Shown here: in pieces, positions 1 through 64,000 of the stretch
How positions within the stretch are numbered: position 1 is the stretch's first letter
Layout of the letters: every line of letters begins with the position of its first letter
Assembly (NCBI RefSeq): GCF_964194155.1
Contig: NC_135890.1
Span: 107,074,001-107,138,000 of the forward strand
Reading direction: 5' to 3'
DNA: 64,000 bases
Origin: Cetorhinus maximus
Taxonomy: Eukaryota
Made by a program: the position numbers and the translations under genes
Notes under the pieces: model-generated
Database searches by the model: none
Seen by the model: the letters and a program-made list of their open reading frames with translations, nothing else
Told to the model about the DNA's origin: nothing

Positions 1-33
1 TCTAACACTCATTCCATATTGGTGCTGTCTTAG

Positions 34-501
34 TTAACCACCTCGTAGACGTAGCATGAGGAAGATGGTGCTCTCAGGCTGAATATTGTAGTCGGCGAGT
101 GTCAGACCATCCTCCAGCTGTTTCCCCTCGCACACCAGACGCTGCTGACTGGCTGGGACACCCTCCTGCCGTTGTACCCATGCTCTAAAATTCTGAACAG
201 ACTCAGAGGGAAGAACGTCATATGTAGATGTTTTCCCCTTGTCATTCTTCAGGAATATCTGCATGCGCTCCTCGTTCTTGACAATCAGCATGACCTCATG
301 ACTGGGAGAGACATTGTAGTCAGACAGCCTCCTGCTGTCCTGCAGCTCTTCAGTGTTTCCATTTTGCACCAACAGGCGCTGTCGGAAATGGGGCACCTTG
401 GTTCTTTCATATATCATCTTCTTGAGAGCTGACACTTGGATGGAAGGGTCGATATCAAGTTCAATAACCTCACCGGTCATAAACTTCACCCGGAGTCTCA
501 T
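34..501 (-). CDS. ISG15: ISG15-like di-ubiquitin-like protein, paralog A copy 1 (155 aa)
   Basis: Two UBL domains, ISG15-type segment [14 protein letters not shown], ends LRLRGG-TAA, ISRE upstream. Confidence 0.88.
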
Positions 502-513
502 CTTGTCAAATTT

Positions 514-1980
514 CTGTTAAGAAATGAACAAGATATCAGTGACGGAGATGCTGTGTATTGTGTATCAGTCACATAATACATTTTGAACATGCAATGCATT
601 GTCCAGACAATCATAGAATCTAGGGAACTAATGCATTGTGTAATCTGCACCTACTGTACCCCCAACTCAGTCAAACTCCTGTCAGTATTTTATTCCCAAT
701 CGGTGCAATGCTGCACACAAAGCCATGGACTGCTGCAAATACCGAGCAGCCAGCATCTATTGACAGATTAGAGCCTTTTGGATTTGAAATATGAACTCTG
801 TTTCTCTCTCCACAGATGCTGCTAGGTCTGTTGAGTTTTACAAGCATTTTCTGTTTTAATTCTGATTTTCTTCTGTTTGTACATTGGATTTCAGCATCGC
901 TGCCAAGGCTAGTGTTTATTCCACAAAATTAATTGCCCTTGTGAAGGTGGTGGTGAGCTGCCTTCTTAATTTATCTGTTTTGTCTGCTGTGGACCAAGTT
1001 GTAAAGAGGTGTGGAACTCAGTGGTGGTCCTAGGAGAACCCAAAATAAGTTAAGTTAACATTTCAGGTGTAAATACTTTGTGGGAATTGGAAGATATGAA
1101 ATTGATCCCACTCCTCACATGTTTACCGGCTCACCCACATTCCCATATCTGCAACATTTCGATGTCATGTCTGTTTTCCAGTTTGAATAAGGCAGAAACT
1201 GAGTTAGAATTATTTGTGCAACTTATATTCTGAATTTATGTTGGAGTATTGAAGCTATCGGGTATCTGCTGCTCACACAGTTGCAATACTCGGTTTTTGC
1301 CACCAGAGTGACTCAAGTAACGTGTAACATGAGCCGTGAATGAACGGGCTTCACTTGTCGGGAGCGCTGAACATTTAAACTGCCAACAGCAGAGTTCTCT
1401 AAACCAGGAACGATGAAACTGTTCTTCGTTGTGCAGAATTCCATCACAACTTCGTTCGTTTTAGACACTGCACTCATGATGAAATTAGATTTGTCAGGCT
1501 GCCCAAAACCTACATCTGCCCTGGGAATACAGGAATGATTTATCTCACTCACATCTCTCTCACTGTTTAACTTTGGTTATATTCTCTTGCACTGTCGCCA
1601 CATTGAGAGGATATTATTTTATCTTAAATTGACTGTGAGATTCAATATAACCCATTCGAGCTCCTAACATAACTTCACCCTCAGACGAATCTTACTATAT
1701 TGTTTGTAAAAAGCAATGACCCTTGTAATCTTAGTTAATGAATGTTTAATGTATTATTTCGAATATTTGAACAGCCCCCGTTAGAATATCTGAGAACGGG
1801 TGTCACATAAACATTAGATCTGTGTCTCCAACAGGATTGAGTTTTTTAAATTTTCTTTCCATTCTCACCGGGTTTTAGTAATAATAATTTATCAGAAATT
1901 GCATCTGAGATTCAGAACAATGCAATTTCCACACCAGAAACAGAATATTGAAATTGCCCCGAAAGGCAGAATGAACTCAC
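514..1980 (-). other. 5'UTR intron of A1
   Basis: On the minus strand: donor ACT|GTGAGT at 1980 and acceptor TTCATTTCTTAACAG| at 514, 12 nt before the ATG. Inferred exon 1 (~1981-2170) has no ATG. Confidence 0.75.
775..870. repeat. Half-copy of the palindromic Penelope-like repeat in the A intron (also ~22495-22590, ~43565-43665)
   Basis: TTTCTCTCTCCACAGATGCTGC...TGAGTTTT..CAGCATTTTCTG matches the right arm of the 15170-15406 element. Confidence 0.6.
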
Positions 1981-2199
1981 AGTCCTTGCTGGAAGCACAG
2001 GTCCAGGAAAGTTCAGCTGCTGAATAATTTCTGATGCACTTTTTCTGCGCAGTTGGTCCTTTCTGTTTCCCTTCGCACCGACTCTCAGATCTGGACGGAG
2101 TATGTGAATCAAGCTCTTTGCTTCTGCTGCTCTGTATCTTGCTCTGTGCGTCTCTCCGTTAAACAACTCTGTCTGCGCGCGTCTCCGGCTCCCTCCTCC

Positions 2200-2311
2200 T
2201 TTTATTCTCAGACCCGGTTTCCGAACGTCACAGCCCCGCTGTCCTCTGATTGTCGCAAATCCCCTGTTCTGTTATGAAATAAATGTGATCGGAGCTGAAG
2301 TTTCGTTTTCC
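2200..2311 (-). promoter_or_regulatory. A1 promoter: AATAAAA TATA-like box (2200-2206), TGACGT CRE-like site (2225-2230), ISRE AGTTTCGTTTTCC (2299-2311)
   Basis: Exact match to the ISRE consensus AGTTTCNNTTTCC. Motif order is conserved in the B promoter. Confidence 0.8.
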
Positions 2312-2332
2312 GAAAACTTCCCCCCCACCCCC

Positions 2333-3075
2333 ATGGTAGGACCTTAGAAAGTACAGAGGATCAGAGGGACCTTGGTGTACATGTCCATAGATCCCAGAAG
2401 GCAGCAGCACAGGTAGATAAGGTGGTTAAGAAGGCATATGGGATGCTTGCCCTTGTTAGTCGAGGCATGGAATATAAGATCAGGAAGTTTATGTTGGAGC
2501 TGTATAAAACGCTAGTTAGACTACAGCTGGAGTAGTGTGTGCAGTTCTGGTCACCACAGCATAGGAAGGATGTGATTGCACTGGAGAGGGTGCAGAGGAG
2601 ATTCACCAGGATGTTGCCTGGGCTGGAGCGTTTCAGCTATTAAGAGAGACTGCATAGGCTAGGGTTGTTTTCCTTAGAGCAGACAAGACTGAGGGGGGAC
2701 CTGATAGAGGTATCCAAAATTATGAGGGGCATAGATAGGGTAGATAGGGAGAAACCTTTCCCCTTAGCAGAGGTATCAATAACCAGGGGGCATAGATTTA
2801 AGGCAAGTTGCAGGATGTTTAGAGGGGATCTGAGGAAAACCTTTTTCACCCAGAGGGTGGTTGTAATCTGGAACACACTGCCTGAGGGGGTGGTAGAGGT
2901 GGGAACCCTCACAACATTTAAGAAATATTTAGATGGGCACTTGAAATGCCACAGCATACAGGGCTACAGGCCAAGTGCTGGAAAATGCGATGGGAAAAGT
3001 TAGGTGCTTGATGGCCAGAACAGACACGATGGGCTGATGTGCCTGTTTCCGTTCTGTATAACTCTATGACTATCA
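2333..3075 (+). mobile_element. CR1-like LINE 3' fragment (also ~24150-24885, ~45470-46268)
   Basis: Degenerate ORF2 C-terminus (RLRGDLIEVSKIMRG...FFTQRVV) followed by a TATAACTCTATGACT tail. Confidence 0.85.
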
Positions 3076-4089
3076 AGCACTCATTCTAACTCAGACCCTA
3101 TGATGAAAGGCACTTCCTGTGACACCTCAACCATAAGGAAACAGGGAAGGGATTACAATGATATGGCTGGTATAGCACAATGGCATCTCCACATTGGCAC
3201 CAGTGATGTAAATTATATAATTCTTGATTTTGTACAGATTGAGGAGTGGGTACAAAAACTGAATTTGGCCACAAAATGTCCTGTGTCCTTAGCAATGATA
3301 GATAGATAAGTGCTTGATGGCTGGCACAGACACAATGGGCCGAAGGACCTGTCTCTGTGCTGTATAACCACATGACGCTACGACTCTAATACAGTACCGT
3401 ATTTCTTGGGCGGCTGCCTGAGTTGAGTTGGTTTATGTGAGATTTGGGGAGAGTGAGAGAAGGTGAAGGTGAGGTTGATGAGACCTGATTTGAATGGCAG
3501 AGCCAGTTCAAAGGACTAAATCTCTACCCCTTCTGATGTTCTTGCTTGATTTCGCAGTGCACCAATATTGTAAAAAGCTCATCAAATGAAAGATTGCTTC
3601 TATTCTGAACTGATAGTGAGGGTGATTGCAGATTGAAGTACAAATCTAGAGCTAACCCAAAGGGGCAGTGGAATCAGTTCTCCTCTTAAAAATTAAGTGA
3701 GACATTTTGGCTGAGATAATCATCTTAGTCTGATGTAGCATGTAACTGAGCTGGAGAGGCTCTCCATCAAAAGTGTGCCCTCAAAATGGCTGCTGTAATA
3801 CCCTTTCCATGATCTTACTCTGATTTTCTTCCACCTTCTAGAAACAAATTAACTCTTGCAATTAAATGAAGCAATGGAGTGGGGTCTCCATATTTCCCTT
3901 TCTTTGTGCCCGGTTACCATTCCTGAAAATCAGCACCAGTTTACCAGTGGCAGTTCTTAACCGATCAGAGATTGGGAAGGTGAAGAGGAGAAAGGTGCAG
4001 GAGGCCAATCAGGATGAAGATGCTGAGAAATAAGGTGGGTCCAAACACCTCATGAGCATCAAACAGGCGCGAGCACTGATCCTTGCAGC

Positions 4090-5452
4090 ACCCGGCTAGT
4101 TACATCCTGCCAACCAGAAAATGGCCCGTTTATTGCTACTCTCTGTTTTCTGACCATTAACCGATTCTCAGTTCATGTAAAATGTTAGCCCCATTCCCAT
4201 GAGCCCCAATCCTTTGAAATAAACTATTGGGCGGCAGTTTATTGAATGCCTTTGGATAATCCAATTAAAATAAATCCACTGGTTCCTCCTCATCTACCCT
4301 GCTACTCAGAACCTCAACAAACCTCAACAAACTTTAACAAATGTATAGAACACAGTTTCCCTTTCATACACCCATGCTGACTTTGACCAATCAAATTATG
4401 ATTTTATAAGTGCCCTATTATCATGTCCCTAATAACAAATTGTCGCACGTTCCTTTCTGTTGATGTCAGGTTAACTGGCCTATACTCCTTCCTGATACTT
4501 TCTCCCTTCGTTTCTTGAATAGTGGGGTTATGTTTGATCCTCCCAATCCATGAGGAGTGTTTGAGTATCTATGGAATCCTGCAAGACCCAGTGTGCCCAC
4601 TATCTCTGTAGCCAGATCTTTTAAACCCTAGGAAGGCGACGATGGGTCCAGGGAATCTGTTGCCTTTTAGTCCCATGAATTTCTCTCGTACTTTTTTCAG
4701 GATACTATTAGAGTAATCCTGGGGATTTTAATTTTCATAGCGACTGGATAAAATACATCTGCTGTAGTAATGTGGGGGATAAGGTTATAGAATGCAGTCA
4801 AAAATATTTTCTAGATCAGTGTCAGCAATCAGCCACAAGGAGAAGTCCCTAATTCTGGCACTAGATAGGGAACACAATCTTGGGGCCTTCTGGGTGTGGC
4901 TCCAGAGAACAGTATCCATCCCTCTGATTATACTGTCCTCTGCCATTACCACATTCCTTCCCCACAGTTTACTCTCAACATAAATGGCCTCATGTATCAT
5001 GGTGCTGTGGTCAGTTTTCTCATCCACCAGATTTTTTTATCATTCAGACAGGCAGCAGGAAGCCCATGCCTGTTAGATAAGGACAATGGCTGAGGTCCCC
5101 TGCACTGCACGATTGTGCTACGCTGTCTATATTCCTATTTTCTTATCCGCCTTGTGTCTCCTTACTAACCTGACCCGCAGCCACACCCTCCTGTCACTGA
5201 CCACTAATTAGACACTATGCGGCACTGCGTAACCTAAGGAGTGTAACTGCCTCTTGGATGAAGTGTCCAGCTTACAGTCTTCCTCCCTAATGCCCCACAA
5301 TGCCTGCATCTCGAATTGAAGCTCGACAACTCGGAAGTTGAACTTGCTTGAGGTTCAGACACTTACTGTGAATGTGGTTGTCAGCAATTGCAATGCTGTC
5401 CACAAACTCCCACATGCTGCTGTTGTGGCAAAGCACCTGCACTGCCATCACT
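4090..5452 (-). mobile_element. Decayed CR1-like LINE fragments, including an ORF1 esterase-like piece (also in units 2 and 3)
   Basis: ORF 4785-5027 VVMAEDSIIRG...LCSLSSARIRD resembles CR1 ORF1 GDS...CLPGA. 4090-4700 resembles antisense ORF2. Confidence 0.55.
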
Positions 5453-5464
5453 ATCTAACCCAGT

Positions 5465-5599
5465 GTCAGCTGTGCCTCAGTTCATAGCACCCTCGCCTTT
5501 GAATCAGAGGGTTGTGGGTTCATGTCCCACTCCCGGAAACCAAGAACTGTGATTGTACTCGAAAGAGTTGCAATCTGTGACTGTTGATAAACCGAAAGA
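5465..5599 (+). mobile_element. tRNA-derived SINE with 12-bp TSD, unit 1 only
   Basis: Degenerate A box (TGCCTCAGTTCATAGC) and B box (GGTTCATGTCCC). TSD ATCTAACCCAGT at 5453-5464 and 5600-5611. Confidence 0.75.
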
Positions 5600-6370
5600 A
5601 TCTAACCCAGTTTTATTTATTTCATTAATTAACATTTATGCATTCAAACAATTAGCTTAGTTTTTTAACCTTTACGATATAGTTTTAAGTGATTGGTATA
5701 TTGATATTTATCTGTAAATTACCCATTTCCTCCCCATGCTGTGATGTCACTTTGTGAAAGCAACAAAGCCCTGAGTTTACCAGCTCTTCTGGCCATTTAT
5801 GAAGAAGTCATTGGCACCACTCTAACAAAAATCAACTGCTCTGATCTGAGAGCCTCTTGTTGAATCCTTTGGCTGCATTGAGTTTCTGGAATGTCTCAGT
5901 CACCAGGGTGTCCCTGACATTATGCCACACCTCCAGCATTGCATTGCAATGTGAGTGTGGTCTCTCATGATTCACCTTTAGCACTGCATGAGAAACCACC
6001 GTCTCCACTGGCTGCATGAGATGTATGCTCACGAAATATTGATCTGTTAAAGCCTGTACCCTGATATCTTTGCGTTTGGTTCCTTCACCAAGGAAGAGGT
6101 TTTTGTCCCCTCCAGGGAGAGACAATTGTTTCCCTGTCATTTCCTCCCAGTTCTGTCTGCTCCCTGGTGCTCCGTGAATCACTGACTGATAACCTTCCAC
6201 CTCAGTAATTCCCTTCTCTCAAGTAAGTGCATCGGGACAGGTGTTTGAATAAGCAAGTTGTCTCTTGGAAGTTTCCAGTATTCCAAACTGGGATAATTAG
6301 AAAAGCATATTTTCTTACTTATTAAATGTGACCAGTGTGAACTTAATTTTTGCAAAATTGCTGCCTTAGT

Positions 6371-6475
6371 CACAGAATGACAAAATCACACAGTGCAGAA
6401 GAGGCCCTTTGGCCCATTGAGTCTACACCGACATGGGAGAAATGCCCGACCTACCCACCTAATCCCATTTACCAT
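6371..6475 (-). mobile_element. 3' tail of a CR1-partnered SINE/LINE (also in units 2 and 3)
   Basis: CACAGAAT..CAGTGCAGAAGAGGCCCTTTGGCCCA matches the LINE tail at ~18620-18670. Confidence 0.55.
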
Positions 6476-6993
6476 AATTAATACTCTTAGTTGATCGCTC
6501 AGTAAAGAATCAATACAGACATGATTAGCCAATAGTTCTGTGTTGTAAATCTTTATCATTCTCACAAAAACCTGATTGTTTGATATTTTTACCCAAAGCT
6601 GTGATGCTGTGAGAACCATTGAGATTGTCCAGTCTGAGCATGTGCAGACTGAATGTTTTGGTACAATTTGTTCATCGGCTCGCCGGCTGCCTCCGTTCCT
6701 GATCCCATCAGGGCCTAAAATTCCTGCCCGGATTCTCTAACATATCATGTGAAAGGCCACAGAAGATCAACTGGGACAATATAATTAATATAATTAAACA
6801 GTGGAAAATATGGGCTGGTGATCTGGGCTGGTGTGATTCTTCAATATTGTCCATAAGTGTCTCATTCATAGCTGATTCTCCCATCACCACTTGTTAGGGT
6901 AAATGATCATAACCTGGGTTTAAATATGCATCCCGGATGGAATGCAGGGAAAGCCACAGACAATACAAACAGATAGAAACACACATTCCAATT

Positions 6994-6999
6994 TTTATT
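6994..6999 (-). terminator. Poly(A) signal AATAAA of B1 (equivalents ~28662, ~50042)
   Basis: Minus-strand AATAAA followed by a GU-rich tract (TGTGTGTTTCTATCTGTTTGT), ~870 nt after the stop codon. Confidence 0.6.
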
Positions 7000-7862
7000 A
7001 AAATGGACAACTTTACTTTCAAATCACATTGGGTATTTTGGCAAATACAATGTGCAGGCCTGACATCCTCTGCTCTTACACAACACTAAGCACCCAGATT
7101 AAAGCATTCCAATGTTAAACACATACAATTTTCCAAGAACACATTAAGGTTAAAGCAATTACTTGTAGATGACCTTAAGTCATTTTAAAATGAAGCTGGA
7201 AGACACTCATTGTTGATCCTTTGGAATTTTTGGCATGGCCCCTCCTATTCAGTGAAAGAGCTTCGGAATTGCCACATCAGCTAACTAATGGTCCCTGAGA
7301 GTGAGAAGGTGGATTCGTACTGAATGAGAGGCAAGTTTGGAGCTGTGGATCAGGGACTGGATCATTATTGGCCTAAATCTTCAGTAGAATCTTGAAGAGT
7401 AACAGAACATACTTTTGACCAATGATCGGCCAGGATTGATGTGAATCAATGTATCACGAGTCAATGATCAGAATGGAACACGTTGCATTAGCAGTCCCCC
7501 CGATTCCTTCTATATTATTAATTAAGTTGCTGACTCTTGTAAAAATTGTGTCCAATGTCTTGTACCAGCATCTTTTCTCGGGTGAGAATGCAGGAAGGTG
7601 ACCTGCACCCAGGCCTCAGTTGGGATCATTCCCTAGTCAGACATTATCTGTTGAACAAAGTTCCTGTTGTTATGGGAACTGGGGCAGACAGGAATAAGAT
7701 TCAAAAGTATCATGGACAAGTCAGTGACTGTGCAACCTGGGACTCTTACTAACTGCAGCTGAGAAAACAGGAGTATATGAAAAAATTGATCAATTGAGGC
7801 ACTATAAATAATTTACTTCTGTACTAGCTAGAGTTCATGGTATAAACCGCTGCAAGTGCAGG

Positions 7863-8330
7863 TTAACCACCTCGTAGACGGAGCATGAGGAAGATGGTGC
7901 TCTCAGGCTGAATATTGTAGTCGGCGAGTGACCGACCATCCTCCAGCTGTTTCCCCTCGTACACCAGACGCTGCTGACTGGCTGGGACACCCTCCTGTCG
8001 TTGTACTCGTGCTCTAAAATCCTCAACGGACTCAGAGGGACGAACGTCATATGTAGATGTTTTCCCCTTGTCGTTCCTGAGGAAAATCTGCATCCGCTCC
8101 ACGTTCTTGACAATCAGCATGACAGCATCGCTGGGAGAGACATTGTAGTCACACAGCCTCTTGTTGTCCTTCAGCTCCACAGTGCTCCCATTTTGCACCA
8201 CCAGGCGCTGTTGGAAATAGGGCACATTGGCTTTTTTGTATATCAACCTCTTGAGAGCCGAGATTTGGATGGAAGTGTCAACATCAAGTTCAATATCTTC
8301 ACCGGTCAAAAACCTCACCTGGAGTCTCAT
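7863..8330 (-). CDS. ISG15: ISG15-like protein, paralog B copy 1 (155 aa)
   Basis: Two UBL domains, LRLRGG-TAA. N-domain distinct from A. Confidence 0.88.
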
Positions 8331-8342
8331 CTTGTCAAATTG

Positions 8343-9402
8343 CTGTTAAGAGATGAACAGGATGTCAGTGATGGGGACACTTTATATCACGAGTCAATTG
8401 CTAAGAATGAATGAAAGAATTTAACACGCAAGACGCATTGTCCCAGGCACTGGCTGCAAGCGCAGAAGCTGAGGGGAAACTGTTGTGTAAATTTCATCTG
8501 CAATAATAGCAACATCTGGCTTCTTACATGATACCTGAATCGCCGAGACACCAATCTTCACAAACTCCTCCCTTCCAGCCAGACAAAAAGCACCAGATTC
8601 ACATATCTGTTCCCCTGCTTGCATTTGACTTTGTCTTTGCTGCTCTATGCTGACTTGTTAAAATATTCAGAAACCCCCGGGGATCTGCGTACTGAGCTGC
8701 AATGCTAGCATCTGTCTGAAGTAGCCCTCAGTGTGCTGTGTAATGTGGCACAGTCTGAGTTTGGGTTCATGGGGAGATAAGAACATGGGCTTGGAAATTC
8801 TGTGGGTTTCTCTTGATCTTGCACCATAGCTTCAGCAATTCATCAATGGAGTCTAAGAGAATGGTTGTAAATGAAGGAAAATGACTGTAAGTTTCACCTT
8901 CAAATTAAAGGAACCATTTGTATAACTCTCTAAACCAGAAGACAGGGCATCCGCAGTCCAGTAGGAAAAAAAAAGTACCCTATTGTTGAGTAGAATTTTC
9001 TCTTTTGATGCCAGTGGTCTATGAATGGAATCTGCACAGTTATGACAGACCAAGCAGCAGAGAGTTATTCTGTCCAGAAATGCTTCCTCTCAGAATCAGA
9101 CTTACATAATGCATTCTATTGAAAAACAAGAAACTACTTTGCTGATATTAGATAATGAATGGGTAATGCATTACTTCAAATTTCCATCTTTAAAATAGCA
9201 GACAAAGGGGTGGCACATAAACATGTTAAGTTGTTATTGCCTTGTATTGTCTTCAATAACTCACAGGCTATGCTTTTTAAATTATCCTGACCCAGTTCAG
9301 AGAATATTAAGAACTTATTTTAAATGGTGAGTTTCATTCAAAATGACTTATTTTAAAACCCAGAATTAGAATATTGAAATTTCTAAATAAAAGACAGGAT
9401 AC
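8343..9402 (-). other. 5'UTR intron of B1 (donor uncertain, 9402 or 9407)
   Basis: Acceptor CTCTTAACAG| 12 nt before the ATG, as in A. The donor region is homologous to that of A (GCAAAGATT GTCA[C/G]GTATC). Confidence 0.6.
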
Positions 9403-9627
9403 GTGACAATCTTTGCCGGAAGCACAAGTCCAGGTGAATCAGAAGAAATTTGAGCTGCACAATGGGGAGAGATTCACTTCCCTGCACAGTTTGTTTTCTC
9501 TGTGTTTCTCCACACCGGCTCTCCAATCTAGAATAAGGGAATAAAATTCTGTGTGTTTCTTGCTCCGTCTCTTCTGTGTTTCCCACCGTTAAACAAGTGA
9601 GTGAGTGTCTGGCTCCCTCCTCAGTCC

Positions 9628-9882
9628 TTTTATTATTATTGCTGGTTTCTGAACGTCACAGCCTTGTTGCCCTCTAATTGCTTTGAACAAACAAGAGAGA
9701 CCAGAGCTGGTTTCATTTCCCAAAGCCTCCCCTCAGAGTCTGGGAAATTACCTGACAGGAGCAGCAGGAATGCACCTTGCTACAGGTAACAGGTACTGAA
9801 TTCCGAGTTATCTCAGTTTCAGATTCCTCTCTGGTGCCACAGTCATAAACAACAAGAGCAGAATCAGCTGAGCGGTGAGTCA
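9628..9882 (-). promoter_or_regulatory. B1 promoter: TAATAAAA box, TGACGT, proximal ISRE/IRF GGTTTCATTTCC (9709-9720), distal AGTTTCAGATTCC (9815-9827), AP-1 TGAGTCA (9876-9882)
   Basis: Motifs read directly from the sequence. Positionally homologous to the A3 promoter. Confidence 0.7.
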
Positions 9883-10019
9883 GAGGCCTCACTGCCTGTT
9901 TGAAGCTGTGGGCAGGGCTTGAACAATACAATGTATAAAGATACAGTGCATCAGACCAGTCAGTTTAATTATCTAATGAAAAGAAATTGGCCTCAAATTG
10001 CAGGGGTCCTGCTCCACGA

Positions 10020-12440
10020 GTACAAGTCAAATTTGTGGAATGTCTACGAAATGGCTTTTTGGAGCAGCTTGTGGTGGAGCCCACTAGGGGACAGGCAATT
10101 CTCGATTTAGTGATGTGTAATGAGGCAGATTTGATAAGGGAGCTTAAGGTGAAGGAACCCTAAGGAGGAAGTGACCATAATATGATAGAATTTACCCTGC
10201 AATTTGAGAGGAAAAAGCTGGAATCAGATGTAACGGTATTACAGTTGAATAAAGGCAACTGCAGAGGCATGATGGAGGAACTGGCCAGAATTGACTGGGA
10301 GATGAGCCTAGCAGGAAAGACAGTGGAACAGCAATGGCAGGAGTTTCTGGGAGTAATTTGGGAGACATAGCAAAAATTCATCCCTAGGAAGAAGAAGCAT
10401 ACTAAAGGGAGGACGAGGCAACCATGGCTGACAAGGGAACTCAGGGACAGCATAAAAGCGAAAGAGAAAGCATACAATACGGCAAAGAGCATTGGGAAAC
10501 CAGGGGATTGGGATGCCTACAAAGACCAACAGAGGACAACTAAAAAAGAAATAAGGAGGGAGAAGATTAAATATGAGGGTAAACTAGCCAGTAATATAAA
10601 AGAAGATTGCAAGAGTTTTTTTAGATATATAAAGGGTAAGAGAGAGGCAAAAGTGGCCATTCGGCCGCTGGAAAATGACGCTGGATAAGTAGTGGTGGGG
10701 AACAAAGAAATGGTGGAGGAACTGAATAGGTACTTTGCATCAGTCTTCACGGTGGAAGACACGAGTAACATCCCCAAAGTTCAAGAGGGTCGGTGGGGCA
10801 GAGGTGAGTATGGTGGCCATTACCAAGGAGAAGGTGCTAGGAAAACTGAAAGGTCTGAAGGTGGATAAATCACCTGGGCCAGATGGATTACACCCCAGAG
10901 TTCTGAAGAAGATAGCTGAAGAGATAGTGGAGGCGTTAGTGGTGATCTTTCAGGAATCACTGGAGTCAGGGAGGGTCCCAGAGGACTGGAAAATCGCTAA
11001 TGTAACCCCCCTGTTTAAGAAGGAAGTGAGGCAAAAGACAGGAAATTACAGGCCGATTAGCCTGACCTCGGTCATTGGTAAGATTTTAGAGTCCATTATT
11101 AAGGATGAGATTTCAGAATACTTGGAAGTGCATGGTAAAATATGGCAAAGTCAGCATGGTTTCATCAAGGGGAGGTCATGCCTGACAAATCTGTTAGAAT
11201 TTTTTGAGGTGGCAATGAATAGGTTAGACAAAGGAGAGCCAATGGATGTTATCTACTTGGACTTCCAGAAGGCCTTTGACAAGGTGCCACACAGGAGGCT
11301 GCTCAGTAAGATAGGAGCCCATGGTGTTAGAGGCAAGGTACTAGCATGTCAAGAAGATTGGCTGTCTGGCAGGAGGCAGAGAGTGGGGATATGGGGGTCC
11401 TTCTCGGGATGGCGGCCGGTGACTAGTGCAGTTCCTCAGGGGTCAGTGTTGGGACCACAACTTTTCACTTTATACATTAATGATCTAGATGAAGGAACTG
11501 AGGGCATCCTGGCTAAGTTTGCAGATGATACAAAGATAGGTCGAGGGACAGGTAGTATTGAGGAGGCGTGTTGGCTGCAGAAGGATTTGGACAGGTCCGG
11601 AGAATTGGCAAAGAAGTGGCAGATGGAATACAACGTGGGTAAGTGTGAGGTCATGCACTTTGGTAGGAAGAATAGAGGTATAGACTATTTTCTAAATGGG
11701 GAGAGAATTCAGAAATCTGGAGTGCAAAGGGACTTGGGAGTCTTAGTCCAGGATTCTCTTAAGGTTAACTTGCAGGTTGATTCGGTAGTTAGGAAGGCAA
11801 ATGCAATGTTTGCATTTATTTCGAGTGGACTAGAATATAAAAGCAGGGATGTGCTGCTGAGGCTTCATAAGGCTCTGGTCAGATCACATTTAGAATATTG
11901 TGAGCAATTTTGGGCCCCGTATCTCAGGAAGGATGTTCTGGCCCTGGAGAGGTTCCAGAGGAGGTTCACGAGAACAATCCCAGGAATGAAAGGCTTAACA
12001 TATGAGGAACGTTTGAGGACCCTGGGTCTATACTCAATGGAGTTTAGAAGGATGAGGGGGGATCTGATTGAAACTTACAGAATACTGAAAGGCCTGGATA
12101 GAGTGGACGTGGGGAAGATGTTTCCATTAGTAGGAGAGACTAGGACCCGAGGGCACAGCCTCAGAGTAAAGGGAGGACCTTTTGGAAAAGAGATGAGGAG
12201 AAACTTCTTTAGCCAGAGAGTGGTGAATCTATGGAATTTGTTGCCACAGAAGGCTGTGGAGGCCAGGTCATTGAGTGTATTTAAAACCGAGATAGATAGG
12301 TTCTTGATTTGTAAGGGGATCAAAGGTTATGGAGAGTAGGTGGGAGAATGGGGTTGAGAAACTTATCAGCCATGATTGAATGGCGGAGCAGACTCGATGG
12401 GCCAAATGGCCTAATTTCTGCTCCTATGTCTCATGGTCTC
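10020..12440 (+). mobile_element. 5'-truncated CR1-clade LINE with a 534-aa RT-containing ORF (10735-12339)
   Basis: YRPISLTS, YLDFQKAFDKVPH, VPQGSVLGP and FADDTK motifs. Stops and frameshifts upstream. Confidence 0.93.
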
Positions 12441-13019
12441 ATGCTGTTAGGTAGAACAAAACCCCTTTCCCTTTCCAATCACAAGGCCAAGGGGTTAATG
12501 TCACTTCGATGTCATGGTGGATACTCAGAAACTGTAAGACTGCTTTAGTGGACAGATCCATCCTCATCTTTGCTACGTTTATGATATCTGAAATCCCTCT
12601 GTGACTATTCTCACATGATCCTTTTTGCTGCTACTGTGGACTCGAGCTTCTATGCCTCCCATATTCCTTTGCTGCCCCAGGTAAGAAGGACAAGGTTTGT
12701 GACATGTAAACCATCTCCACCAATCAATACATTTTGATTGTCTTATTCTAAAAGAAAACTTAATATTTTGTCAAATCCCACGTGTGCACACCCCGGTTGA
12801 ATTACAATTCATCCTCAGACCCTTCCTCTAGTATCGACATGGTGCATCCTGTGTAATTTCAGCCGAGGTAGAGACAGGCTGTTCAGATCAGTGTTGGAAA
12901 TTTTTGTCAAGCTTTGCATTAGCACTGATCCTCCAGCTGTACACCACTCCACTACTCGTGTTCTGATGGGGGTTCTAACCTGTATCTTAACCTCTCCTCC
13001 TCCACCAATGGAAACAGCA

Positions 13020-13136
13020 GCACAGCCATATCACAGCCATATCACAGCCGTAATACAGCCATGCCACAGCCATATCACGGCAATATCGGAGCCATATCAC
13101 AGCCATACCACTGTCATATCACAGCCATATCACAGT
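13020..13136 (+). repeat. 11-bp minisatellite (CACAGCCATAT)n, resuming at ~14767-14805 after a LINE insertion (also in units 2 and 3)
   Basis: About 10 degenerate copies before the LINE and about 3 after it. Confidence 0.8.
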
Positions 13137-14765
13137 GATACCTCCTCCGGATGTTCCCAGCATCACCGATACCAGTCTTCAGCCAATTGAATTCACTCCA
13201 CGTGATGTCAAGAAATGGCTGAAGGTACTGGACACTGCAAAGAGTATGGGCTCTGATAATATCCTGACAATAGTAATGAAAACTTATGCTCTAGGACTTG
13301 CTGTGCCCCTAGCCAAGCTGTTCCAGTACAGCTACAACAGTGGCATCCACCCAGCAATGTTGAAAATTGCCCAGGTATGTCCTGTAAACAAAATACAGGT
13401 CAAAACCCACTGGGCATAAGACCGCCCCATCAGTCTACACTTGATCATCAGTAAAATGATGGAATGGGTCATTAACAGTACTATCATGTGGCACTTGATT
13501 AGCAATAACCTGCTCACTGACACCCAGTTTGGGTTTGGCCAGAGTCAGTCAGCTCCTGACATCATTACAGCCTTGGGTCAAACATGGACAAAAGAATTGA
13601 AGAGAAGAAATGAGGTGAGACTCACTGCCCTTGACATCAGGGAAGCATTTGATTGAGTGTGGCATCAAATAGCCTTAGCAGGACTGGAGTCAATGGGAAT
13701 CAGGGGGAAAGCCCTCTGCTGGTTAGAATCATACCTAGCACAAAGGAAGATGGTTGTGGTTATTGGAGGTCAATCATCTCAATTCCAGTACATCACTGCA
13801 GGAGTTTCTCAGGGTAGTTCCTCGGCCTAACCATCTTCAGCTGTGTTATCAATGACCTTCCTTCCATCATAAGGTCAGAAGTGGGAATGTTCGCTGATGA
13901 TTTCACAATGTTCAGCACCACCCGTGATTCCTCAGATACAGAAGCAGTCCATGTCCAAATGCAGTAAGACCTGGACAATATTCAGGGTTGGATTGATAGG
14001 GGCAATTAACATTCACACCACACAAATGCCAGGCAATGACCATCTCTAACAAGAGAAAAACTAACCATCGCCCCTTGATATTCAATGGCATTACCATCGC
14101 TGAATCCCCAACTATCAATATCCTGGGGGTTACCATTGACCAGAAACTGAACTGGATTAGCCATATCAATACTGTGGCTCTTATAGCTGGGAATTTTGTG
14201 GAGAGTAATTCGCTTCCTGACTCCGCAAAGCCTGTCCACCATCTACAAGGCACAAACCGGGAGTGTGATGGAATACTAATCACATGCCTGGATGAGTGCA
14301 GCTCCAACAACACTCAAGAAGCTTTACGCCATCCAGGACAAAGCAGCCAGCTTGATTGGCACCCCACCCACAAATATTCACTCCCTCCACCACTGACGCA
14401 CAGTGGCAGCAGTGCGTACCACCTAGAAGATGCAATGCAAGAACTCACCAAGCCTCCTTACACAGTACCTTCCAAACTCACGACCAATACCATCTAGCAG
14501 CAGACACAGGGGAACAGCAGCACCTAGAAGTTCCCCTCCAAGCCACTCACTATCCGGACTTGGACATATATCGCTGTTCCTTCACTATTGGTGGGTCAAA
14601 ATCCTGGAACTCCTTCCCTAATAGCGCTGTGGGTGTAACTACACCACATGGATTTCAGCGGTTCAAGAAGGCAGCTCACCACCACCTTCTCTAGGACAAT
14701 TAGGGATGGGCAATAAATGCTGGACTATCCAGCGACACCCACATCCCATCAATGATAAAAAGAAA
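13136..14765 (+). mobile_element. Decayed non-LTR retrotransposon of a second CR1/L2-like family, RT to 3' end (also ~34707-36346, ~56089-57730)
   Basis: RPISL, ALDIREAFD, GVSQGS and FADD motifs with stops and frameshifts. 3' end A-rich. Confidence 0.85.
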
Positions 14766-15169
14766 ACCACAGCCATATCACAGCCATACCACAGCCGTAT
14801 CACAGGCAGACCACATTGCCAGCACCGACAGCCATGAAGGCAAATTGGAGTTATAGTTCTTTAAAAGACTCTGTTGAGCTCCTCACTGTGACATAATCTT
14901 TAGCTCCTCTTGTTTACAACTACGATCACCATCAGGTCCACACGGGATATGTTTGGTCCACAAGATGGGAGTCTCCTTCGCTTGGTCTGTTCCCCGTCTA
15001 GGAATGGTGGGTTCTGATACACACTTTGTCTCAGGGACTACCCTTTTTGCTGACTCTGCTGGGACATCAACCCCCTAAGGAATATATAGTTTCCTGGATG
15101 GAATTTACCTTGCCATTTGGACCGACACAACTGGATATAATTATCAGGTGGGCTCATCAGCATTATTCT

Positions 15170-15406
15170 CACTAAGATAAAAGCAAAATACTGTGTATGC
15201 TGCAACCTGAAACAAAACCAAAAACTGCTGGAGAAACTCAGCAGGCCTGACAGCATCTGTGGAGAGAAAAAGCCAACATTTCGAGTCCAGATGAGTCTTC
15301 ATCTTCAGTTCTGAAGAAGAGTCATCTGGATTCGAAACGTTGGCCCTTTCTCTCCACAGATGCTGTCAGATCTGCTGAGTTTTTCCAGCAGTTTTTGTTT
15401 TTGTAT
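15170..15406. mobile_element. Palindromic (~95-bp arms) Penelope-like/MITE-like insertion with 9-bp TSD CATTATTCT (also 36751-36987, 58135-58371)
   Basis: Arms are reverse complements around CTTCAG/TTCTGAAG. TSD at 15161-15169 and 15407-15415. Confidence 0.75.
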
Positions 15407-16064
15407 CATTATTCTAACGTTGTCTCCTGGGTTGTTTACTCACACATTTTTCTATTCACAACTCTCCCCAATTTGTCTCAAAGTGACAAATGAGAAATGT
15501 CTAAGGGCAGAGTAGTTTCAGACTCTGACATAAGTATTTTCCATTGAAACTCTCTGATTAAACATATTGCATTTCCTTCCTTCATTCATCATACTTATTG
15601 CCTTCGTTCCAACTGTTTGGGTAGCCACCTTTAATCGCTCCATGGTTTTTCCACACGTGTACCCTCCCTGACTCCCCAGGAATCACTTGGCGTTTGTTAA
15701 ATGCGATATCGTGGTCACTAAAGTTGAACCAATCAAAGAAATAGCTTTTCTAACCTGGATTGCCAAAATACACAGGTTGACCTCTTCCAGAATATGGATG
15801 GCTATTAACAGGTGGCTGATCTTTAATGTTTGGGCCCATATCTTCGACTGACCGTCAATCCAGATTTTTCTGAAAAATAAAACAAAATACACCAACCTCT
15901 GTGGGCGAAACTTTTCTTTTGGACACAGGTGAGTAGTTAAGGGTTAACAAAATTGCCTTTCTCTTCTGTGGCCTCTATTAACCCTATCAATTCTGCATAG
16001 GAGTGAATCAGCTGAACCCTCTCCCTTTGAGCGCTGCCTTTGTAACGCATACCTCTGCTGGCAT

Positions 16065-16945
16065 TTAGCCTTCCTGGGCAGGGCTGGCTCCCAGATTCAA
16101 CTCCTCCTTCCGCATCCCCTCGGAGGTGGTTCTTCTGGATCTCATTATTGGGTCTGTGGGCCTGATGCTGGCTGCTTATCCTTTTGAAAATGTTCCCCCT
16201 TAAATAGCTTCACCTGATTAATATGAAACCACGTATCCCACTTCGTAAGTTGGACAGCATACACCATTGGGCTGGCTTTATCCACAATGCTGTATGGCCC
16301 CTTGTATACAGATTCAAACAGACCAACTCTCGCATAATTTCATGCCTTAACCTGCTGACCTATATCCCACTCTTGTGGTTTGGATTTTTCTAGGAGCACT
16401 TTATTAACACAATGCGGCCTCCCTATGTTCCCTGCAGCCTCATCGTGGAGGCCTTGCAAGGCCTGCTGGAGGTTTGGCACAAACCTTTCCTCAGTAACTT
16501 CTCTGAACTGACTCTCAGTTAAAGTGGGCACCCACAGGTGTTCTACAGGGGGTTCTGATGGGTCTTCCTGTAAGCAGCTCATGTGCAGAGTGTCCGGTTA
16601 CCTTGGTTTGACCTGCCCTGATACTCATAAGCACTGGCAGTAGATTTTCATCCCATTTCTCTCCTTGGGCCATTAACTCTTTCCTCAGTGCTGCTTTAAT
16701 AGTGCGATTCATGCGCTCCACTATCCTGGATGATTGTGGACTGTAAGTCACATGCGTCTTCCCCTCAATTCCTACCAGAACATTGTGGGCCTTCATCCAA
16801 CCTGATCCGAATATTCCGACACGGTTCCCATCGAGCCATCCCCTCCCCTAGGGCGTAAGGTGGCCCACTTGACCAAGGGCTGTTAAACTGAGACTCAGAA
16901 TAAATAAATGTGTGAAATGCTCCCGTGTCCACTAAATATTTTCTG
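16065..16945 (-). mobile_element. LTR retroelement (Gypsy/ERV-like) pol relic: protease motif joined to integrase core and GPY/F domain
   Basis: YLVDTGA; YSPQSSRIVERMNRTIKAALRK...WDENLLPVLMSIR...TGHSAHELLTGRP; YKGPYSIVDK...WFHINQVK. Truncated in units 2 and 3 (~37646-38045, ~59030-59429). Confidence 0.85.
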
Positions 16946-16948
16946 CCC

Positions 16949-17897
16949 TGATAGCTCAGTAAAGAATCAATGCAGACACGATTAGCCAATAGTTCTGTGT
17001 TGTAAACCTTTCTCGTTCTCACGAAAACCTGAGTATTTGATATTTTTACCCAAAGCTGTGATGCTGTGAGAACCATTTAGATTGTCCAGTCTGAGCATGT
17101 GCAGACTGAATGTTTTGGTATAATTTGTTCATCGGCTCGCCGGCTGCCTCCATTCCTGATCCCATCAGGGCCTAAAAATCCTGCCCGGATTCTCCGACAC
17201 ATCATGCGAAAGGCCACAGAAGATCAACTGGTTCAATATAATTAATATAATTAAACTGTGGAAATTATGGGCCGGTGATCTGGGCTGGTGTGATTCTTCA
17301 ATATTGTCCATAGGTGTCTCATTCATAGCTGATTGTCCCATCACCACTTGTTAGGGTAAATGATCATAACCTGGCTTTAAATATGGATCCCTGATGTAAT
17401 GCAGGGAAAGCCACAGACAATTCAGACAGATAGAAACACACATTCCAATTTAAAATAAACAGTTTTACTTTCAAATCACATCGAATATTTTGGCAGAAAC
17501 AACGTGCAGGCCTGATATCCTTTGATCTTGTAAAACACTAAGCACCCAGATTAAAGCATTCCAATGTTAAACACTTACAATTCTCCAAGAACACTTTAAG
17601 GCTAAAAGGAATTACCTGTAAAAGTTATTTTAAAATGAAGAAGGCAGGCAATCATTGTTGATCTTTATATGGGGAATATTTGGCATGTCCCCTCCTATAC
17701 AGTGAAACATTTTTGGAATTGCCCCATCAGCCATCTTATGGTCCCTGTGAGTCAGGAGGTGAATTAGTACCGAATGAGAGATGAGCTTGGAGCTGTGTAC
17801 TCATTAGGATCTCAACCAATATTAGTTTCACTCTTCAGAAGAATCTTTAAGGTTAACAGTACATGCTTTTGACCAATGATCAACCAGGGTTGATGTA
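16949..17897 (-). pseudogene. Orphan duplicate of the B 3'UTR and downstream flank with no CDS (also ~38040-38723, ~59424-60107)
   Basis: Aligns to ~6492-7443. The minus-strand AATAAA is lost. Confidence 0.7.
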
Positions 17898-18619
17898 AAA
17901 TGGTTCTGTACATCCTGGCACCGGCAACAAGAGAATCCCAGTGACCCAGTGCACTGGGACTTTTGAAGATGATGATAATTTCCTGCTTCTGCCCCTTCTC
18001 ATCACCCCCATCCTACTATCTGGCATGAAATGCAAACTGCAGATGGTGTAACCATGGACCTCTTGCTTCCCACCCTTGCCCCTTCTTCGCCTAACCTTCC
18101 ACTTCTGATTTTGTGATTTCTGATACCCTAGAACTGCCCACTTACACAGGCACAGCAGCCCAAGGAGCAAGAGAGAGAGCAGCAGCCACAGCACTGATGA
18201 AGAGGTCCTATCCACTTAACCTGGTGCTCAGATACTGCCGCTGTGCACAACTTTTAGAGGCCACTACAGATTTAGATCAGCATGTGGTGAGTCACCAGGC
18301 ATGAGTGGCCTGCAAACAGGCCAGGGGCAAAGGATGGTTTGTTTGTCAGCTAACTGGAGGGTGAGGTCACAGACAAATGTTACTGCAGTGGACTTGGTGA
18401 GGATCTCGATGGGACAGCATACAGGAGAATACTAAGGGGCATGCACACTGAGGTACTGGGTACATTGGGTGGCCTGGAGCAGGAGCACAGCCTCCCTATC
18501 ACTGTCAGGGAACATGGAGGGGTCTGACACCAAGTTGGCAGAGTTTACGGTTCAAAGCTTGCCCTCTCCGCAGCCACTACTCCATCTCTATCTCACGTTG
18601 CAGACCCAGGGGCACTGGC

Positions 18620-20440
18620 ACAGAATCACAGAATTATTACAGTGCAGAAGGAGGCCATTTGGCCCATCATGTCTGCACCGGCTCTCTGAGCATTTTAACT
18701 TAGTGCCAATCTCCTGCCTTTTCCCTGTAACCCTGCACATTGTTTCTATTTAAATAATCATCCAATGCCCTCTTGAATGCCTTAATTGAACCTGCCTCCA
18801 CCACTCTTCCAGGCAGTGCATTCGCTGTGTGAAGAAGTTTATTCTCACCTCACATTTGCTTCTTTTGCAAAACACTTTAAATCTGTGCCCTCTGGTTCTC
18901 GATCCGTTAAGGAGAGGGAACAGTCTCTCCCCATCTACTCTGTCCAGTCCCCTCATGATTTTGAAAACTTCTATCAAATCTCCTCTCAGCCTTCTCGTCT
19001 CCAAGGAAAACAGTCCCAACTTCTCCATTCTTTCCTCATAACTGAAGTGTCTCATCCCTGGAACCATTGCCGGTGCCTTATCAATTTTAAGTACCGACAG
19101 CTTATCCAATACCTCCTCCTTATCAATTTTTAACTCTAGTGACTGAGTTTCCTCCTCTGTCACCATGGCCTGGGCAGCATCTGCCTCGTAGGTAAAGACA
19201 GATGCAAAGTATTCATTTAGCACCTCAGCCATGCCTCTTGCCTCTATGTGTAAATGCCCTTTTTGATCCCTAATTGGCCCTACTCCTCCTTTTACCACCC
19301 TTTTACTATTGGTGTGCTTATAGAATACTTTGGCATTTCCTTTTAGTTAGCTGCCAGTCTTTGTTCATTATCCCTCACTGCTTCTCATATTTGCTTTTAC
19401 ACATCCCTTCTGAACCTTCTGTACTCAGCTTGGTTCTCAGTTGTATTTGCTGCCTGATACCTGTTGAAAGCACACTTTTTCTTCTTTAACCTAATTTCTA
19501 TTTCCTTTGTCATCCAGGGAGCACGGGATTTGTTTGTCCTACCCTTCCCTTTTGAGGGAACATGCCTTGACTGTGCCCAAACCTTCTCCTTTTTGAAGGT
19601 AGCCCATTGTTCAGCTCCTGTTTTTCCCACCAACCTTTGGTTCCAGTCCATCTGGTCCAGCTCTGTTCTTGCCCCAATGAAGTCCGTTCTCTGTCAGTTG
19701 ATTATTCTTATTCAGGTTTGACCAATGTCATTTTCCACCATCATCCGAAACCTTATGATACAATGATCACTGTTCCTTAAATGTTCCCCCACTGTCACTT
19801 GATCTACTTGGCCCACCTCATTGCCAAGAACGAGGTCTAGCAGTGTCTCGTTTCTTGTTGGACTAGACACTTCGTGCTGCAGGAAATTGTCCTGAACACA
19901 ATCTAGGAACGTTTGTCCCTCACTGCCCCTTACACTACCACTATCCCTGTCTATATACGGGTAATTAAAGTCCCCCATTTAATCTACACTACGATGTTTT
20001 CACCTCTCTGTAATTTCCTTGCAGATTTGTTCCTCAATATCCTTCCCATTAGCTGGTGGTCTGTATATTACTCCGAGCAATGTAATTGCACCTTTCTTAT
20101 TCCTTAGCTCTAGACAAAATGAGTCTGTCCTTGATTCCTCTGATACAACCTCTTTCTGCAGTACTGCAATACTCTCATTCACCAAAAATCCTCCTCCTTT
20201 GTTCTCTTTCCTATCTTTTCTGAACACCTTCTAATCAGGAATATTTAACACCCAGATCTGCCATTCCTTAAGCCAGGTCTCCATTATCGCCACAACATCG
20301 TAATCCCATATGACAATCTGTGCCTGTACCTCCCCAATTTTATTAACTATACGCCGTGCATTCACAAACGTGCAGTGTAACCCTGATTTTGTTTTCATTA
20401 CTTGCTCCCTTACTCTGACTCCATCTATTAACTTAGTATT
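18620..20440 (-). mobile_element. CR1-like LINE with endonuclease region and 3' end but internal RT deletion (also ~39447-41270, ~60830-62655)
   Basis: APE motifs NARRIVNK..ETWL, GVIYRPP, MGDFNYP, SDH. IDKAP is joined directly to MVPGMRHFSYEER. Confidence 0.85.
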
Positions 20441-21253
20441 CTCTTTGTCTTTTCTTAATTCTATCAACATGGAGAAAGGGTAATCTTTTCATTTGTAAAT
20501 TTAAACAGTATTTGCTATAACTGACACTGCTGTCCCCATACCTGTTGCAGCCTTTGTGTGGACAGGGCACCAAATCCTCCGTCTTCCCTGTCAGAATACA
20601 ACAATACTCTGGAAAATCCAAGAATCCCAGAAACAATCCAGAGTACCTCCAGACACTTTACAAATGCAAAAGTTCCTCATGTTAGCTTTCCTGCAACTTG
20701 GGTGCTTGGCCCTTCAAAGAATGCGAGTGCTAGACCCATCTTGTACCTCTGCAACTGATGTTTGCAGGCTGCTGTATGAATATGTTGTCTGGGCCTGAGT
20801 GAACCAAATTCGATATAGCTGGTGTCACATCAGTAGTTGGACTGGGTGACAACAGGACAGCGTCGATTCACAGCTCACATGTAGGGGAAACCCTGGGTGT
20901 GCTCTTTTACGAATGGAACTCCGTACAGGAAGCAGCCGCAGCCAAATGGTATATGGCATGACTAAAATGAATTCTATGCTATTTGTGTTTGATGTGTCTT
21001 GATTAGGCTCCTTGACATTGTCAGCAGCTGCCTCAATGCACTGAGGCTAATCTGAATCTGGTCCCTAATGAGTCCTCAGTGTATCAATCAGAGTTATTTC
21101 CTTAAAACTCTTGGTTTGGTTAAATCAAATGAAAATGGTTTCAGATGTTGATCGTGACGTAACATACATAGATTCATGGACAATTCACATTTACAAATTT
21201 TCACAAGGCAGAAACAACACAACAGCATTTAGATTTGTATCCAAAGAAACAAC

Positions 21254-21259
21254 TTTATT
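21254..21259 (-). terminator. Poly(A) signal of A2 (equivalents ~42079 for A3 and ~63467 for the next A copy)
   Basis: Minus-strand AATAAA followed ~30 nt later by TGCTGTTGTGTTGTTTCTG. Confidence 0.65.
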
Positions 21260-21753
21260 TTCAAGTAACGTTGCACATTTCAATAAAATGAACAGCCCGA
21301 GCACATAAATTCTGTTATTACAAAAGACTAAGCACAATGACTAAAGCACTTATATGTTGGACATAGACATCTACTCACATAAAGTAAGGCTAAAGGAATG
21401 CTTGCAGAACATTTAGCTTTATTGTTCATTATATACACTTATTTTGGGCAAATTTCAGTGCATCACAAAAAGCGTCCCATTTCTCCATTTCTCATACCAA
21501 CCACCTTGTGCCACACCCGAGTGGCAATAGAACCGAAAAGAATAATCCTCATGCTATGAGCGCACGTGCATTAGGTTAACACTGACACTCACACAACCTA
21601 TTTCATAGAGGATATCCACAGACAGCAGGCTTGAGGGAGGTTGGGCCTAATCTGAATTTAGGTCCCAAAGTAAAATGTTTAGTAATCTCTGGCCTCATGG
21701 ATTTTTATCGTAGTTTTTGTGTGATATCTAAAACTCATTCCATATTGGTGCTG

Positions 21754-22221
21754 TTAACCACCTCGTAGTCGTAGCATGAGGAAGATGGTGCTCTCAGACT
21801 GAATATTGTAGTCGGCGAGTGTCAGACCATCCTCCAGCTGTTTCCCCTCGTACACCAGACGCTGCTGATTGGCTGGGACACCGTCCTGCCGTTGTACCCG
21901 TGCTCTAAAATCCCGAACAGACTCAGAGGGAAGAACGTCATATGTAGATATTTTCCCCTTGTCATTCTTCAGGAATATCTGCATGCGCTCCTCGTTCTTG
22001 ACAATCAGCATGACCTCATGACTGGGAGAGACATTGTAGTCAGACAGCCTCCTGCTGTCCTGCAGCTCTTCAGTGTTTCCATTTTGCACCACCAGGCGCT
22101 GTCGGAAATGGGACACCTTGGTTCTTTCATATATCATCTTCTTGAGAGCTGACACTTGGATGGAAGGGTCGATATCCAGTTCAATAACCTCACCGGTCAT
22201 AAACTTCACCCGGAGTCTCAT
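21754..22221 (-). CDS. ISG15: ISG15-like paralog A copy 2
   Basis: Intact 155-aa ORF ending LRLRGG. Inferred intron 22234-23797. Confidence 0.88.
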
Positions 22222-24115
22222 CTTGTCAAATTTCTGTTAAGAAATGAACAAGATATCAGTGACGGAGATGCTGTGTATTGTGTATCAGTCACATAATACT
22301 ATTTTGAACATGCAATGCATTGTCCAGACAAGCATAGAATCTAGGTAACTAATACATTGTGTAATCTGCACCTACTGTACTCCCAACTCAGTCAAACTCC
22401 TTTAAGTATTTTATTCCCAATCGGTGCAATGCTGCACACAAAGCCATGGACTGCTGCAAATAGCGAGCAGCCAGCATCTATTGACAGATTAGAGCCTTTT
22501 GGACTTGAAATATGAACTCTGTTTCTCTCTTCACAGACGCTGCTAGGTCTGTTGAGTTTTACCAGCATTTTCTGTTTTAATACTGACTTTCTTCTGTTTG
22601 TACATTGGATTTCAACATCGCTGCCAAGGCTAGCGTTTATTCCCCAAAATTAATTGCCCTTGTGAAGGTGGTGGTGAGCTGCCTTCTTAAACCGCTGCAG
22701 TGTGTATGTGGTATAGGTCCCACAAGATGCCTCACTTGCTTAAATACAACTTTGATGTTCAGGGCAGTCACTCTCACTTCTAGAATTTATCTGTTTTGTC
22801 ACCTTTGGATCAAGTTGTAAAGAGGTGTGGAACTCAGGGGTGGTCCGAGGAGAACCCAAAATGTGATGAGTTAACATTTCAGGTGTAAATACTTTGTGGG
22901 AATTGGAAGATATTAAAATGATCCCACTCCTCACATAATTCGCCGGCTCACCCACATTCCCATATCTGCAACATTTCGATGTCATGTCTGTTTTCCAGTT
23001 TGAATGAGGCAGAAACTGAGTTAGAAATATTTGTGCAACTTATATTCTGAATTTATGTTGGAGTATTGAAGCTATCGGGTATCTGCTGCGCACACAGTTG
23101 CAAAACTCGGTTTTGGCCACAAGAGTGACTCAAGTAACGTGTAACATGAGCCGTGAATGAACGGGCTTCACTTGTGGGGAGCGCTGAACATTTAAACAGC
23201 CAACAGCAGAGTTCTCTAAACCAGGAACGATGAAACTGCTCTTCGTTGTGCAGAATTCCATCACAGCTTCGTTCGTTTTAGACACTGCACTCATGATGAA
23301 ATTAGATTTGTCAGGCTGCCCAAAACCTACATCTGCCCTGGGAATACAGGAATGATTTATCTCACTCACATCTCTCTCACTGTTTAACTTTGGTTATATT
23401 CTCTTGCACTGTCGCCACATTGAGAGGATCTTATTTTACGTTAAATTGACTGTGAGATTCAATATAACCCATTCGAGCTCCCAACATAAATTCACCCTCA
23501 GACGAATCTTACTATATTGTTTTAAAAAAGCAATGACCCTTGTAATCTTAGTTAATGAATGTTTAATGAATTATTTCGAATATTTGAACACCCCCGGTTA
23601 GAATATCTGAGAACGGGTGTCACATAAACATTAGATCTGTGTCTCCAACAGGATTGAGTTTTTTAAATTTTCTTTCCATTCTCACCGGGTTTTAGTAATA
23701 ATAATTTATCAGAAATTGCATCTGAGATTCAGAACAAAGCAATTTCCACACCAGAAACAGAATATTGAAATTGCCCCGAAAGGCAGAATGAACTCACAGT
23801 CCTTGCTGGAAGCACAGGTCCAGGAAAGTTCAGCTGCTGAATAATTTCTGATGCACTTTTTCTGCGCAGTTGGTCCTTTCTGTTTCCCTTCGCACCGACT
23901 CTCAGATCTGGACGGAGTATGTGAATCAAGCTCTTTGCTTCTGCTGCTCTGTATCTTGCTCTGTGCGTCTCTCCGTTAAACAACTCTGTCTGCGCGCGTC
24001 TCCGGCTCCCTCCTCCTTTTATTCTCAGACCCGGTTTCCGAACGTCACAGCCCCGCTGTCCTCTGATTGTCGCAAATCCCCTGTTCTGTTATGAAATAAA
24101 TGTGATCGGAGCTGA

Positions 24116-24128
24116 AGTTTCGTTTTCC
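24116..24128 (-). promoter_or_regulatory. ISRE of A2
   Basis: AGTTTCGTTTTCC. Confidence 0.8.
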
Positions 24129-27100
24129 GAAAACTTCCCCCCCACCCCCATGGTAGGACCTTAGGAAGTACAAAGGATCAGAGGGACCTTGGTGTACATG
24201 TCCATAGATCCCAGAAGGCAGCAGCACAGCAGATAAGGTGGTTAAGAAGGCATATGGGATGCTTGCCCTTGTTTGCCGAGGCATGGAACATAAGATTAGG
24301 GAGGTTATGTTGGAGTTGTATAAAACGTTAGACTACAGCTGCAGTAGTGTGTGCGGTTCTGGTCACCACAGCATAGGAAGGATGTGATTGCACTGGAGAG
24401 GGTGCAGAGGAGATTCACCAGGATGTTGCCTGGGCTGGAGTGTTTCAGCTATTAAGAGAGACTGGATAGGCTAGGGTTGTTTTCCTTAGAGCAGACAAGA
24501 CTGAGGGGGGACCTGATAGAGGTATCCAAAATTATGAGGGGCATAGATAGGGTAGATAGGGAGAAACCTTTCCCCTTAGCAGAGGTATCAATAACCAGGG
24601 GGCATAGATTTAAGGTAAGGGGCAGGATGTTTAGAGGGGATCTGAGGGAAACCTTTTTCACCCAGAGGGTGGTTGTAATCTGGAACACACTGCCAGAGGG
24701 GGTGGTAGAGGTGGGAACCCTCACAACATTTAAAAAGTATTTAGATGGGCACTTGAAATTCCACAGCATACAGGGCTACAGGCCAAGTGCTGGAAAATGC
24801 GATGGGAAAAGTTAGGTGCTTGATGGCCAGAACAGACACGATGGGCTGATGTGCCTGTTTCCGTTCTGTATAACTCTATGACTATCAAGCACTCATTCTA
24901 ACACAGACCCTATGATGAAAGGCACTTCCTGTGACACGTCAATATAAGGAAACAGGGAAGGGATTACAGTGATATGGCTGGTATAGCAGGATGGCATCTC
25001 CACATTGGCACCAGTGATGTAAATTATAAAATTCTTGATTTTGTACAGATTGAGGAGTGGGTACAAAAACTGAATTTGGCCACACAGTGGCCTGTGTCCC
25101 GAGCAGTGATACGTAGATAAGTGCTTGATGGCTGGCACAGACATGATGGGCCGAAGGGCCTGTTTCTGTGCTGTATAACCACATGACGCTACGACTCTAA
25201 TACAGTACAGTATTTCTTGGGCGGCTTCCTGAGTTGAGTTGGTTTATGTGAGATTTGGGGAGAGTGAGAGAAGGTGAAGGTGAGGTTGATGAGACCTGAT
25301 TTGAATGGCAGAGCCAGTTCAAAGGACTAAGCCTCTACTCCTTCTGATGTTCTTGTTTGATTTGACAGTGCAGCAATATTGTAAAAAGCTTGTCAAATGA
25401 AAGATTGCTTCTATTCTGAACTGATAGTGAGGGTGATTGCAGATTGAACTACAAATCTAGAGCCAACCCAAAGGGGCAGTGGAGTCAGTTCTCCTCTTAA
25501 AAATTAAGTTAGACATTTTGGCTGAGATAATCATCTTAGTCTGATGTAGCATGTAACTGAGCTGGAGAGGCTCTCCATCAAAAGTGTGCCCTCAAAATGG
25601 CTGCTGTAATACCCTTTCCATGATCTTATTCTGATTTTCTTCCACCTTCTGGAAACAAATTAACTCTTGCAATTAAATGAAGCAATGGAGTGGGGTCCCC
25701 ATATTTCCCTTTCTTTGTGCCCAGTTACCATCCCTGAAAATCAGCACCAGTTTACCAGTGGCAGTTCTTAACCGATCAGAGATGGGGAAGGTGAAGAGGA
25801 GAAAGGTGCTGGAGGCCAATCAGGATGAAGGTGCCGAGAAGTAAGGTGGGTCCAAACACCTCATGAGCATCAAACAGGCGCGAGCACTGATCCTTGCAGC
25901 ACCCGGCTAGTTACATCCTGCCAACCAGAAAATGGCCCGTTTATTGCTGCTACTCTGTTTTCTGACCATTAACCGATTCTGAGTTCATGTAATATATTAG
26001 CCCCAATCCCATGAGCCCCAATCTTTTGAAATAAACTCATTGGCGGTAGCTTATTGAATGCCTTTGGATAATCCAATTAAAATAAATCCACTGGTTCCTC
26101 CTCATCTACCCTGCAACTCAGAACATCAACAAACCTCGACAAACTTTAACAAATGTATAGAACACAGTTTCCCTTTCATACACCCATGTTGACTTTGACC
26201 AATCAAATTATGATTTTATAAGTGCCCTATTATCATGTCCCTAATAACAAATTGTTGCACATTCCTTTCTGTTGATGTCAGGCTAACTGGCCTATACTCC
26301 TTCCTGATTCTTTCTTCCTTCGTTTCTTGAATAGTGGGGTTATGTTTGATCCTCCCAATCCATGAGGAGTGTTTGAGTATCTATGGAATCCTGCAAGACC
26401 CAGTGTGCCCACTATCTCTGTAGCCAGATCTTTTACCCCCGAGGAAGGCGGCGATAGGTCCAGGGAATCTGTTGCCTTTTCGTCCCATGAATTTCTTTCG
26501 TACTTTTTTCAGGATACTATTAGATTAATCCTGGGGATTTTAATTTTCATAGCGACTGGATGAAATAAATCTGCTGTAGTAATGTGGGGGACAAGGTTAT
26601 AGAATGCAGTCAAAAATATTTTCTAGATCAGTGTCAGCAACCAGCCACAAGGAGAGGTCCCTAATTCTGGCAGTAGATAGGAAACACAATCTTGGGGACT
26701 CCTGGGTGTGGCTCCAGAGAACAGTATCCATCCCTCTGATTATACTGTCCTCTGCCATTACCACATTCCTTCCCCACAGCTTGCCCTCAACATAAATGGC
26801 CTCATGTATCATGGTTCTGTGGTCAGTTTTCTCATCCACCAGATTTTTTTATCATTCAGACAGGCAGCAGGAAGCCCATGACTGTTAGATAAGGACAATG
26901 GCTGAGGTCCCTTGCACTGCACGATTGTGCTACGCTGTCTATGTTCCTATTTTCTTATCCGCCTTGTGTCTCCTTACTAACCTGACCCGCAGCCACACCC
27001 TCCTGTCCCTGACCACTGTTCAGACACTATGGGGCACTATGTAACCTAAGGAGTGTGACTGCCTCTTGGATGAAGTGTCCAGCTAACAGTCTTCCTCCCT

Positions 27101-29530
27101 AATGCCGCACAATGCCTGCATCTCGGATTGAAGCTCGACAAGTCGGAAGTTGAACTTCCTTGAGGTTCAGACACTTACTGTGGATGTGGTTGTCAGCAAT
27201 TGCAATGCTGTCCACAATCTCCCACATGCTGCTGTTGTTGCAAAGCACCTGCAATGCCATCACTATCTAACCCAGTTTTATTTATTTCATTAATTAACAT
27301 TTATGCATTTAAACAACTTAGCTTATTTTGTTAACCTTTACGATATAGCTTTAAGTGAGTGGTATATTGATATTTATCTGTAAATTACCCATTTCCTCCC
27401 CATGCTGTGATGTCACTTTGTGAAAGCAACAAAGCCCTGAGTTTACCAGCACTTCTGGCCATTTATGAAGCAGTCATTGGCAGCATTCCCAAAAAAAACA
27501 CAACTGCTTTGATTTGAGAGCCTCTTGTTGAATCCTTTGGCTGCATTGAGTTTCTGGAATGTCTCAGTCACCAGGGTGTCCCTGACATTATGCCACACCT
27601 CCAGCTTTGCATTGCAATGTGGGTGTGGTCTCTCATGATTCAGCTTTAGCACAGCATGAGAAACCACCGTCTCCACTAGCTGCATGAGATGTATGCTCAC
27701 GAAACATTGATCTGTTAAAGCCTGTACCCTGATATCTTTGTGTTTGGTTCCTTCACCAAGGAAGAGTTTCTGTCCCCTCCAGGGAGAGAAAACTGTTTCC
27801 CTGTCATTTCCTCCCAGTTCTGTCTGCTCCCTGGTGCACCGTGAACCACCGACTGATAAGCTTCCACCTCAGTAATTCCCTTGTCTCAAGTAAGTGCATC
27901 GGGACAGGTGTTTGAATAAGCAAGTTGTCTCTTGGAAGTTTCTAGTATTCCAAACTGGAAGAATTAGAGAAGCATATTTTCTTAATTATTAAATGTGACC
28001 AGTGTGAACTTAATTTTTGTATAAATTGCTGCCTTAGTCTCAGAATCACAAAATCACACAGTGCAGAAGAGGCCCTTTGGCCCATTGAGTCTACACCGAC
28101 ATGGGAGAAATCCCCGACCTACCCACCTAATCCAATTTACCATAATTAATACTCTTAGTTGATCGCTCAATAAAGAATCAATACAGACATGATTAGCCAA
28201 TAGTTCTGTGTTGTAAATCTTTATCGTTCTCACAAAAACCTGAGTATTTGATATTTTTACCCAAAGCTGTGATGCTGTGAGAACCATTGAGATTGTCCAG
28301 TCTGAGCATGTGCAGACTGAATGTTTTGGTACAATTTGTTCATCGGCTCGCCGGCTGCCTCCGTTCCTGATCCCATCAGGGCCTAAAAATCCTGCCCGGA
28401 TTCTCTAACATATCATGTTAAATGCCACAGAAGATCAACCGGTACAATATAATTAATATAATTAAACAGTGGAAAATATGGGCTGGTGATCTGGGCTGGT
28501 GTGATTCTTCAATATTGTCCATAGGTGTCTCATTCATAGCTGATTCTCCCATCAACACTTGTCAGGGTAAATGATCATAACCTGGGTTTAAATCTGGATC
28601 CCGGATGGAATGCAGGGAAAACCACAGACAATACAAACAGATAGAAACACACATTCCAATTTTTATTAAAATGGACAACTTTACTTTCAAATCACATTGG
28701 GTATTTTGGCAAATACAATGTGCAGGCCTGACATCCTCTGCTCTTACACAACACTAAGCACCCAGATTAAAGCATTCCAATGTTAAACACATACAATTCT
28801 CCAAGAACACATTAAGGTTAAAGCAATTACTTGTAGATGACCTTAAGTCATTTTAAAATGAAGCTGGAAGACACTCATTGTTGATCCTTTGGAATTTTTG
28901 GCATGGCCCCTCCTATTCAGTGAAAGAGCTTTGGAATTGCCACATCAGCTAACTAATGGTCTCTGAGAGTGAGAAGGTGGATTCGTACTGAATGAGAGAC
29001 AAGTTTGGAGCTGTGGATCAGGGACTGGATCATTATTGGCCTAAATCTTCAGTAGAATTTTGAAGAGTAACAGAACATACTTTTGACCAATGATCGGCCA
29101 GGATTGATGTGAATCAAAGTATCACGAGTCAATGATCAGAATGGAACACGTTGCATTAGCAGTCCCCCCGAATCCTTCTATGTTGTTAATTAAGTTGCTG
29201 ACCCTTGTAAAAATTGTGTCCAATGTTTTGTACCTGCATCTTTCCTCAGGTGAGAATGCAGGAAGGTGACCTGCACCCAAGCCTCAGTTGGTATCATTTC
29301 CTAGCCAAACATTATCTGTTGAATAAACTTCCTGTTGTTATGGGAACTGGGGCAGACAGGAATAAGATTCATAAGTATCATGGACAAGTCAGTGACTGTG
29401 CAACCTGGGACTCTTACTAACTGCAGCTGAGAAAACAGGAGTATATGAAAAAATTGATCAATTGAGGCACTATAAATAATTTACTTCTGTAATAGCTAGA
29501 GTTCATGTTATAAACCGCTGCAAGTGCAGG

Positions 29531-29998
29531 TTAACCACCTCGTAGACGGAGCATGAGGAAGATGGTGCTCTCAGGCTGAATATTGTAGTCGGCGAGTGAC
29601 CGACCATCCTCCAGCTGTTTCCCCTCGCAAACCAGACGCTGCTGAGTGGCTGGGACACCCTCCTGCCGTTGTACTCGTGCTTTAAAATCCTGAACAGACT
29701 CAGAAGGAAGAACATCATATGTAGATGTTTTCCCCTTGTCATTCTTCAGGAATATTTGCATCCGCTCCTCGTTCTTGACAATCAGCATGACAGCATCGCT
29801 GGGAGAGACATTGTAGTCACACAGCCTCTTGTTGTCCTTCAGCTCCACAGTGCTCCCATTTTGCACCACCAGGCGCTGTTGGAAATAGGGCACATTGGCT
29901 TTTTTGTATATCATCATCTTGAGAGCCGAGATTTGGATGGAAGGGTCAACATCAAGTTCAATATCTTCACCGGTCAAAAACCTCACCTGGAGTCTCAT
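29531..29998 (-). CDS. ISG15: ISG15-like paralog B copy 2
   Basis: Intact 155-aa ORF ending LRLRGG. Donor CAG|GTATCC at ~31069. Confidence 0.88.
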
Positions 29999-31375
29999 CT
30001 TGTCAAATTGCTGTTAAGAGATGAACAGGATGTCAGTGATGGGGACACTTTATATCACGAGTCAATTGCTAAGAATGAATGAAAGAATTTAACACGCAAG
30101 ACGCATTGTCCCAGGCATTGGCTGCAAGCGCAGAAGCTGAGGGGTAACTGTTGTGTAAATTTCATCTGCAATAATAGCAACATCTGGCTTCCTACATGAT
30201 ACCTGAATCGCCTAGACACCAATCTTCACCAACTCCTCCCTTCCTGCCAGACAAAAAGCACCAGATTCACATATCTGTTCCCCTGATTGCATTTGGCTTT
30301 GTCTTTGCTGCTCTATGCTGACTTGTTAAAATATTCAGAATCCCCCTGGGATCTGCGTACTGAGCTGCAATGCTAGCATCTGTCTGAATTAGCCCTCAGT
30401 GAGCTGTGTAATGTGGCACAGTCTGTGTTTGGGTTCATGGGGAGATAAGAACATGGGCTTGGAAATTCTGTGGGTTTCTCTTGATCTTGCACCATAGCTT
30501 CAGCAATTCATCAATGGAGTCTAAGAGAATGGGTGTAAATGAAGGAAAATGACTGTAAGTTTCACCTTCAAATTAAAGGAACCATTTGTATAACTCTCTA
30601 AACCAGAAGACAGGGCATCCCCAGTCCAGTAGTAAAAAAAAAGTACCCTATTGTTGAGTAGAATTTTCTCTTTTGATGCAAGCGGTCTATGAATGAAATC
30701 TGTACAGTTATGACAGACCAAGCAGCAGAGAGTTATTCTGTACAGAAATGCTTCCTCTCAGATTCAGACTTACATAATGCACTGTATTGAAAAACAAAAA
30801 CTACTTTGCTGATATTAGATAATGAATGTTTAATGCATTAGTTTAAATTTCCATCTTTATAATAGCAGACAAAGGGGTGGCACATAAACATGTTAAGTTG
30901 TTATCACCTTGTATTGTCTTCAATAACTCACAGGCTATGCTTTTTAAATTAACCTGACCCAGTTCAGAGAATATTAAGAACTTATTTTAAATGGTGAGTT
31001 TCATTCAAAATGACTTATTTTAAAACCCAGAATTAGAATATTGAAATTTCTAAATAAAAGACAGGATACCTGACAATCTTTGCCGGAAGCACAAGTCCAG
31101 GTGAATCAGAAGAAATTTGAGCTGCAGAATGGGGAGAGATTCACTTCCCTGCACAGTTTGTTTTCTCTGTGTTTCTCCACACCGGCTCTCCAATCTAGTA
31201 TAAGGGAATGAAATTCTGTGTGTTTCTTGCTCCGTCTCTTCTGTGTTTCCCACCGTTAAACAAGTGAGTGAGTGTCTGGCTCCCTCCTCAGTCCTTTTAT
31301 TATTATTGCTGGTTTCTGAACGTCACAGCCTTGTTGCCCTCTAATTGCTTCGAAGAAACAAGTGAGACCAGAGCT

Positions 31376-31494
31376 GGTTTCATTTCCCAAAGCCTCCCGT
31401 CAGAGTCTGGGAAATAACCTGACAGGAGCAGCAGGAATGAACCTTGCTACAGGTATCAGGTACTGAATTCCGAGTTATCTCAGTTTCAGATTCC
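31376..31494 (-). promoter_or_regulatory. Proximal (31376-31387) and distal (31482-31494) ISRE-like motifs of B2
   Basis: GGTTTCATTTCC and AGTTTCAGATTCC. Confidence 0.7.
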
Positions 31495-31689
31495 TCTCTG
31501 GTGCCACAGTCATAAACAACAAGAACAGAATCAGCTGAGCGGTGAGTCAGAGGCCTCACTGCCTGTTTGAAGCTGTGGGCAGGGCTTGAACAATACAATG
31601 TATAAAGATACAGTGCATCAGACCAGTCAGTTTAATTATCTAATGAAAAGAAATTGGCCTCAAATTGCAGGGGTCCTGCTCCACGAGTA

Positions 31690-34028
31690 CAAGTCAAATT
31701 TGTGGAATGTCTACGAGATGGCTTTTTGGAGCAGCTTGTGGTGGAGCCCACTAGGGGACAGGCAATTCTAGATTTAGTGATGTGAAATGAGGCAGATTTG
31801 ATAAGGGTGCTTAAGGTGAAGGATCCCTTAGGAGGAAGTGACAATAATATGATAGAATTTACCCTGCAATTTGAGAGGAAAAAGCTGGAATCAGATGTAA
31901 CTGTATTACAGTTGAATAAAGGCAACTACAGAGGCATGAGGGAGGAGCTGGCCAGAATTATCTGGGAGATGAGCCTAGCAGGAATGACAGTGGAACAGCA
32001 ATGGCAGGAGTTTCTGGGAGACACATCAAAAATTCATCCCTTGGAAGAAGAAACATACTAAAGGGAGCACGAAGCAACCATGGCTGACAAGGGAAGTCAG
32101 GGACAGCATAAAAGCTAAAGAGAAAGCATACAATGCGGCAAAGAGCAGTGGGAAACCAGGGGATTGGGAAGCCGACAAAGACCTACAGAGGACAACTAAA
32201 AAAGAAATAAGGAGGGAGAAGATTAAATATGAGTGTAAACTGGCCAGTAATATAAAAGAAGATTGCAAGAGTTTTTTTTAGATATATAAAGGTTAAGAGA
32301 GAGGCAAAAGTGGACATTGGGCCACTGGAAAATGATGCTGGAGAAGTAGTAGTGGGGAACAAAGAAATGGCGGAGGAACTGAATAGGTACTTTGCGTCAG
32401 TCTTCGCGGTGGAAGACACGAGTAACATCCCAAACGTTCAAGAGGGTCGGGGGACAGAGGTGAGTATGGTGGCCATTACCAAGGAGAAGGTGCTAGGAAA
32501 ACTGAAAGGTCTGAAGGTGGATAAATCACCTGGGCCAGATGGATTACACCCCAGAGTTCTGAAGGAGATAGCTGAAGAGATAGTGGAGGCGTTAGTGGTG
32601 ATCTTTCAGGAATCACTGGAGTCAGGGAGGGTCCCAGAGGACTGGAAAATCGCTAATGTAACCACCCTGTTTAAGGAGGGAGTGAGGCAAAAGACAGGAA
32701 ATTACAGGCCGATTAGCCTGACCTCGGTCATTGGTAAGATTTTAGAGTCCATTGTTAAGGATGAGATTTCAGAATACTTGGAAGTGCATGGTAAAATATG
32801 GCAAAGTCAGCATGGTTTCATGAAGGGGATGTCATGCCTGACAAATCTGTTCCAGAAGGCCTTTGAAAAGGTGCCGCACAGGAGGCTGCTCAGTAAGGTC
32901 AGAGGCCATGGTGTTAGAGGCAAGGTACTAGCATGGATAGAAGATTGGCTGTCTAGCAGGAGGCAGAGAGTGGTGATAAGGGGATTCTTCTCAGGATGGC
33001 GGCCGGTGACTAGTGGAGTTCCGCAGGGGTCAGTGTTGGGCCCACAACTTTTCACTTTATACTTTAATGATCTTGATGAAGGAACTGAGGGCATCCTGGC
33101 TAAGTTTGCAGATGATACAAAGATAGGTGGAGGGACAGGTAGTATTGAGGAGGCGGGGAGGCTGCAGAAGGATTTGGACAGGTTAGGAGAATGGGCAAGG
33201 AAGTGGCAGATGGAATACAATGTGGGCAAGTGTGAGGTCATGCACTTTGGTAGGAAGAATAGAAATATAGACTATTTTCTAATTGGGGAGAGAATTCAGA
33301 ATTCTGGAGTGCAAAGGGATTTGGGAGTCCTAGTCCAGGATTCTCTTAAGATTAACTTGCAGGTTGAGTCGGTAGTTAGGAAGGCAAATGCAATGTTGTC
33401 ATTTATTTCGAGAGGACTAGAATATAAAAGCAGGGATGTGCTGCTGAGGCTTTATAAGGCTCTTGTCAGACCACATTTCGAATATTGTGAGCAATTTTGG
33501 GCCCCGAATCTCAGGAAGGATGTTCTGGCCCTGGAGAGGGTCCAGAGGAAGTTCAGGAGAACGATCCAAGGAATGAAAGGCTTAACATATGAGGAACGTT
33601 TGAGGACTCTGGGTCTATACTCAATGGAGTTTAGAAGGATGAGGGGGGATCTGATTGAAACTTACAAAATACTGGAAGGCCTGGATACAGTGGACATGGG
33701 GAAGATGTTTCCATTAGTCGGAGAGACTAGGACCCGATGGCACAGCCTCAGAGTAAAGGGAGGACCTTTTGGAAAAGAGATGAGGAGAAACTTCTTTAGC
33801 CAGAGAGTGGTGACTCTATGGAATTCATTGCTACAGAAGGCTGTGGAGGCCAGGTCAGTGCGTGTACTTAAAACTGAGAGAGATAGGTTCTTGATTGGTA
33901 AGGGGATCAAAGGTTATGGATAGTAGGCGGGAGAATGGGGTTGAGAATCTTATCAGCCATGATTGAATGGTGCAGCAGACTCGATGGGCTGAATGGCCTA
34001 ATTTCTGCTCCTATGTCTTATAGTCTCA
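31690..34028 (+). mobile_element. CR1-clade LINE, unit 2 copy (537-aa ORF with 69-bp in-frame RT deletion)
   Basis: LTNL|FQKAF junction at ~32850. Confidence 0.92.
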
Positions 34029-37000
34029 TGGTCTTAGGTAGAGGAAAACCCCTTTCCCTTTCCAATCACAAGGCCAAGGGGTTAATGTCACTTCGATGTC
34101 ATGGTGGAAGCTCAGAAACTGTAAGAGTGCTTTAGTGGACAGATCCATCCTAATCTTTGCTTTGTTTATAACATCTGAAATCCCTCTGTGACTATTCTCA
34201 CATGAGCCTTTTTGCTGCTACTGTGGACTCGAGCTTCTATGCCTCCCGTGTTCCTTTGCTGCCCCAGGTAAGAAGTACAAGGTTTGTGACATGTAAACCA
34301 TCTCCACCAATCAATACATTTTGATTGTCTTTTTCTAAAAGAAAACTTAATACTTTGTCAAATCCCACGTGTGCACACCCCGGTTGAATTACAATTCATC
34401 CTCAGACCCTTCCTCTAGCATCGACATGGTGCATCCTGTGTGACTTCAGCCAAGTTAGAGACAGGCTGTCCAGATCAGTGTTGGAAATTTTTGTCCAGCT
34501 TTGCCTTAACACATCCTCCAGCTGAACACTCCACTACTCGTGTTTTGATGGAGGTTCCAACCTGTATCTTACCCTCTCCTCCTCCAACAATGGAAACAGC
34601 AGCACAGCCATATCACAGCCGTAATACAGCCATGCCAGAGCCATATCACAGCAATATCGGAGCCATGTCACAGCCGTACCACTGTCATATCACAGCCATA
34701 TCACAGTGATACCTCCTCCGGATGTTCCCAGCATCACTGATACCAGTCTTCAGCCAATTGAATTCACTCCACGTGATATTGAGAAATGGCTGAAGGCACT
34801 GGACACTGCACAGAGTACGGGCTCTGATAATATCGTGACAATAGTAATGAAGACTTATGCTCTAGGACTTGCTGTGCCCCTAGCCAAGCTGTTCCAGTAC
34901 AGCTACAACAGTGGCATCCACCCGGCAATGTGGAAAATTGCCCAGGTATGTCCTGTAAACAAAATACAGGTCAAAACCAACTGGGCATATGACCGCCCCA
35001 TCAGTCTACTGTTGATCATCCGCAAAGTGGTGGAATGGGTCATCAACAGTGCTATCATGTGGCACTTGATTAGCAATAACCTGCTCACTGACACCCAGTT
35101 TGGGTTTGGCCAGAGTCAGTCAGCTCCTGACATCATTACAGCCTTGGGTCAAACATGGACAAAAGGATTGAAGAGAAGAGATGAGGTGAGACTCACTGCC
35201 CTTGACATCAGGGAAGCATTTGATTGAGTGTGGCATCAAGGACCCTTAGCAAAACTGGAGTCAATGGGAATCAGGGGGAAAGCCCTCTGTTGGTTAGAAT
35301 CATACCTAGCACAAAGGAAGATGGTTGTGGTTATTGGAGGTCAATCATCTCAATTCCAGTACATCACTGCAGGAGTTTCTCAGGGTAGTTCCTAGGCCCA
35401 ACCATCTTCAGCTGCTTTATCAATGACCTTCCTTCCATCATAAGGTCAGGCGTGGGGATGTTCGCTGATGATTTCACAATGTTCAACACCACTCGTGATT
35501 CCTCAGATACAGAAGCAGTCCATGTCCAAACGCAGCAAGACCTGGACTATATTCAGGGTTGGACTGACAAGTGCAAGTAACATTCACACCACACAAATGC
35601 CAGGAAATGACCAACACTAACAGGAGAAAAAGTAACCATCGCCCCTTGACATTCAATGGCATTATCATCGCTGAATCCCCAACTATCAATATCCTGGGGG
35701 TTACCATTGACCAGAAACTGAACTGGATTAGTCATATCAATACTGTGGCTATAAGAGCAGGTCAGGGGCTAGGAATTTTGTGGAGAGTAACTCGCTTCCT
35801 GACTCCGCAAAGCCTGTCCACCATCTACAAGGCACAAACCGGGAGTGTGATGGAATGCTAACACATGCCTGGATGAGTGCAGCTCCAACAACACTCAAGA
35901 AGCTTTACGCCATCCAGGACAAAGCAGCCAGCTTGATTGGCACTCCATCCACAAATATTCACTCCCTCCACCACTGACGCACAGTGGCAGCAGTGTGTAC
36001 CACATAGAAGATGCACTGCAGGAACTCACCAAGCCTCCTTACACAACACCTTCCAAACTCACGACCAATACCATCTAGCAGCAGAAACATGGGAACAGCA
36101 CCACCTGGATGTTCCGCTCCAAGCCACTCACTATCCAGACTTGGTCATATATCGCTGTTCCTTCACTATTGGTGGCTCAAAATCCTGGAACTCCTTCCCT
36201 AACAGCACTGTGGGTGTAACTACACCACATGGATTTCAGCAGTTCAAGAAGGCAGCTCACCACCACCTTCTCTAGGACAATTAGGGATGGGCAATAAATG
36301 CTGGACTATCCAGCAACACCCATATCCCATAAGTGATAAAAAGAAAACCATAGCCATATCACAGCCATACCACAGCGGTATCACAGGCAGACCACATTGC
36401 CAGCACCGACAGCCATGAAGGCAAATTGGAGTTATAGTTCTTTAAAGTACACTGTTGGGCTCCTCACTGTAACATAATCTTTAGCTCCTCTTGTTTACAA
36501 CTACGATCACCATCAGGTCCACATGGGATATGTTTGGTCCAGAAGATGGGAGTCTCCTTCGCTTGGTCCGTTGTCCGTCTAGGGATGGTGGGGTCTGATA
36601 CACACTTTGCCTAAGGGACTACCCTTTTTGCTGACTCTGCTGGGACATCAACCCCCTAAGGAATATATAGTTTCCTGGATGGAATTTACCTTGCCATTTG
36701 GACCGACATAACTGGATATAATTATCAGGTGGGCTCATCAGCATTATTCTTACTAAGATAAAAGCAAAATACTGCGCATGCTGGAACCTGAAAGAAAACC
36801 AAAAACTGCTGGAGAAACTCAGCAGGTCAGACAGCATCTGTGGAGAGAAAAAGCCAACGTTTCGAGTCCAAATGACTCTTCATCTTCAGTTCTGAAGAAG
36901 AGTCATCTGGATTTGAAACGTTGGCCCTTTCTCTCCACTGATGCTGTCAGACCTGTTGAGGTTTTCCTGCAGTTTTGGTTTTTGTATCATTATTCTAACG

Positions 37001-40000
37001 TTGTCTCCTGGGTTGTTTACTCACACATTTTTCTATTCACCACTCTCCCCAATTTGTCTCAAAGTGACAAATGAGGAATGTCTAAGGGCAGAGTAGTTTC
37101 AGACTCTGACATAAGTATTTTCCATTGAAACTCTCTGATTAAACATATTGCATTTCCTTCCTTCATTCATCATACTTATTGCCTTCGTTCCAACTGTTTG
37201 GATAGCCACCTTTAATCGCTCCATGGTTTTTCCACACGTGTACCCTCCCTGACACCCCAGGAATCACTTGGGGTTTGTTAAATGCGATATCGTGGTCACT
37301 AAAGTTGGACCAATCAAAGAAATCGCTTTTCTAACCTGGATTGCCAAAATACACTGGTTGAACTCTTCCAGAATATGGATGGCTATTAACAGGTGGCTGA
37401 TCTTTAATGTTTGGGCCCATATCTTCGACTGACCGTCAATCCAGATTTTTCTGTAAAATAAAACAAAATACACCAACTTCTGCGGGCGAAACTTTTCTTT
37501 TGGACACAGGTGAGTAGTTAAGGGTTAACAAAATTGCCTTTCTCTTCTGTGGCCTCTATTAACCCTATCAATTCTGCATAGGAGTGAATCAGCTGAACCC
37601 TCTCCCTTTGAGCGCTGCCTTTGTAACGCATACCTCTGCTGGCATTTAGCCTTCCTGGGCAGGGCTGGCTCCCAGATTCAACTCCTCCTCCAGCATCCCC
37701 TCGGAGGTGGTATTTCTGGATCTCATTATTGGGTCTGTGGGCCTGATGCTGGCTGCTTTTCCTTTCTGCAAATGTTCCCCCTTAAATAGTTTCACCTGAT
37801 TAATATGAAACCATGTATCCCACTTTGTAAGTTGGACAGCATACACCATTGGGCTGGCTTTATCCACAATGCTGTATGGCCCCTTGTATACAGATTCAAA
37901 CAGACCAACACTCGCATCATTTCATGCCTTAACCTGCTGACCTATATCCCACTCTTGTGGTTTGGCTTTTTGTAGGAGCAATTTATTAACACAATGCCCC
38001 CTCCCTATGTTCCTTGCAGCCTCATTGTGGAGGCCTTGCAAGGCCACATAAGATCAACTGGTTCAATATAATTAATATAATTAAACTGTGGAAATTATGG
38101 GCCGGTGATCTGGGCTGGTGTGATTCTTCAGTATTGTCCATAGGTGTCTCATTCATAGCTGATTGTCCCATCACCACTTGTTAGGGTAAATGATCATAAC
38201 CTGACTTTAAATATGGATCCCGGATGTAATGCAAGGAAAGCCACAGACAATTCAGACAGATAGAAACACACATTCCAATTTAAAATAAAGCTTTACTTTC
38301 AAATCACATCGAATATTTTGGCAGAAACAACATACAGGCCTGATATCCTTTGCTCTTGTAAAACACTAAGCACCCAGAATAAAGCATTCCAATGTTAAAC
38401 ACTTACAATTCTCCAAGAAAACTTTAAGGCTAAAAGGAATTACCTGTAAAAGTTATTTTAAAATGAAGAAGGCAGGCAATCATTGTTGATCTTTATATGG
38501 GGAATATTTGGCATGGCCCCTCCTATACAGTGAAACATTTTTGGAATTGCCCCATCAGCCACCTTATGGTCCCTGTGAGTCAGGAGGTGAATTAGTACCG
38601 AATGAGAGATGAGCTTGGAGCTGTGTACTCATTAGGATCTCAACCAATATTAGTTTCACTCTTCAGAAGAATCTTTAAGGTTAACAGAACATGCTTTTGA
38701 CCAATGATCAACCAGGGTTGATGTAAAATGGTTCTGTACATCCTGGCACCGGCAACAAGAGAATCCCAGTGACCCAGTGCACTGGGACTTTTGAAGATGA
38801 TGATAATTTCCTGCTTCTGCCCCTTCTCATCACCCCCATCCTACTATCTGGCACGAAATGCAAACTGCAGATGGTGTAACCATGGACCTCTTGCTTCCCA
38901 CCCTTGCCCCTTCTTCACCTAACCTTCCACTTCTGATTTTGTGATTTCTGATACCCTAGAACTGCCCACTTACACAGGCACAGCAGCCCAAGGAGCAAGA
39001 GAGAGAGCAGCAGCCACAGCACTGATGAAGAGGTTCTATCCACTTAACTTGGTGCTCAGATACTGCCACTGTGCGCACCTTTTAGAGGCCACTACAGATT
39101 TAGATCAGCTTGTGGTGACTCACCAGGTATGAGTGGCCTGCAAACAGGCCAGGGGCAAAGGATGGTTTGTTTGTCAGCTTACTGGAGGGTGAGGTCACAG
39201 ACAAGTGTTACTGCAGTGGACTTGGTGAGGATCTCGATGGGACAGCATACAGGAGAATACTAAGGGGCATGCACACTGAGGTACTTGTTACATTGGCTGG
39301 TCTGGAGCAGGAGCACAGCCTTCCTATCACTGTCAGGGAACATGGAGGGGTCTGACACCAAGTTGGCATAGTTTATGGTGCAAAGCTTGCCCTATCCGCA
39401 GCCACTACTCCATCTCTATCTCACGTTGCAGACCCAGGGGCACTGGCACAGAATCACAGAATTATTATGGTGTAGAAGGAGGCCATTTGGCCCATCGTGT
39501 CTGCACCGGCTCTCTGAGCATTTTAACTTAGTGCCAATCTCCTGCCTTTTCCCTGTAACCCTGCACGTTGTTTCTATTTAAATAATCATCCAATGCCCTC
39601 TTGAATGACTTAATCGAACCTGCCTCACCACTCTTCCAGGCAGTGCATTTACTGCGTGAAGAAGTTTATTCTCACCTCACATGTGCTTCTTTTGCAAATC
39701 ACTTTAAAACTGTGCCCTCTGGTTCTCGATCCATTAAGGAGAGGGAACAGTTTCTCCCCATCTACTCTGTCCAGTCCCCTCATGATTTTGAAAATATCTA
39801 TCAAATCTCGTCTCAGCCTTCTCCTCTCTAAGGAAAACAGTCCGAACTTCTCCATTCTTTCCTCATAACTGAAGTGTCTCATCCCTGGAACCATTCCCGG
39901 TGCCTTATCAATTTTAAGTACCGACAGCTTATCCAATATCTCCTCCTGATCAATTTTAAACCCTTCTTGTGACTGGGTTTCCTTCTCTGTCACTATGGCC

Positions 40001-42826
40001 TGGGCAACATCTGCCTCGTAGGTAAAGACAGATACAAAGTACTCATTTAACAGCTCAGCCATGCCTCTTCCCTCGATCTGTAAATGCCCTTTTTGATCCC
40101 TCAGTGGCCCTACTCCTCCTTTTACCACCCTTTTACTCTTGGTGTGTTTATAGAATACTTAGGGATTTCCTTTTAGTTAGCTGCCAGTCTTTTTTCATAA
40201 TCCCTCTTTGCTTCTCATATTTGCTTTTTCACATCCCTTCTGAACCTTCTGTATTCAGCTTGGTTCTCAGTTGTATTTGCTACCCGATACCTGTCGTAAG
40301 CACACTTTTTCTTCTTTAACTTAATTTCTATTTCCTTTGTCATCCAGAGAGCTCTGGAATTGTTTGTCCTACCCTTCCATTTTGAGGGAACATGCCTTGA
40401 CTGTGCACAAACCATCTCCTCTTTGAAGGTAGCCCATTGTTCAGCTCCTGTTTTTCCCACCAACCTTTGGTTCCAGTCCATCTGGTCCAGCTCTGTTCTT
40501 GCCCCATTGAAGTCCGTTCTCTGTCAGTTGATTATTCTTACTCTGGTTTGACCAATGTCATTTTCCACCGTCATCCTAAACCTTATGATACAATGATCAC
40601 TGTTCCTTAAATGTTCCCCCACTGTCACTTGATCTACTTGGCCCACCTCGTTCCCAAGAACGAGGTCTAGCAGTGCCTCCTTTCTTGTTGGACTGGACAC
40701 TTACTGCTGTAGGAAATTCTCCTGAACACAACCTAGGAACGCTTGTCTCTCACTGTCCCTTTCACTACCACTATCCCAGTCTATATACGGGTAACTAAAG
40801 TCCCCCGTTATAACTACTCTACAATGTTTACACCTCTCTGTAATTTCCTTGCAGATTTGTTCCTCTATATCCTTCCCACTAGCTGGTGGTCTGTATATTA
40901 CTCCAAGCAATGTAATTGCACCTTTCTTATTCCTTAGCTCTAGCCAAATCGATTCCGTCCTTGATCCCTCTGACACATCCTCTTTCTCCAGTACTTCATA
41001 GTCTCCTTAACCAAAAATCCTCCTCCTTTGTTCTCTTTCCTATCTTTTCTGAACACCTTCTAATCAGGAATATTTAACACCCAGATCTGCCCTTTCTTAA
41101 GTCAGGTCTCCATTATTGCCACAACATCATAATCCCACAAGACAAGCATTGCTGTAAATCCCTAATTTTATTAATTATGTGCCATGCATTCACATATGTG
41201 CAGTGTAACCCTGATTTAGTCTCCATTGCTTGCTCCTTTAATCTGACACCATCTATTAATTTAGTATTCTCTTTGTCTTTTCTTAATTTTATTAACATGG
41301 AGAAAGGGTAATCCTTTCATTTGTAAATTTAAACAGTATTTGCCATAACTGACACTGCTGTCCCCATACCTGTTGCAGCCTTTGTGTGGACAGGGCACCA
41401 AATCCTCCGTCTTCCCTGTCAGAATACAACAATACTCTGGAAAATCCAAGAATCCCAGAAACACTCCAGAGTACCTTCAAGACACTTTACAAATGCAGAA
41501 GTTCCTCATGTTAGCTTACCTGCAACTTGGGTGTTTGGCCCTTCAAAGAATGCGAGTGCTAGACCCATCTTGTACGTCTGCACCTGATGTTTGCAGGCTG
41601 CTGTATGAATCTGTTATCTGGGCCTGAGTGAACCAAATTCAATATCCCTGGTGTCACATCATGGACTGGGTGACAACAGGACAGCGTCGATTCACAGCTC
41701 ACATGTAGGGGAAACCCTGGGTGTGCTCTTTTACGAATGGAACTCCGTACAGGAAGCAGCCGCAGCCAAATGGTATATGGCATGACTAAAATAAATTCTA
41801 TGCTCTTTGTGTTTGAAGTCCCTTGATTAGGCTCCTTGACATTGTCAGCAGCTGCCTCAATGCACTGAGGCTAATCTCAATCTGGTCCCTAATGAGTCCT
41901 CAGTGTATCAATCAGAGTTATTTCCTTAAAACTCTTGGCTCGGTTAAATCAAAGGAAAATGGTTTCAGATTTTGATCCCTGATGTAACATACATAGATTC
42001 ACGGACAATTCACATTTACAAATTTTCACAAGGCAGAAACAACACAACAGCATTTAGATTTGTATCCAAAGAAACAACTTTATTTTCAAGTAACGTTGCA
42101 CATTTCAATAAAATGAACAGCCCGGGCACATAAATTCTGTTATTACAAAAGACTAAGCACACTGACTAAAGCACTTATATATTGGACATCGACATCTACT
42201 CACATAAAGTAAGGCTAAAGGAATACTTGCAGAACATTTAGCATCATTGTGCATTATATACAGTTATTTTGGGTAAATTTCAGTGCATCACAAAAAGCGT
42301 CCCATTTCTCCATTTCTCATAACAACCACCTTGTGCCACACCCGAGTGGGAATAGAACCGAAAAGTATAATCCTCATGCTGTGAGCGCACGTGCATCAGG
42401 TTAACACTGACACTCACACAACCTATTTCATAGAGGATATCCACAGACAGCAGGCTTGAGGGAGGTTGGGCCTAATCTGAATTTAGGTCCCAAAGGAAAA
42501 TGCTTAGTAATCTTTGGCCTCATGTATAAAATAAAAATATGTTTCCATTCCTTCTTTGAAGGATACCCTCTGCTGCTTTGTCTGACACATTCCGTGTGGG
42601 CTATGAGTGCAGGCAGTGGCCTGCTTCGTAGACAGACACTAATATGTGCATGAACACCCCACTGTTATGAACAAGACAATCGAAGAGTGACAGTCAAAGT
42701 ATCATTTACTTACTAACCGCGATGCTTAAACTCATAGAAATTGCATCAGTGGGAAAAAAACCAACAGATTTTTATCGTAGTTTTTGTGTGATATCTAACA
42801 CTCATTCCATATTGGTGCTGTCTTAG

Positions 42827-43294
42827 TTAACCACCTCGTAGTCGTAGCATGAGGAAGATGGTGCTCTCAGACTGAATATTGTAGTCGGCGAGTGTCAGAC
42901 CATCCTCCAGCTGTTGCCCCTCGCACACCAGACGCTGCTGATTGGCTGGGACACCCTCCTGCCGTTGTACCCGTGCTCTAAAATCCCGAACAGACTCAGA
43001 GGGAAGAACGTCATATGTAGATGTTTTCCCCTTGTCATTCTTCAGGAATATCTGCATGCGCTCCTCGTTCTTGACAATCAGCATGACCTCATGACTGGGA
43101 GAGACATTGTAGTCAGACAGCCTCCTGCTGTCCTGCAGCTCTTCAGTGTTTCCATTTTGCACCACCAGGCGCTGTCGGAAATGGGACACCTTGGTTCTTT
43201 CATGTATCATCTTCTTGAGAGCTGACACTTGGATGGAAGGGTCGATATCAAGTTCTATAACCTCACCGGTCATAAACTTCACCTGGAGTCTCAT
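42827..43294 (-). CDS. ISG15: ISG15-like paralog A copy 3
   Basis: Intact 155-aa ORF ending LRLRGG, with K127Q. Inferred intron 43307-44875. Confidence 0.88.
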
Positions 43295-45193
43295 CTTGTC
43301 AAATTTCTGTTAAGAAATGAACAAGATATCAGTGACGGAGATGCTGTGTATTGTGTATCAGTCACATAATACTATTTTGAACATGCAATACATTGTCCAG
43401 ACAATCATAGCATCTAGGGAACTAATGCATTGTATAATCTGCACCTACTGTACTCCCAACTCAGTCAAACTCCTTTAAGTATTTTATTCTCAATCGGAGC
43501 AATGCTGCACACAAAGCCATGGACTGCTGCAAATACCGAGCAGCCAGCATCTATGGACAGATCAGAGTCTTTTGGACTTGAAATATGAACTCTGTTTCTC
43601 TCTCCACAGACGCTGCTAGGTCTGTTGAGTTTTACCAGCATTTTCTGTTTTAATTCTGATTTTCTTCTGTTTGTACATTGGATTTCAGCATCGCTGTCAA
43701 ATCTAGCGTTTATTCCCCAAAATTAATTGCCCTCGTGAAGGTGGTGGTGAGCTGCCTTCTTAAACCGCTGCAGTGTGTATGTGGTATATGTCCCACAAGA
43801 TGCCTCACTTGCTCAAATACAACTTTGATGTTCAGGGCAGTCACTCTCACTTCTAGAATTTATCTGTTTTGTCACCTTTGGTTCAAGTTGTAAAGAGGTG
43901 TGGAACTCAGTGGTGGTCCAAGGAGAACCCAAAATGAGATGAGTTAACATTTCAGGTGTAAATCCTTTGTGGGAATTGGAAGATATAAAAATGATCCCAT
44001 TCCTCACATGTTTCGCCGGCTCACCCACGTTCCCATATCTGCAACATTTCGATGTCATGTCTGTTTTCCAGTTTGAATGAGGCAGAAACTGAGTTAGAAA
44101 TATTTGTGCAACTTATATTCTGAATTTATGTTGGAGTATTGAAGCTATCGGGCATCTGCTGCGCACACAGTTGCAATACTCGGTTTTGGCCACAAGAGTG
44201 ACTCAAGTAACGTGTAACATGAGCCGTGAATGAATGGGCTTCACTTGTGGGGAGCGCTGAACATTTAAACAGCCAACAGCAGAGTTCTCTAAACCAGGAA
44301 CGATGTAACTGTTCTTCGTTGTGCAGAATTCCATCACAGCTTCGTTCGTTTTAGACACTGCACTCATGATGAAATTAGATTTGTCAGGCTGCCCAAAACC
44401 TACATCTGCCCTGGGAATACAGGAATGATTTATCTCACTCACATCTCTCTCACTGTTTAACTTTGGTTATATTCTCTTGCACTGTCGCCACATTGAGAGG
44501 ATATTATTTTATCTTAAATTGACTGTGAGATTCAATATAACCCATTCGAGCTCCCAACATAAATTCAACCTCAGACGTATCTTACTATATTGTTTTAAAA
44601 AAGCAATGACCCTTGTAATCTTAGTTAATGAATGTTTAATGTATTATTTCGAATATTTGAACAGCCCCCGTTAGAATATCTGAGAACGGGTGTCACATAA
44701 ACATTAGATCTGTGTCTCCAACAGGATTGAGTTTTTCAATGATTTTCTTTCCATTCTCACCGGGTTTTATTAATAATAATAATTTATCAGAATTTGCATC
44801 TGAGATTCAGAACAAAGCAATTTCCACACCAGAAACAGAATATTGAAATTGCCCCGAAAGGCAGAATGAACTCACAGTCCTTGCTGGAAGCACAGGTCCG
44901 GGAAAGTTCAGCTGCTGAATATTTTCTGATGCACTTTTTCTGCGCAGTTGGTCCTTTCTGTTTCCCTTCGCACCGACTCTCAGATCTGGATGGAGTATGT
45001 GAATCAAGCTCTTTGCTTCTGCTGCTCTGTATCTTGCTCTGTGCGTCTCTCCGTTAAACAACTCTGTCTGCGCGCGTCTCCGGCTCCCTCCTCCTTTTAT
45101 TCTCAGACCCGGTTTCCGAACGTCACAGCCCCGCTGTCCTCTGATTGTCGCAAATCCCCTGTTCTGTTATGAAATAAATGTGATCGGAGCTGA

Positions 45194-45323
45194 AGTTTCG
45201 TTTTCCGAAAACATCCTCCCCCCCCCCCCGCCCCAGTGTCTGACAAATGATCTCTCAGTCAGCAGCAGAGCATTCTTGCTGATAACAGGTAATGGCCTCT
45301 GATCTGTTTCGTTTCCCATTTCC
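45194..45323 (-). promoter_or_regulatory. A3 proximal ISRE (45194-45206) and distal ISRE TGTTTCGTTTCCCATTTCC (45305-45323)
   Basis: The distal element reads GGAAATGGGAAACGAAACA on the minus strand (three GAAA cores). Confidence 0.8.
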
Positions 45324-48300
45324 TTCAGTAACACAATGTAGAGCATCTTCAGCCGAAAGTGAGCCTAGAGGATTCGATGCTCTGTTGCCATCGGCCGTTT
45401 GAACAGCTGTTACTCTTAGAAATTTCATCTGGACCCAATGTTTTCTTTGAAAAACGATCTTTATTTTTAGGAGTGTGAGGTGATGCTTTTTGGGAGGACT
45501 AACACGGCAAGGGAATCCACAATGAATGGTAGGACCTTAGACAGTACAGAGGATCAGAGGGACCTTGGTGTACATGTCAATAGATCCCAGAAGGCAGCAG
45601 CTCAGTAGATAAGGTGGTTAAGAAGGCATATGGGATGCTTGCCCTTGTTAGCCGAGGCATGGAACATAAGATTAGGGAGGTTATGTTGGAGTTGTATAAA
45701 ACGCTAGTTAGACTACAGCTGGAGTAGTGTGTGCAGTTCTGGTCACCATCCATATGGGAAGGATGTGATTGCACTGGAGAGGGTGCAGAGGAGATTCACC
45801 AGGATGTTGCCTAGGCTGGAGCATTTCAGCTATTAAGAGAGACTGGATAGGCAAGGGTTGTTTTCCTTAGAGCAGACAAGACTGAGGGGGGACCTGATAG
45901 AGGTATCCAAAATTATGAGGGGCATAGATAGGGTAGATAGGGAGAAACCTTTCCCCTTAGCAGAGGTATCAATAACCAGGGGGTATAGATTTAAGGTAAG
46001 GCGCAGGATGTTTAGAGGGGATCTGAGGGAAACCTTTTTCACCCAGAGGGTGGTTGTAATCTGGAACACACTGCCTGAGGGGGTGGTAGAGGTGGGAACC
46101 CTCACAACATTTAAAAAGTACTTAGATGGGCACTTGAAATTCCACAGCATACAGGGCTACAGGCCAAGTGCTGGAAAATGCGATGGGAAAAGTTAGGTGC
46201 TTGATGGCCAGAACAGACACGATGGGCTGATGTGCCTGTTTCCGTTCTGTATAACTCTATGACTATCAAGCACTCATTCTAACTCAGACCCTATGATGAA
46301 AGGCACTTCCTGTGACACGTCAATATAAGGAAACAGGGAAGGGATTACAGTGATATGGCTGGTATAGCAGGATGGCATCTCCACATTGGCACCAGTGATG
46401 TAAATTATAAAATTCTTGATTTTTTACAGATTGAGGAGTGGGTACAAAAACTGAATTTGGACACACAGTGTCCTGTGTCCCGAGCAGTGATACGTAGATA
46501 AGTGCTTGATGGCTGGCACAGACACGATGGGCCGAAGGGCCTGTTTCTGTGCTGTATAACCACATGACGCTACGACTCTAAGACGGTACAGTATTTCTTG
46601 GGCGGCTGCCTGAGTTGAGTTGGTTTATGTGAGATTTGGGGAGAGTGAGAGAAGGTGAAGGTGAGGTTGATGAGACCTGATTTGAATGGCAGAGCCAGTT
46701 CAAAGGACTAAGCCTCTACTCCTTCTGATGTTCTTGTTTGATTTGACAGTGCAGCAATATTGTAAAAAGCTTGTCAAATGAAAGATTGCTTCTATTCTGA
46801 ACTGATAGTGAGGGTGATTGCAGATTGAACTACAGATCTAGAGCTAACCCAAAGGGGCAGTGGAGTCAGTTCTCCTCTTAAAAATTAAGTTAGACATTTT
46901 GGCTGAGATAATCATCTTAGTCTGATGTAGCATGTAACTGAGCTGGAGAGGCTCTCCATCAAAAGTGTGCCCTCAAAATGGCTGCTGTAATACCCTTTCC
47001 ATGATCTTACTCTGATTTTCTTCCACCTTCTGGAAACAAATTAACTTTTGCAATTAAATGAAGCAAGGGAGTGGGGTCCCCATATTTCCCTTTCTTTGTG
47101 CCCAGTTACCATCCCTGAAAATCAGCACCAGTTTACCAGTGGCAGTTCTTAACCGATCAGAGATTGGGAAGGTGAAGAGGAGAAAGGTGCTGGAGGCCAA
47201 TCAGGATGAAGGTGCCGAGAAGTAAGGTGGGTCCAAACACCTCATGAGCATCAAACAGGTGCGAGCACTGATCCTTGCAGCACCCGGCTAGTTACGTCCT
47301 GCCAACCAGAAAATGGCCTGTTTATTGCTACTCTCTGTTTTCTGACCATTAACCGATTCTCAGTTCATGTAATATATTAGCCCTAATCCCATGAGCCCCA
47401 ATCTTTTGAAATAAGCTCATTGACGGTATTTTATTGAATGCCTTTGGATAATCCAATTAAAATAAATCCACTGGTTCCTCCTCATCTACCCTGCAACTCA
47501 GAACATCAACAAACCTCAACAAACTTTAACAAATGTATAGAACACAGTTTCCCTTTCATACACCCATGTTGACTTTGACCAATCAAATTATGATTTTATA
47601 AGTGCCCTATTATCATGTCCCTAATAACAAATTGTCGCACATTCCTTTCTGTTGATGTCAGGCTAACTGGCCTATACTCCTTCCTGATTCTTTCTTCCTT
47701 CGTTTCTTGAATAGTGGGGTTATGTTTGATCCTCCCAATCCATGAGGAGTGTTTGAGTATCTATGGAATCCTGCAAGACCCAGTGTGCCCACTATCTCTG
47801 TAGCCAGATCTTTTACCCCCTATGAAGGCGGCGATGGGTCCAGGGAATCTGTTGCCTTTTCGTCCCATGAATTTCTCTCGTACTTTTTTCAGGATACTAT
47901 TAGATTAATCCTGGGGATTTTAATTTTCATAGCGACTGGATGAAATAAATCTGCTGTAGTAATGTGGGGGATAAGGTTATAGAATGCAGTCAAAAATATT
48001 TTCTAGATCAGTGTCAGCAACCAGCCACAAGGAGAGGTCCCTAATTCTGGCAGTAGATAGGGAACACAATCTTGGGGACTCCTGGGTGTGGCTCCAGAGA
48101 ACAGTATCCATCCCTCTGATTATACTGTCCTCTGCCATTACCACATTCCTTCCCCACAGCTTGCCCTCAACATAAATGGCCTCATGTATCATGGTTCTGT
48201 GGTCAGTTTTCTCATCCACCAGATTTTTTTATCATTCAGACAGGCAGCAGGAAGCCCATGCCTGTTAGATAAGGACAATGGCTGAGGTCCCCTGCACTGC

Positions 48301-50909
48301 ACGATTGTGCTACGCTGTCTATGTTCCTATTTTCTTATCCGCCTTGTGTCTCCTTACTAACCTGACCCGCAGCCACACCCTCCTGTCCCTGACCACTATT
48401 TAGACACTATGGGGCACTACGTAACCTAAGGAGTGTGACTGCCTCTTGGATGAAGTGTCCAGCTAACAGTCTTCCTCCCTAATGCCCCACAATGCCTGCA
48501 TCTCGGATTGAAGCTCGACAAGTCGGAAGTTGAACTTCCTTGATGTTCAGACACTCACTGTGGATGTGGTTGTCAGCAATTGCAATGCTGTCCACAAACT
48601 CCCACATGCTGCTTTTGTTGCAAAGTACCTGCAATGCCATCACTATCTACCCAGTTTTATTTATTTCATTAATTAACATTTATGCATTTAAACAACTTAG
48701 CTTATTTTGTTAACCTTTACGATATAGCTTTAAGTGATTGGTATATTGATATTTATCTGTAAATTACCCATTTCCTCCCCATTCGGTGATGTCACTTTGT
48801 GAATGCAACAAAGCCCTGAGTTTACCAGCACTTCTGGCCATTTATGAAGCAGTCATTGGCAGCATTCCCAAAAAAAACACAACTGCTTTGATTTGAAAGC
48901 CTCTTGTTGAATCCTTTGGCTGCATTGAGTTTCTGGAATGTCTCAGTCACCAGGGTGTCCCTGACATTATGCCACACCTCCAGCTTTGCATTGCAATGTG
49001 GGTGTGGTCTCTCATGATTCAGCCTTAGCACTGCATGAGAAACCACCGTCTCCACTAGCTGCACGAGATATATGCTCACGAAACAATGATCTGTTAAAGC
49101 CTGTGCCCTGATATCTTTGTGTTTGGTTCCTTCACCAAGGAAGAGGTTTCTGTCCCCTCCAGGGAGAGAAAACTGTTTCCCTGTCATTTCCTCCCAGTTC
49201 TGTCTGCTCCCTGGTGCACCGTGAACCACTGACTGATAAGCTTCCACCTCAGTAATTCCCTTGTCTCAAGTAAGTGCATCGGGACAGGTGTTTGAATAAG
49301 CAAGTTGTCTCTTGGAAGTTTCTAGTATTCCATACTGGAATAATTAGAAAAGCATATTTTCTTAATTATTAAATGTGACCAGTGTGAACTTAATTTTTGT
49401 ACAAATTGCTGCCTTAGTCTCAGAATGACAAAATCACACAGCGCAGAAGAGGCCCTTTGGCCCATTGAGTCTACACCGACATGGGAGAAATGCCCGACCT
49501 ACCCACCTAATCCCATTTACCATAATTAATACTCTTAGTTGATCGCTCAGTAAAGAATCAATACAGACATGATTAGCCAATAGTTCTGTGTTGTAAATCT
49601 TTATCGTTCTCACAAAAACCTGAGTATTTGATATTTTTACCCAAAGCTGTGATGCTGTGAGAACCATTGAGATTGTCCAGTCTGAGCATGTGCAGACTGA
49701 ATGTTTTGGTACAATTTGTTCATCAGCTCGCCGGCTGCCTCCGTTCCTGATCCCATCAGGGCCTAAAAATCCTGCCCAGATTCTCTAACATATCATGTTA
49801 AATGCCACAGAAGATCAACCGGTACAATATAATTAATATAATTAAACAGTGGAAAATATGGGCTGGTGATCTGGGCTGGTGTGATTCTTCAATATTGTCC
49901 ATAGGTGTCTCATTCATAGCTGATTGTCCCATCAACACTTGTTAGGGTAAATGATCATAACCTAGGTTTAAAAATGCATCCCGGTTGGAATGCAGGGAAC
50001 GCCACAGACAATACAAACAGATAGAAACACACATTCCAATTTTTATTAAAATGGACAACTTTACTTTCAAATCACATTGGGTATTTTGGCAAATACAATG
50101 TGCAGGCCTGACATCCTCTGCTCTTACACAACACTAAGCACCCAGATTAAAGCATTCCAATGTTAAACACATACAATTCTCCAAGAACACATTAAGGTTA
50201 AAGCAATTACTTGTAGATGACCTTAAGTCATTTTAAAATGAAGCTGGAAGACACTCATTGTTGATCCTTTGGAATTTTTGGCATGGCCCCTCCTATTCAG
50301 TGAAAGAGCTTTGGAATTGCCACATCAGCTAACTAATGGTCCCTGAGAGTGAGAAGGTGGATTCGTACTGAATGAGAGGCAAGTTTGGAGCTGTGGATCA
50401 GGGACTGGATCATTATTGGCCTAAATCTTCAGTAGAATTTTGAAGAGTAACAGGACATACCTTTGACCAATGATCGGCCAGGATTGATGTGAATCAAAGT
50501 ATCACGAGTCAATGATCAGAATGGAACACGTTGCATTAGCAGTCCCCCCGAATCCTTCTATATTGTTAATTAAGTTGCTGACCCTTGTAAAATTGTGTCC
50601 AATGTTTTGTACCTGCATCTTTCCTCAGGTGAGAATGCAGGAAGGTGACCTGCACCCAGGCCTCAGTTGGTATCATTTCCTAGCCAAACATTATCTGTTG
50701 AATAAACTTCCTGTTGTTATGGGAACTGGGGCAGACAGGAATAAGATTCAAAAGTATCATGGACAAGTCAGTTACTGTGCAACCTGGGACTCTTACCAAC
50801 TGCAGCTGAGAAAACAGGAGTATATGAAAAAATTGATCAATTGAGGCACTATAAATAATTTACTTCTGTAATAGCTAGAGTTCATGGTATAAACCGCTGC
50901 AAGTGCAGG

Positions 50910-51377
50910 TTAACCACCTCGTAGACGGAGCATGAGGAAGATGGTGCTCCCAGGCTGAATATTGTAATCGGCGAGTGTCCGACCATCCTCCAGCTGTTTC
51001 CCCTCGCAAACCAGACGCTGCTGAGTGGCTGGGACACCCTCCTGCCGTTGTACTCGTGCTCTAAAATCCTGAACAGACTCAGAAGGAAGAACGTCATATG
51101 TAGATGTTTTCCCCTTGTCATTCTTCAGGAATATCTGCATCCGCTCCTCGTTCTTGACAATCAGCATGACAGCATCGCTGGGAGAGACATTGTAGTCACA
51201 CAGCCTCTTGTTGTCCTTCAGCTCCACAGTGCTCCCATTTTGCACCACCAGGCGCTGTTGGAAATAGGGCACATTGGCTTTTTTGTATATCATCATCTTG
51301 AGAGCCGAGATTTGGATGGAAGGGTCAACATCAAGTTCAATATCTTCACCGGTCAAAAACCTCACCTGGAGCCTCAT
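50910..51377 (-). CDS. ISG15: ISG15-like paralog B copy 3
   Basis: Intact 155-aa ORF ending LRLRGG. Donor CAG|GTATTC at ~52447. Confidence 0.88.
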
Positions 51378-52753
51378 CTTGTCAAATTGCTGTTAAGAGA
51401 TGAACAGGATGTCAGTGATGGGGACACTTTATATCACGAGTCAATTGCTAAGAATGAATGAAAGAATTTAACACGCAAGACGCATTGTCCCAGGCATTGG
51501 CTGCAAGCGCAGAAGCTGAGGGGTAACTGTTGTGTAAATTTCATCTGCAATAATAGCAACATCTGGCTTCCTACATGATACCTGAATCGCCTAGACACCA
51601 ATCTTCACCAACTCCTCCCTTCCTGCCAGACAAAAAGCACCAGATTCACATATCTGTTCCCCTGATTGCATTTGGCTTTGTCTTTGCTGCTCTATGCTGA
51701 CTTGTTAAAATATTCAGAAACCCCCTGGGATCTGCGTACTGAGCTGCAATGCTAGCATCTGTCTGAAGTAGCCCTCAGTGAGCTGTGTAATGTGGCACAG
51801 TCTGTGTTTGGGTTCATGGGGAGATAAGAACATGGGCTTGGAAATTCTGTGGGTTTCTCTTGATCTTGCACCATAGCTTCAGCAATTCATCAATGGAGTC
51901 TAAGAGAATGGTTGTAAATGAAGGAAAACGACTGTAAGTTTCACCTTCAAATTAAAGGAACCATTTGTATAACTCTCTAAACGAGAAGACAGGGCATCCC
52001 CAGTCCAGTAGTAAAAAAAAGTACCCTATTGTTGAGTAGAATTTTCTCTTTTGATGCCAGTGGTCTATGAATGAAATCTGTACAGTTATGACACACCAAG
52101 CAGCAGAGAGTTATTCTGTACAGAAATGCTTCCTCTCAGATTCAGACTTACATAATGCATTGTATTGAAAAACAAAAACTACTTTGCTGATATTAGATAA
52201 TGAATGTTTAATGCATTAGTTTAAATTTCCATCTTTATAATAGCAGACAAAGGGGTGGCACATAAACATGTTAAGTTGTTATCGCCTTGTATTGTCTTCA
52301 ATAACTCACAGGCTATGCTTTTTAAATTAACCTGACCCAGTTCAGAGAATATTAAGAACTTATTTTAAATGGTGAGTTTCATTCAAAATGACTTATTTTA
52401 AAACCCAGAATTAGAATATTGAAATTTCTAAATAAAAGACAGAATACCTGACAATCTTTGCCGGAAGCACAAGTCCAGGTGAATCAGAAGAAATTTGAAC
52501 TGCAGAATGGGGAGAGATTCACTTCCCTGCACAGTTTGTTTTCTCTGTGTTTCTCCACACCGGCTCTCCAATCTAGTATAAGGGAATAAAATTCTGTGTG
52601 TTTCTTGCTCCATCTCTTCTGTGTTTCCCACCGTTAAACAAGTGAGTGAGTGTCTGGCTCCCTCCTCAGTCCTTTTATTATTATTGCTGGTTTCTGAACG
52701 TCACAGCCTTGTTGCCCTCTAATTGCTTTGAACAAACAAGTGAGACCAGAGCT

Positions 52754-52872
52754 GGTTTCATTTCCCAAAGCCTCCCCTCAGAGTCTGGGAAATAACCTGA
52801 CAGGAGCAGCAGGAATGAACCTTGCTACAGGTAACAGGTACTGAATTCCGAGTTATCTCAGTTTCAGATTCC
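52754..52872 (-). promoter_or_regulatory. Proximal (52754-52765) and distal (52860-52872) ISRE-like motifs of B3
   Basis: Same motifs as B1 and B2. Confidence 0.7.
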
Positions 52873-53067
52873 TATCTGGTGCCACAGTCATAAACAACAA
52901 GAACAGAATCAGCTGAGCGGTGAGTCAGAGGCCTCACTGCCTGTTTGAAGCTGTGGGCAGGGCTTGAACAATACAATGTATAAAGATACAGGGCATCAGA
53001 CCAGTCAGTTTAATTATCTAATGAAAAGAAATTGGCCTCAAATTGCAGGGGTCCTGCTCCACGAGTA

Positions 53068-55408
53068 CAAGTCAAATTTGTGGAATGTCTACTAGATGGC
53101 TTTTTGGAGCAGCTTGTGGTGGAGCCCACGAGGGGACAGGCAATTCTAGATTTAGTGATGTGAAATGAGGCAGATTTGATAAGGGAGCTTAAGGTGAAGG
53201 AGCCCTTAGGAGGAAGTGACAATAATATGATAGAATTTACCCTGCAATTTGAGAGGAAAAAGCTGGAATCAGATGTAACTGTATTACAGTTGAATAAAGG
53301 CAACTACAGAGGCATGAGGGAGGAGCTGGCCAGAATTATCTGGGAGATGAGCCTAGCAGGAATGACAGTGGAACAGCAATGGCAGGAGTTTCTGGGAGAC
53401 ACATCAAAAATTCATCCCTTGGAAGAAGAAGTATACTAAAGGGAGCACGAAGCAACCATGGCTGACAAGGGAAGTCAGGGACAGCATAAAAGCTAAAGAG
53501 AAAGCATACAATGCGGCAAAGAGCAGTGGGAAACCAGGGGATTGGGAAGCCTACAAAGACCAACAGAGGACAACTAAAAAATAAATAAGGAGGGAGAAGA
53601 TTAAATATGAGTGTAAACTGGCCAGTAATATAAAAGAAGATTGCAAGAGTTTTTTTTAGATATATAAAGGGTAAGAGAGAGGCAAAAGTGGACATTGGGC
53701 CACTGGAAAATGATGCTGGAGAAGTAGTAGTGGGGAACAAAGAAATGGCGGAGGAACTGAATAGGTACTTTGCGTCAGTCTTCGCAGTGGAAGACACGAG
53801 CAACATCCCAAACGTTCAAGAGGGTCGGGAGACAGAGGTGAGTATGGTGGCCATTACTAAGGAGAAGCTGCTAGGAAAACTGAAAGGTCTGAAGGTGGAT
53901 AAATCACCCGGGCCAGATGGATTACACCCCAGAGTTCTGAAGGAGATAGCTGAAGAGATAGTGGAGGCGTTAGTGGTGATCTTTCAGGAATCACTTGAGT
54001 CAGGGAGGGTCCCAGAGGACTGGAAAATCGGTAATGTAACCACCCTGTTTAAGAAGGGAGTGAGGCAAAAGACGAGAAATTACAGGCCGATTAGCCTGAC
54101 CTCGGTCATTGGTAAGATTTTAGAGTCCATTATTAAGGATGAGATTTCAGAATACTTGGAAGTGCATGGTAAAATAGGGCAAAGTCAGCATGGTTTCATG
54201 AAGGGGATGTCATGCCTGACAAATCTGTTCCAGAAGGCCTTTGACAAGGTGCCGCACAGGAGGCTGCTCAGTAAGATAAGAGGCCATGGTGTTAGAGGCA
54301 AGGTACTAGCATGGATAGAAGATTGGCTGTCTAGCAGGAGGCAGAGAGTGGTGATAAGGGGATTCTTCTCAGGATGGCGGCCGGTGACCAGTGGAGTTCT
54401 GCAGGGGTCAGTGTTGGGCCCACAACTTTTCACTTTATACTTTAATGATCTTGATGAAGGAACTGAGGGCATCCTGGCTAAGTTTGCAGATGATACAAAG
54501 ATAGGTGGAGGGACAGGTAGTATTGAGGAGGCGGGGAGGCTGCAGAAGGATTTGGACAGGTTAGGAGAATGGGCAAAGAAGTGGCAGATGGAATACAATG
54601 TGGGCAAGTGTGAGGTCATGCACTTTGGTAGGAAGAATAGAAGTATAGACTATTTTCTAATTGGGGAGAGAATTCAGAATTCTGGAGTGCAAAGGGATTT
54701 GGGAGTCCTAGTCCAGGATTCTCTTAAGATTAACTTGCAGGTTGAGTAGGTAGTTAGGAAGGCAAATGCAATGTTGTCATTTATTTCGAGTGGACTAGAA
54801 TATAAAAGCAGGGATGTGCTGCTGAGTCTTCATAAGGCTCTGCTCAGACCACATTTCGAATATTGTGAGCAATTTTGGGCCCCGAATCTCAGGAAGGATG
54901 TTCTGGCCCTGGAGAGGGTCCAGAGGAAGTTCAGGATCACGATCCCAGGAATGAAAGGCTTAACATATGCGGAACGTTTGAGGGCTCTGGGTCTATACTC
55001 AATGGAGTTTAGAAGGATGAGGGGGGATCTGATTGAAACTTCCAAAATACCTGAAGGCCTGGATACAGTGGACATGGGGAAGATGTTTCCATTAGTCGGA
55101 GAGACTAGGACCCGAAGGCACAGCCTCAGAGTAAAGGGAGGACCTTTTGGAAGAGAGATGAGGAGAAACTTCTTTAGCCAGAGAGTGGTGACTCTATGGA
55201 ATTCATTGCTACAGAAGGCTGTGGAGGCCAGGTCAGTGAGTGAACTTAAAACTGAGAGAGATAGGTTCTTGATTGGTAAGGGGATCAAAGGTTATGGATA
55301 GTAGGCGGGAGAATGGGGTTGAGAATCTTATCAGCTATGACTGAATGGTGCAGCAGACTCGATGGGCCGAATGGCCTAATTTCTGCTCCTATGTCTTATA
55401 GTCTCATG
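53068..55408 (+). mobile_element. CR1-clade LINE, unit 3 copy (same 69-bp deletion plus a stop at ~54747)
   Basis: Split ORFs 53688-54749 and 54771-55301. Confidence 0.92.
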
Positions 55409-58400
55409 GTCTTAGGTAGAGGAAAACCCCTTTCCCTTTCCAATCACAAGGCCAAGGGGTTAATGTCACTTCGATGTCATGGTGGATGCTCAGAAACTGT
55501 AAGAGTACTTTAGTGGACAGATCCATCCTAATCTTTGCTTTGTTTATAACATCTGAAATCCCTCTGTGACTATTCTCACATGATCCTTTTTGCTGCTACT
55601 GTGGACCTGTGCTTCTATGCCTCCCGTGTTCCTTTGCTGCCCCAGGTAAGAAGTACAAGGTTTGTGACATGTAAACCATCTCCACCAATCAATACATTTT
55701 GACTGTCTTTTTCTAAAAGAAAACTTAATACTTTGTCAAATCCCACATGTGCACACCCCGGTTGAATTACAATTCATCCTCAGACCCTTCCTCTAGCATC
55801 GACATGGTGCATCCTGTGTGACTTCAGCCAAGTTAGATACAGGCTGTCCAGATCAGTGTTGGAAATTTTTGTCCAGCTTTGCCTTAAAACTGATCCTCCA
55901 GCTGAACACCACTCCACTACTCGTGTTTTGATGGAGGTTCCAACCTGTATCTTACCCTCTCCTCCTCCAACAATGGAAACAGCAGCAGAGCCATATCACA
56001 GCCGTAATACAGCCATGCCACAGCCATATCACGGCAATATCGGAGCCATCTCACAGCCGTACCATTGTCATATCACAGCCATATCACAGTGATACCTCCT
56101 CCGGATGTTCCCAGCATCACTGATACCAGTCTTCAGCCAATTGAATTCACTCCACGTGATATGGAGAAATGGCTGAAGGCACTGGACACTGCAAAGAGTA
56201 GGGGCTCTGATAATATCCTGACAATAGTAATGAAGACTTATGCTCTAGGACTTGCTGTGCCCCTATCCAAGCTGTTCCGGTACAGCTACAACAGTGGCAT
56301 GCACCCGGCAATGTGTAAAATTGCCCAGGTATGTCCTGTAAACAAAATACAGGTCAAAACCAACTGGGCATATGACCGCCCCATCAGTCTACTCTTGATC
56401 ATCAGCAAAGTGATGGAATGGGTCATCAACAGTGCTATCATGTGGCACTTGATTAGCAATAACCTGCTCACTGACACCCAGTTTGGGTTTGGCCAGAATC
56501 AGTCAGCTCCTGACATCATTACAGCCTTGGGTCAAACATGGACAAAAGGATTGAAGAGAAGAGATGAGGTGAGACTCACTGCCCTTGACATCAGTGAAGC
56601 ATTTGATTGAGTGTGGCATCAAGGACCCTTAGCAAAACTGGAGTCAATGGGAATCAGGGGGAAAGCCCTCTGCTGGTTAGAATCATACCTAGCACAAAGG
56701 AAGATGGTTGTGGTTATTGGAGGTCAATCATCTCAATTCCAGTACATCACTGCAGGAGTTTCTCAGGGTAGTTCCTAGGCCCAAACATCTTCAGCTGCTT
56801 TATCAATGACCTTCCTTCCATCATAAGGTCAGGCGTGGGGATGTTCGCTGACGATTTCACAATGTTCAACACCACTCGTGATTCCTCAGATACAGAAGCA
56901 GTCCATGTCCAAATGCAGCAAGACCTGGACTATATTCAGGGTTGGACTGACAAGTGCAAGTAACATTCACACCACACAAATGCCAGGAAATGACCATCTC
57001 TAACAAGAGAAAAAGTAACCATCGCCCCTTGACATTCAATGGCATTATCATCGCTGAATCCCCAACTATCAATATCCTGGGGGTTACCATTGACCAGAAA
57101 CTGAACTGGATTAGTCATATCAATACTGTGGCTATAAGAGCAGGTCAGGGGCTAGGAATTTTGTGGAGAGTAACTCGCTTCCTGACTCCGCAAAGCCTGT
57201 CCACCATCTACAAGGCACAAACCGGGAGTGTGATGGAATGCTAATCACATGCCTGGATGAGTGCAGCTCCAACAACACTCAAGAAGCTTTACGCCATCCA
57301 GGACAAAGCAGCCAGCTTGATTGGCACCCCATCCACAAATATTCACTCCCTCCACCACTGATGCACAGTGGCAGCAGTGTGTACCACATAGAAGATGCAC
57401 TGCAGGAACTCACCAAGCCTCCTTACACAACACCTTCCAAACTCACGACCAATACCATCAAGCAGCAGAAACATGGGAACAGCAGCACCTGGATGTTCCG
57501 CTCCAAGCCACTCACTATCCAGACTTGGTCATATATCGCTGTTCCTTCACTATTGGTGGCTCAAAATCCTGGAACTCCTTCCCTAACAGCACTGTGGGTG
57601 TAACTACACCACATGGATTTCAGCAGTTCAAGAAGGCAGCTCACCACCACCTTCTCTAGGACAATTAGGGATGGGCAATAAATGCTGGACTATCCAGCAA
57701 CACCCATATCCCATAAGTGATAAAAAGAAAACCACAGCCATATCACAGCCACACCACAGCGGTATCACAGGCAGACCACATTGCCAGCACCGACAGCCAT
57801 GAAGGCAAATTGGAGTTATAGTTCTTTAAAGTACACTGTTGGGCTCCTCACTGTAACATAATCTTTAGCTCCTCTTGTTTACAACTACGATCACCATCAG
57901 GTCCACATGGGATATGTTTGGTCCAGAAGATGGGAGTCTCCTTCGCTTGGTCCGTTGTCTGTCTCGGGATGGTGGGGTCTGATACACACTTTGCCTAAGG
58001 GACTACCCTTTTTGCTGACTCTGCTGGGACATCAACCCCCTAAGGAATATATAGTTTCCTGGATGGAATTTACCTTGCCATTTGGACCGACATAACTGGA
58101 TATAATTATCAGGTGGGCTCATCAGCATTATTCTTACTAAGATAAAAGCAAAATACTGCGCATGCTGGAACCTGAAAGAAAACCAAAAACTGCTGGAGAA
58201 ACTCAGCAGGTCAGACAGCATCTGTGGAGAGAAAAAGCCAACGTATCGAGTCCAAATGACACTTCATCTTCAGTTCTGAAGAAGAGTCATCTGGATTCGA
58301 AACATTGGCCCTTTCTCTCCACTGATGCTGTCAGACCTGTTGAGGTTTTCCTGCAGTTTTGGTTTTTGTATCATTATTCTAACGTTGTCTCCTGGGTTGT

Positions 58401-61400
58401 TTACTCACACATTTTTCTATTCACCACTCTCCCCAATTTGTCTCAAAGTGACAAATGAGGAATGTCTAAGGGCAGAGTAGTTTCAGACTCTGACATAAGT
58501 ATTTTCCATTGAAACTCTCTGATTAAACATATTGCATTTCCTTCCTTCATTCATCATACTTATTGCCTTCGTTCCAACTGTTTGGATAGCCACCTTTAAT
58601 CGCTCCATGGTTTTTCCACACGTGTACCCTCCCTGACTCCCCAGGAATCACTTGGGGTTTGTTAAATGCGATATCGTGGTCACTAAAGTTGGACCAATCA
58701 AAGAAATCGCTTTTCTAACCTGGATTGCCAAAATACACTGGTTGACCTCTTCCAGAATATGGATGGCTATTAACAGGTGGCTGATCTTTAATGTTTGGGC
58801 CCATATCTTCGACTGACCGTCAATCCAGATTTTTCTGAAAAATAAAACAAAATACACCAACCTCTGCGGGCGAAACTTTTCTTTTGGACACAGGTGAGTA
58901 GTTAAGGGTTAACAAAATTGCCTTTCTCTTCTGTGGCCTCTATTAACCCTATCAATTCTGCATAGGAGTGAATCAGCTGAACCCTCTCCCTTTGAGCGCT
59001 GCCTTTGTAACGCATACCTCTGCTGGCATTTAGCCTTCCTGGGCAGGGCTGGCTCCCAGATTCAACTCCTCCTCTAGCATGCCCTCGGAGGTGGTACTTC
59101 TGGATCTCATTATTGGGTCTGTGGGCCTGATGCTGGCTGCTTTTCCTTTCTGCAAATGTTCCCCCTTAAATAGTTTCACCTGATTAATATGAAACCATGT
59201 ATACCACTTCGTAAGTTGGACAGCATACACCATTGGGCTGGCTTTATCCACAATGCTGTATGGCCCCTTGCATAGAGATTCAAACAGACCAACACTCGCA
59301 TCATTTCATGCCTTAACCTGCTGACCTATATCCCACTCTTGTGGTTTGGCTTTTTCTAGGAGCAATTTATTAACACAATGCGCCCTCCCTATGTTCCTTG
59401 CAGCCTCATCGTGGAGGCCTTGCAAGGCCACAGAAGATCAACTGGTTCAATATAATTAATATAATTAAACTGTGGAAATTATGGGCCGGTGATCTGGGCT
59501 GGTGTGATTCTTCAATATTGTCCATAGGTGTCTCATTCATAGCTGATTGTCCCATCACCACTTGTTAGGGTAAATGACCATAACCTGACTTTAAATATGG
59601 ATCCCGGATGTAATGCAAGGAAAGCCACGGACAATTCAGACAGATAGAAACACACATTCCAATTTAAAATAAAGTTTTACTTTCAAATCACATCGAATAT
59701 TTTGGCAGAAACAACATACAGGCCTGATATCCTTTGCTCTTGTAAAACACTAAGCACCCAGAATAAAGCATTCCAATGTTAAACACTTACAATTCTCCAA
59801 GAACACTTTAAGGCTAAAAGGAATTACCTGTAAAAGTTATTTTAAAATGAAGAAGGCAGGCAATCATTGTTGATCTTTATATGGGGAATATTTGGCATGT
59901 CCCCTCCTATACAGTGAAACATTTTTGGAATTGCCCCATCAGCCATCTTATGGTCCCTGTGAGTCAGGAGGTGAATTAGTACCGAATGAGAGATGAGCTT
60001 GGAGCTGTGTACTCATTAGGATCTCAACCAATATTAGTTTCACTCTTCAGAAGAATCTTTAAGGTTAACAGAACATGCTTTTGACCAATGATCAACCAGG
60101 GTTGATGTAAAATGGTTCTGTACATCCTGGCACCGGCAACAAGAGAATCCAAGTGACCCAGTGCACTGGGACTTTTGAAGATGATGATAATTTCCTGCTT
60201 CTGCCCCTTCTCATCACCCCCATCCTACTATCTGGCATGAAATGCAAACTGCAGATGGTGTAACCATGGACCTCTTGCTTCCCACCCTTGCCCCTTCTTC
60301 ACCTAACCTTCCACTTCTGATTTTGTGATTTCTGATACCCTAGAACTGCCCACTTACACAGGCACAGCAGCCCAAGGAGCAAGAGAGAGAGCAGCAGCCA
60401 CAGCACTGATGAAGAGGTTCTATCCACTTAACTTGGTGCTCAGATACTGCCACTGTGCGCACCTTTTAGAGGCCACTACAGATTTAGATCAGCTTGTGGT
60501 GACTCACCAGGTATGAGTGGCCTGCAAACAGGCCAGGGGCAAAGGATGGTTTGTTTGTCAGCTTACTGGAGGGTGAGGTCACAGACAAGTGTTACTGCAG
60601 TGGACTTGGTGAGGATCTCGATGGGACAGCATACAGGAGAATACTAAGGGGCATGCACACTGAGGTACTTGGTTCATTGGCTGGTCTGGAGCAGGAGCAC
60701 AGCCTTCCTATCACTGTCAGGGAACATGGAGGGGTCTGACACCAAGTTGGCATAGTTTATGGTGCAAAGCTTGCCCTATCCGCAGCCACTACTCCATCTC
60801 TATCTCACGTTGCAGACCCAGGGGCACTGGCACAGAATCACAGAATTATTACGGTGTAGAAGGAGGCCATTTGGCCCATCGTGTCTGCACCGGCTCTCTG
60901 AGCATTTTAACTTAGTGCCAATCTCCTGCCTTTTCCCTGTAACCCTGCACGTTGTTTCTATTTAAATAATCATCCAATGCCCTCTTGAATGACTTAATCG
61001 AACCTGCCTCACCACTCTTCCAGGCAGTGCATTTATTGCGTGAAGAAGTTTATTCTCACCTCACATGTGCTTCTTTTGCAAATCACTTTAAAACTGTGCC
61101 CTCTGGTTCTCGATCCGTTAAGAAGAGGGAACAGTTTCTCCCCATCTACTCTGTCCAGTCCCCTCATGATTTTGAAAATATCTATCAAATCTCGTCTCAG
61201 CCTTCTCCTCTCTAAGGAAAACAGTCCCAACTTCTCCAGTCTTTCCTCATAACTGAAGTGTCTCATCCCTGGAACCATTCCCGGTGCCTTATCAATTTTA
61301 AGTACCGACAGCTTATCCAATATCTCCTCCTTATCAATTTTAAACCCTTATCGTGACTGGGTTTCCTTCTCTGTCACTATGGTCTGGGCAACATCTGCCT

Positions 61401-64000
61401 CGTAGGTAAAGACAGATACAAAGTACTCATTTAACAGCTCAGCCATGCCTCTTCCCTCGATCTGTAAATGCCCTTTTTGATCCCTCAGTGGCCCTACTCC
61501 TCCTTTTACCACCCTTTTACTCTTGGTGTGTTTATAGAATACTTAGGGATTTCCTTTTAGTTAGCTGCCAGTCTTTTTTCATAATCCCTCTTTGCTTCTC
61601 ATATTTGCTTTTTCACATCCCTTCTGAACCTTCTGTATTCAGCTTGGTTCTCAGTTGTATTTGCTACCCGATACCTGTCGTAAGCACACTTTTTCTTCTT
61701 TAACTTAATTTCTATTTCCTTTGTCATCCAGAGAGCTCTGGAATTGTTTGTCCTACCCTTCCATTTTGAGGGAACATGCCTTGACTGTGCACAAACCATC
61801 TCCTCTTTGAAGGTAGCCCATTGTTCAGCTCCTGTTTTTCCCACCAACTTTTGGGTCAGCCTTTCTGGTCCAGCTCTGTTCTTGCCCCATTGAAGTCCGT
61901 TCTCTGTCAGTTGATTATTCTTACTCTGGTTTGACCAATGTCATTTTCCACCGTCATCCTAAACCTTATGATACAATGATCACTGTTCCTTAAATGTTCC
62001 CCCACTGTCACTTGATCTACTTGGCCCACCTCGTTCCCAAGAACGAGGTCTAGCAGTGCCTCCTTTCTTGTTGGACTGGACACTTACTGCTGTAGGAAAT
62101 TCTCCTGAACACAACCTAGGAACGCTTGTCTCTCACTGTCCCTTTCACTACCACTATCCCAGTCTATATACGGGTAACTAAAGTCCCCCGTTATAACTAC
62201 TCTACAATGTTTACACCTCTCTGTAATTTCCTTGCAGATTTGTTCCTCTATATCCTTCCCACTAGCTGGTGGTCTGTATATTACTCCAAGCAATGTAATT
62301 GCACCTTTCTTATTCCTTAGCTCTAGCCAAATCGATTCCGTCCTTGATCCCTCTGACACATCCTCTTTCTCCAGTACTTCATAGTCTCCTTAACCAAAAA
62401 TCCTCCTCCTTTGTTCTCTTTTCTATCTTTTCTGAACACCTTCTAATCAGGAATATTTAACACCCAGATCTGCCCTTTCTTAAGTCAGGTCTCCATTATC
62501 GCCACAACATCATAATCCCACAAGACAAGCGTTGCTGTAAATCCCTAATTTTATTAATTATGTGCCATGCATTCACATATGTGCAGTGTAACCCTGATTT
62601 AGTCTCCATTGCTTGCTCCTTTAATCTGACACCATCTATTAATTTAGTATTCTCTTTGTCTTTTCTTAATTTTATTAACATGGAGAAAGGGTAATCCTTT
62701 CATTTGTAAATTTAAACAGTATTTGCCATAACTGGCACTGCTGTCCCCATACCTGTTGCAGCCTTTGTGTGGACAGGGCACCAAATCCTCCGTCTTCCCT
62801 GTCAGAATACAACAATACTCTGGAAAATCCAAGAATCCCAGAAACACTCCAGAGTACCTTCAAGACACTTTACAAATGCAGAAGTTCCTCATGTTAGCTT
62901 ACCTGCAACTTGGGTGTTTGGCCCTTCAAAGAATGCGAGTGCTAGACCCATCTTGTACGTCTGCACCTGATGTTTGCAGGCTGCTGTATGAATCTGTTGT
63001 CTGGGCCTGAGTGAACCAAATTCAATATCCCTGTTGTCACATCAGTAGTTGGACTGGGTGACAACAGGACAGCGTCGATTCACAGCTCACATGTAGGGGA
63101 AACCCTGGGTGTGCTCTTTTACGAATGGAACTCCGTACAGGAAGCAGCCGCAGCCAAATGGTATATGGCATGACTAAAATGAATTCTATGCTCTTTGTGT
63201 TTGATGTCTCTTGATTAGGCTCCTTGACATTGTCAGCAGCTGCCTCAATGCACTGAGGCTAAACTCAATCTGGTCCCTAATGAGTCCTCAGTGTATCAAT
63301 CAGAGTTATTTCCTTAAAACTCTTGGTTCGGTTAAATCAAAGGAAAATGGTTTCAGATTTTGATCCCTGATGTAACATACATAGATTCACGGACAATTCA
63401 CATTTACAAATTTTCACAAGGCAGAAACAACACAACAGCATTTAGATTTGTATCCAAAGAAACAACTTTATTTTCAAGTAACGTTGCACATTTCAATAAA
63501 ATGAACAGCCCGGGCACATAAATTCTGTTATTACAAAAGACTAAGCACACTGACTAAAGCACTTATATATTGGACATCGACATCTACTCACATAAAGTAA
63601 GGCTAAAGGAATACTTGCAGAACATTTAGCATCATTGTTCATTATATACAGTTATTTTGGGTAAATTTCAGTGTATCACAAAAAGCGTCCTATTTCTCCA
63701 TTTCTCATACCAACCACCTTGTGCCACACCCGAGTGGGAATAGAACCGAAAAGAATAATCCTCATGCTGTGAGCGCACGTGCATTAGGTTAACACTGACA
63801 CTCACACAACCTATTTCATAGAGGATATCCACAGACAGCAGGCTTGAGGGAGGTTGGGCCTAATCTGAATTTAGGTCCCAAAGGAAATTGCTTAGTAATC
63901 TTTGGCCTCATGTATAAAATAAAAATATGTTTCCATTCCTTCTTTGAAGGATACCCTCTGCTGCTTTGTCTGACACATTCCGTGTGGGCTATGAGTGCAG

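Follow-up and report, generated by a model that had tools for sequence, protein, structure and literature searches.

ISG15 is an antiviral tag encoded by a single gene in most vertebrates. It is described as rarely duplicated in an excerpt of PMC13030082, which also attributes cytokine activity to free ISG15 in fish. Teleosts carry small sets of copies: salmon has two on chr20 and four in tandem on chr24, of which only two of the six respond to virus according to part of PMC12234341, and Asian seabass has two linked genes. The first exon of teleost ISG15 is non-coding in the partial text of PMC9680060. Synteny of ISG15 has been asserted in the excerpted PMC5381560, and the neighbours of the fish and mammalian genes differ in the supplement of PMC12234341, where human ISG15 lies between HES4 and AGRN and salmon ISG15.1 is flanked by PXMP2. 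Among the related tandem ubiquitin-like domains (UBLs), conjugation of avian OASL proceeds via its LRLRGG (PMC8764230), and the UBL tails on squamate OAS have been regarded as 'independently acquired' (PMC10400998). As for cartilaginous fishes, an excerpt of PMC6002735 reports HERC3 and HERC4 in the elephant shark, with HERC5/6 unnamed there.

Here we analyzed a 64-kb window of the basking shark genome (the whole 64,000 nt stretch). We are fairly confident that a genuine tandem array of 19 genes begins in this window, which array is very likely shark ISG15 and would be driven by interferon via ISRE motifs and conjugated via LRLRGG, with a history of duplication and conversion and a two-surface function that we infer. 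In the literature covered, which leaves subscription fish-immunology journals mostly outside, neither an array of ISG15 genes in sharks nor ISG15-OAS linkage is described, and we came across no shark ISG15.

Organization of the di-UBL array

ORF and ubiquitin domain matches identified six ATG-to-stop coding exons on the minus strand of the window, which alternate between two types, A and B: A1 (34–501), B1 (7863–8330), A2 (21754–22221), B2 (29531–29998), A3 (42827–43294) and B3 (50910–51377). As in the preliminary description, all six encode intact 155-aa di-UBL proteins, no two of which are identical; each contains two ubiquitin (PF00240) stretches and ends with LRLRGG. The alternating A-B pair in a threefold ~21-kb tandem was likewise borne out, the three units (34–64000) being mutually 94–98% alike, and these are the first of eight A-B units of ~21.4 kb each. 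The further A copy anticipated at the right edge, with a CDS from ~64215, is A4, which ends exactly at 64215, just past the window. The array runs onward to position 107,232,132 of contig C12 and the ISG15/OAS cluster to 107,420,650, comprising 19 di-UBL genes (8 A and 11 B). Beyond the window, B proteins are identical in places (B3=B6=B7 and B4=B5), and between B3 and B6 even the coding DNA does not differ. LRLRGG directly precedes the stop codon in 16 of the 19 copies; B8 has lost its start codon with the motif still there, and the stop codon is lost in B9 and B11, which carry a 38-aa C-terminal extension. The decay of nearby transposable-element ORFs is also evident, as the LINE reverse-transcriptase frame in the repeat unit is a fragment (10810–12339 on the plus strand, with copies at 32367–33923 and 53745–55301, the latter split), its longest open stretch spanning 320–555 aa (537, 555, 371, 361, 386, 320 and 371 aa in units 1–7).

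A and B both occur in the white shark, and catsharks and bamboo sharks have multi-copy di-UBL sets. RefSeq labels these shark relatives as polyubiquitin-like or uncharacterized, and nearly all of those seen keep the LRLRGG end. Hence the term 'recently expanded' applies to the 21-kb units, which differ pairwise by 1.3–4.2% with 0.6–2.3 gaps per kb, but not to the A/B pair or to the multi-copy state.

The A/B genes stand alone and consist of two exons, a non-coding exon 1 and a coding exon 2 that includes the ATG. A2 has a 1564 nt GT-AG intron in its 5′UTR (22234–23797, minus strand), whose acceptor is 12 nt ahead of the ATG, preceded by exon 1 at 23798–24010 with an approximate 5′ end; the GT-AG intron of B2 is 1059 nt (30011–31069, minus strand). 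The splice joints were present in 4/4 and 2/3 RNA-like runs of a related shark, respectively. In a motif search, 19/19 copies had an ISRE-like motif immediately 5′ of exon 1, extending to every copy the earlier observation of such motifs at each gene. In the window, these minus-strand motifs lie at 2300–2311 (A1), 9710–9720 (B1), 24117–24128 (A2), 31377–31387 (B2) and 52755–52765 (B3), and A3 has two within 45195–45316. The distal ISRE is found in A3–A8 and is missing from A1 and A2. One unit contains 5 ISRE-like matches vs 1.33 in 200 Markov shuffles, and the expectation is ~0.005 per 150 bp and strand. Judging from these promoter motifs, the A/B genes are likely to be turned on by interferon.

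Relationship to ISG15 and the OAS locus

We built a tree that included shark, coelacanth and snake di-UBLs, shark OASL tails and di-ubiquitin, leaving aside mammalian and teleost ISG15 and FAT10. This narrower version of the phylogeny proposed as a check grouped shark A/B with the ISG15-type tails of coelacanth P0175 and snake P0204 (support 99/97), and the AU test rejected a clade of A/B with shark OASL tails (p=0.0019) or with di-ubiquitin (p=0.022). The tie to mammalian and teleost ISG15 is made via the snake sequence and a comparison by eye, since neither is in the tree. The best two-domain PDB chain for the snake tail is human ISG15 (91 bits), ahead of di-ubiquitin (76.5) and the chicken OASL tail (58). 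Counted by eye, shark A4 and salmon ISG15.1 agree with each other but differ from ubiquitin at 13 of the 76 C-domain positions; at 2 of the 13, the shark OASL tail carries the shared residue as well. A/B are 53–55% identical to the coelacanth di-UBL vs 30–36% to the shark's own OASL tail. They are not OASL tails, having their own promoter and start codon and no NTase/OAS1_C exons upstream; within the 64-kb window, similarity was to UBL only and none to OAS domains. Nor are they polyubiquitin, as they share 45–47% identity with the genome's own di-ubiquitin and are not near-identical 76-aa repeats; true polyubiquitin loci lie elsewhere in the genome.

Structural comparisons were less discriminating in part. 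Human ISG15, mouse ISG15 and the chicken OASL tail tie at 107.5 bits against a 16-sequence shark profile, and an AlphaFold model (pLDDT 86.7) fits mouse ISG15 with TM 0.79, the chicken OASL tail with 0.76 and di-ubiquitin chains with 0.44–0.53. PDB searches with the N-domain or the motif only did not separate ISG15 from ubiquitin, and ISG15 was absent among the best 60 matches of a 39-residue motif stretch. FAT10 chains were also absent among the best 60 PDB matches, and the Atlas clusters of ISG15 (0.94) and Ubiquitin D (0.93) are nearly level. FAT10/UBD lies in the MHC; the genes flanking the shark cluster are not MHC genes. A region search aimed at ISG15 of bony fish yielded 13 proteins, all of them shark-like. 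Taken together, the 19 di-UBL genes are very likely the shark's ISG15, and the assignment to the ISG15 lineage, the two subfamilies and the cartilaginous-fish host given in the preliminary description all stand.

The 19-gene cluster continues into a set of eight OAS/OASL genes on the opposite strand, where all OAS1_C matches are located beyond the window, and B-OASL pairs are arranged head-to-head. To the left of the array are a PXMP2-family match at 340 kb, identified as PXMP2 by its Pfam family beside POLE, POLE itself at 170 kb, and a P2X gene at 52 kb. The P2X exon matches P2X2 best (54 bits; P2X4, 51; P2X7, 43), with P2X5 and P2X6 absent among the matches, and our naming of it as P2RX2 draws on the order POLE-PXMP2, as at human 12q24.33. 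A reading as P2RX7/P2RX4, the neighbours of human OASL, was set aside because the exon scores P2X2 highest. On the right flank, comparison of 131 of the 1982 candidate ORFs from 220 kb with Pfam gave nothing apart from domains of transposons, one ANAPC16 ORF and the UBL tail that closes the cluster.

The suggested synteny with the mammalian HES4/AGRN locus does not hold, as AGRN and NOC2L sit on contig C15, where no di-UBL appears among 40 matches. Because salmon ISG15 also fails this comparison, mammalian synteny does not define ISG15 outside mammals. Instead, the shark locus agrees with the teleost locus in PXMP2, with POLE and a P2X gene in between. In coelacanth and snake gene models, ISG15-type di-UBLs are fused to OAS, which suggests that ISG15-OAS linkage is probably ancestral. 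ISG15 probably had its ancestral home in this arrangement, interleaved with the virus-sensor genes OAS.

Divergence of A and B and alternative explanations

The fixed A/B differences number 27 in the N-terminal domain and 0 in the conjugating C-terminal domain, the part of ISG15 handled by E1, E2, E3 and protease, and this distribution points to domain-limited gene conversion. Five of the six polymorphisms shared by A and B are in the C-domain (Fisher p=2.5e-5). The A and B promoters are 66% alike, and the predicted pI of the two N-terminal surfaces is 8.1 vs 6.2. Between basking and white sharks, the N-domain has 2 and 4 differences within type and 22–24 between types. The fixed changes, 21 replacement and 6 silent, are in line with neutrality (p=0.83) and gave p=0.09 against within-class variation; this fixed replacement/silent test detected no signal of positive selection on the A/B branch. 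The dN/dS ratio is 0.33 in B (p=0.005) and 0.71 in A, the latter indistinguishable from neutral (p=0.24). The 14 genes of units 1–7 contain 0 stops or frameshifts vs 4.6 expected (P ~0.01).

The A/B proteins are predicted from their C-terminal LRLRGG to be attached to targets. The 'ISGylation repertoire' of the preliminary description is an inferred reading, and the A/B differences are not beyond neutral expectation. The genome has three canonical E1 loci, on which an uninformative E1_UFD search gave no matches, and no clear UBA7 emerged; a candidate paralogue on contig C6 scores 76 bits vs UBA1 and 39–42 vs mammalian UBA7. We envisage that an ancestral ISG15 stood head-to-head with OAS and was duplicated into A and B before the split of basking and white sharks. 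Unequal crossing-over would have produced eight A-B pairs to one side and a further series of B-OASL pairs to the other, and gene conversion would have kept the C-terminal domain common to A and B. The outcome may be a high dose of one conjugation handle bearing two different N-terminal surfaces, which might meet different partners or viral antagonists.

Some of these data would also suit ISG15 genes whose A/B split and copy number are functionally meaningless, a by-product of unequal crossing-over with few working copies and N-terminal drift where conversion stops. We give this explanation a considerable chance, if short of even, in view of the neutral replacement-to-silent ratio, the dN/dS of the A copies, the lost start and stop codons of B8, B9 and B11, the distal ISRE missing from A1 and A2, and the limited response of the salmon copies (part of PMC12234341). 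However, the N-domain types have been kept between basking and white sharks although conversion wipes out C-domain differences 100 bases off, and the shortage of disabling changes is significant. It is improbable that the proteins act chiefly as secreted or free ISG15, in a cytokine-like role or by binding USP18, with copy number serving dose and not conjugation: the cytokine activity in fish (excerpt of PMC13030082), the HERC genes named in the elephant shark (excerpt of PMC6002735) and the lack of a clear UBA7 are consistent with it, but LRLRGG is retained before the stop in most copies and at the end of nearly all shark relatives seen, canonical E1 loci are present and the C-domain is the one that is homogenised.

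An independent shark invention from an OASL tail or polyubiquitin, converged on ISG15, is very unlikely; the location in the OAS cluster and not at AGRN, the PDB tie with the chicken OASL tail, the identity to di-ubiquitin and the Atlas scores are set against the closer identity to the coelacanth di-UBL than to the own OASL tail, the AU rejections, and the derived residues and PXMP2 neighbour in common with salmon ISG15. We hardly credit an assembly artefact: a 66-kb block farther right and its copy share 98.96% identity, yet the units diverge in both bases and gaps, neighbouring units tend to be most alike, 18/19 coding sequences differ, 464 kb of the assembly contains no N letters, and other sharks also have multi-copy sets. 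A shark ISG15 array, likely interferon-driven and predicted to be conjugated, remains our preferred explanation. More tentatively, and less probably than not, ISG15 could have arisen in the OAS locus of ancestral jawed vertebrates, forming with OASL one head-to-head module driven by interferon. ISG15 and the OASL tail would go back to a common di-UBL ancestor, and ISG15 would later have exchanged tails with OAS in coelacanth and squamates and moved away in mammals. Lamniforms would then have built a 19-gene two-surface repertoire, conversion fixing the conjugating domain and selection keeping two N-domains, as the first subfunctionalised ISG15 family.

Comparison with known tandem-UBL systems

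Although ISG15 is described as rarely duplicated, what are very likely 19 shark copies were hidden behind 'polyubiquitin-like' labels. The locus would explain the differing neighbours of fish and mammalian ISG15, offers a source for squamate OAS UBL tails, and brings ISG15 and OASL, the two interferon-era tandem-UBL proteins, together at one locus in the jawed vertebrates that branched off first. With the same C-domain and different N-domains, A and B form a natural pair that makes the role of the ISG15 N-terminal domain directly testable.

The shark genes resemble teleost ISG15 in the two UBLs, the free LRLRGG, the non-coding first exon, the ISRE, the PXMP2 neighbour and the small tandem duplications. 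In contrast, there are 19 copies in the shark vs at most 6 in teleosts, two stable alternating subfamilies exist in the shark, and OAS genes, which were lost in ray-finned fish (PMC10400998), are still beside shark ISG15. Mammalian ISG15 shares the fold and compact domain arrangement (TM up to 0.79 in the model), LRLRGG, two exons and the ISRE, but the neighbours of the human gene are HES4 and AGRN, and shark AGRN sits on a different contig from the array. In addition, most of the shark copies lack a C-terminal extension that would need removal, and the shark ATG is in exon 2. Polyubiquitin also has UBL domains head-to-tail and an LRLRGG end; unlike it, shark A/B have no internal LRLRGG, and their N-domain has a 3-residue insertion relative to di-ubiquitin, to which overall identity is 45–47%. 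The OASL tail is likewise a tandem UBL ending with LRLRGG, under an interferon-type promoter and in the same gene cluster in the shark, but the A/B genes have a promoter and start codon of their own and no OAS exons, and the shark OASL tails, 30–36% identical to them, form a separate clade.

Organization and origin of the array

The minus strand of the window harbors six ORFs of 155 aa, each comprising two tandem ubiquitin-like domains (di-UBL) with an LRLRGG end, and the subfamilies A and B alternate across three units, each about 21 kb long, as the preliminary description had it. Judged on 664 kb around the window, which spans 107,074,001-107,138,000 on contig C12 of the 4 Gb genome, eight A-B units extend as far as 107.232 Mb and are followed by three further B genes, giving 19 genes in total. 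A start codon and LRLRGG immediately 5′ of the stop codon are found in 16 of the 19 copies, which encode 13 different proteins; B8 lacks the start codon, and B9 and B11 lack the stop codon and carry 38 extra residues. RefSeq proteins of Cetorhinus maximus exactly match A6, A7 and B10.

We compared the seven complete units with each other. They show 1.3-4.2% divergence and 0.6-2.3 gaps per kb, and the closest unit is mostly the neighbor while the most distant is the edge unit. Judging from these sequences, the pattern is that of unequal crossing-over and not of false duplication. Every unit contains a 200-base imperfect inverted repeat (window 15208-15408, 36789-36989 and 58173-58373), probably a relic of a small DNA transposon. 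All 14 genes of units 1-7 are intact, against 4.6 disabling changes that a rough count, based on the rates of the units themselves, would predict (P about 0.01). The dN/dS ratio is 0.33 for B (p=0.005) and 0.71 for A (p=0.24), and the fixed A/B differences (21 replacement, 6 silent) show no departure from neutrality.

Gene structure and divergence of A and B

A splice acceptor lies 12 nt upstream of the ATG, and a homologous promoter with a non-coding first exon is located 1.1-1.9 kb upstream. The ISRE-like motifs noted earlier recur in the promoters of all 19 copies, together with a TGACGT element and an AT-rich box. A second, distal ISRE is present in A3-A8 and absent from A1 and A2. In A1 and A2 (window 24128-24150 and about 2330), repeat-like sequence adjoins the proximal ISRE at the place where A3-A8 have about 300 bases including the second ISRE. 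In a related shark, the GT-AG intron of A is skipped in contigs of all four RNA-like runs, from four studies, and that of B in contigs of two of three, these runs being presumed RNA.

The fixed differences between A and B comprise 27 sites in the first UBL (N-domain) and none in the second (C-domain), and five of the six shared polymorphisms fall in the C-domain (p=2.5e-5 for the domain contrast with the fixed sites). The A and B promoters are 66% alike, and similarity falls right after the stop codon. These patterns fit gene conversion that is confined to the coding exon and acts most strongly in the C-domain.

In a tree, each subfamily grouped with its white-shark counterpart (99/99 for A, 100/99 for B), which places the A/B split, on sequence grounds, before the divergence of basking and white sharks; the Cetorhinus A copies formed their own, weakly supported group. 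The white-shark model P0122 reads from B into A, consistent with the same B-A order in that species. Distinct proteins number at least seven each in white shark and Scyliorhinus canicula, at least five in S. torazame and at least three in each of two bamboo sharks, lower bounds among which some accessions may be isoforms. Sharks of several orders have relatives at 72-94%, and a more distant one occurs in a ray; these are labeled polyubiquitin-like. Models from Mobula (P0003) and Mustelus (P0133) have three domains, the C-terminal UBL being duplicated.

Identity of the array genes and the adjacent OAS cluster

A search with shark OASL retrieved two bony-vertebrate OAS models with a di-UBL, from coelacanth (P0175, also P0312) and the snake Candoia (P0204). 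Their di-UBLs are 53-55% (coelacanth) and 44-45% (snake) identical to A/B, a value that is 30-36% for the OASL tail of the shark itself. A tree was built of 22 di-UBLs, leaving out the two marsupial tails and the single-UBL tails. There the coelacanth and snake di-UBLs joined the shark genes (99/97), and di-ubiquitin fell outside, as did the OASL tails of sharks, ray, lungfish, finch and bat. The AU test rejected grouping of the shark genes with shark OASL tails (p=0.0019) or di-ubiquitin (p=0.022), in line with the ISG15-like assignment of the preliminary description. Among two-domain chains, the snake di-UBL matched human ISG15 best (91 bits; di-ubiquitin 76.5, chicken OASL tail 58). By eye, 46 of 76 C-domain residues are common to shark A4 and salmon ISG15.1; 13 of these are absent from ubiquitin, and the shark OASL tail has two of the 13. 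Two comparisons count against this identity: the shark profile gives 107.5 bits to mammalian ISG15 and equally to the chicken OASL tail, and the AlphaFold model (pLDDT 86.7, pTM 0.61) gives a TM of 0.76 to the chicken tail versus 0.79 to mouse ISG15 (0.44-0.53 to di-ubiquitin). That A and B are themselves OASL tails is ruled out since the window contains no OAS sequence. Overall, the array genes are very probably ISG15. The coelacanth and snake models, with an ISG15-type rather than OASL-type tail, represent either a true tail exchange or annotation read-through across neighboring genes; either way, ISG15-type sequence adjoins OAS in both species.

Eight OAS genes with the catalytic exon lie on the plus strand immediately right of the array. 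Six (C12:107,241,908-107,397,134) have a tandem-UBL tail exon ending in LRLRGG plus three residues, with three tails shortened to one domain. Two of the six lack exon 3, and public models join neighboring OASL genes into 'OAS2/3-like' proteins. The other two form a second type, and the last gene (C12:107,406,099-107,420,650) has a single UBL at its end, with a CaaX-like motif. This type is also found in models of Heterodontus, Mustelus, Pristiophorus, white shark, coelacanth, caecilians and worm lizard, which suggests an ancient membrane-anchored OAS, like human OAS1 p46. The later B genes are head-to-head with OAS genes, and at B10 the ISRE motifs of both promoters are 2.1 kb apart. A 66-kb block is present twice (C12:107,253,498-107,319,680 and 107,349,211-107,415,476; 98.96% identity), being either the cluster's youngest duplication or a haplotype set in tandem. 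About 40 kb right of the cluster, an ANAPC16 match in one open frame (L084:2422-2739) is possibly a retrocopy.

Proposed function and comparison with known ISG15 loci

What is observed directly is the gene structure, the motifs, the splicing in a related shark, the linkage and the domain-limited homogenization; by analogy with known ISG15, interferon would drive the array promoters jointly with the neighboring OAS genes, and the products, most without need of processing, would be activated and then conjugated via LRLRGG. The genome has three canonical E1 loci: UBA1, a diverged UBA1-like paralogue (C6:12.15-12.19 Mb) that may be UBA7, and a third locus. More speculatively, A and B might combine the same conjugation handle with N-terminal surfaces that differ between them.

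The left flank carries a P2X gene that matches P2X2 best, as well as POLE and a member of the PXMP2 family, and contig C12 also has HNF1, PLBD and one polyubiquitin gene. The proposed synteny with the mammalian ISG15 neighborhood was not borne out: AGRN and NOC2L are on contig C15, where none of the 40 listed genome matches to the array genes falls. We take the neighbors of salmon ISG15 to be human 12q24 genes near OAS1-3. In salmon, PXMP2 adjoins ISG15.1, and TPCN1, IQCD and CFAP73 surround ISG15.2 (supplement of PMC12234341); human OAS loci are placed at 12q24.13 and 12q24.31 (PMC9964502).

The literature searched, which left much of fish immunology outside its scope, describes neither a shark ISG15 array nor a linkage of ISG15 with OAS. 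The gain of UBL domains by OAS has been inferred to predate the split of jawed vertebrates, and squamate OAS with a separately acquired UBL is described there too, with no mention of ISG15 by name (PMC10400998). The array is real and is a variant, so far undescribed in the literature searched, of a known gene family, very probably ISG15. Its exon layout, including the non-coding first exon, is that reported for teleost ISG15 (PMC9680060), and the array shares with salmon ISG15.1 a PXMP2(-family) neighbor, which in salmon is directly beside the gene.

Follow-up and report, generated by a model that had tools for sequence, protein, structure and literature searches.

In the shark Cetorhinus maximus, an array of 19 tandem genes encodes two-lobe ubiquitin-like proteins that resemble ISG15 and belong to two subfamilies, A (eight copies) and B (eleven copies). 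The question raised by this locus is what has kept the C-terminal lobes (C-lobes) of A and B alike while the N-terminal lobes (N-lobes) diverged. The initial annotation proposed "one handle, two tags," with conversion and/or selection keeping a common C-lobe for conjugation and the N-lobes providing two surfaces for different readers. The proteins appear ISG15-like and are described as such here, with orthology to ISG15 left aside.

Gene copies and structure

The window, which is the whole stretch of 64,000 nucleotides analysed, is the left end of the array (Table 1). The ~21.4-kb A+B tandem repeat continues beyond it, for a total of eight units plus three lone B copies. All 19 copies have the C-terminal LRLRGG, and the ORFs of B9 and B11 continue past the motif. 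Because the units are 97-98% alike and, further right, one 66-kb stretch is 99% alike to another, haplotypes or misjoins may lie behind some of the copies.

Table 1. Positions of array features within the window.
Feature	Position	Strand	Remarks
Three ~21.4-kb A+B tandem repeat units	1..64000	.	Left end of array
A1 ORF	34..501	-	155 aa, two-lobe ubiquitin-like, ends LRLRGG; N-lobe 274-501, C-lobe 34-273
A1 intron	514..1980	-	GT-AG; separates non-coding first exon from coding exon; contigs from X15 and X17, runs presumed to be RNA, join 513 to 1981
ISRE-like element, A1 promoter	2299..2310	-	Motif only; same at A2 (24116) and A3 (45194)
B1 ORF	7863..8330	-	B-type; old B-type C-lobe retained
Old B haplotype, B1 CDS nt 238-303	8028..8093	-	T246, C252, G254, C258, G290, C303
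B signature, B1 codons 32-35	8226..8237	-	Common to catshark B-like paralogues; A1 counterpart 397-408
B1 intron	8343..9402	-	GT-AG; joint skips 1060 nt in X15 and X17 contigs (presumed RNA)
ISRE-like element, B1 promoter	9709..9719	-	Aligns with A element; B2 at 31376, B3 at 52754
A2 ORF	21754..22221	-	B-type Y124 present (nt 21851)
B2 ORF	29531..29998	-	
A-type tract in B2, CDS nt 238-303	29696..29761	-	Putative gene conversion, common to B2-B7
A3 ORF	42827..43294	-	
B3 ORF	50910..51377	-	
A-type tract in B3, CDS nt 238-303	51075..51140	-	

Spliced contigs were found in relatives for both A and B (runs presumed to be RNA), and in these the coding exon is joined to its own short first exon, not to OAS exons. 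An upstream ISRE-like element, a motif match to the ISRE consensus, is present in 8/8 A and 11/11 B copies and aligns between the subfamilies. Similarity between A and B does end abruptly at the stop codon, as initially described, but it begins just as sharply 47 nt before the ATG; the sharp edge therefore marks the limits of the entire coding exon rather than of the C-lobe by itself.

Resemblance to ISG15, OASL, and polyubiquitin

Human ISG15 matches over its full length (residues 3-155 to 5-157, E 1e-24) and, like A and B, has two tandem ubiquitin-like lobes and a C-terminal LRLRGG. Among natural single-lobe matches, ISG15 also ranks first for the N-lobe, by a modest margin (43 bits versus 38 for ubiquitin). 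The lobe arrangement of mouse ISG15 resembles that of the predicted model (TM 0.82, versus 0.46-0.53 for linear di-ubiquitin), although the model may echo solved structures. Among the ESM Atlas neighbours of homologue P0051, a stand-in for A1, are clusters of ISG15 (0.95 and 0.93), with a Ubiquitin D cluster fifth at 0.93. A constrained C-lobe is a further feature that the array has in common with ISG15, and an interferon-inducible promoter with the ISRE-like element may be another. In contrast, most fish have one ISG15 gene and salmon have six, while the shark array has 19 in two subfamilies, and the ISG15 hinge cysteine is absent from A and B. The mammalian C-lobe patch of W123 and P130 with T125, F149, and N151 is R121, Q128, V123, F147, and M149 in the shark copies, the Phe being the sole match; positions 121, 123, 128, and 147, the equivalents of human E1-facing sites, are identical in 19/19 copies. 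In human ISG15 the E1 contacts the C-lobe only, and charging of the E1 and E2 does not require the N-lobe.

The tandem UBL of chicken OASL (7SBI) also has LRLRGG and a similar predicted arrangement (TM 0.74), and chicken OASL conjugates. The neighbouring shark OASL genes likewise have a tandem UBL and lie at the same locus as A and B. Unlike the UBL of OASL, A and B stand by themselves on the opposite strand, each gene having a promoter and a non-coding first exon of its own, and they share only 32-36% identity with the UBL exon of one OASL neighbour. Identity as OASL was rejected on the spliced contigs and on the position of the OAS exons, which lie on the other strand more than 100 kb to the right of the window. 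Public records, including those of NCBI, name these proteins "polyubiquitin-like" or "uncharacterized." The C-lobe shares 56-61% identity with the ubiquitin of the genome, but polyubiquitin was rejected on the divergent N-lobe with its 3-residue insertion and on the lack of LRLRGG between the lobes. FAT10/UBD, whose C-terminus differs from LRLRGG, was rejected because that motif is in every copy. Homologue searches for teleost ISG15 listed as matches only cartilaginous-fish relatives and polyubiquitin-like proteins.

The array is on C12, beside an expanded OASL cluster and a P2RX2-like gene; P2RX7 was rejected for this left neighbour, whose best match is P2RX2. Human ISG15 lies between HES4 and AGRN. 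The shark array does not have this position expected of ISG15: matches to NOC2L, HES, and AGRN (Noc2, Hairy_orange, NtA) cluster on C15 at 8.9-9.8 Mb, and none of 94 ubiquitin-family matches was on C15 in a search scoring best candidates only. Zebrafish and human ISG15 have been described as syntenic (PMC5381560). The genome has three E1 loci. The single C6 exon compared has a score of 76 bits against UBA1 and of 39-41 against UBA7, and an exon on C4153 has 98 bits against UBA1. The C6 locus is no more than a candidate for a dedicated, UBA7-type E1.

Divergence of the two lobes

The first counts were reproduced: A1 and B2 differ by 22 amino acids in residues 1-76 and 6 in residues 77-155, A1 and B3 differ at 10/231 nt, and at residue 124 the A copies have C, Y, C and the B copies Y, C, C. 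These counts are correct but were drawn from the most similar pairs, 10/231 being the lowest value among the nine A x B pairs that the window contains, which span 10-18; all 88 A x B pairs range from 6 to 21, with a median of 14. A1 and B1, the pair to which the initial annotation was attached, differ by 24 amino acids in the N-lobe and 9 in the C-lobe, with 8 synonymous differences in each. The C-lobe is indeed alike between A and B, but "homogenised" does not describe it: B copies differ from each other over the same 231 nt as much as from A (median 15, 55 pairs), and the C-lobe is a mosaic.

Among the 19 copies, there are 27 fixed A/B differences in codons 1-76 and none in codons 77-155, or 27/48 and 0/45 of the variable sites (Fisher 1e-10). 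For strictly synonymous sites the fixed fractions are 5/16 and 0/16 (p 0.043). The contrast between lobes thus exceeds chance. Twenty residues are fixed between the 8 A and 11 B copies, and the N-lobe differences are scattered across codons 6-69.

When A is compared with B1, B9, and B11, the B copies that retain the old C-lobe, dS is 0.177 in the N-lobe and 0.165 in the C-lobe, while dN is 0.156 and 0.061. Between A and B2-B7, C-lobe dS is 0.114 and dN 0.032. None of five tested pairs had a significant difference in dS between lobes (Fisher 0.40-1.0). A lower C-lobe dS across all pairs would be expected of gene conversion; it is lower for B2-B7, not significantly, and equal for B1, B9, and B11. 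Because dS against the old-type B copies is equal in both lobes and dN is 0.16 versus 0.06, selection makes most of the contrast. C-lobe dN/dS is about 0.4; in the N-lobe it is about 0.9-1.15 for old-type B copies and 0.64-1.15 by group and weighting, and no test for positive selection in the N-lobe put it above 1. A ratio near 1 is as compatible with relaxed as with mixed selection. Changes between subfamilies are 23 nonsynonymous and 8 synonymous, versus 11 and 12 within them (fixed-versus-variable test, p 0.086).

Gene conversion in the C-lobe

In the N-lobe tree the branch separating A from B has support of 100/100. In the C-lobe tree, the branch between A with B2-B7 and B1 with B8-B11 has 82/96 and the A/B branch has 55/72, the A/B split not being rejected. 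B1 retains an old B haplotype at CDS nt 238-303, of which G290 and C303 were also read in contigs of B type from organisms C and D; R85 is present in white shark B proteins. B2-B7 have an A-type tract in this region and share private sites, so the tract probably represents a single event. G324 occurs in A copies and B4, B5, and B8, and T398 in A copies and B8 and B10, although neither allele was seen in any of four runs of three relatives. Exchange would be mainly from A to B (B2-B7, B8, B10) and occasionally from B to A (Y124 in A2; P142 in A1, A6, and A7).

If purifying selection acted alone, with no A-B exchange, then the shared variants would be recurrent mutations. Several shared sites involve CpG (258, 303, 308, and 322), where recurrence could occur, B1, B9, and B11 have equal dS in the two lobes, and the N-lobe also changes faster between other sharks (19.5 versus 14.4). 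However, the linked non-CpG sites 246, 252, and 254 change state together in B2-B7; a long identical run (p < 0.05) is found in 39/88 A x B pairs, five of which survive Bonferroni correction; there are 0 fixed synonymous C-lobe sites where about 5.7 are expected (Poisson 0.003), in keeping with the Fisher result above; and within B, dS is 0.10 in the C-lobe versus 0.035 in the N-lobe. Selection alone is largely refuted and very improbable. Equal dS without conversion tracts had been named as evidence against exchange; dS is equal for B1, B9, and B11, but tracts are present.

Joining of A and B reads through the similar C-lobe is another potential source of the mosaic, one to which the near-identity of the units and of the 66-kb stretches lends some weight. 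The tracts are short, internal, and flanked on both sides by B-specific sites, B2-B7 have private alleles present in no A copy, and mosaics are also present in white shark and catshark records; an assembly artefact is therefore highly unlikely. The signs of conversion between paralogues are linked sites of one inside the other and lineage-specific alleles in both subfamilies, and A-B conversion, as read from these alignments, is real but patchy. The initial proposal of conversion and/or selection thus holds in that both act, with selection as the larger part given the equal dS for old-type B copies and the lower dN/dS in the C-lobe than in the N-lobe.

Age of the subfamilies

White shark A and B proteins (four and two, respectively) differ by 22.5 amino acids in the N-lobe and 7.0 in the C-lobe, with nearly all of the 20 fixed N-lobe residues in the same state; the N-lobes of C. 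maximus and white shark have about 4 differences. The B signature K32/A34/N35 is present in catshark paralogues, which suggests that the A/B pair predates the split of two shark orders. This age is based on protein characters alone, and the catshark A and B labels were assigned after viewing the sequences. Catsharks have six fixed N-lobe positions, five of which coincide with fixed A/B residues (p 0.004-0.03) and four of which have identical residues on both sides. Catshark A and B cluster together in the protein tree of the C-lobe (97/92), where the AU test rejects a single clade containing all B (5.7e-7). The N-lobe AU test did not reject an all-B clade across orders (p 0.37), but is uninformative, the groups being named from N-lobe motifs. 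In S. canicula the contrast is reversed, with 12.2 differences between paralogues in the C-lobe and 7.2 in the N-lobe, so that "one handle, two tags" does not hold generally.

Explanations for the lobe contrast

The observations to be explained are the gene structure, the copy number, the fixed N-lobe versus the mosaic C-lobe, the equal dS for old-type B copies, and the A-type tracts. We consider it fairly probable that A and B are an old ISG15-like duplicate pair, later amplified eightfold, with selection and patchy conversion acting on the C-lobes and the N-lobes drifting about neutrally. Each gene would be induced by interferon through its ISRE-like element, and, as happens with human ISG15, a UBA7-type E1 would adenylate the C-terminal Gly while touching the C-lobe alone. 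Purifying selection from a common conjugation enzyme would be the main force keeping the C-lobes alike, with a further contribution from patchy conversion, for which the conserved C-lobe, and not the diverged N-lobe, may be similar enough. A small B patch around residues 12 and 32-35 is possibly held by selection. Red/green opsins and RHD/RHCE, with their domain-limited conversion, are likewise old paralogues with patchy exchange and a few sites resisting homogenisation; for A and B, a functional difference at such sites is putative.

Selection may instead hold the N-lobes distinct because different host proteins read A and B conjugates, as SUMO1 and SUMO2/3 conjugates are read by different proteins. 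The 20 fixed residues and their state in white shark, the catshark coincidences, the alignment of positions 6, 12, and 34 with the ubiquitin TEK box, and the excess of nonsynonymous changes between subfamilies are all consistent with two tags, and the persistence of the B signature (K32, A34, N35) in two shark orders gives two reader surfaces indirect support only. However, the fixed-versus-variable test and the range of dN/dS argue against it, as do the dispersal of the differences, the retention of only six in catsharks, and the reversed contrast in S. canicula. We consider this explanation, with its putative readers, unlikely.

It is less likely still that viral antagonists binding the N-lobe maintain the dimorphism, one version escaping while the host partners are the same. 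On human ISG15, influenza B NS1 touches the N-lobe alone and a coronavirus protease touches both lobes, the OASL cluster adjoins the array, and N-lobe dN/dS is about 1 though the fold is conserved. A running arms race would not be expected to leave the N-lobe near-invariant within a subfamily (within-B dN 0.006) and so similar to that of white shark.

A more far-reaching reading is doubtful: A and B may be functionally distinct ISG15-type modifiers on one conjugation pathway, with the B patch, on the TEK-box side, maintained by selection in the face of conversion since before the mackerel/ground shark split and binding a different reader, and the place beside OASL may mark the original locus at which one of the two, ISG15 or the tandem UBL of OASL, gave rise to the other.

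Significance

A contrast of this kind between lobes would be predicted from what is known of ISG15 and of the genetics of tandem arrays. It is unusual, since most fish have one ISG15, to have 19 copies divided between two long-lived subfamilies, and the public labels hide these genes. The link to OASL bears on the origin of ISG15. The purpose of the ISG15 N-lobe is debated: it is not required for charging, and viral proteins target it. The A/B pair, in which the C-lobes are nearly shared and the N-lobes have 20 fixed differences, is a ready natural swap experiment.

Array organization

The minus strand of the window carries six 155-aa ORFs in which A and B, two subfamilies of ISG15-like two-lobe genes, alternate with a repeat of ~21.4 kb. 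Searching the own genome with 400 kb flanks gives an array of 19 copies, made up of eight A+B units (A1-A8, B1-B8) and, to their right, three B copies on their own (B9-B11), each copy having two ubiquitin-like lobes (N-lobe, codons 1-76; C-lobe, codons 77-155) and LRLRGG. B8 lacks an ATG and the reading frames of B9 and B11 continue beyond LRLRGG; these may be decaying copies, or precursors in need of trimming. Copies A6, A7, and B10 are matched by Cetorhinus maximus protein records (compared by eye), which makes the organism a lamniform shark. A GT-AG intron is skipped in A and in B by contigs of two sequencing runs of relatives (X15 and X17, for which RNA is a guessed read type). All 19 upstream regions have an ISRE-like element, and the A and B elements align. 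Downstream of it, both promoters retain a CRE-like motif (TGACGT) and a TATA-like element (window ~2220-2230; aligned place in B). Each of the three units in the window also holds a reverse-transcriptase frame, presumably of a CR1-type LINE, with decay differing per unit. A 66-kb stretch occurs twice at 99% identity, reflecting either very recent duplication or one haplotype entered two times in the assembly. At CDS nt 396 (window 42899 in A3), all 19 copies have a synonymous T while most contig depth of three relatives has C, a possible array-wide sweep.

Locations of array features and related loci (G000, own genome; C6, C12, C15, its contigs; L numbers, loci)
Feature	Location	Strand	Remarks
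P2RX2-like gene	G000:C12:106,978,971-107,022,000 (L056-L060)		left neighbour of array
B8	G000:C12:107,231,665-107,232,132		ATG lost, many private changes
B9	G000:C12:107,285,801-107,286,265		stop lost, predicted 38-residue tail
B11	G000:C12:107,381,580-107,382,044		stop lost, predicted 38-residue tail
OASL-type cluster	G000:C12:107,247,000-107,421,000 (L031-L049)	+	about eight genes
66-kb duplicate	G000:C12:107,253,498-107,319,680 and 107,349,211-107,415,476
Reverse-transcriptase frames	window 10810-12339, 32367-33923, 53745-55301
E1 gene	G000:C6:12.15-12.19 Mb (L063, L066, L067, L069)		second of UBA1 family
Noc2, HES, agrin matches	G000:C15:8.9-9.8 Mb		together; contig without ubiquitin-family match

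Identity and neighbourhood

ISG15 is the best natural single-lobe match for the N-lobe. An AlphaFold model (pLDDT 88.6) has a TM of 0.82 to mouse ISG15, 0.74 to the chicken OASL UBL, and 0.46-0.53 to linear di-ubiquitin. Zebrafish and human ISG15 are described as syntenic (PMC5381560). That synteny fails in the shark: the matches to Noc2, Hairy_orange, and agrin group on C15, where none of the 94 ubiquitin-family matches lies, and the mammalian ISG15 site seems to be empty. The array is instead flanked on one side by a P2RX2-like gene and on the other by OAS-domain genes, about eight in number, that carry UBL exons; these UBLs have 32-36% identity to A and B. HNF1 and polyubiquitin genes are also found on this contig. 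The OASL-type genes, with which B9-B11 are interleaved, have the full two-lobe exon in four cases and the second lobe alone in three. As in conjugating avian OASL, LRLRGG is followed by three residues at the end of their tandem-UBL exon; chicken OASL conjugates via LRLRGG (PMC8764230). The genes are provisionally filed as ISG15-like, as possible orthologues of ISG15. C6 holds a third E1 locus, at most a candidate for UBA7; it is more diverged than the gene on C4153 and scores nearer human UBA1 than human UBA7.

Lobe contrast and selection

The lobe contrast between A and B is real. Among the 19 copies, fixed A/B differences occupy 27 of 48 variable sites in the N-lobe and none of 45 in the C-lobe; restricted to strictly synonymous sites, the numbers are 5/16 and 0/16 (p 0.043). 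The difference counts of the initial annotation were reproduced on recount, although A1-B3 is the closest of the window's nine A x B pairs. A common C-lobe was also proposed and is supported; "homogenised" goes too far, as C-lobe differences among B copies match those between A and B. For A1-B1, the pair within the coordinates of the initial annotation, N- and C-lobes have 24 and 9 amino acid differences and 8 synonymous differences each. Similarity between A and B begins 47 nt ahead of the ATG and ends with the stop codon, and promoter patches align at only 65-67%.

Comparing A with old-type B (B1, B9, B11, with a B-type C-lobe), dS is 0.177 (N) and 0.165 (C) while dN is 0.156 and 0.061, and dN/dS with transition weighting is 0.88-1.15 and 0.37-0.46; with dS equal and dN unequal, most of the amino acid contrast needs no recent conversion. 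None of the pairwise tests of the lobe dS contrast was significant. Purifying selection alone would agree with this equality, yet the A-type tracts in B2-B7 speak against it. The N-lobe is also quicker to change in other sharks (19.5 vs 14.4 differences, 35 pairs); on average the A/B lobe ratio is higher than in these sharks (p 0.024), though only marginally so in the case of A1-B1 (p 0.053). In human ISG15, according to bioRxiv 10.1101/2023.04.06.535837, E1 contact is by the C-lobe only and charging is unaffected by N-lobe replacement. The equivalents of E1-contact positions at 121, 123, 128, and 147 are the same in all 19 copies, and two B copies deviate at 149. Ordinary ISG15 constraint, together with patchy conversion within a tandem array, makes up most of the lobe contrast.

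Exchange between A and B

Conversion, as initially suggested, left tracts that are real but patchy. CDS nt 246, 252, 254, 258, 290, and 303 have A-type bases in B2-B7 and B-type bases in B1, B9, and B11. The B states are old, because G290 and C303 are read in B-type contigs of two relatives (organisms C and D; contigs that also align to B1) and R85 is in both white shark B proteins. G324 occurs in A copies and B4, B5, and B8, and T398 in A copies, B8, and B10; neither was read in four runs of relatives (two covering only about 76% and 84%), which is support, not proof, since contigs lose rare variants. Shared by both subfamilies and unread in relatives, they point to exchange after the lineages split. 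Residue 124 is C in all four white shark A proteins and Y or H in two B proteins; C is thus the A state, and the C/Y variation previously seen in both subfamilies reflects transfer in either direction. In the C-lobe, the DNA tree separates A plus B2-B7 from the remaining B copies (82/96), but does not reject the A|B split (55/72). Several points count against conversion: the pairwise dS tests are not significant, four shared A/B sites involve CpG, a PHI-like signal (p 0.003-0.01) includes within-subfamily exchange, and the tract in B2-B7 probably arose in a single event and was multiplied by amplification.

Age of the pair

White shark has the same A/B split, with 22.5 (N) vs 7.0 (C) differences. 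Paralogues of two catsharks differ at six N-lobe positions, of which five belong to the 20 that are fixed in this array (p 0.004 to 0.03, varying with columns counted) and four show an identical pair of residues (E/K32, T/A34, K/N35, N/S49). D12 occurs in two of five catshark B-like proteins; K28, H38, and E51 are common to lamniform A and both catshark types, and lamniform B retains states found in outgroups. In the C-lobe tree, catshark A and B group together (97/92) and a single B clade is rejected (AU 5.7e-7). The simplest reading, from proteins only and with catshark A/B labels given after inspection, would be one duplication before the two shark orders split, followed by exchange in both catshark lobes. 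That split is Jurassic. S. canicula paralogues have more C-lobe (12.2) than N-lobe (7.2) differences, which tells against one shared handle as a general rule.

White shark, houndshark, and sawshark records contain head-to-tail copies joined after LRLRGG, possibly gene-model artefacts, and records of devil rays show three lobes (N-C-C) with a linker inside, an arrangement that looks like a true internal duplication (joined and three-lobe records: P0121, P0137, P0143, P0297, P0002, P0298). Rays too have two gene types, differing at the C-lobe loop ~residues 124-127 and at the N-terminus (P0291-P0296, P0298).

N-lobe surface and significance

Because positions 6, 12, and 34 align with the ubiquitin TEK box (PMC4822132) and 32, 33, and 35 adjoin 34, the surviving B signature may be one surface. 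Nonsynonymous/synonymous changes are 23/8 between and 11/12 within subfamilies (p 0.086), and net charge does not differ between A and B. The N-lobes were initially proposed to face different host readers; since influenza B NS1 binds human ISG15 via the N-lobe only (same preprint), escape from an antagonist would be a rival explanation of their difference.

The literature searched, with most fish-immunology journals and supplements outside its scope, gave no description of a shark ISG15 array, and an earlier one is possible. A single ISG15 is given for most fish and six for salmon (PMC13030082, a 2026 review; PMC12234341), and isg15 is listed as a one-to-one ancestral gene (bioRxiv 10.1101/693333). 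The shark array is set apart by its copy number, the likely age of A and B with a retained B patch, and its place beside OASL.
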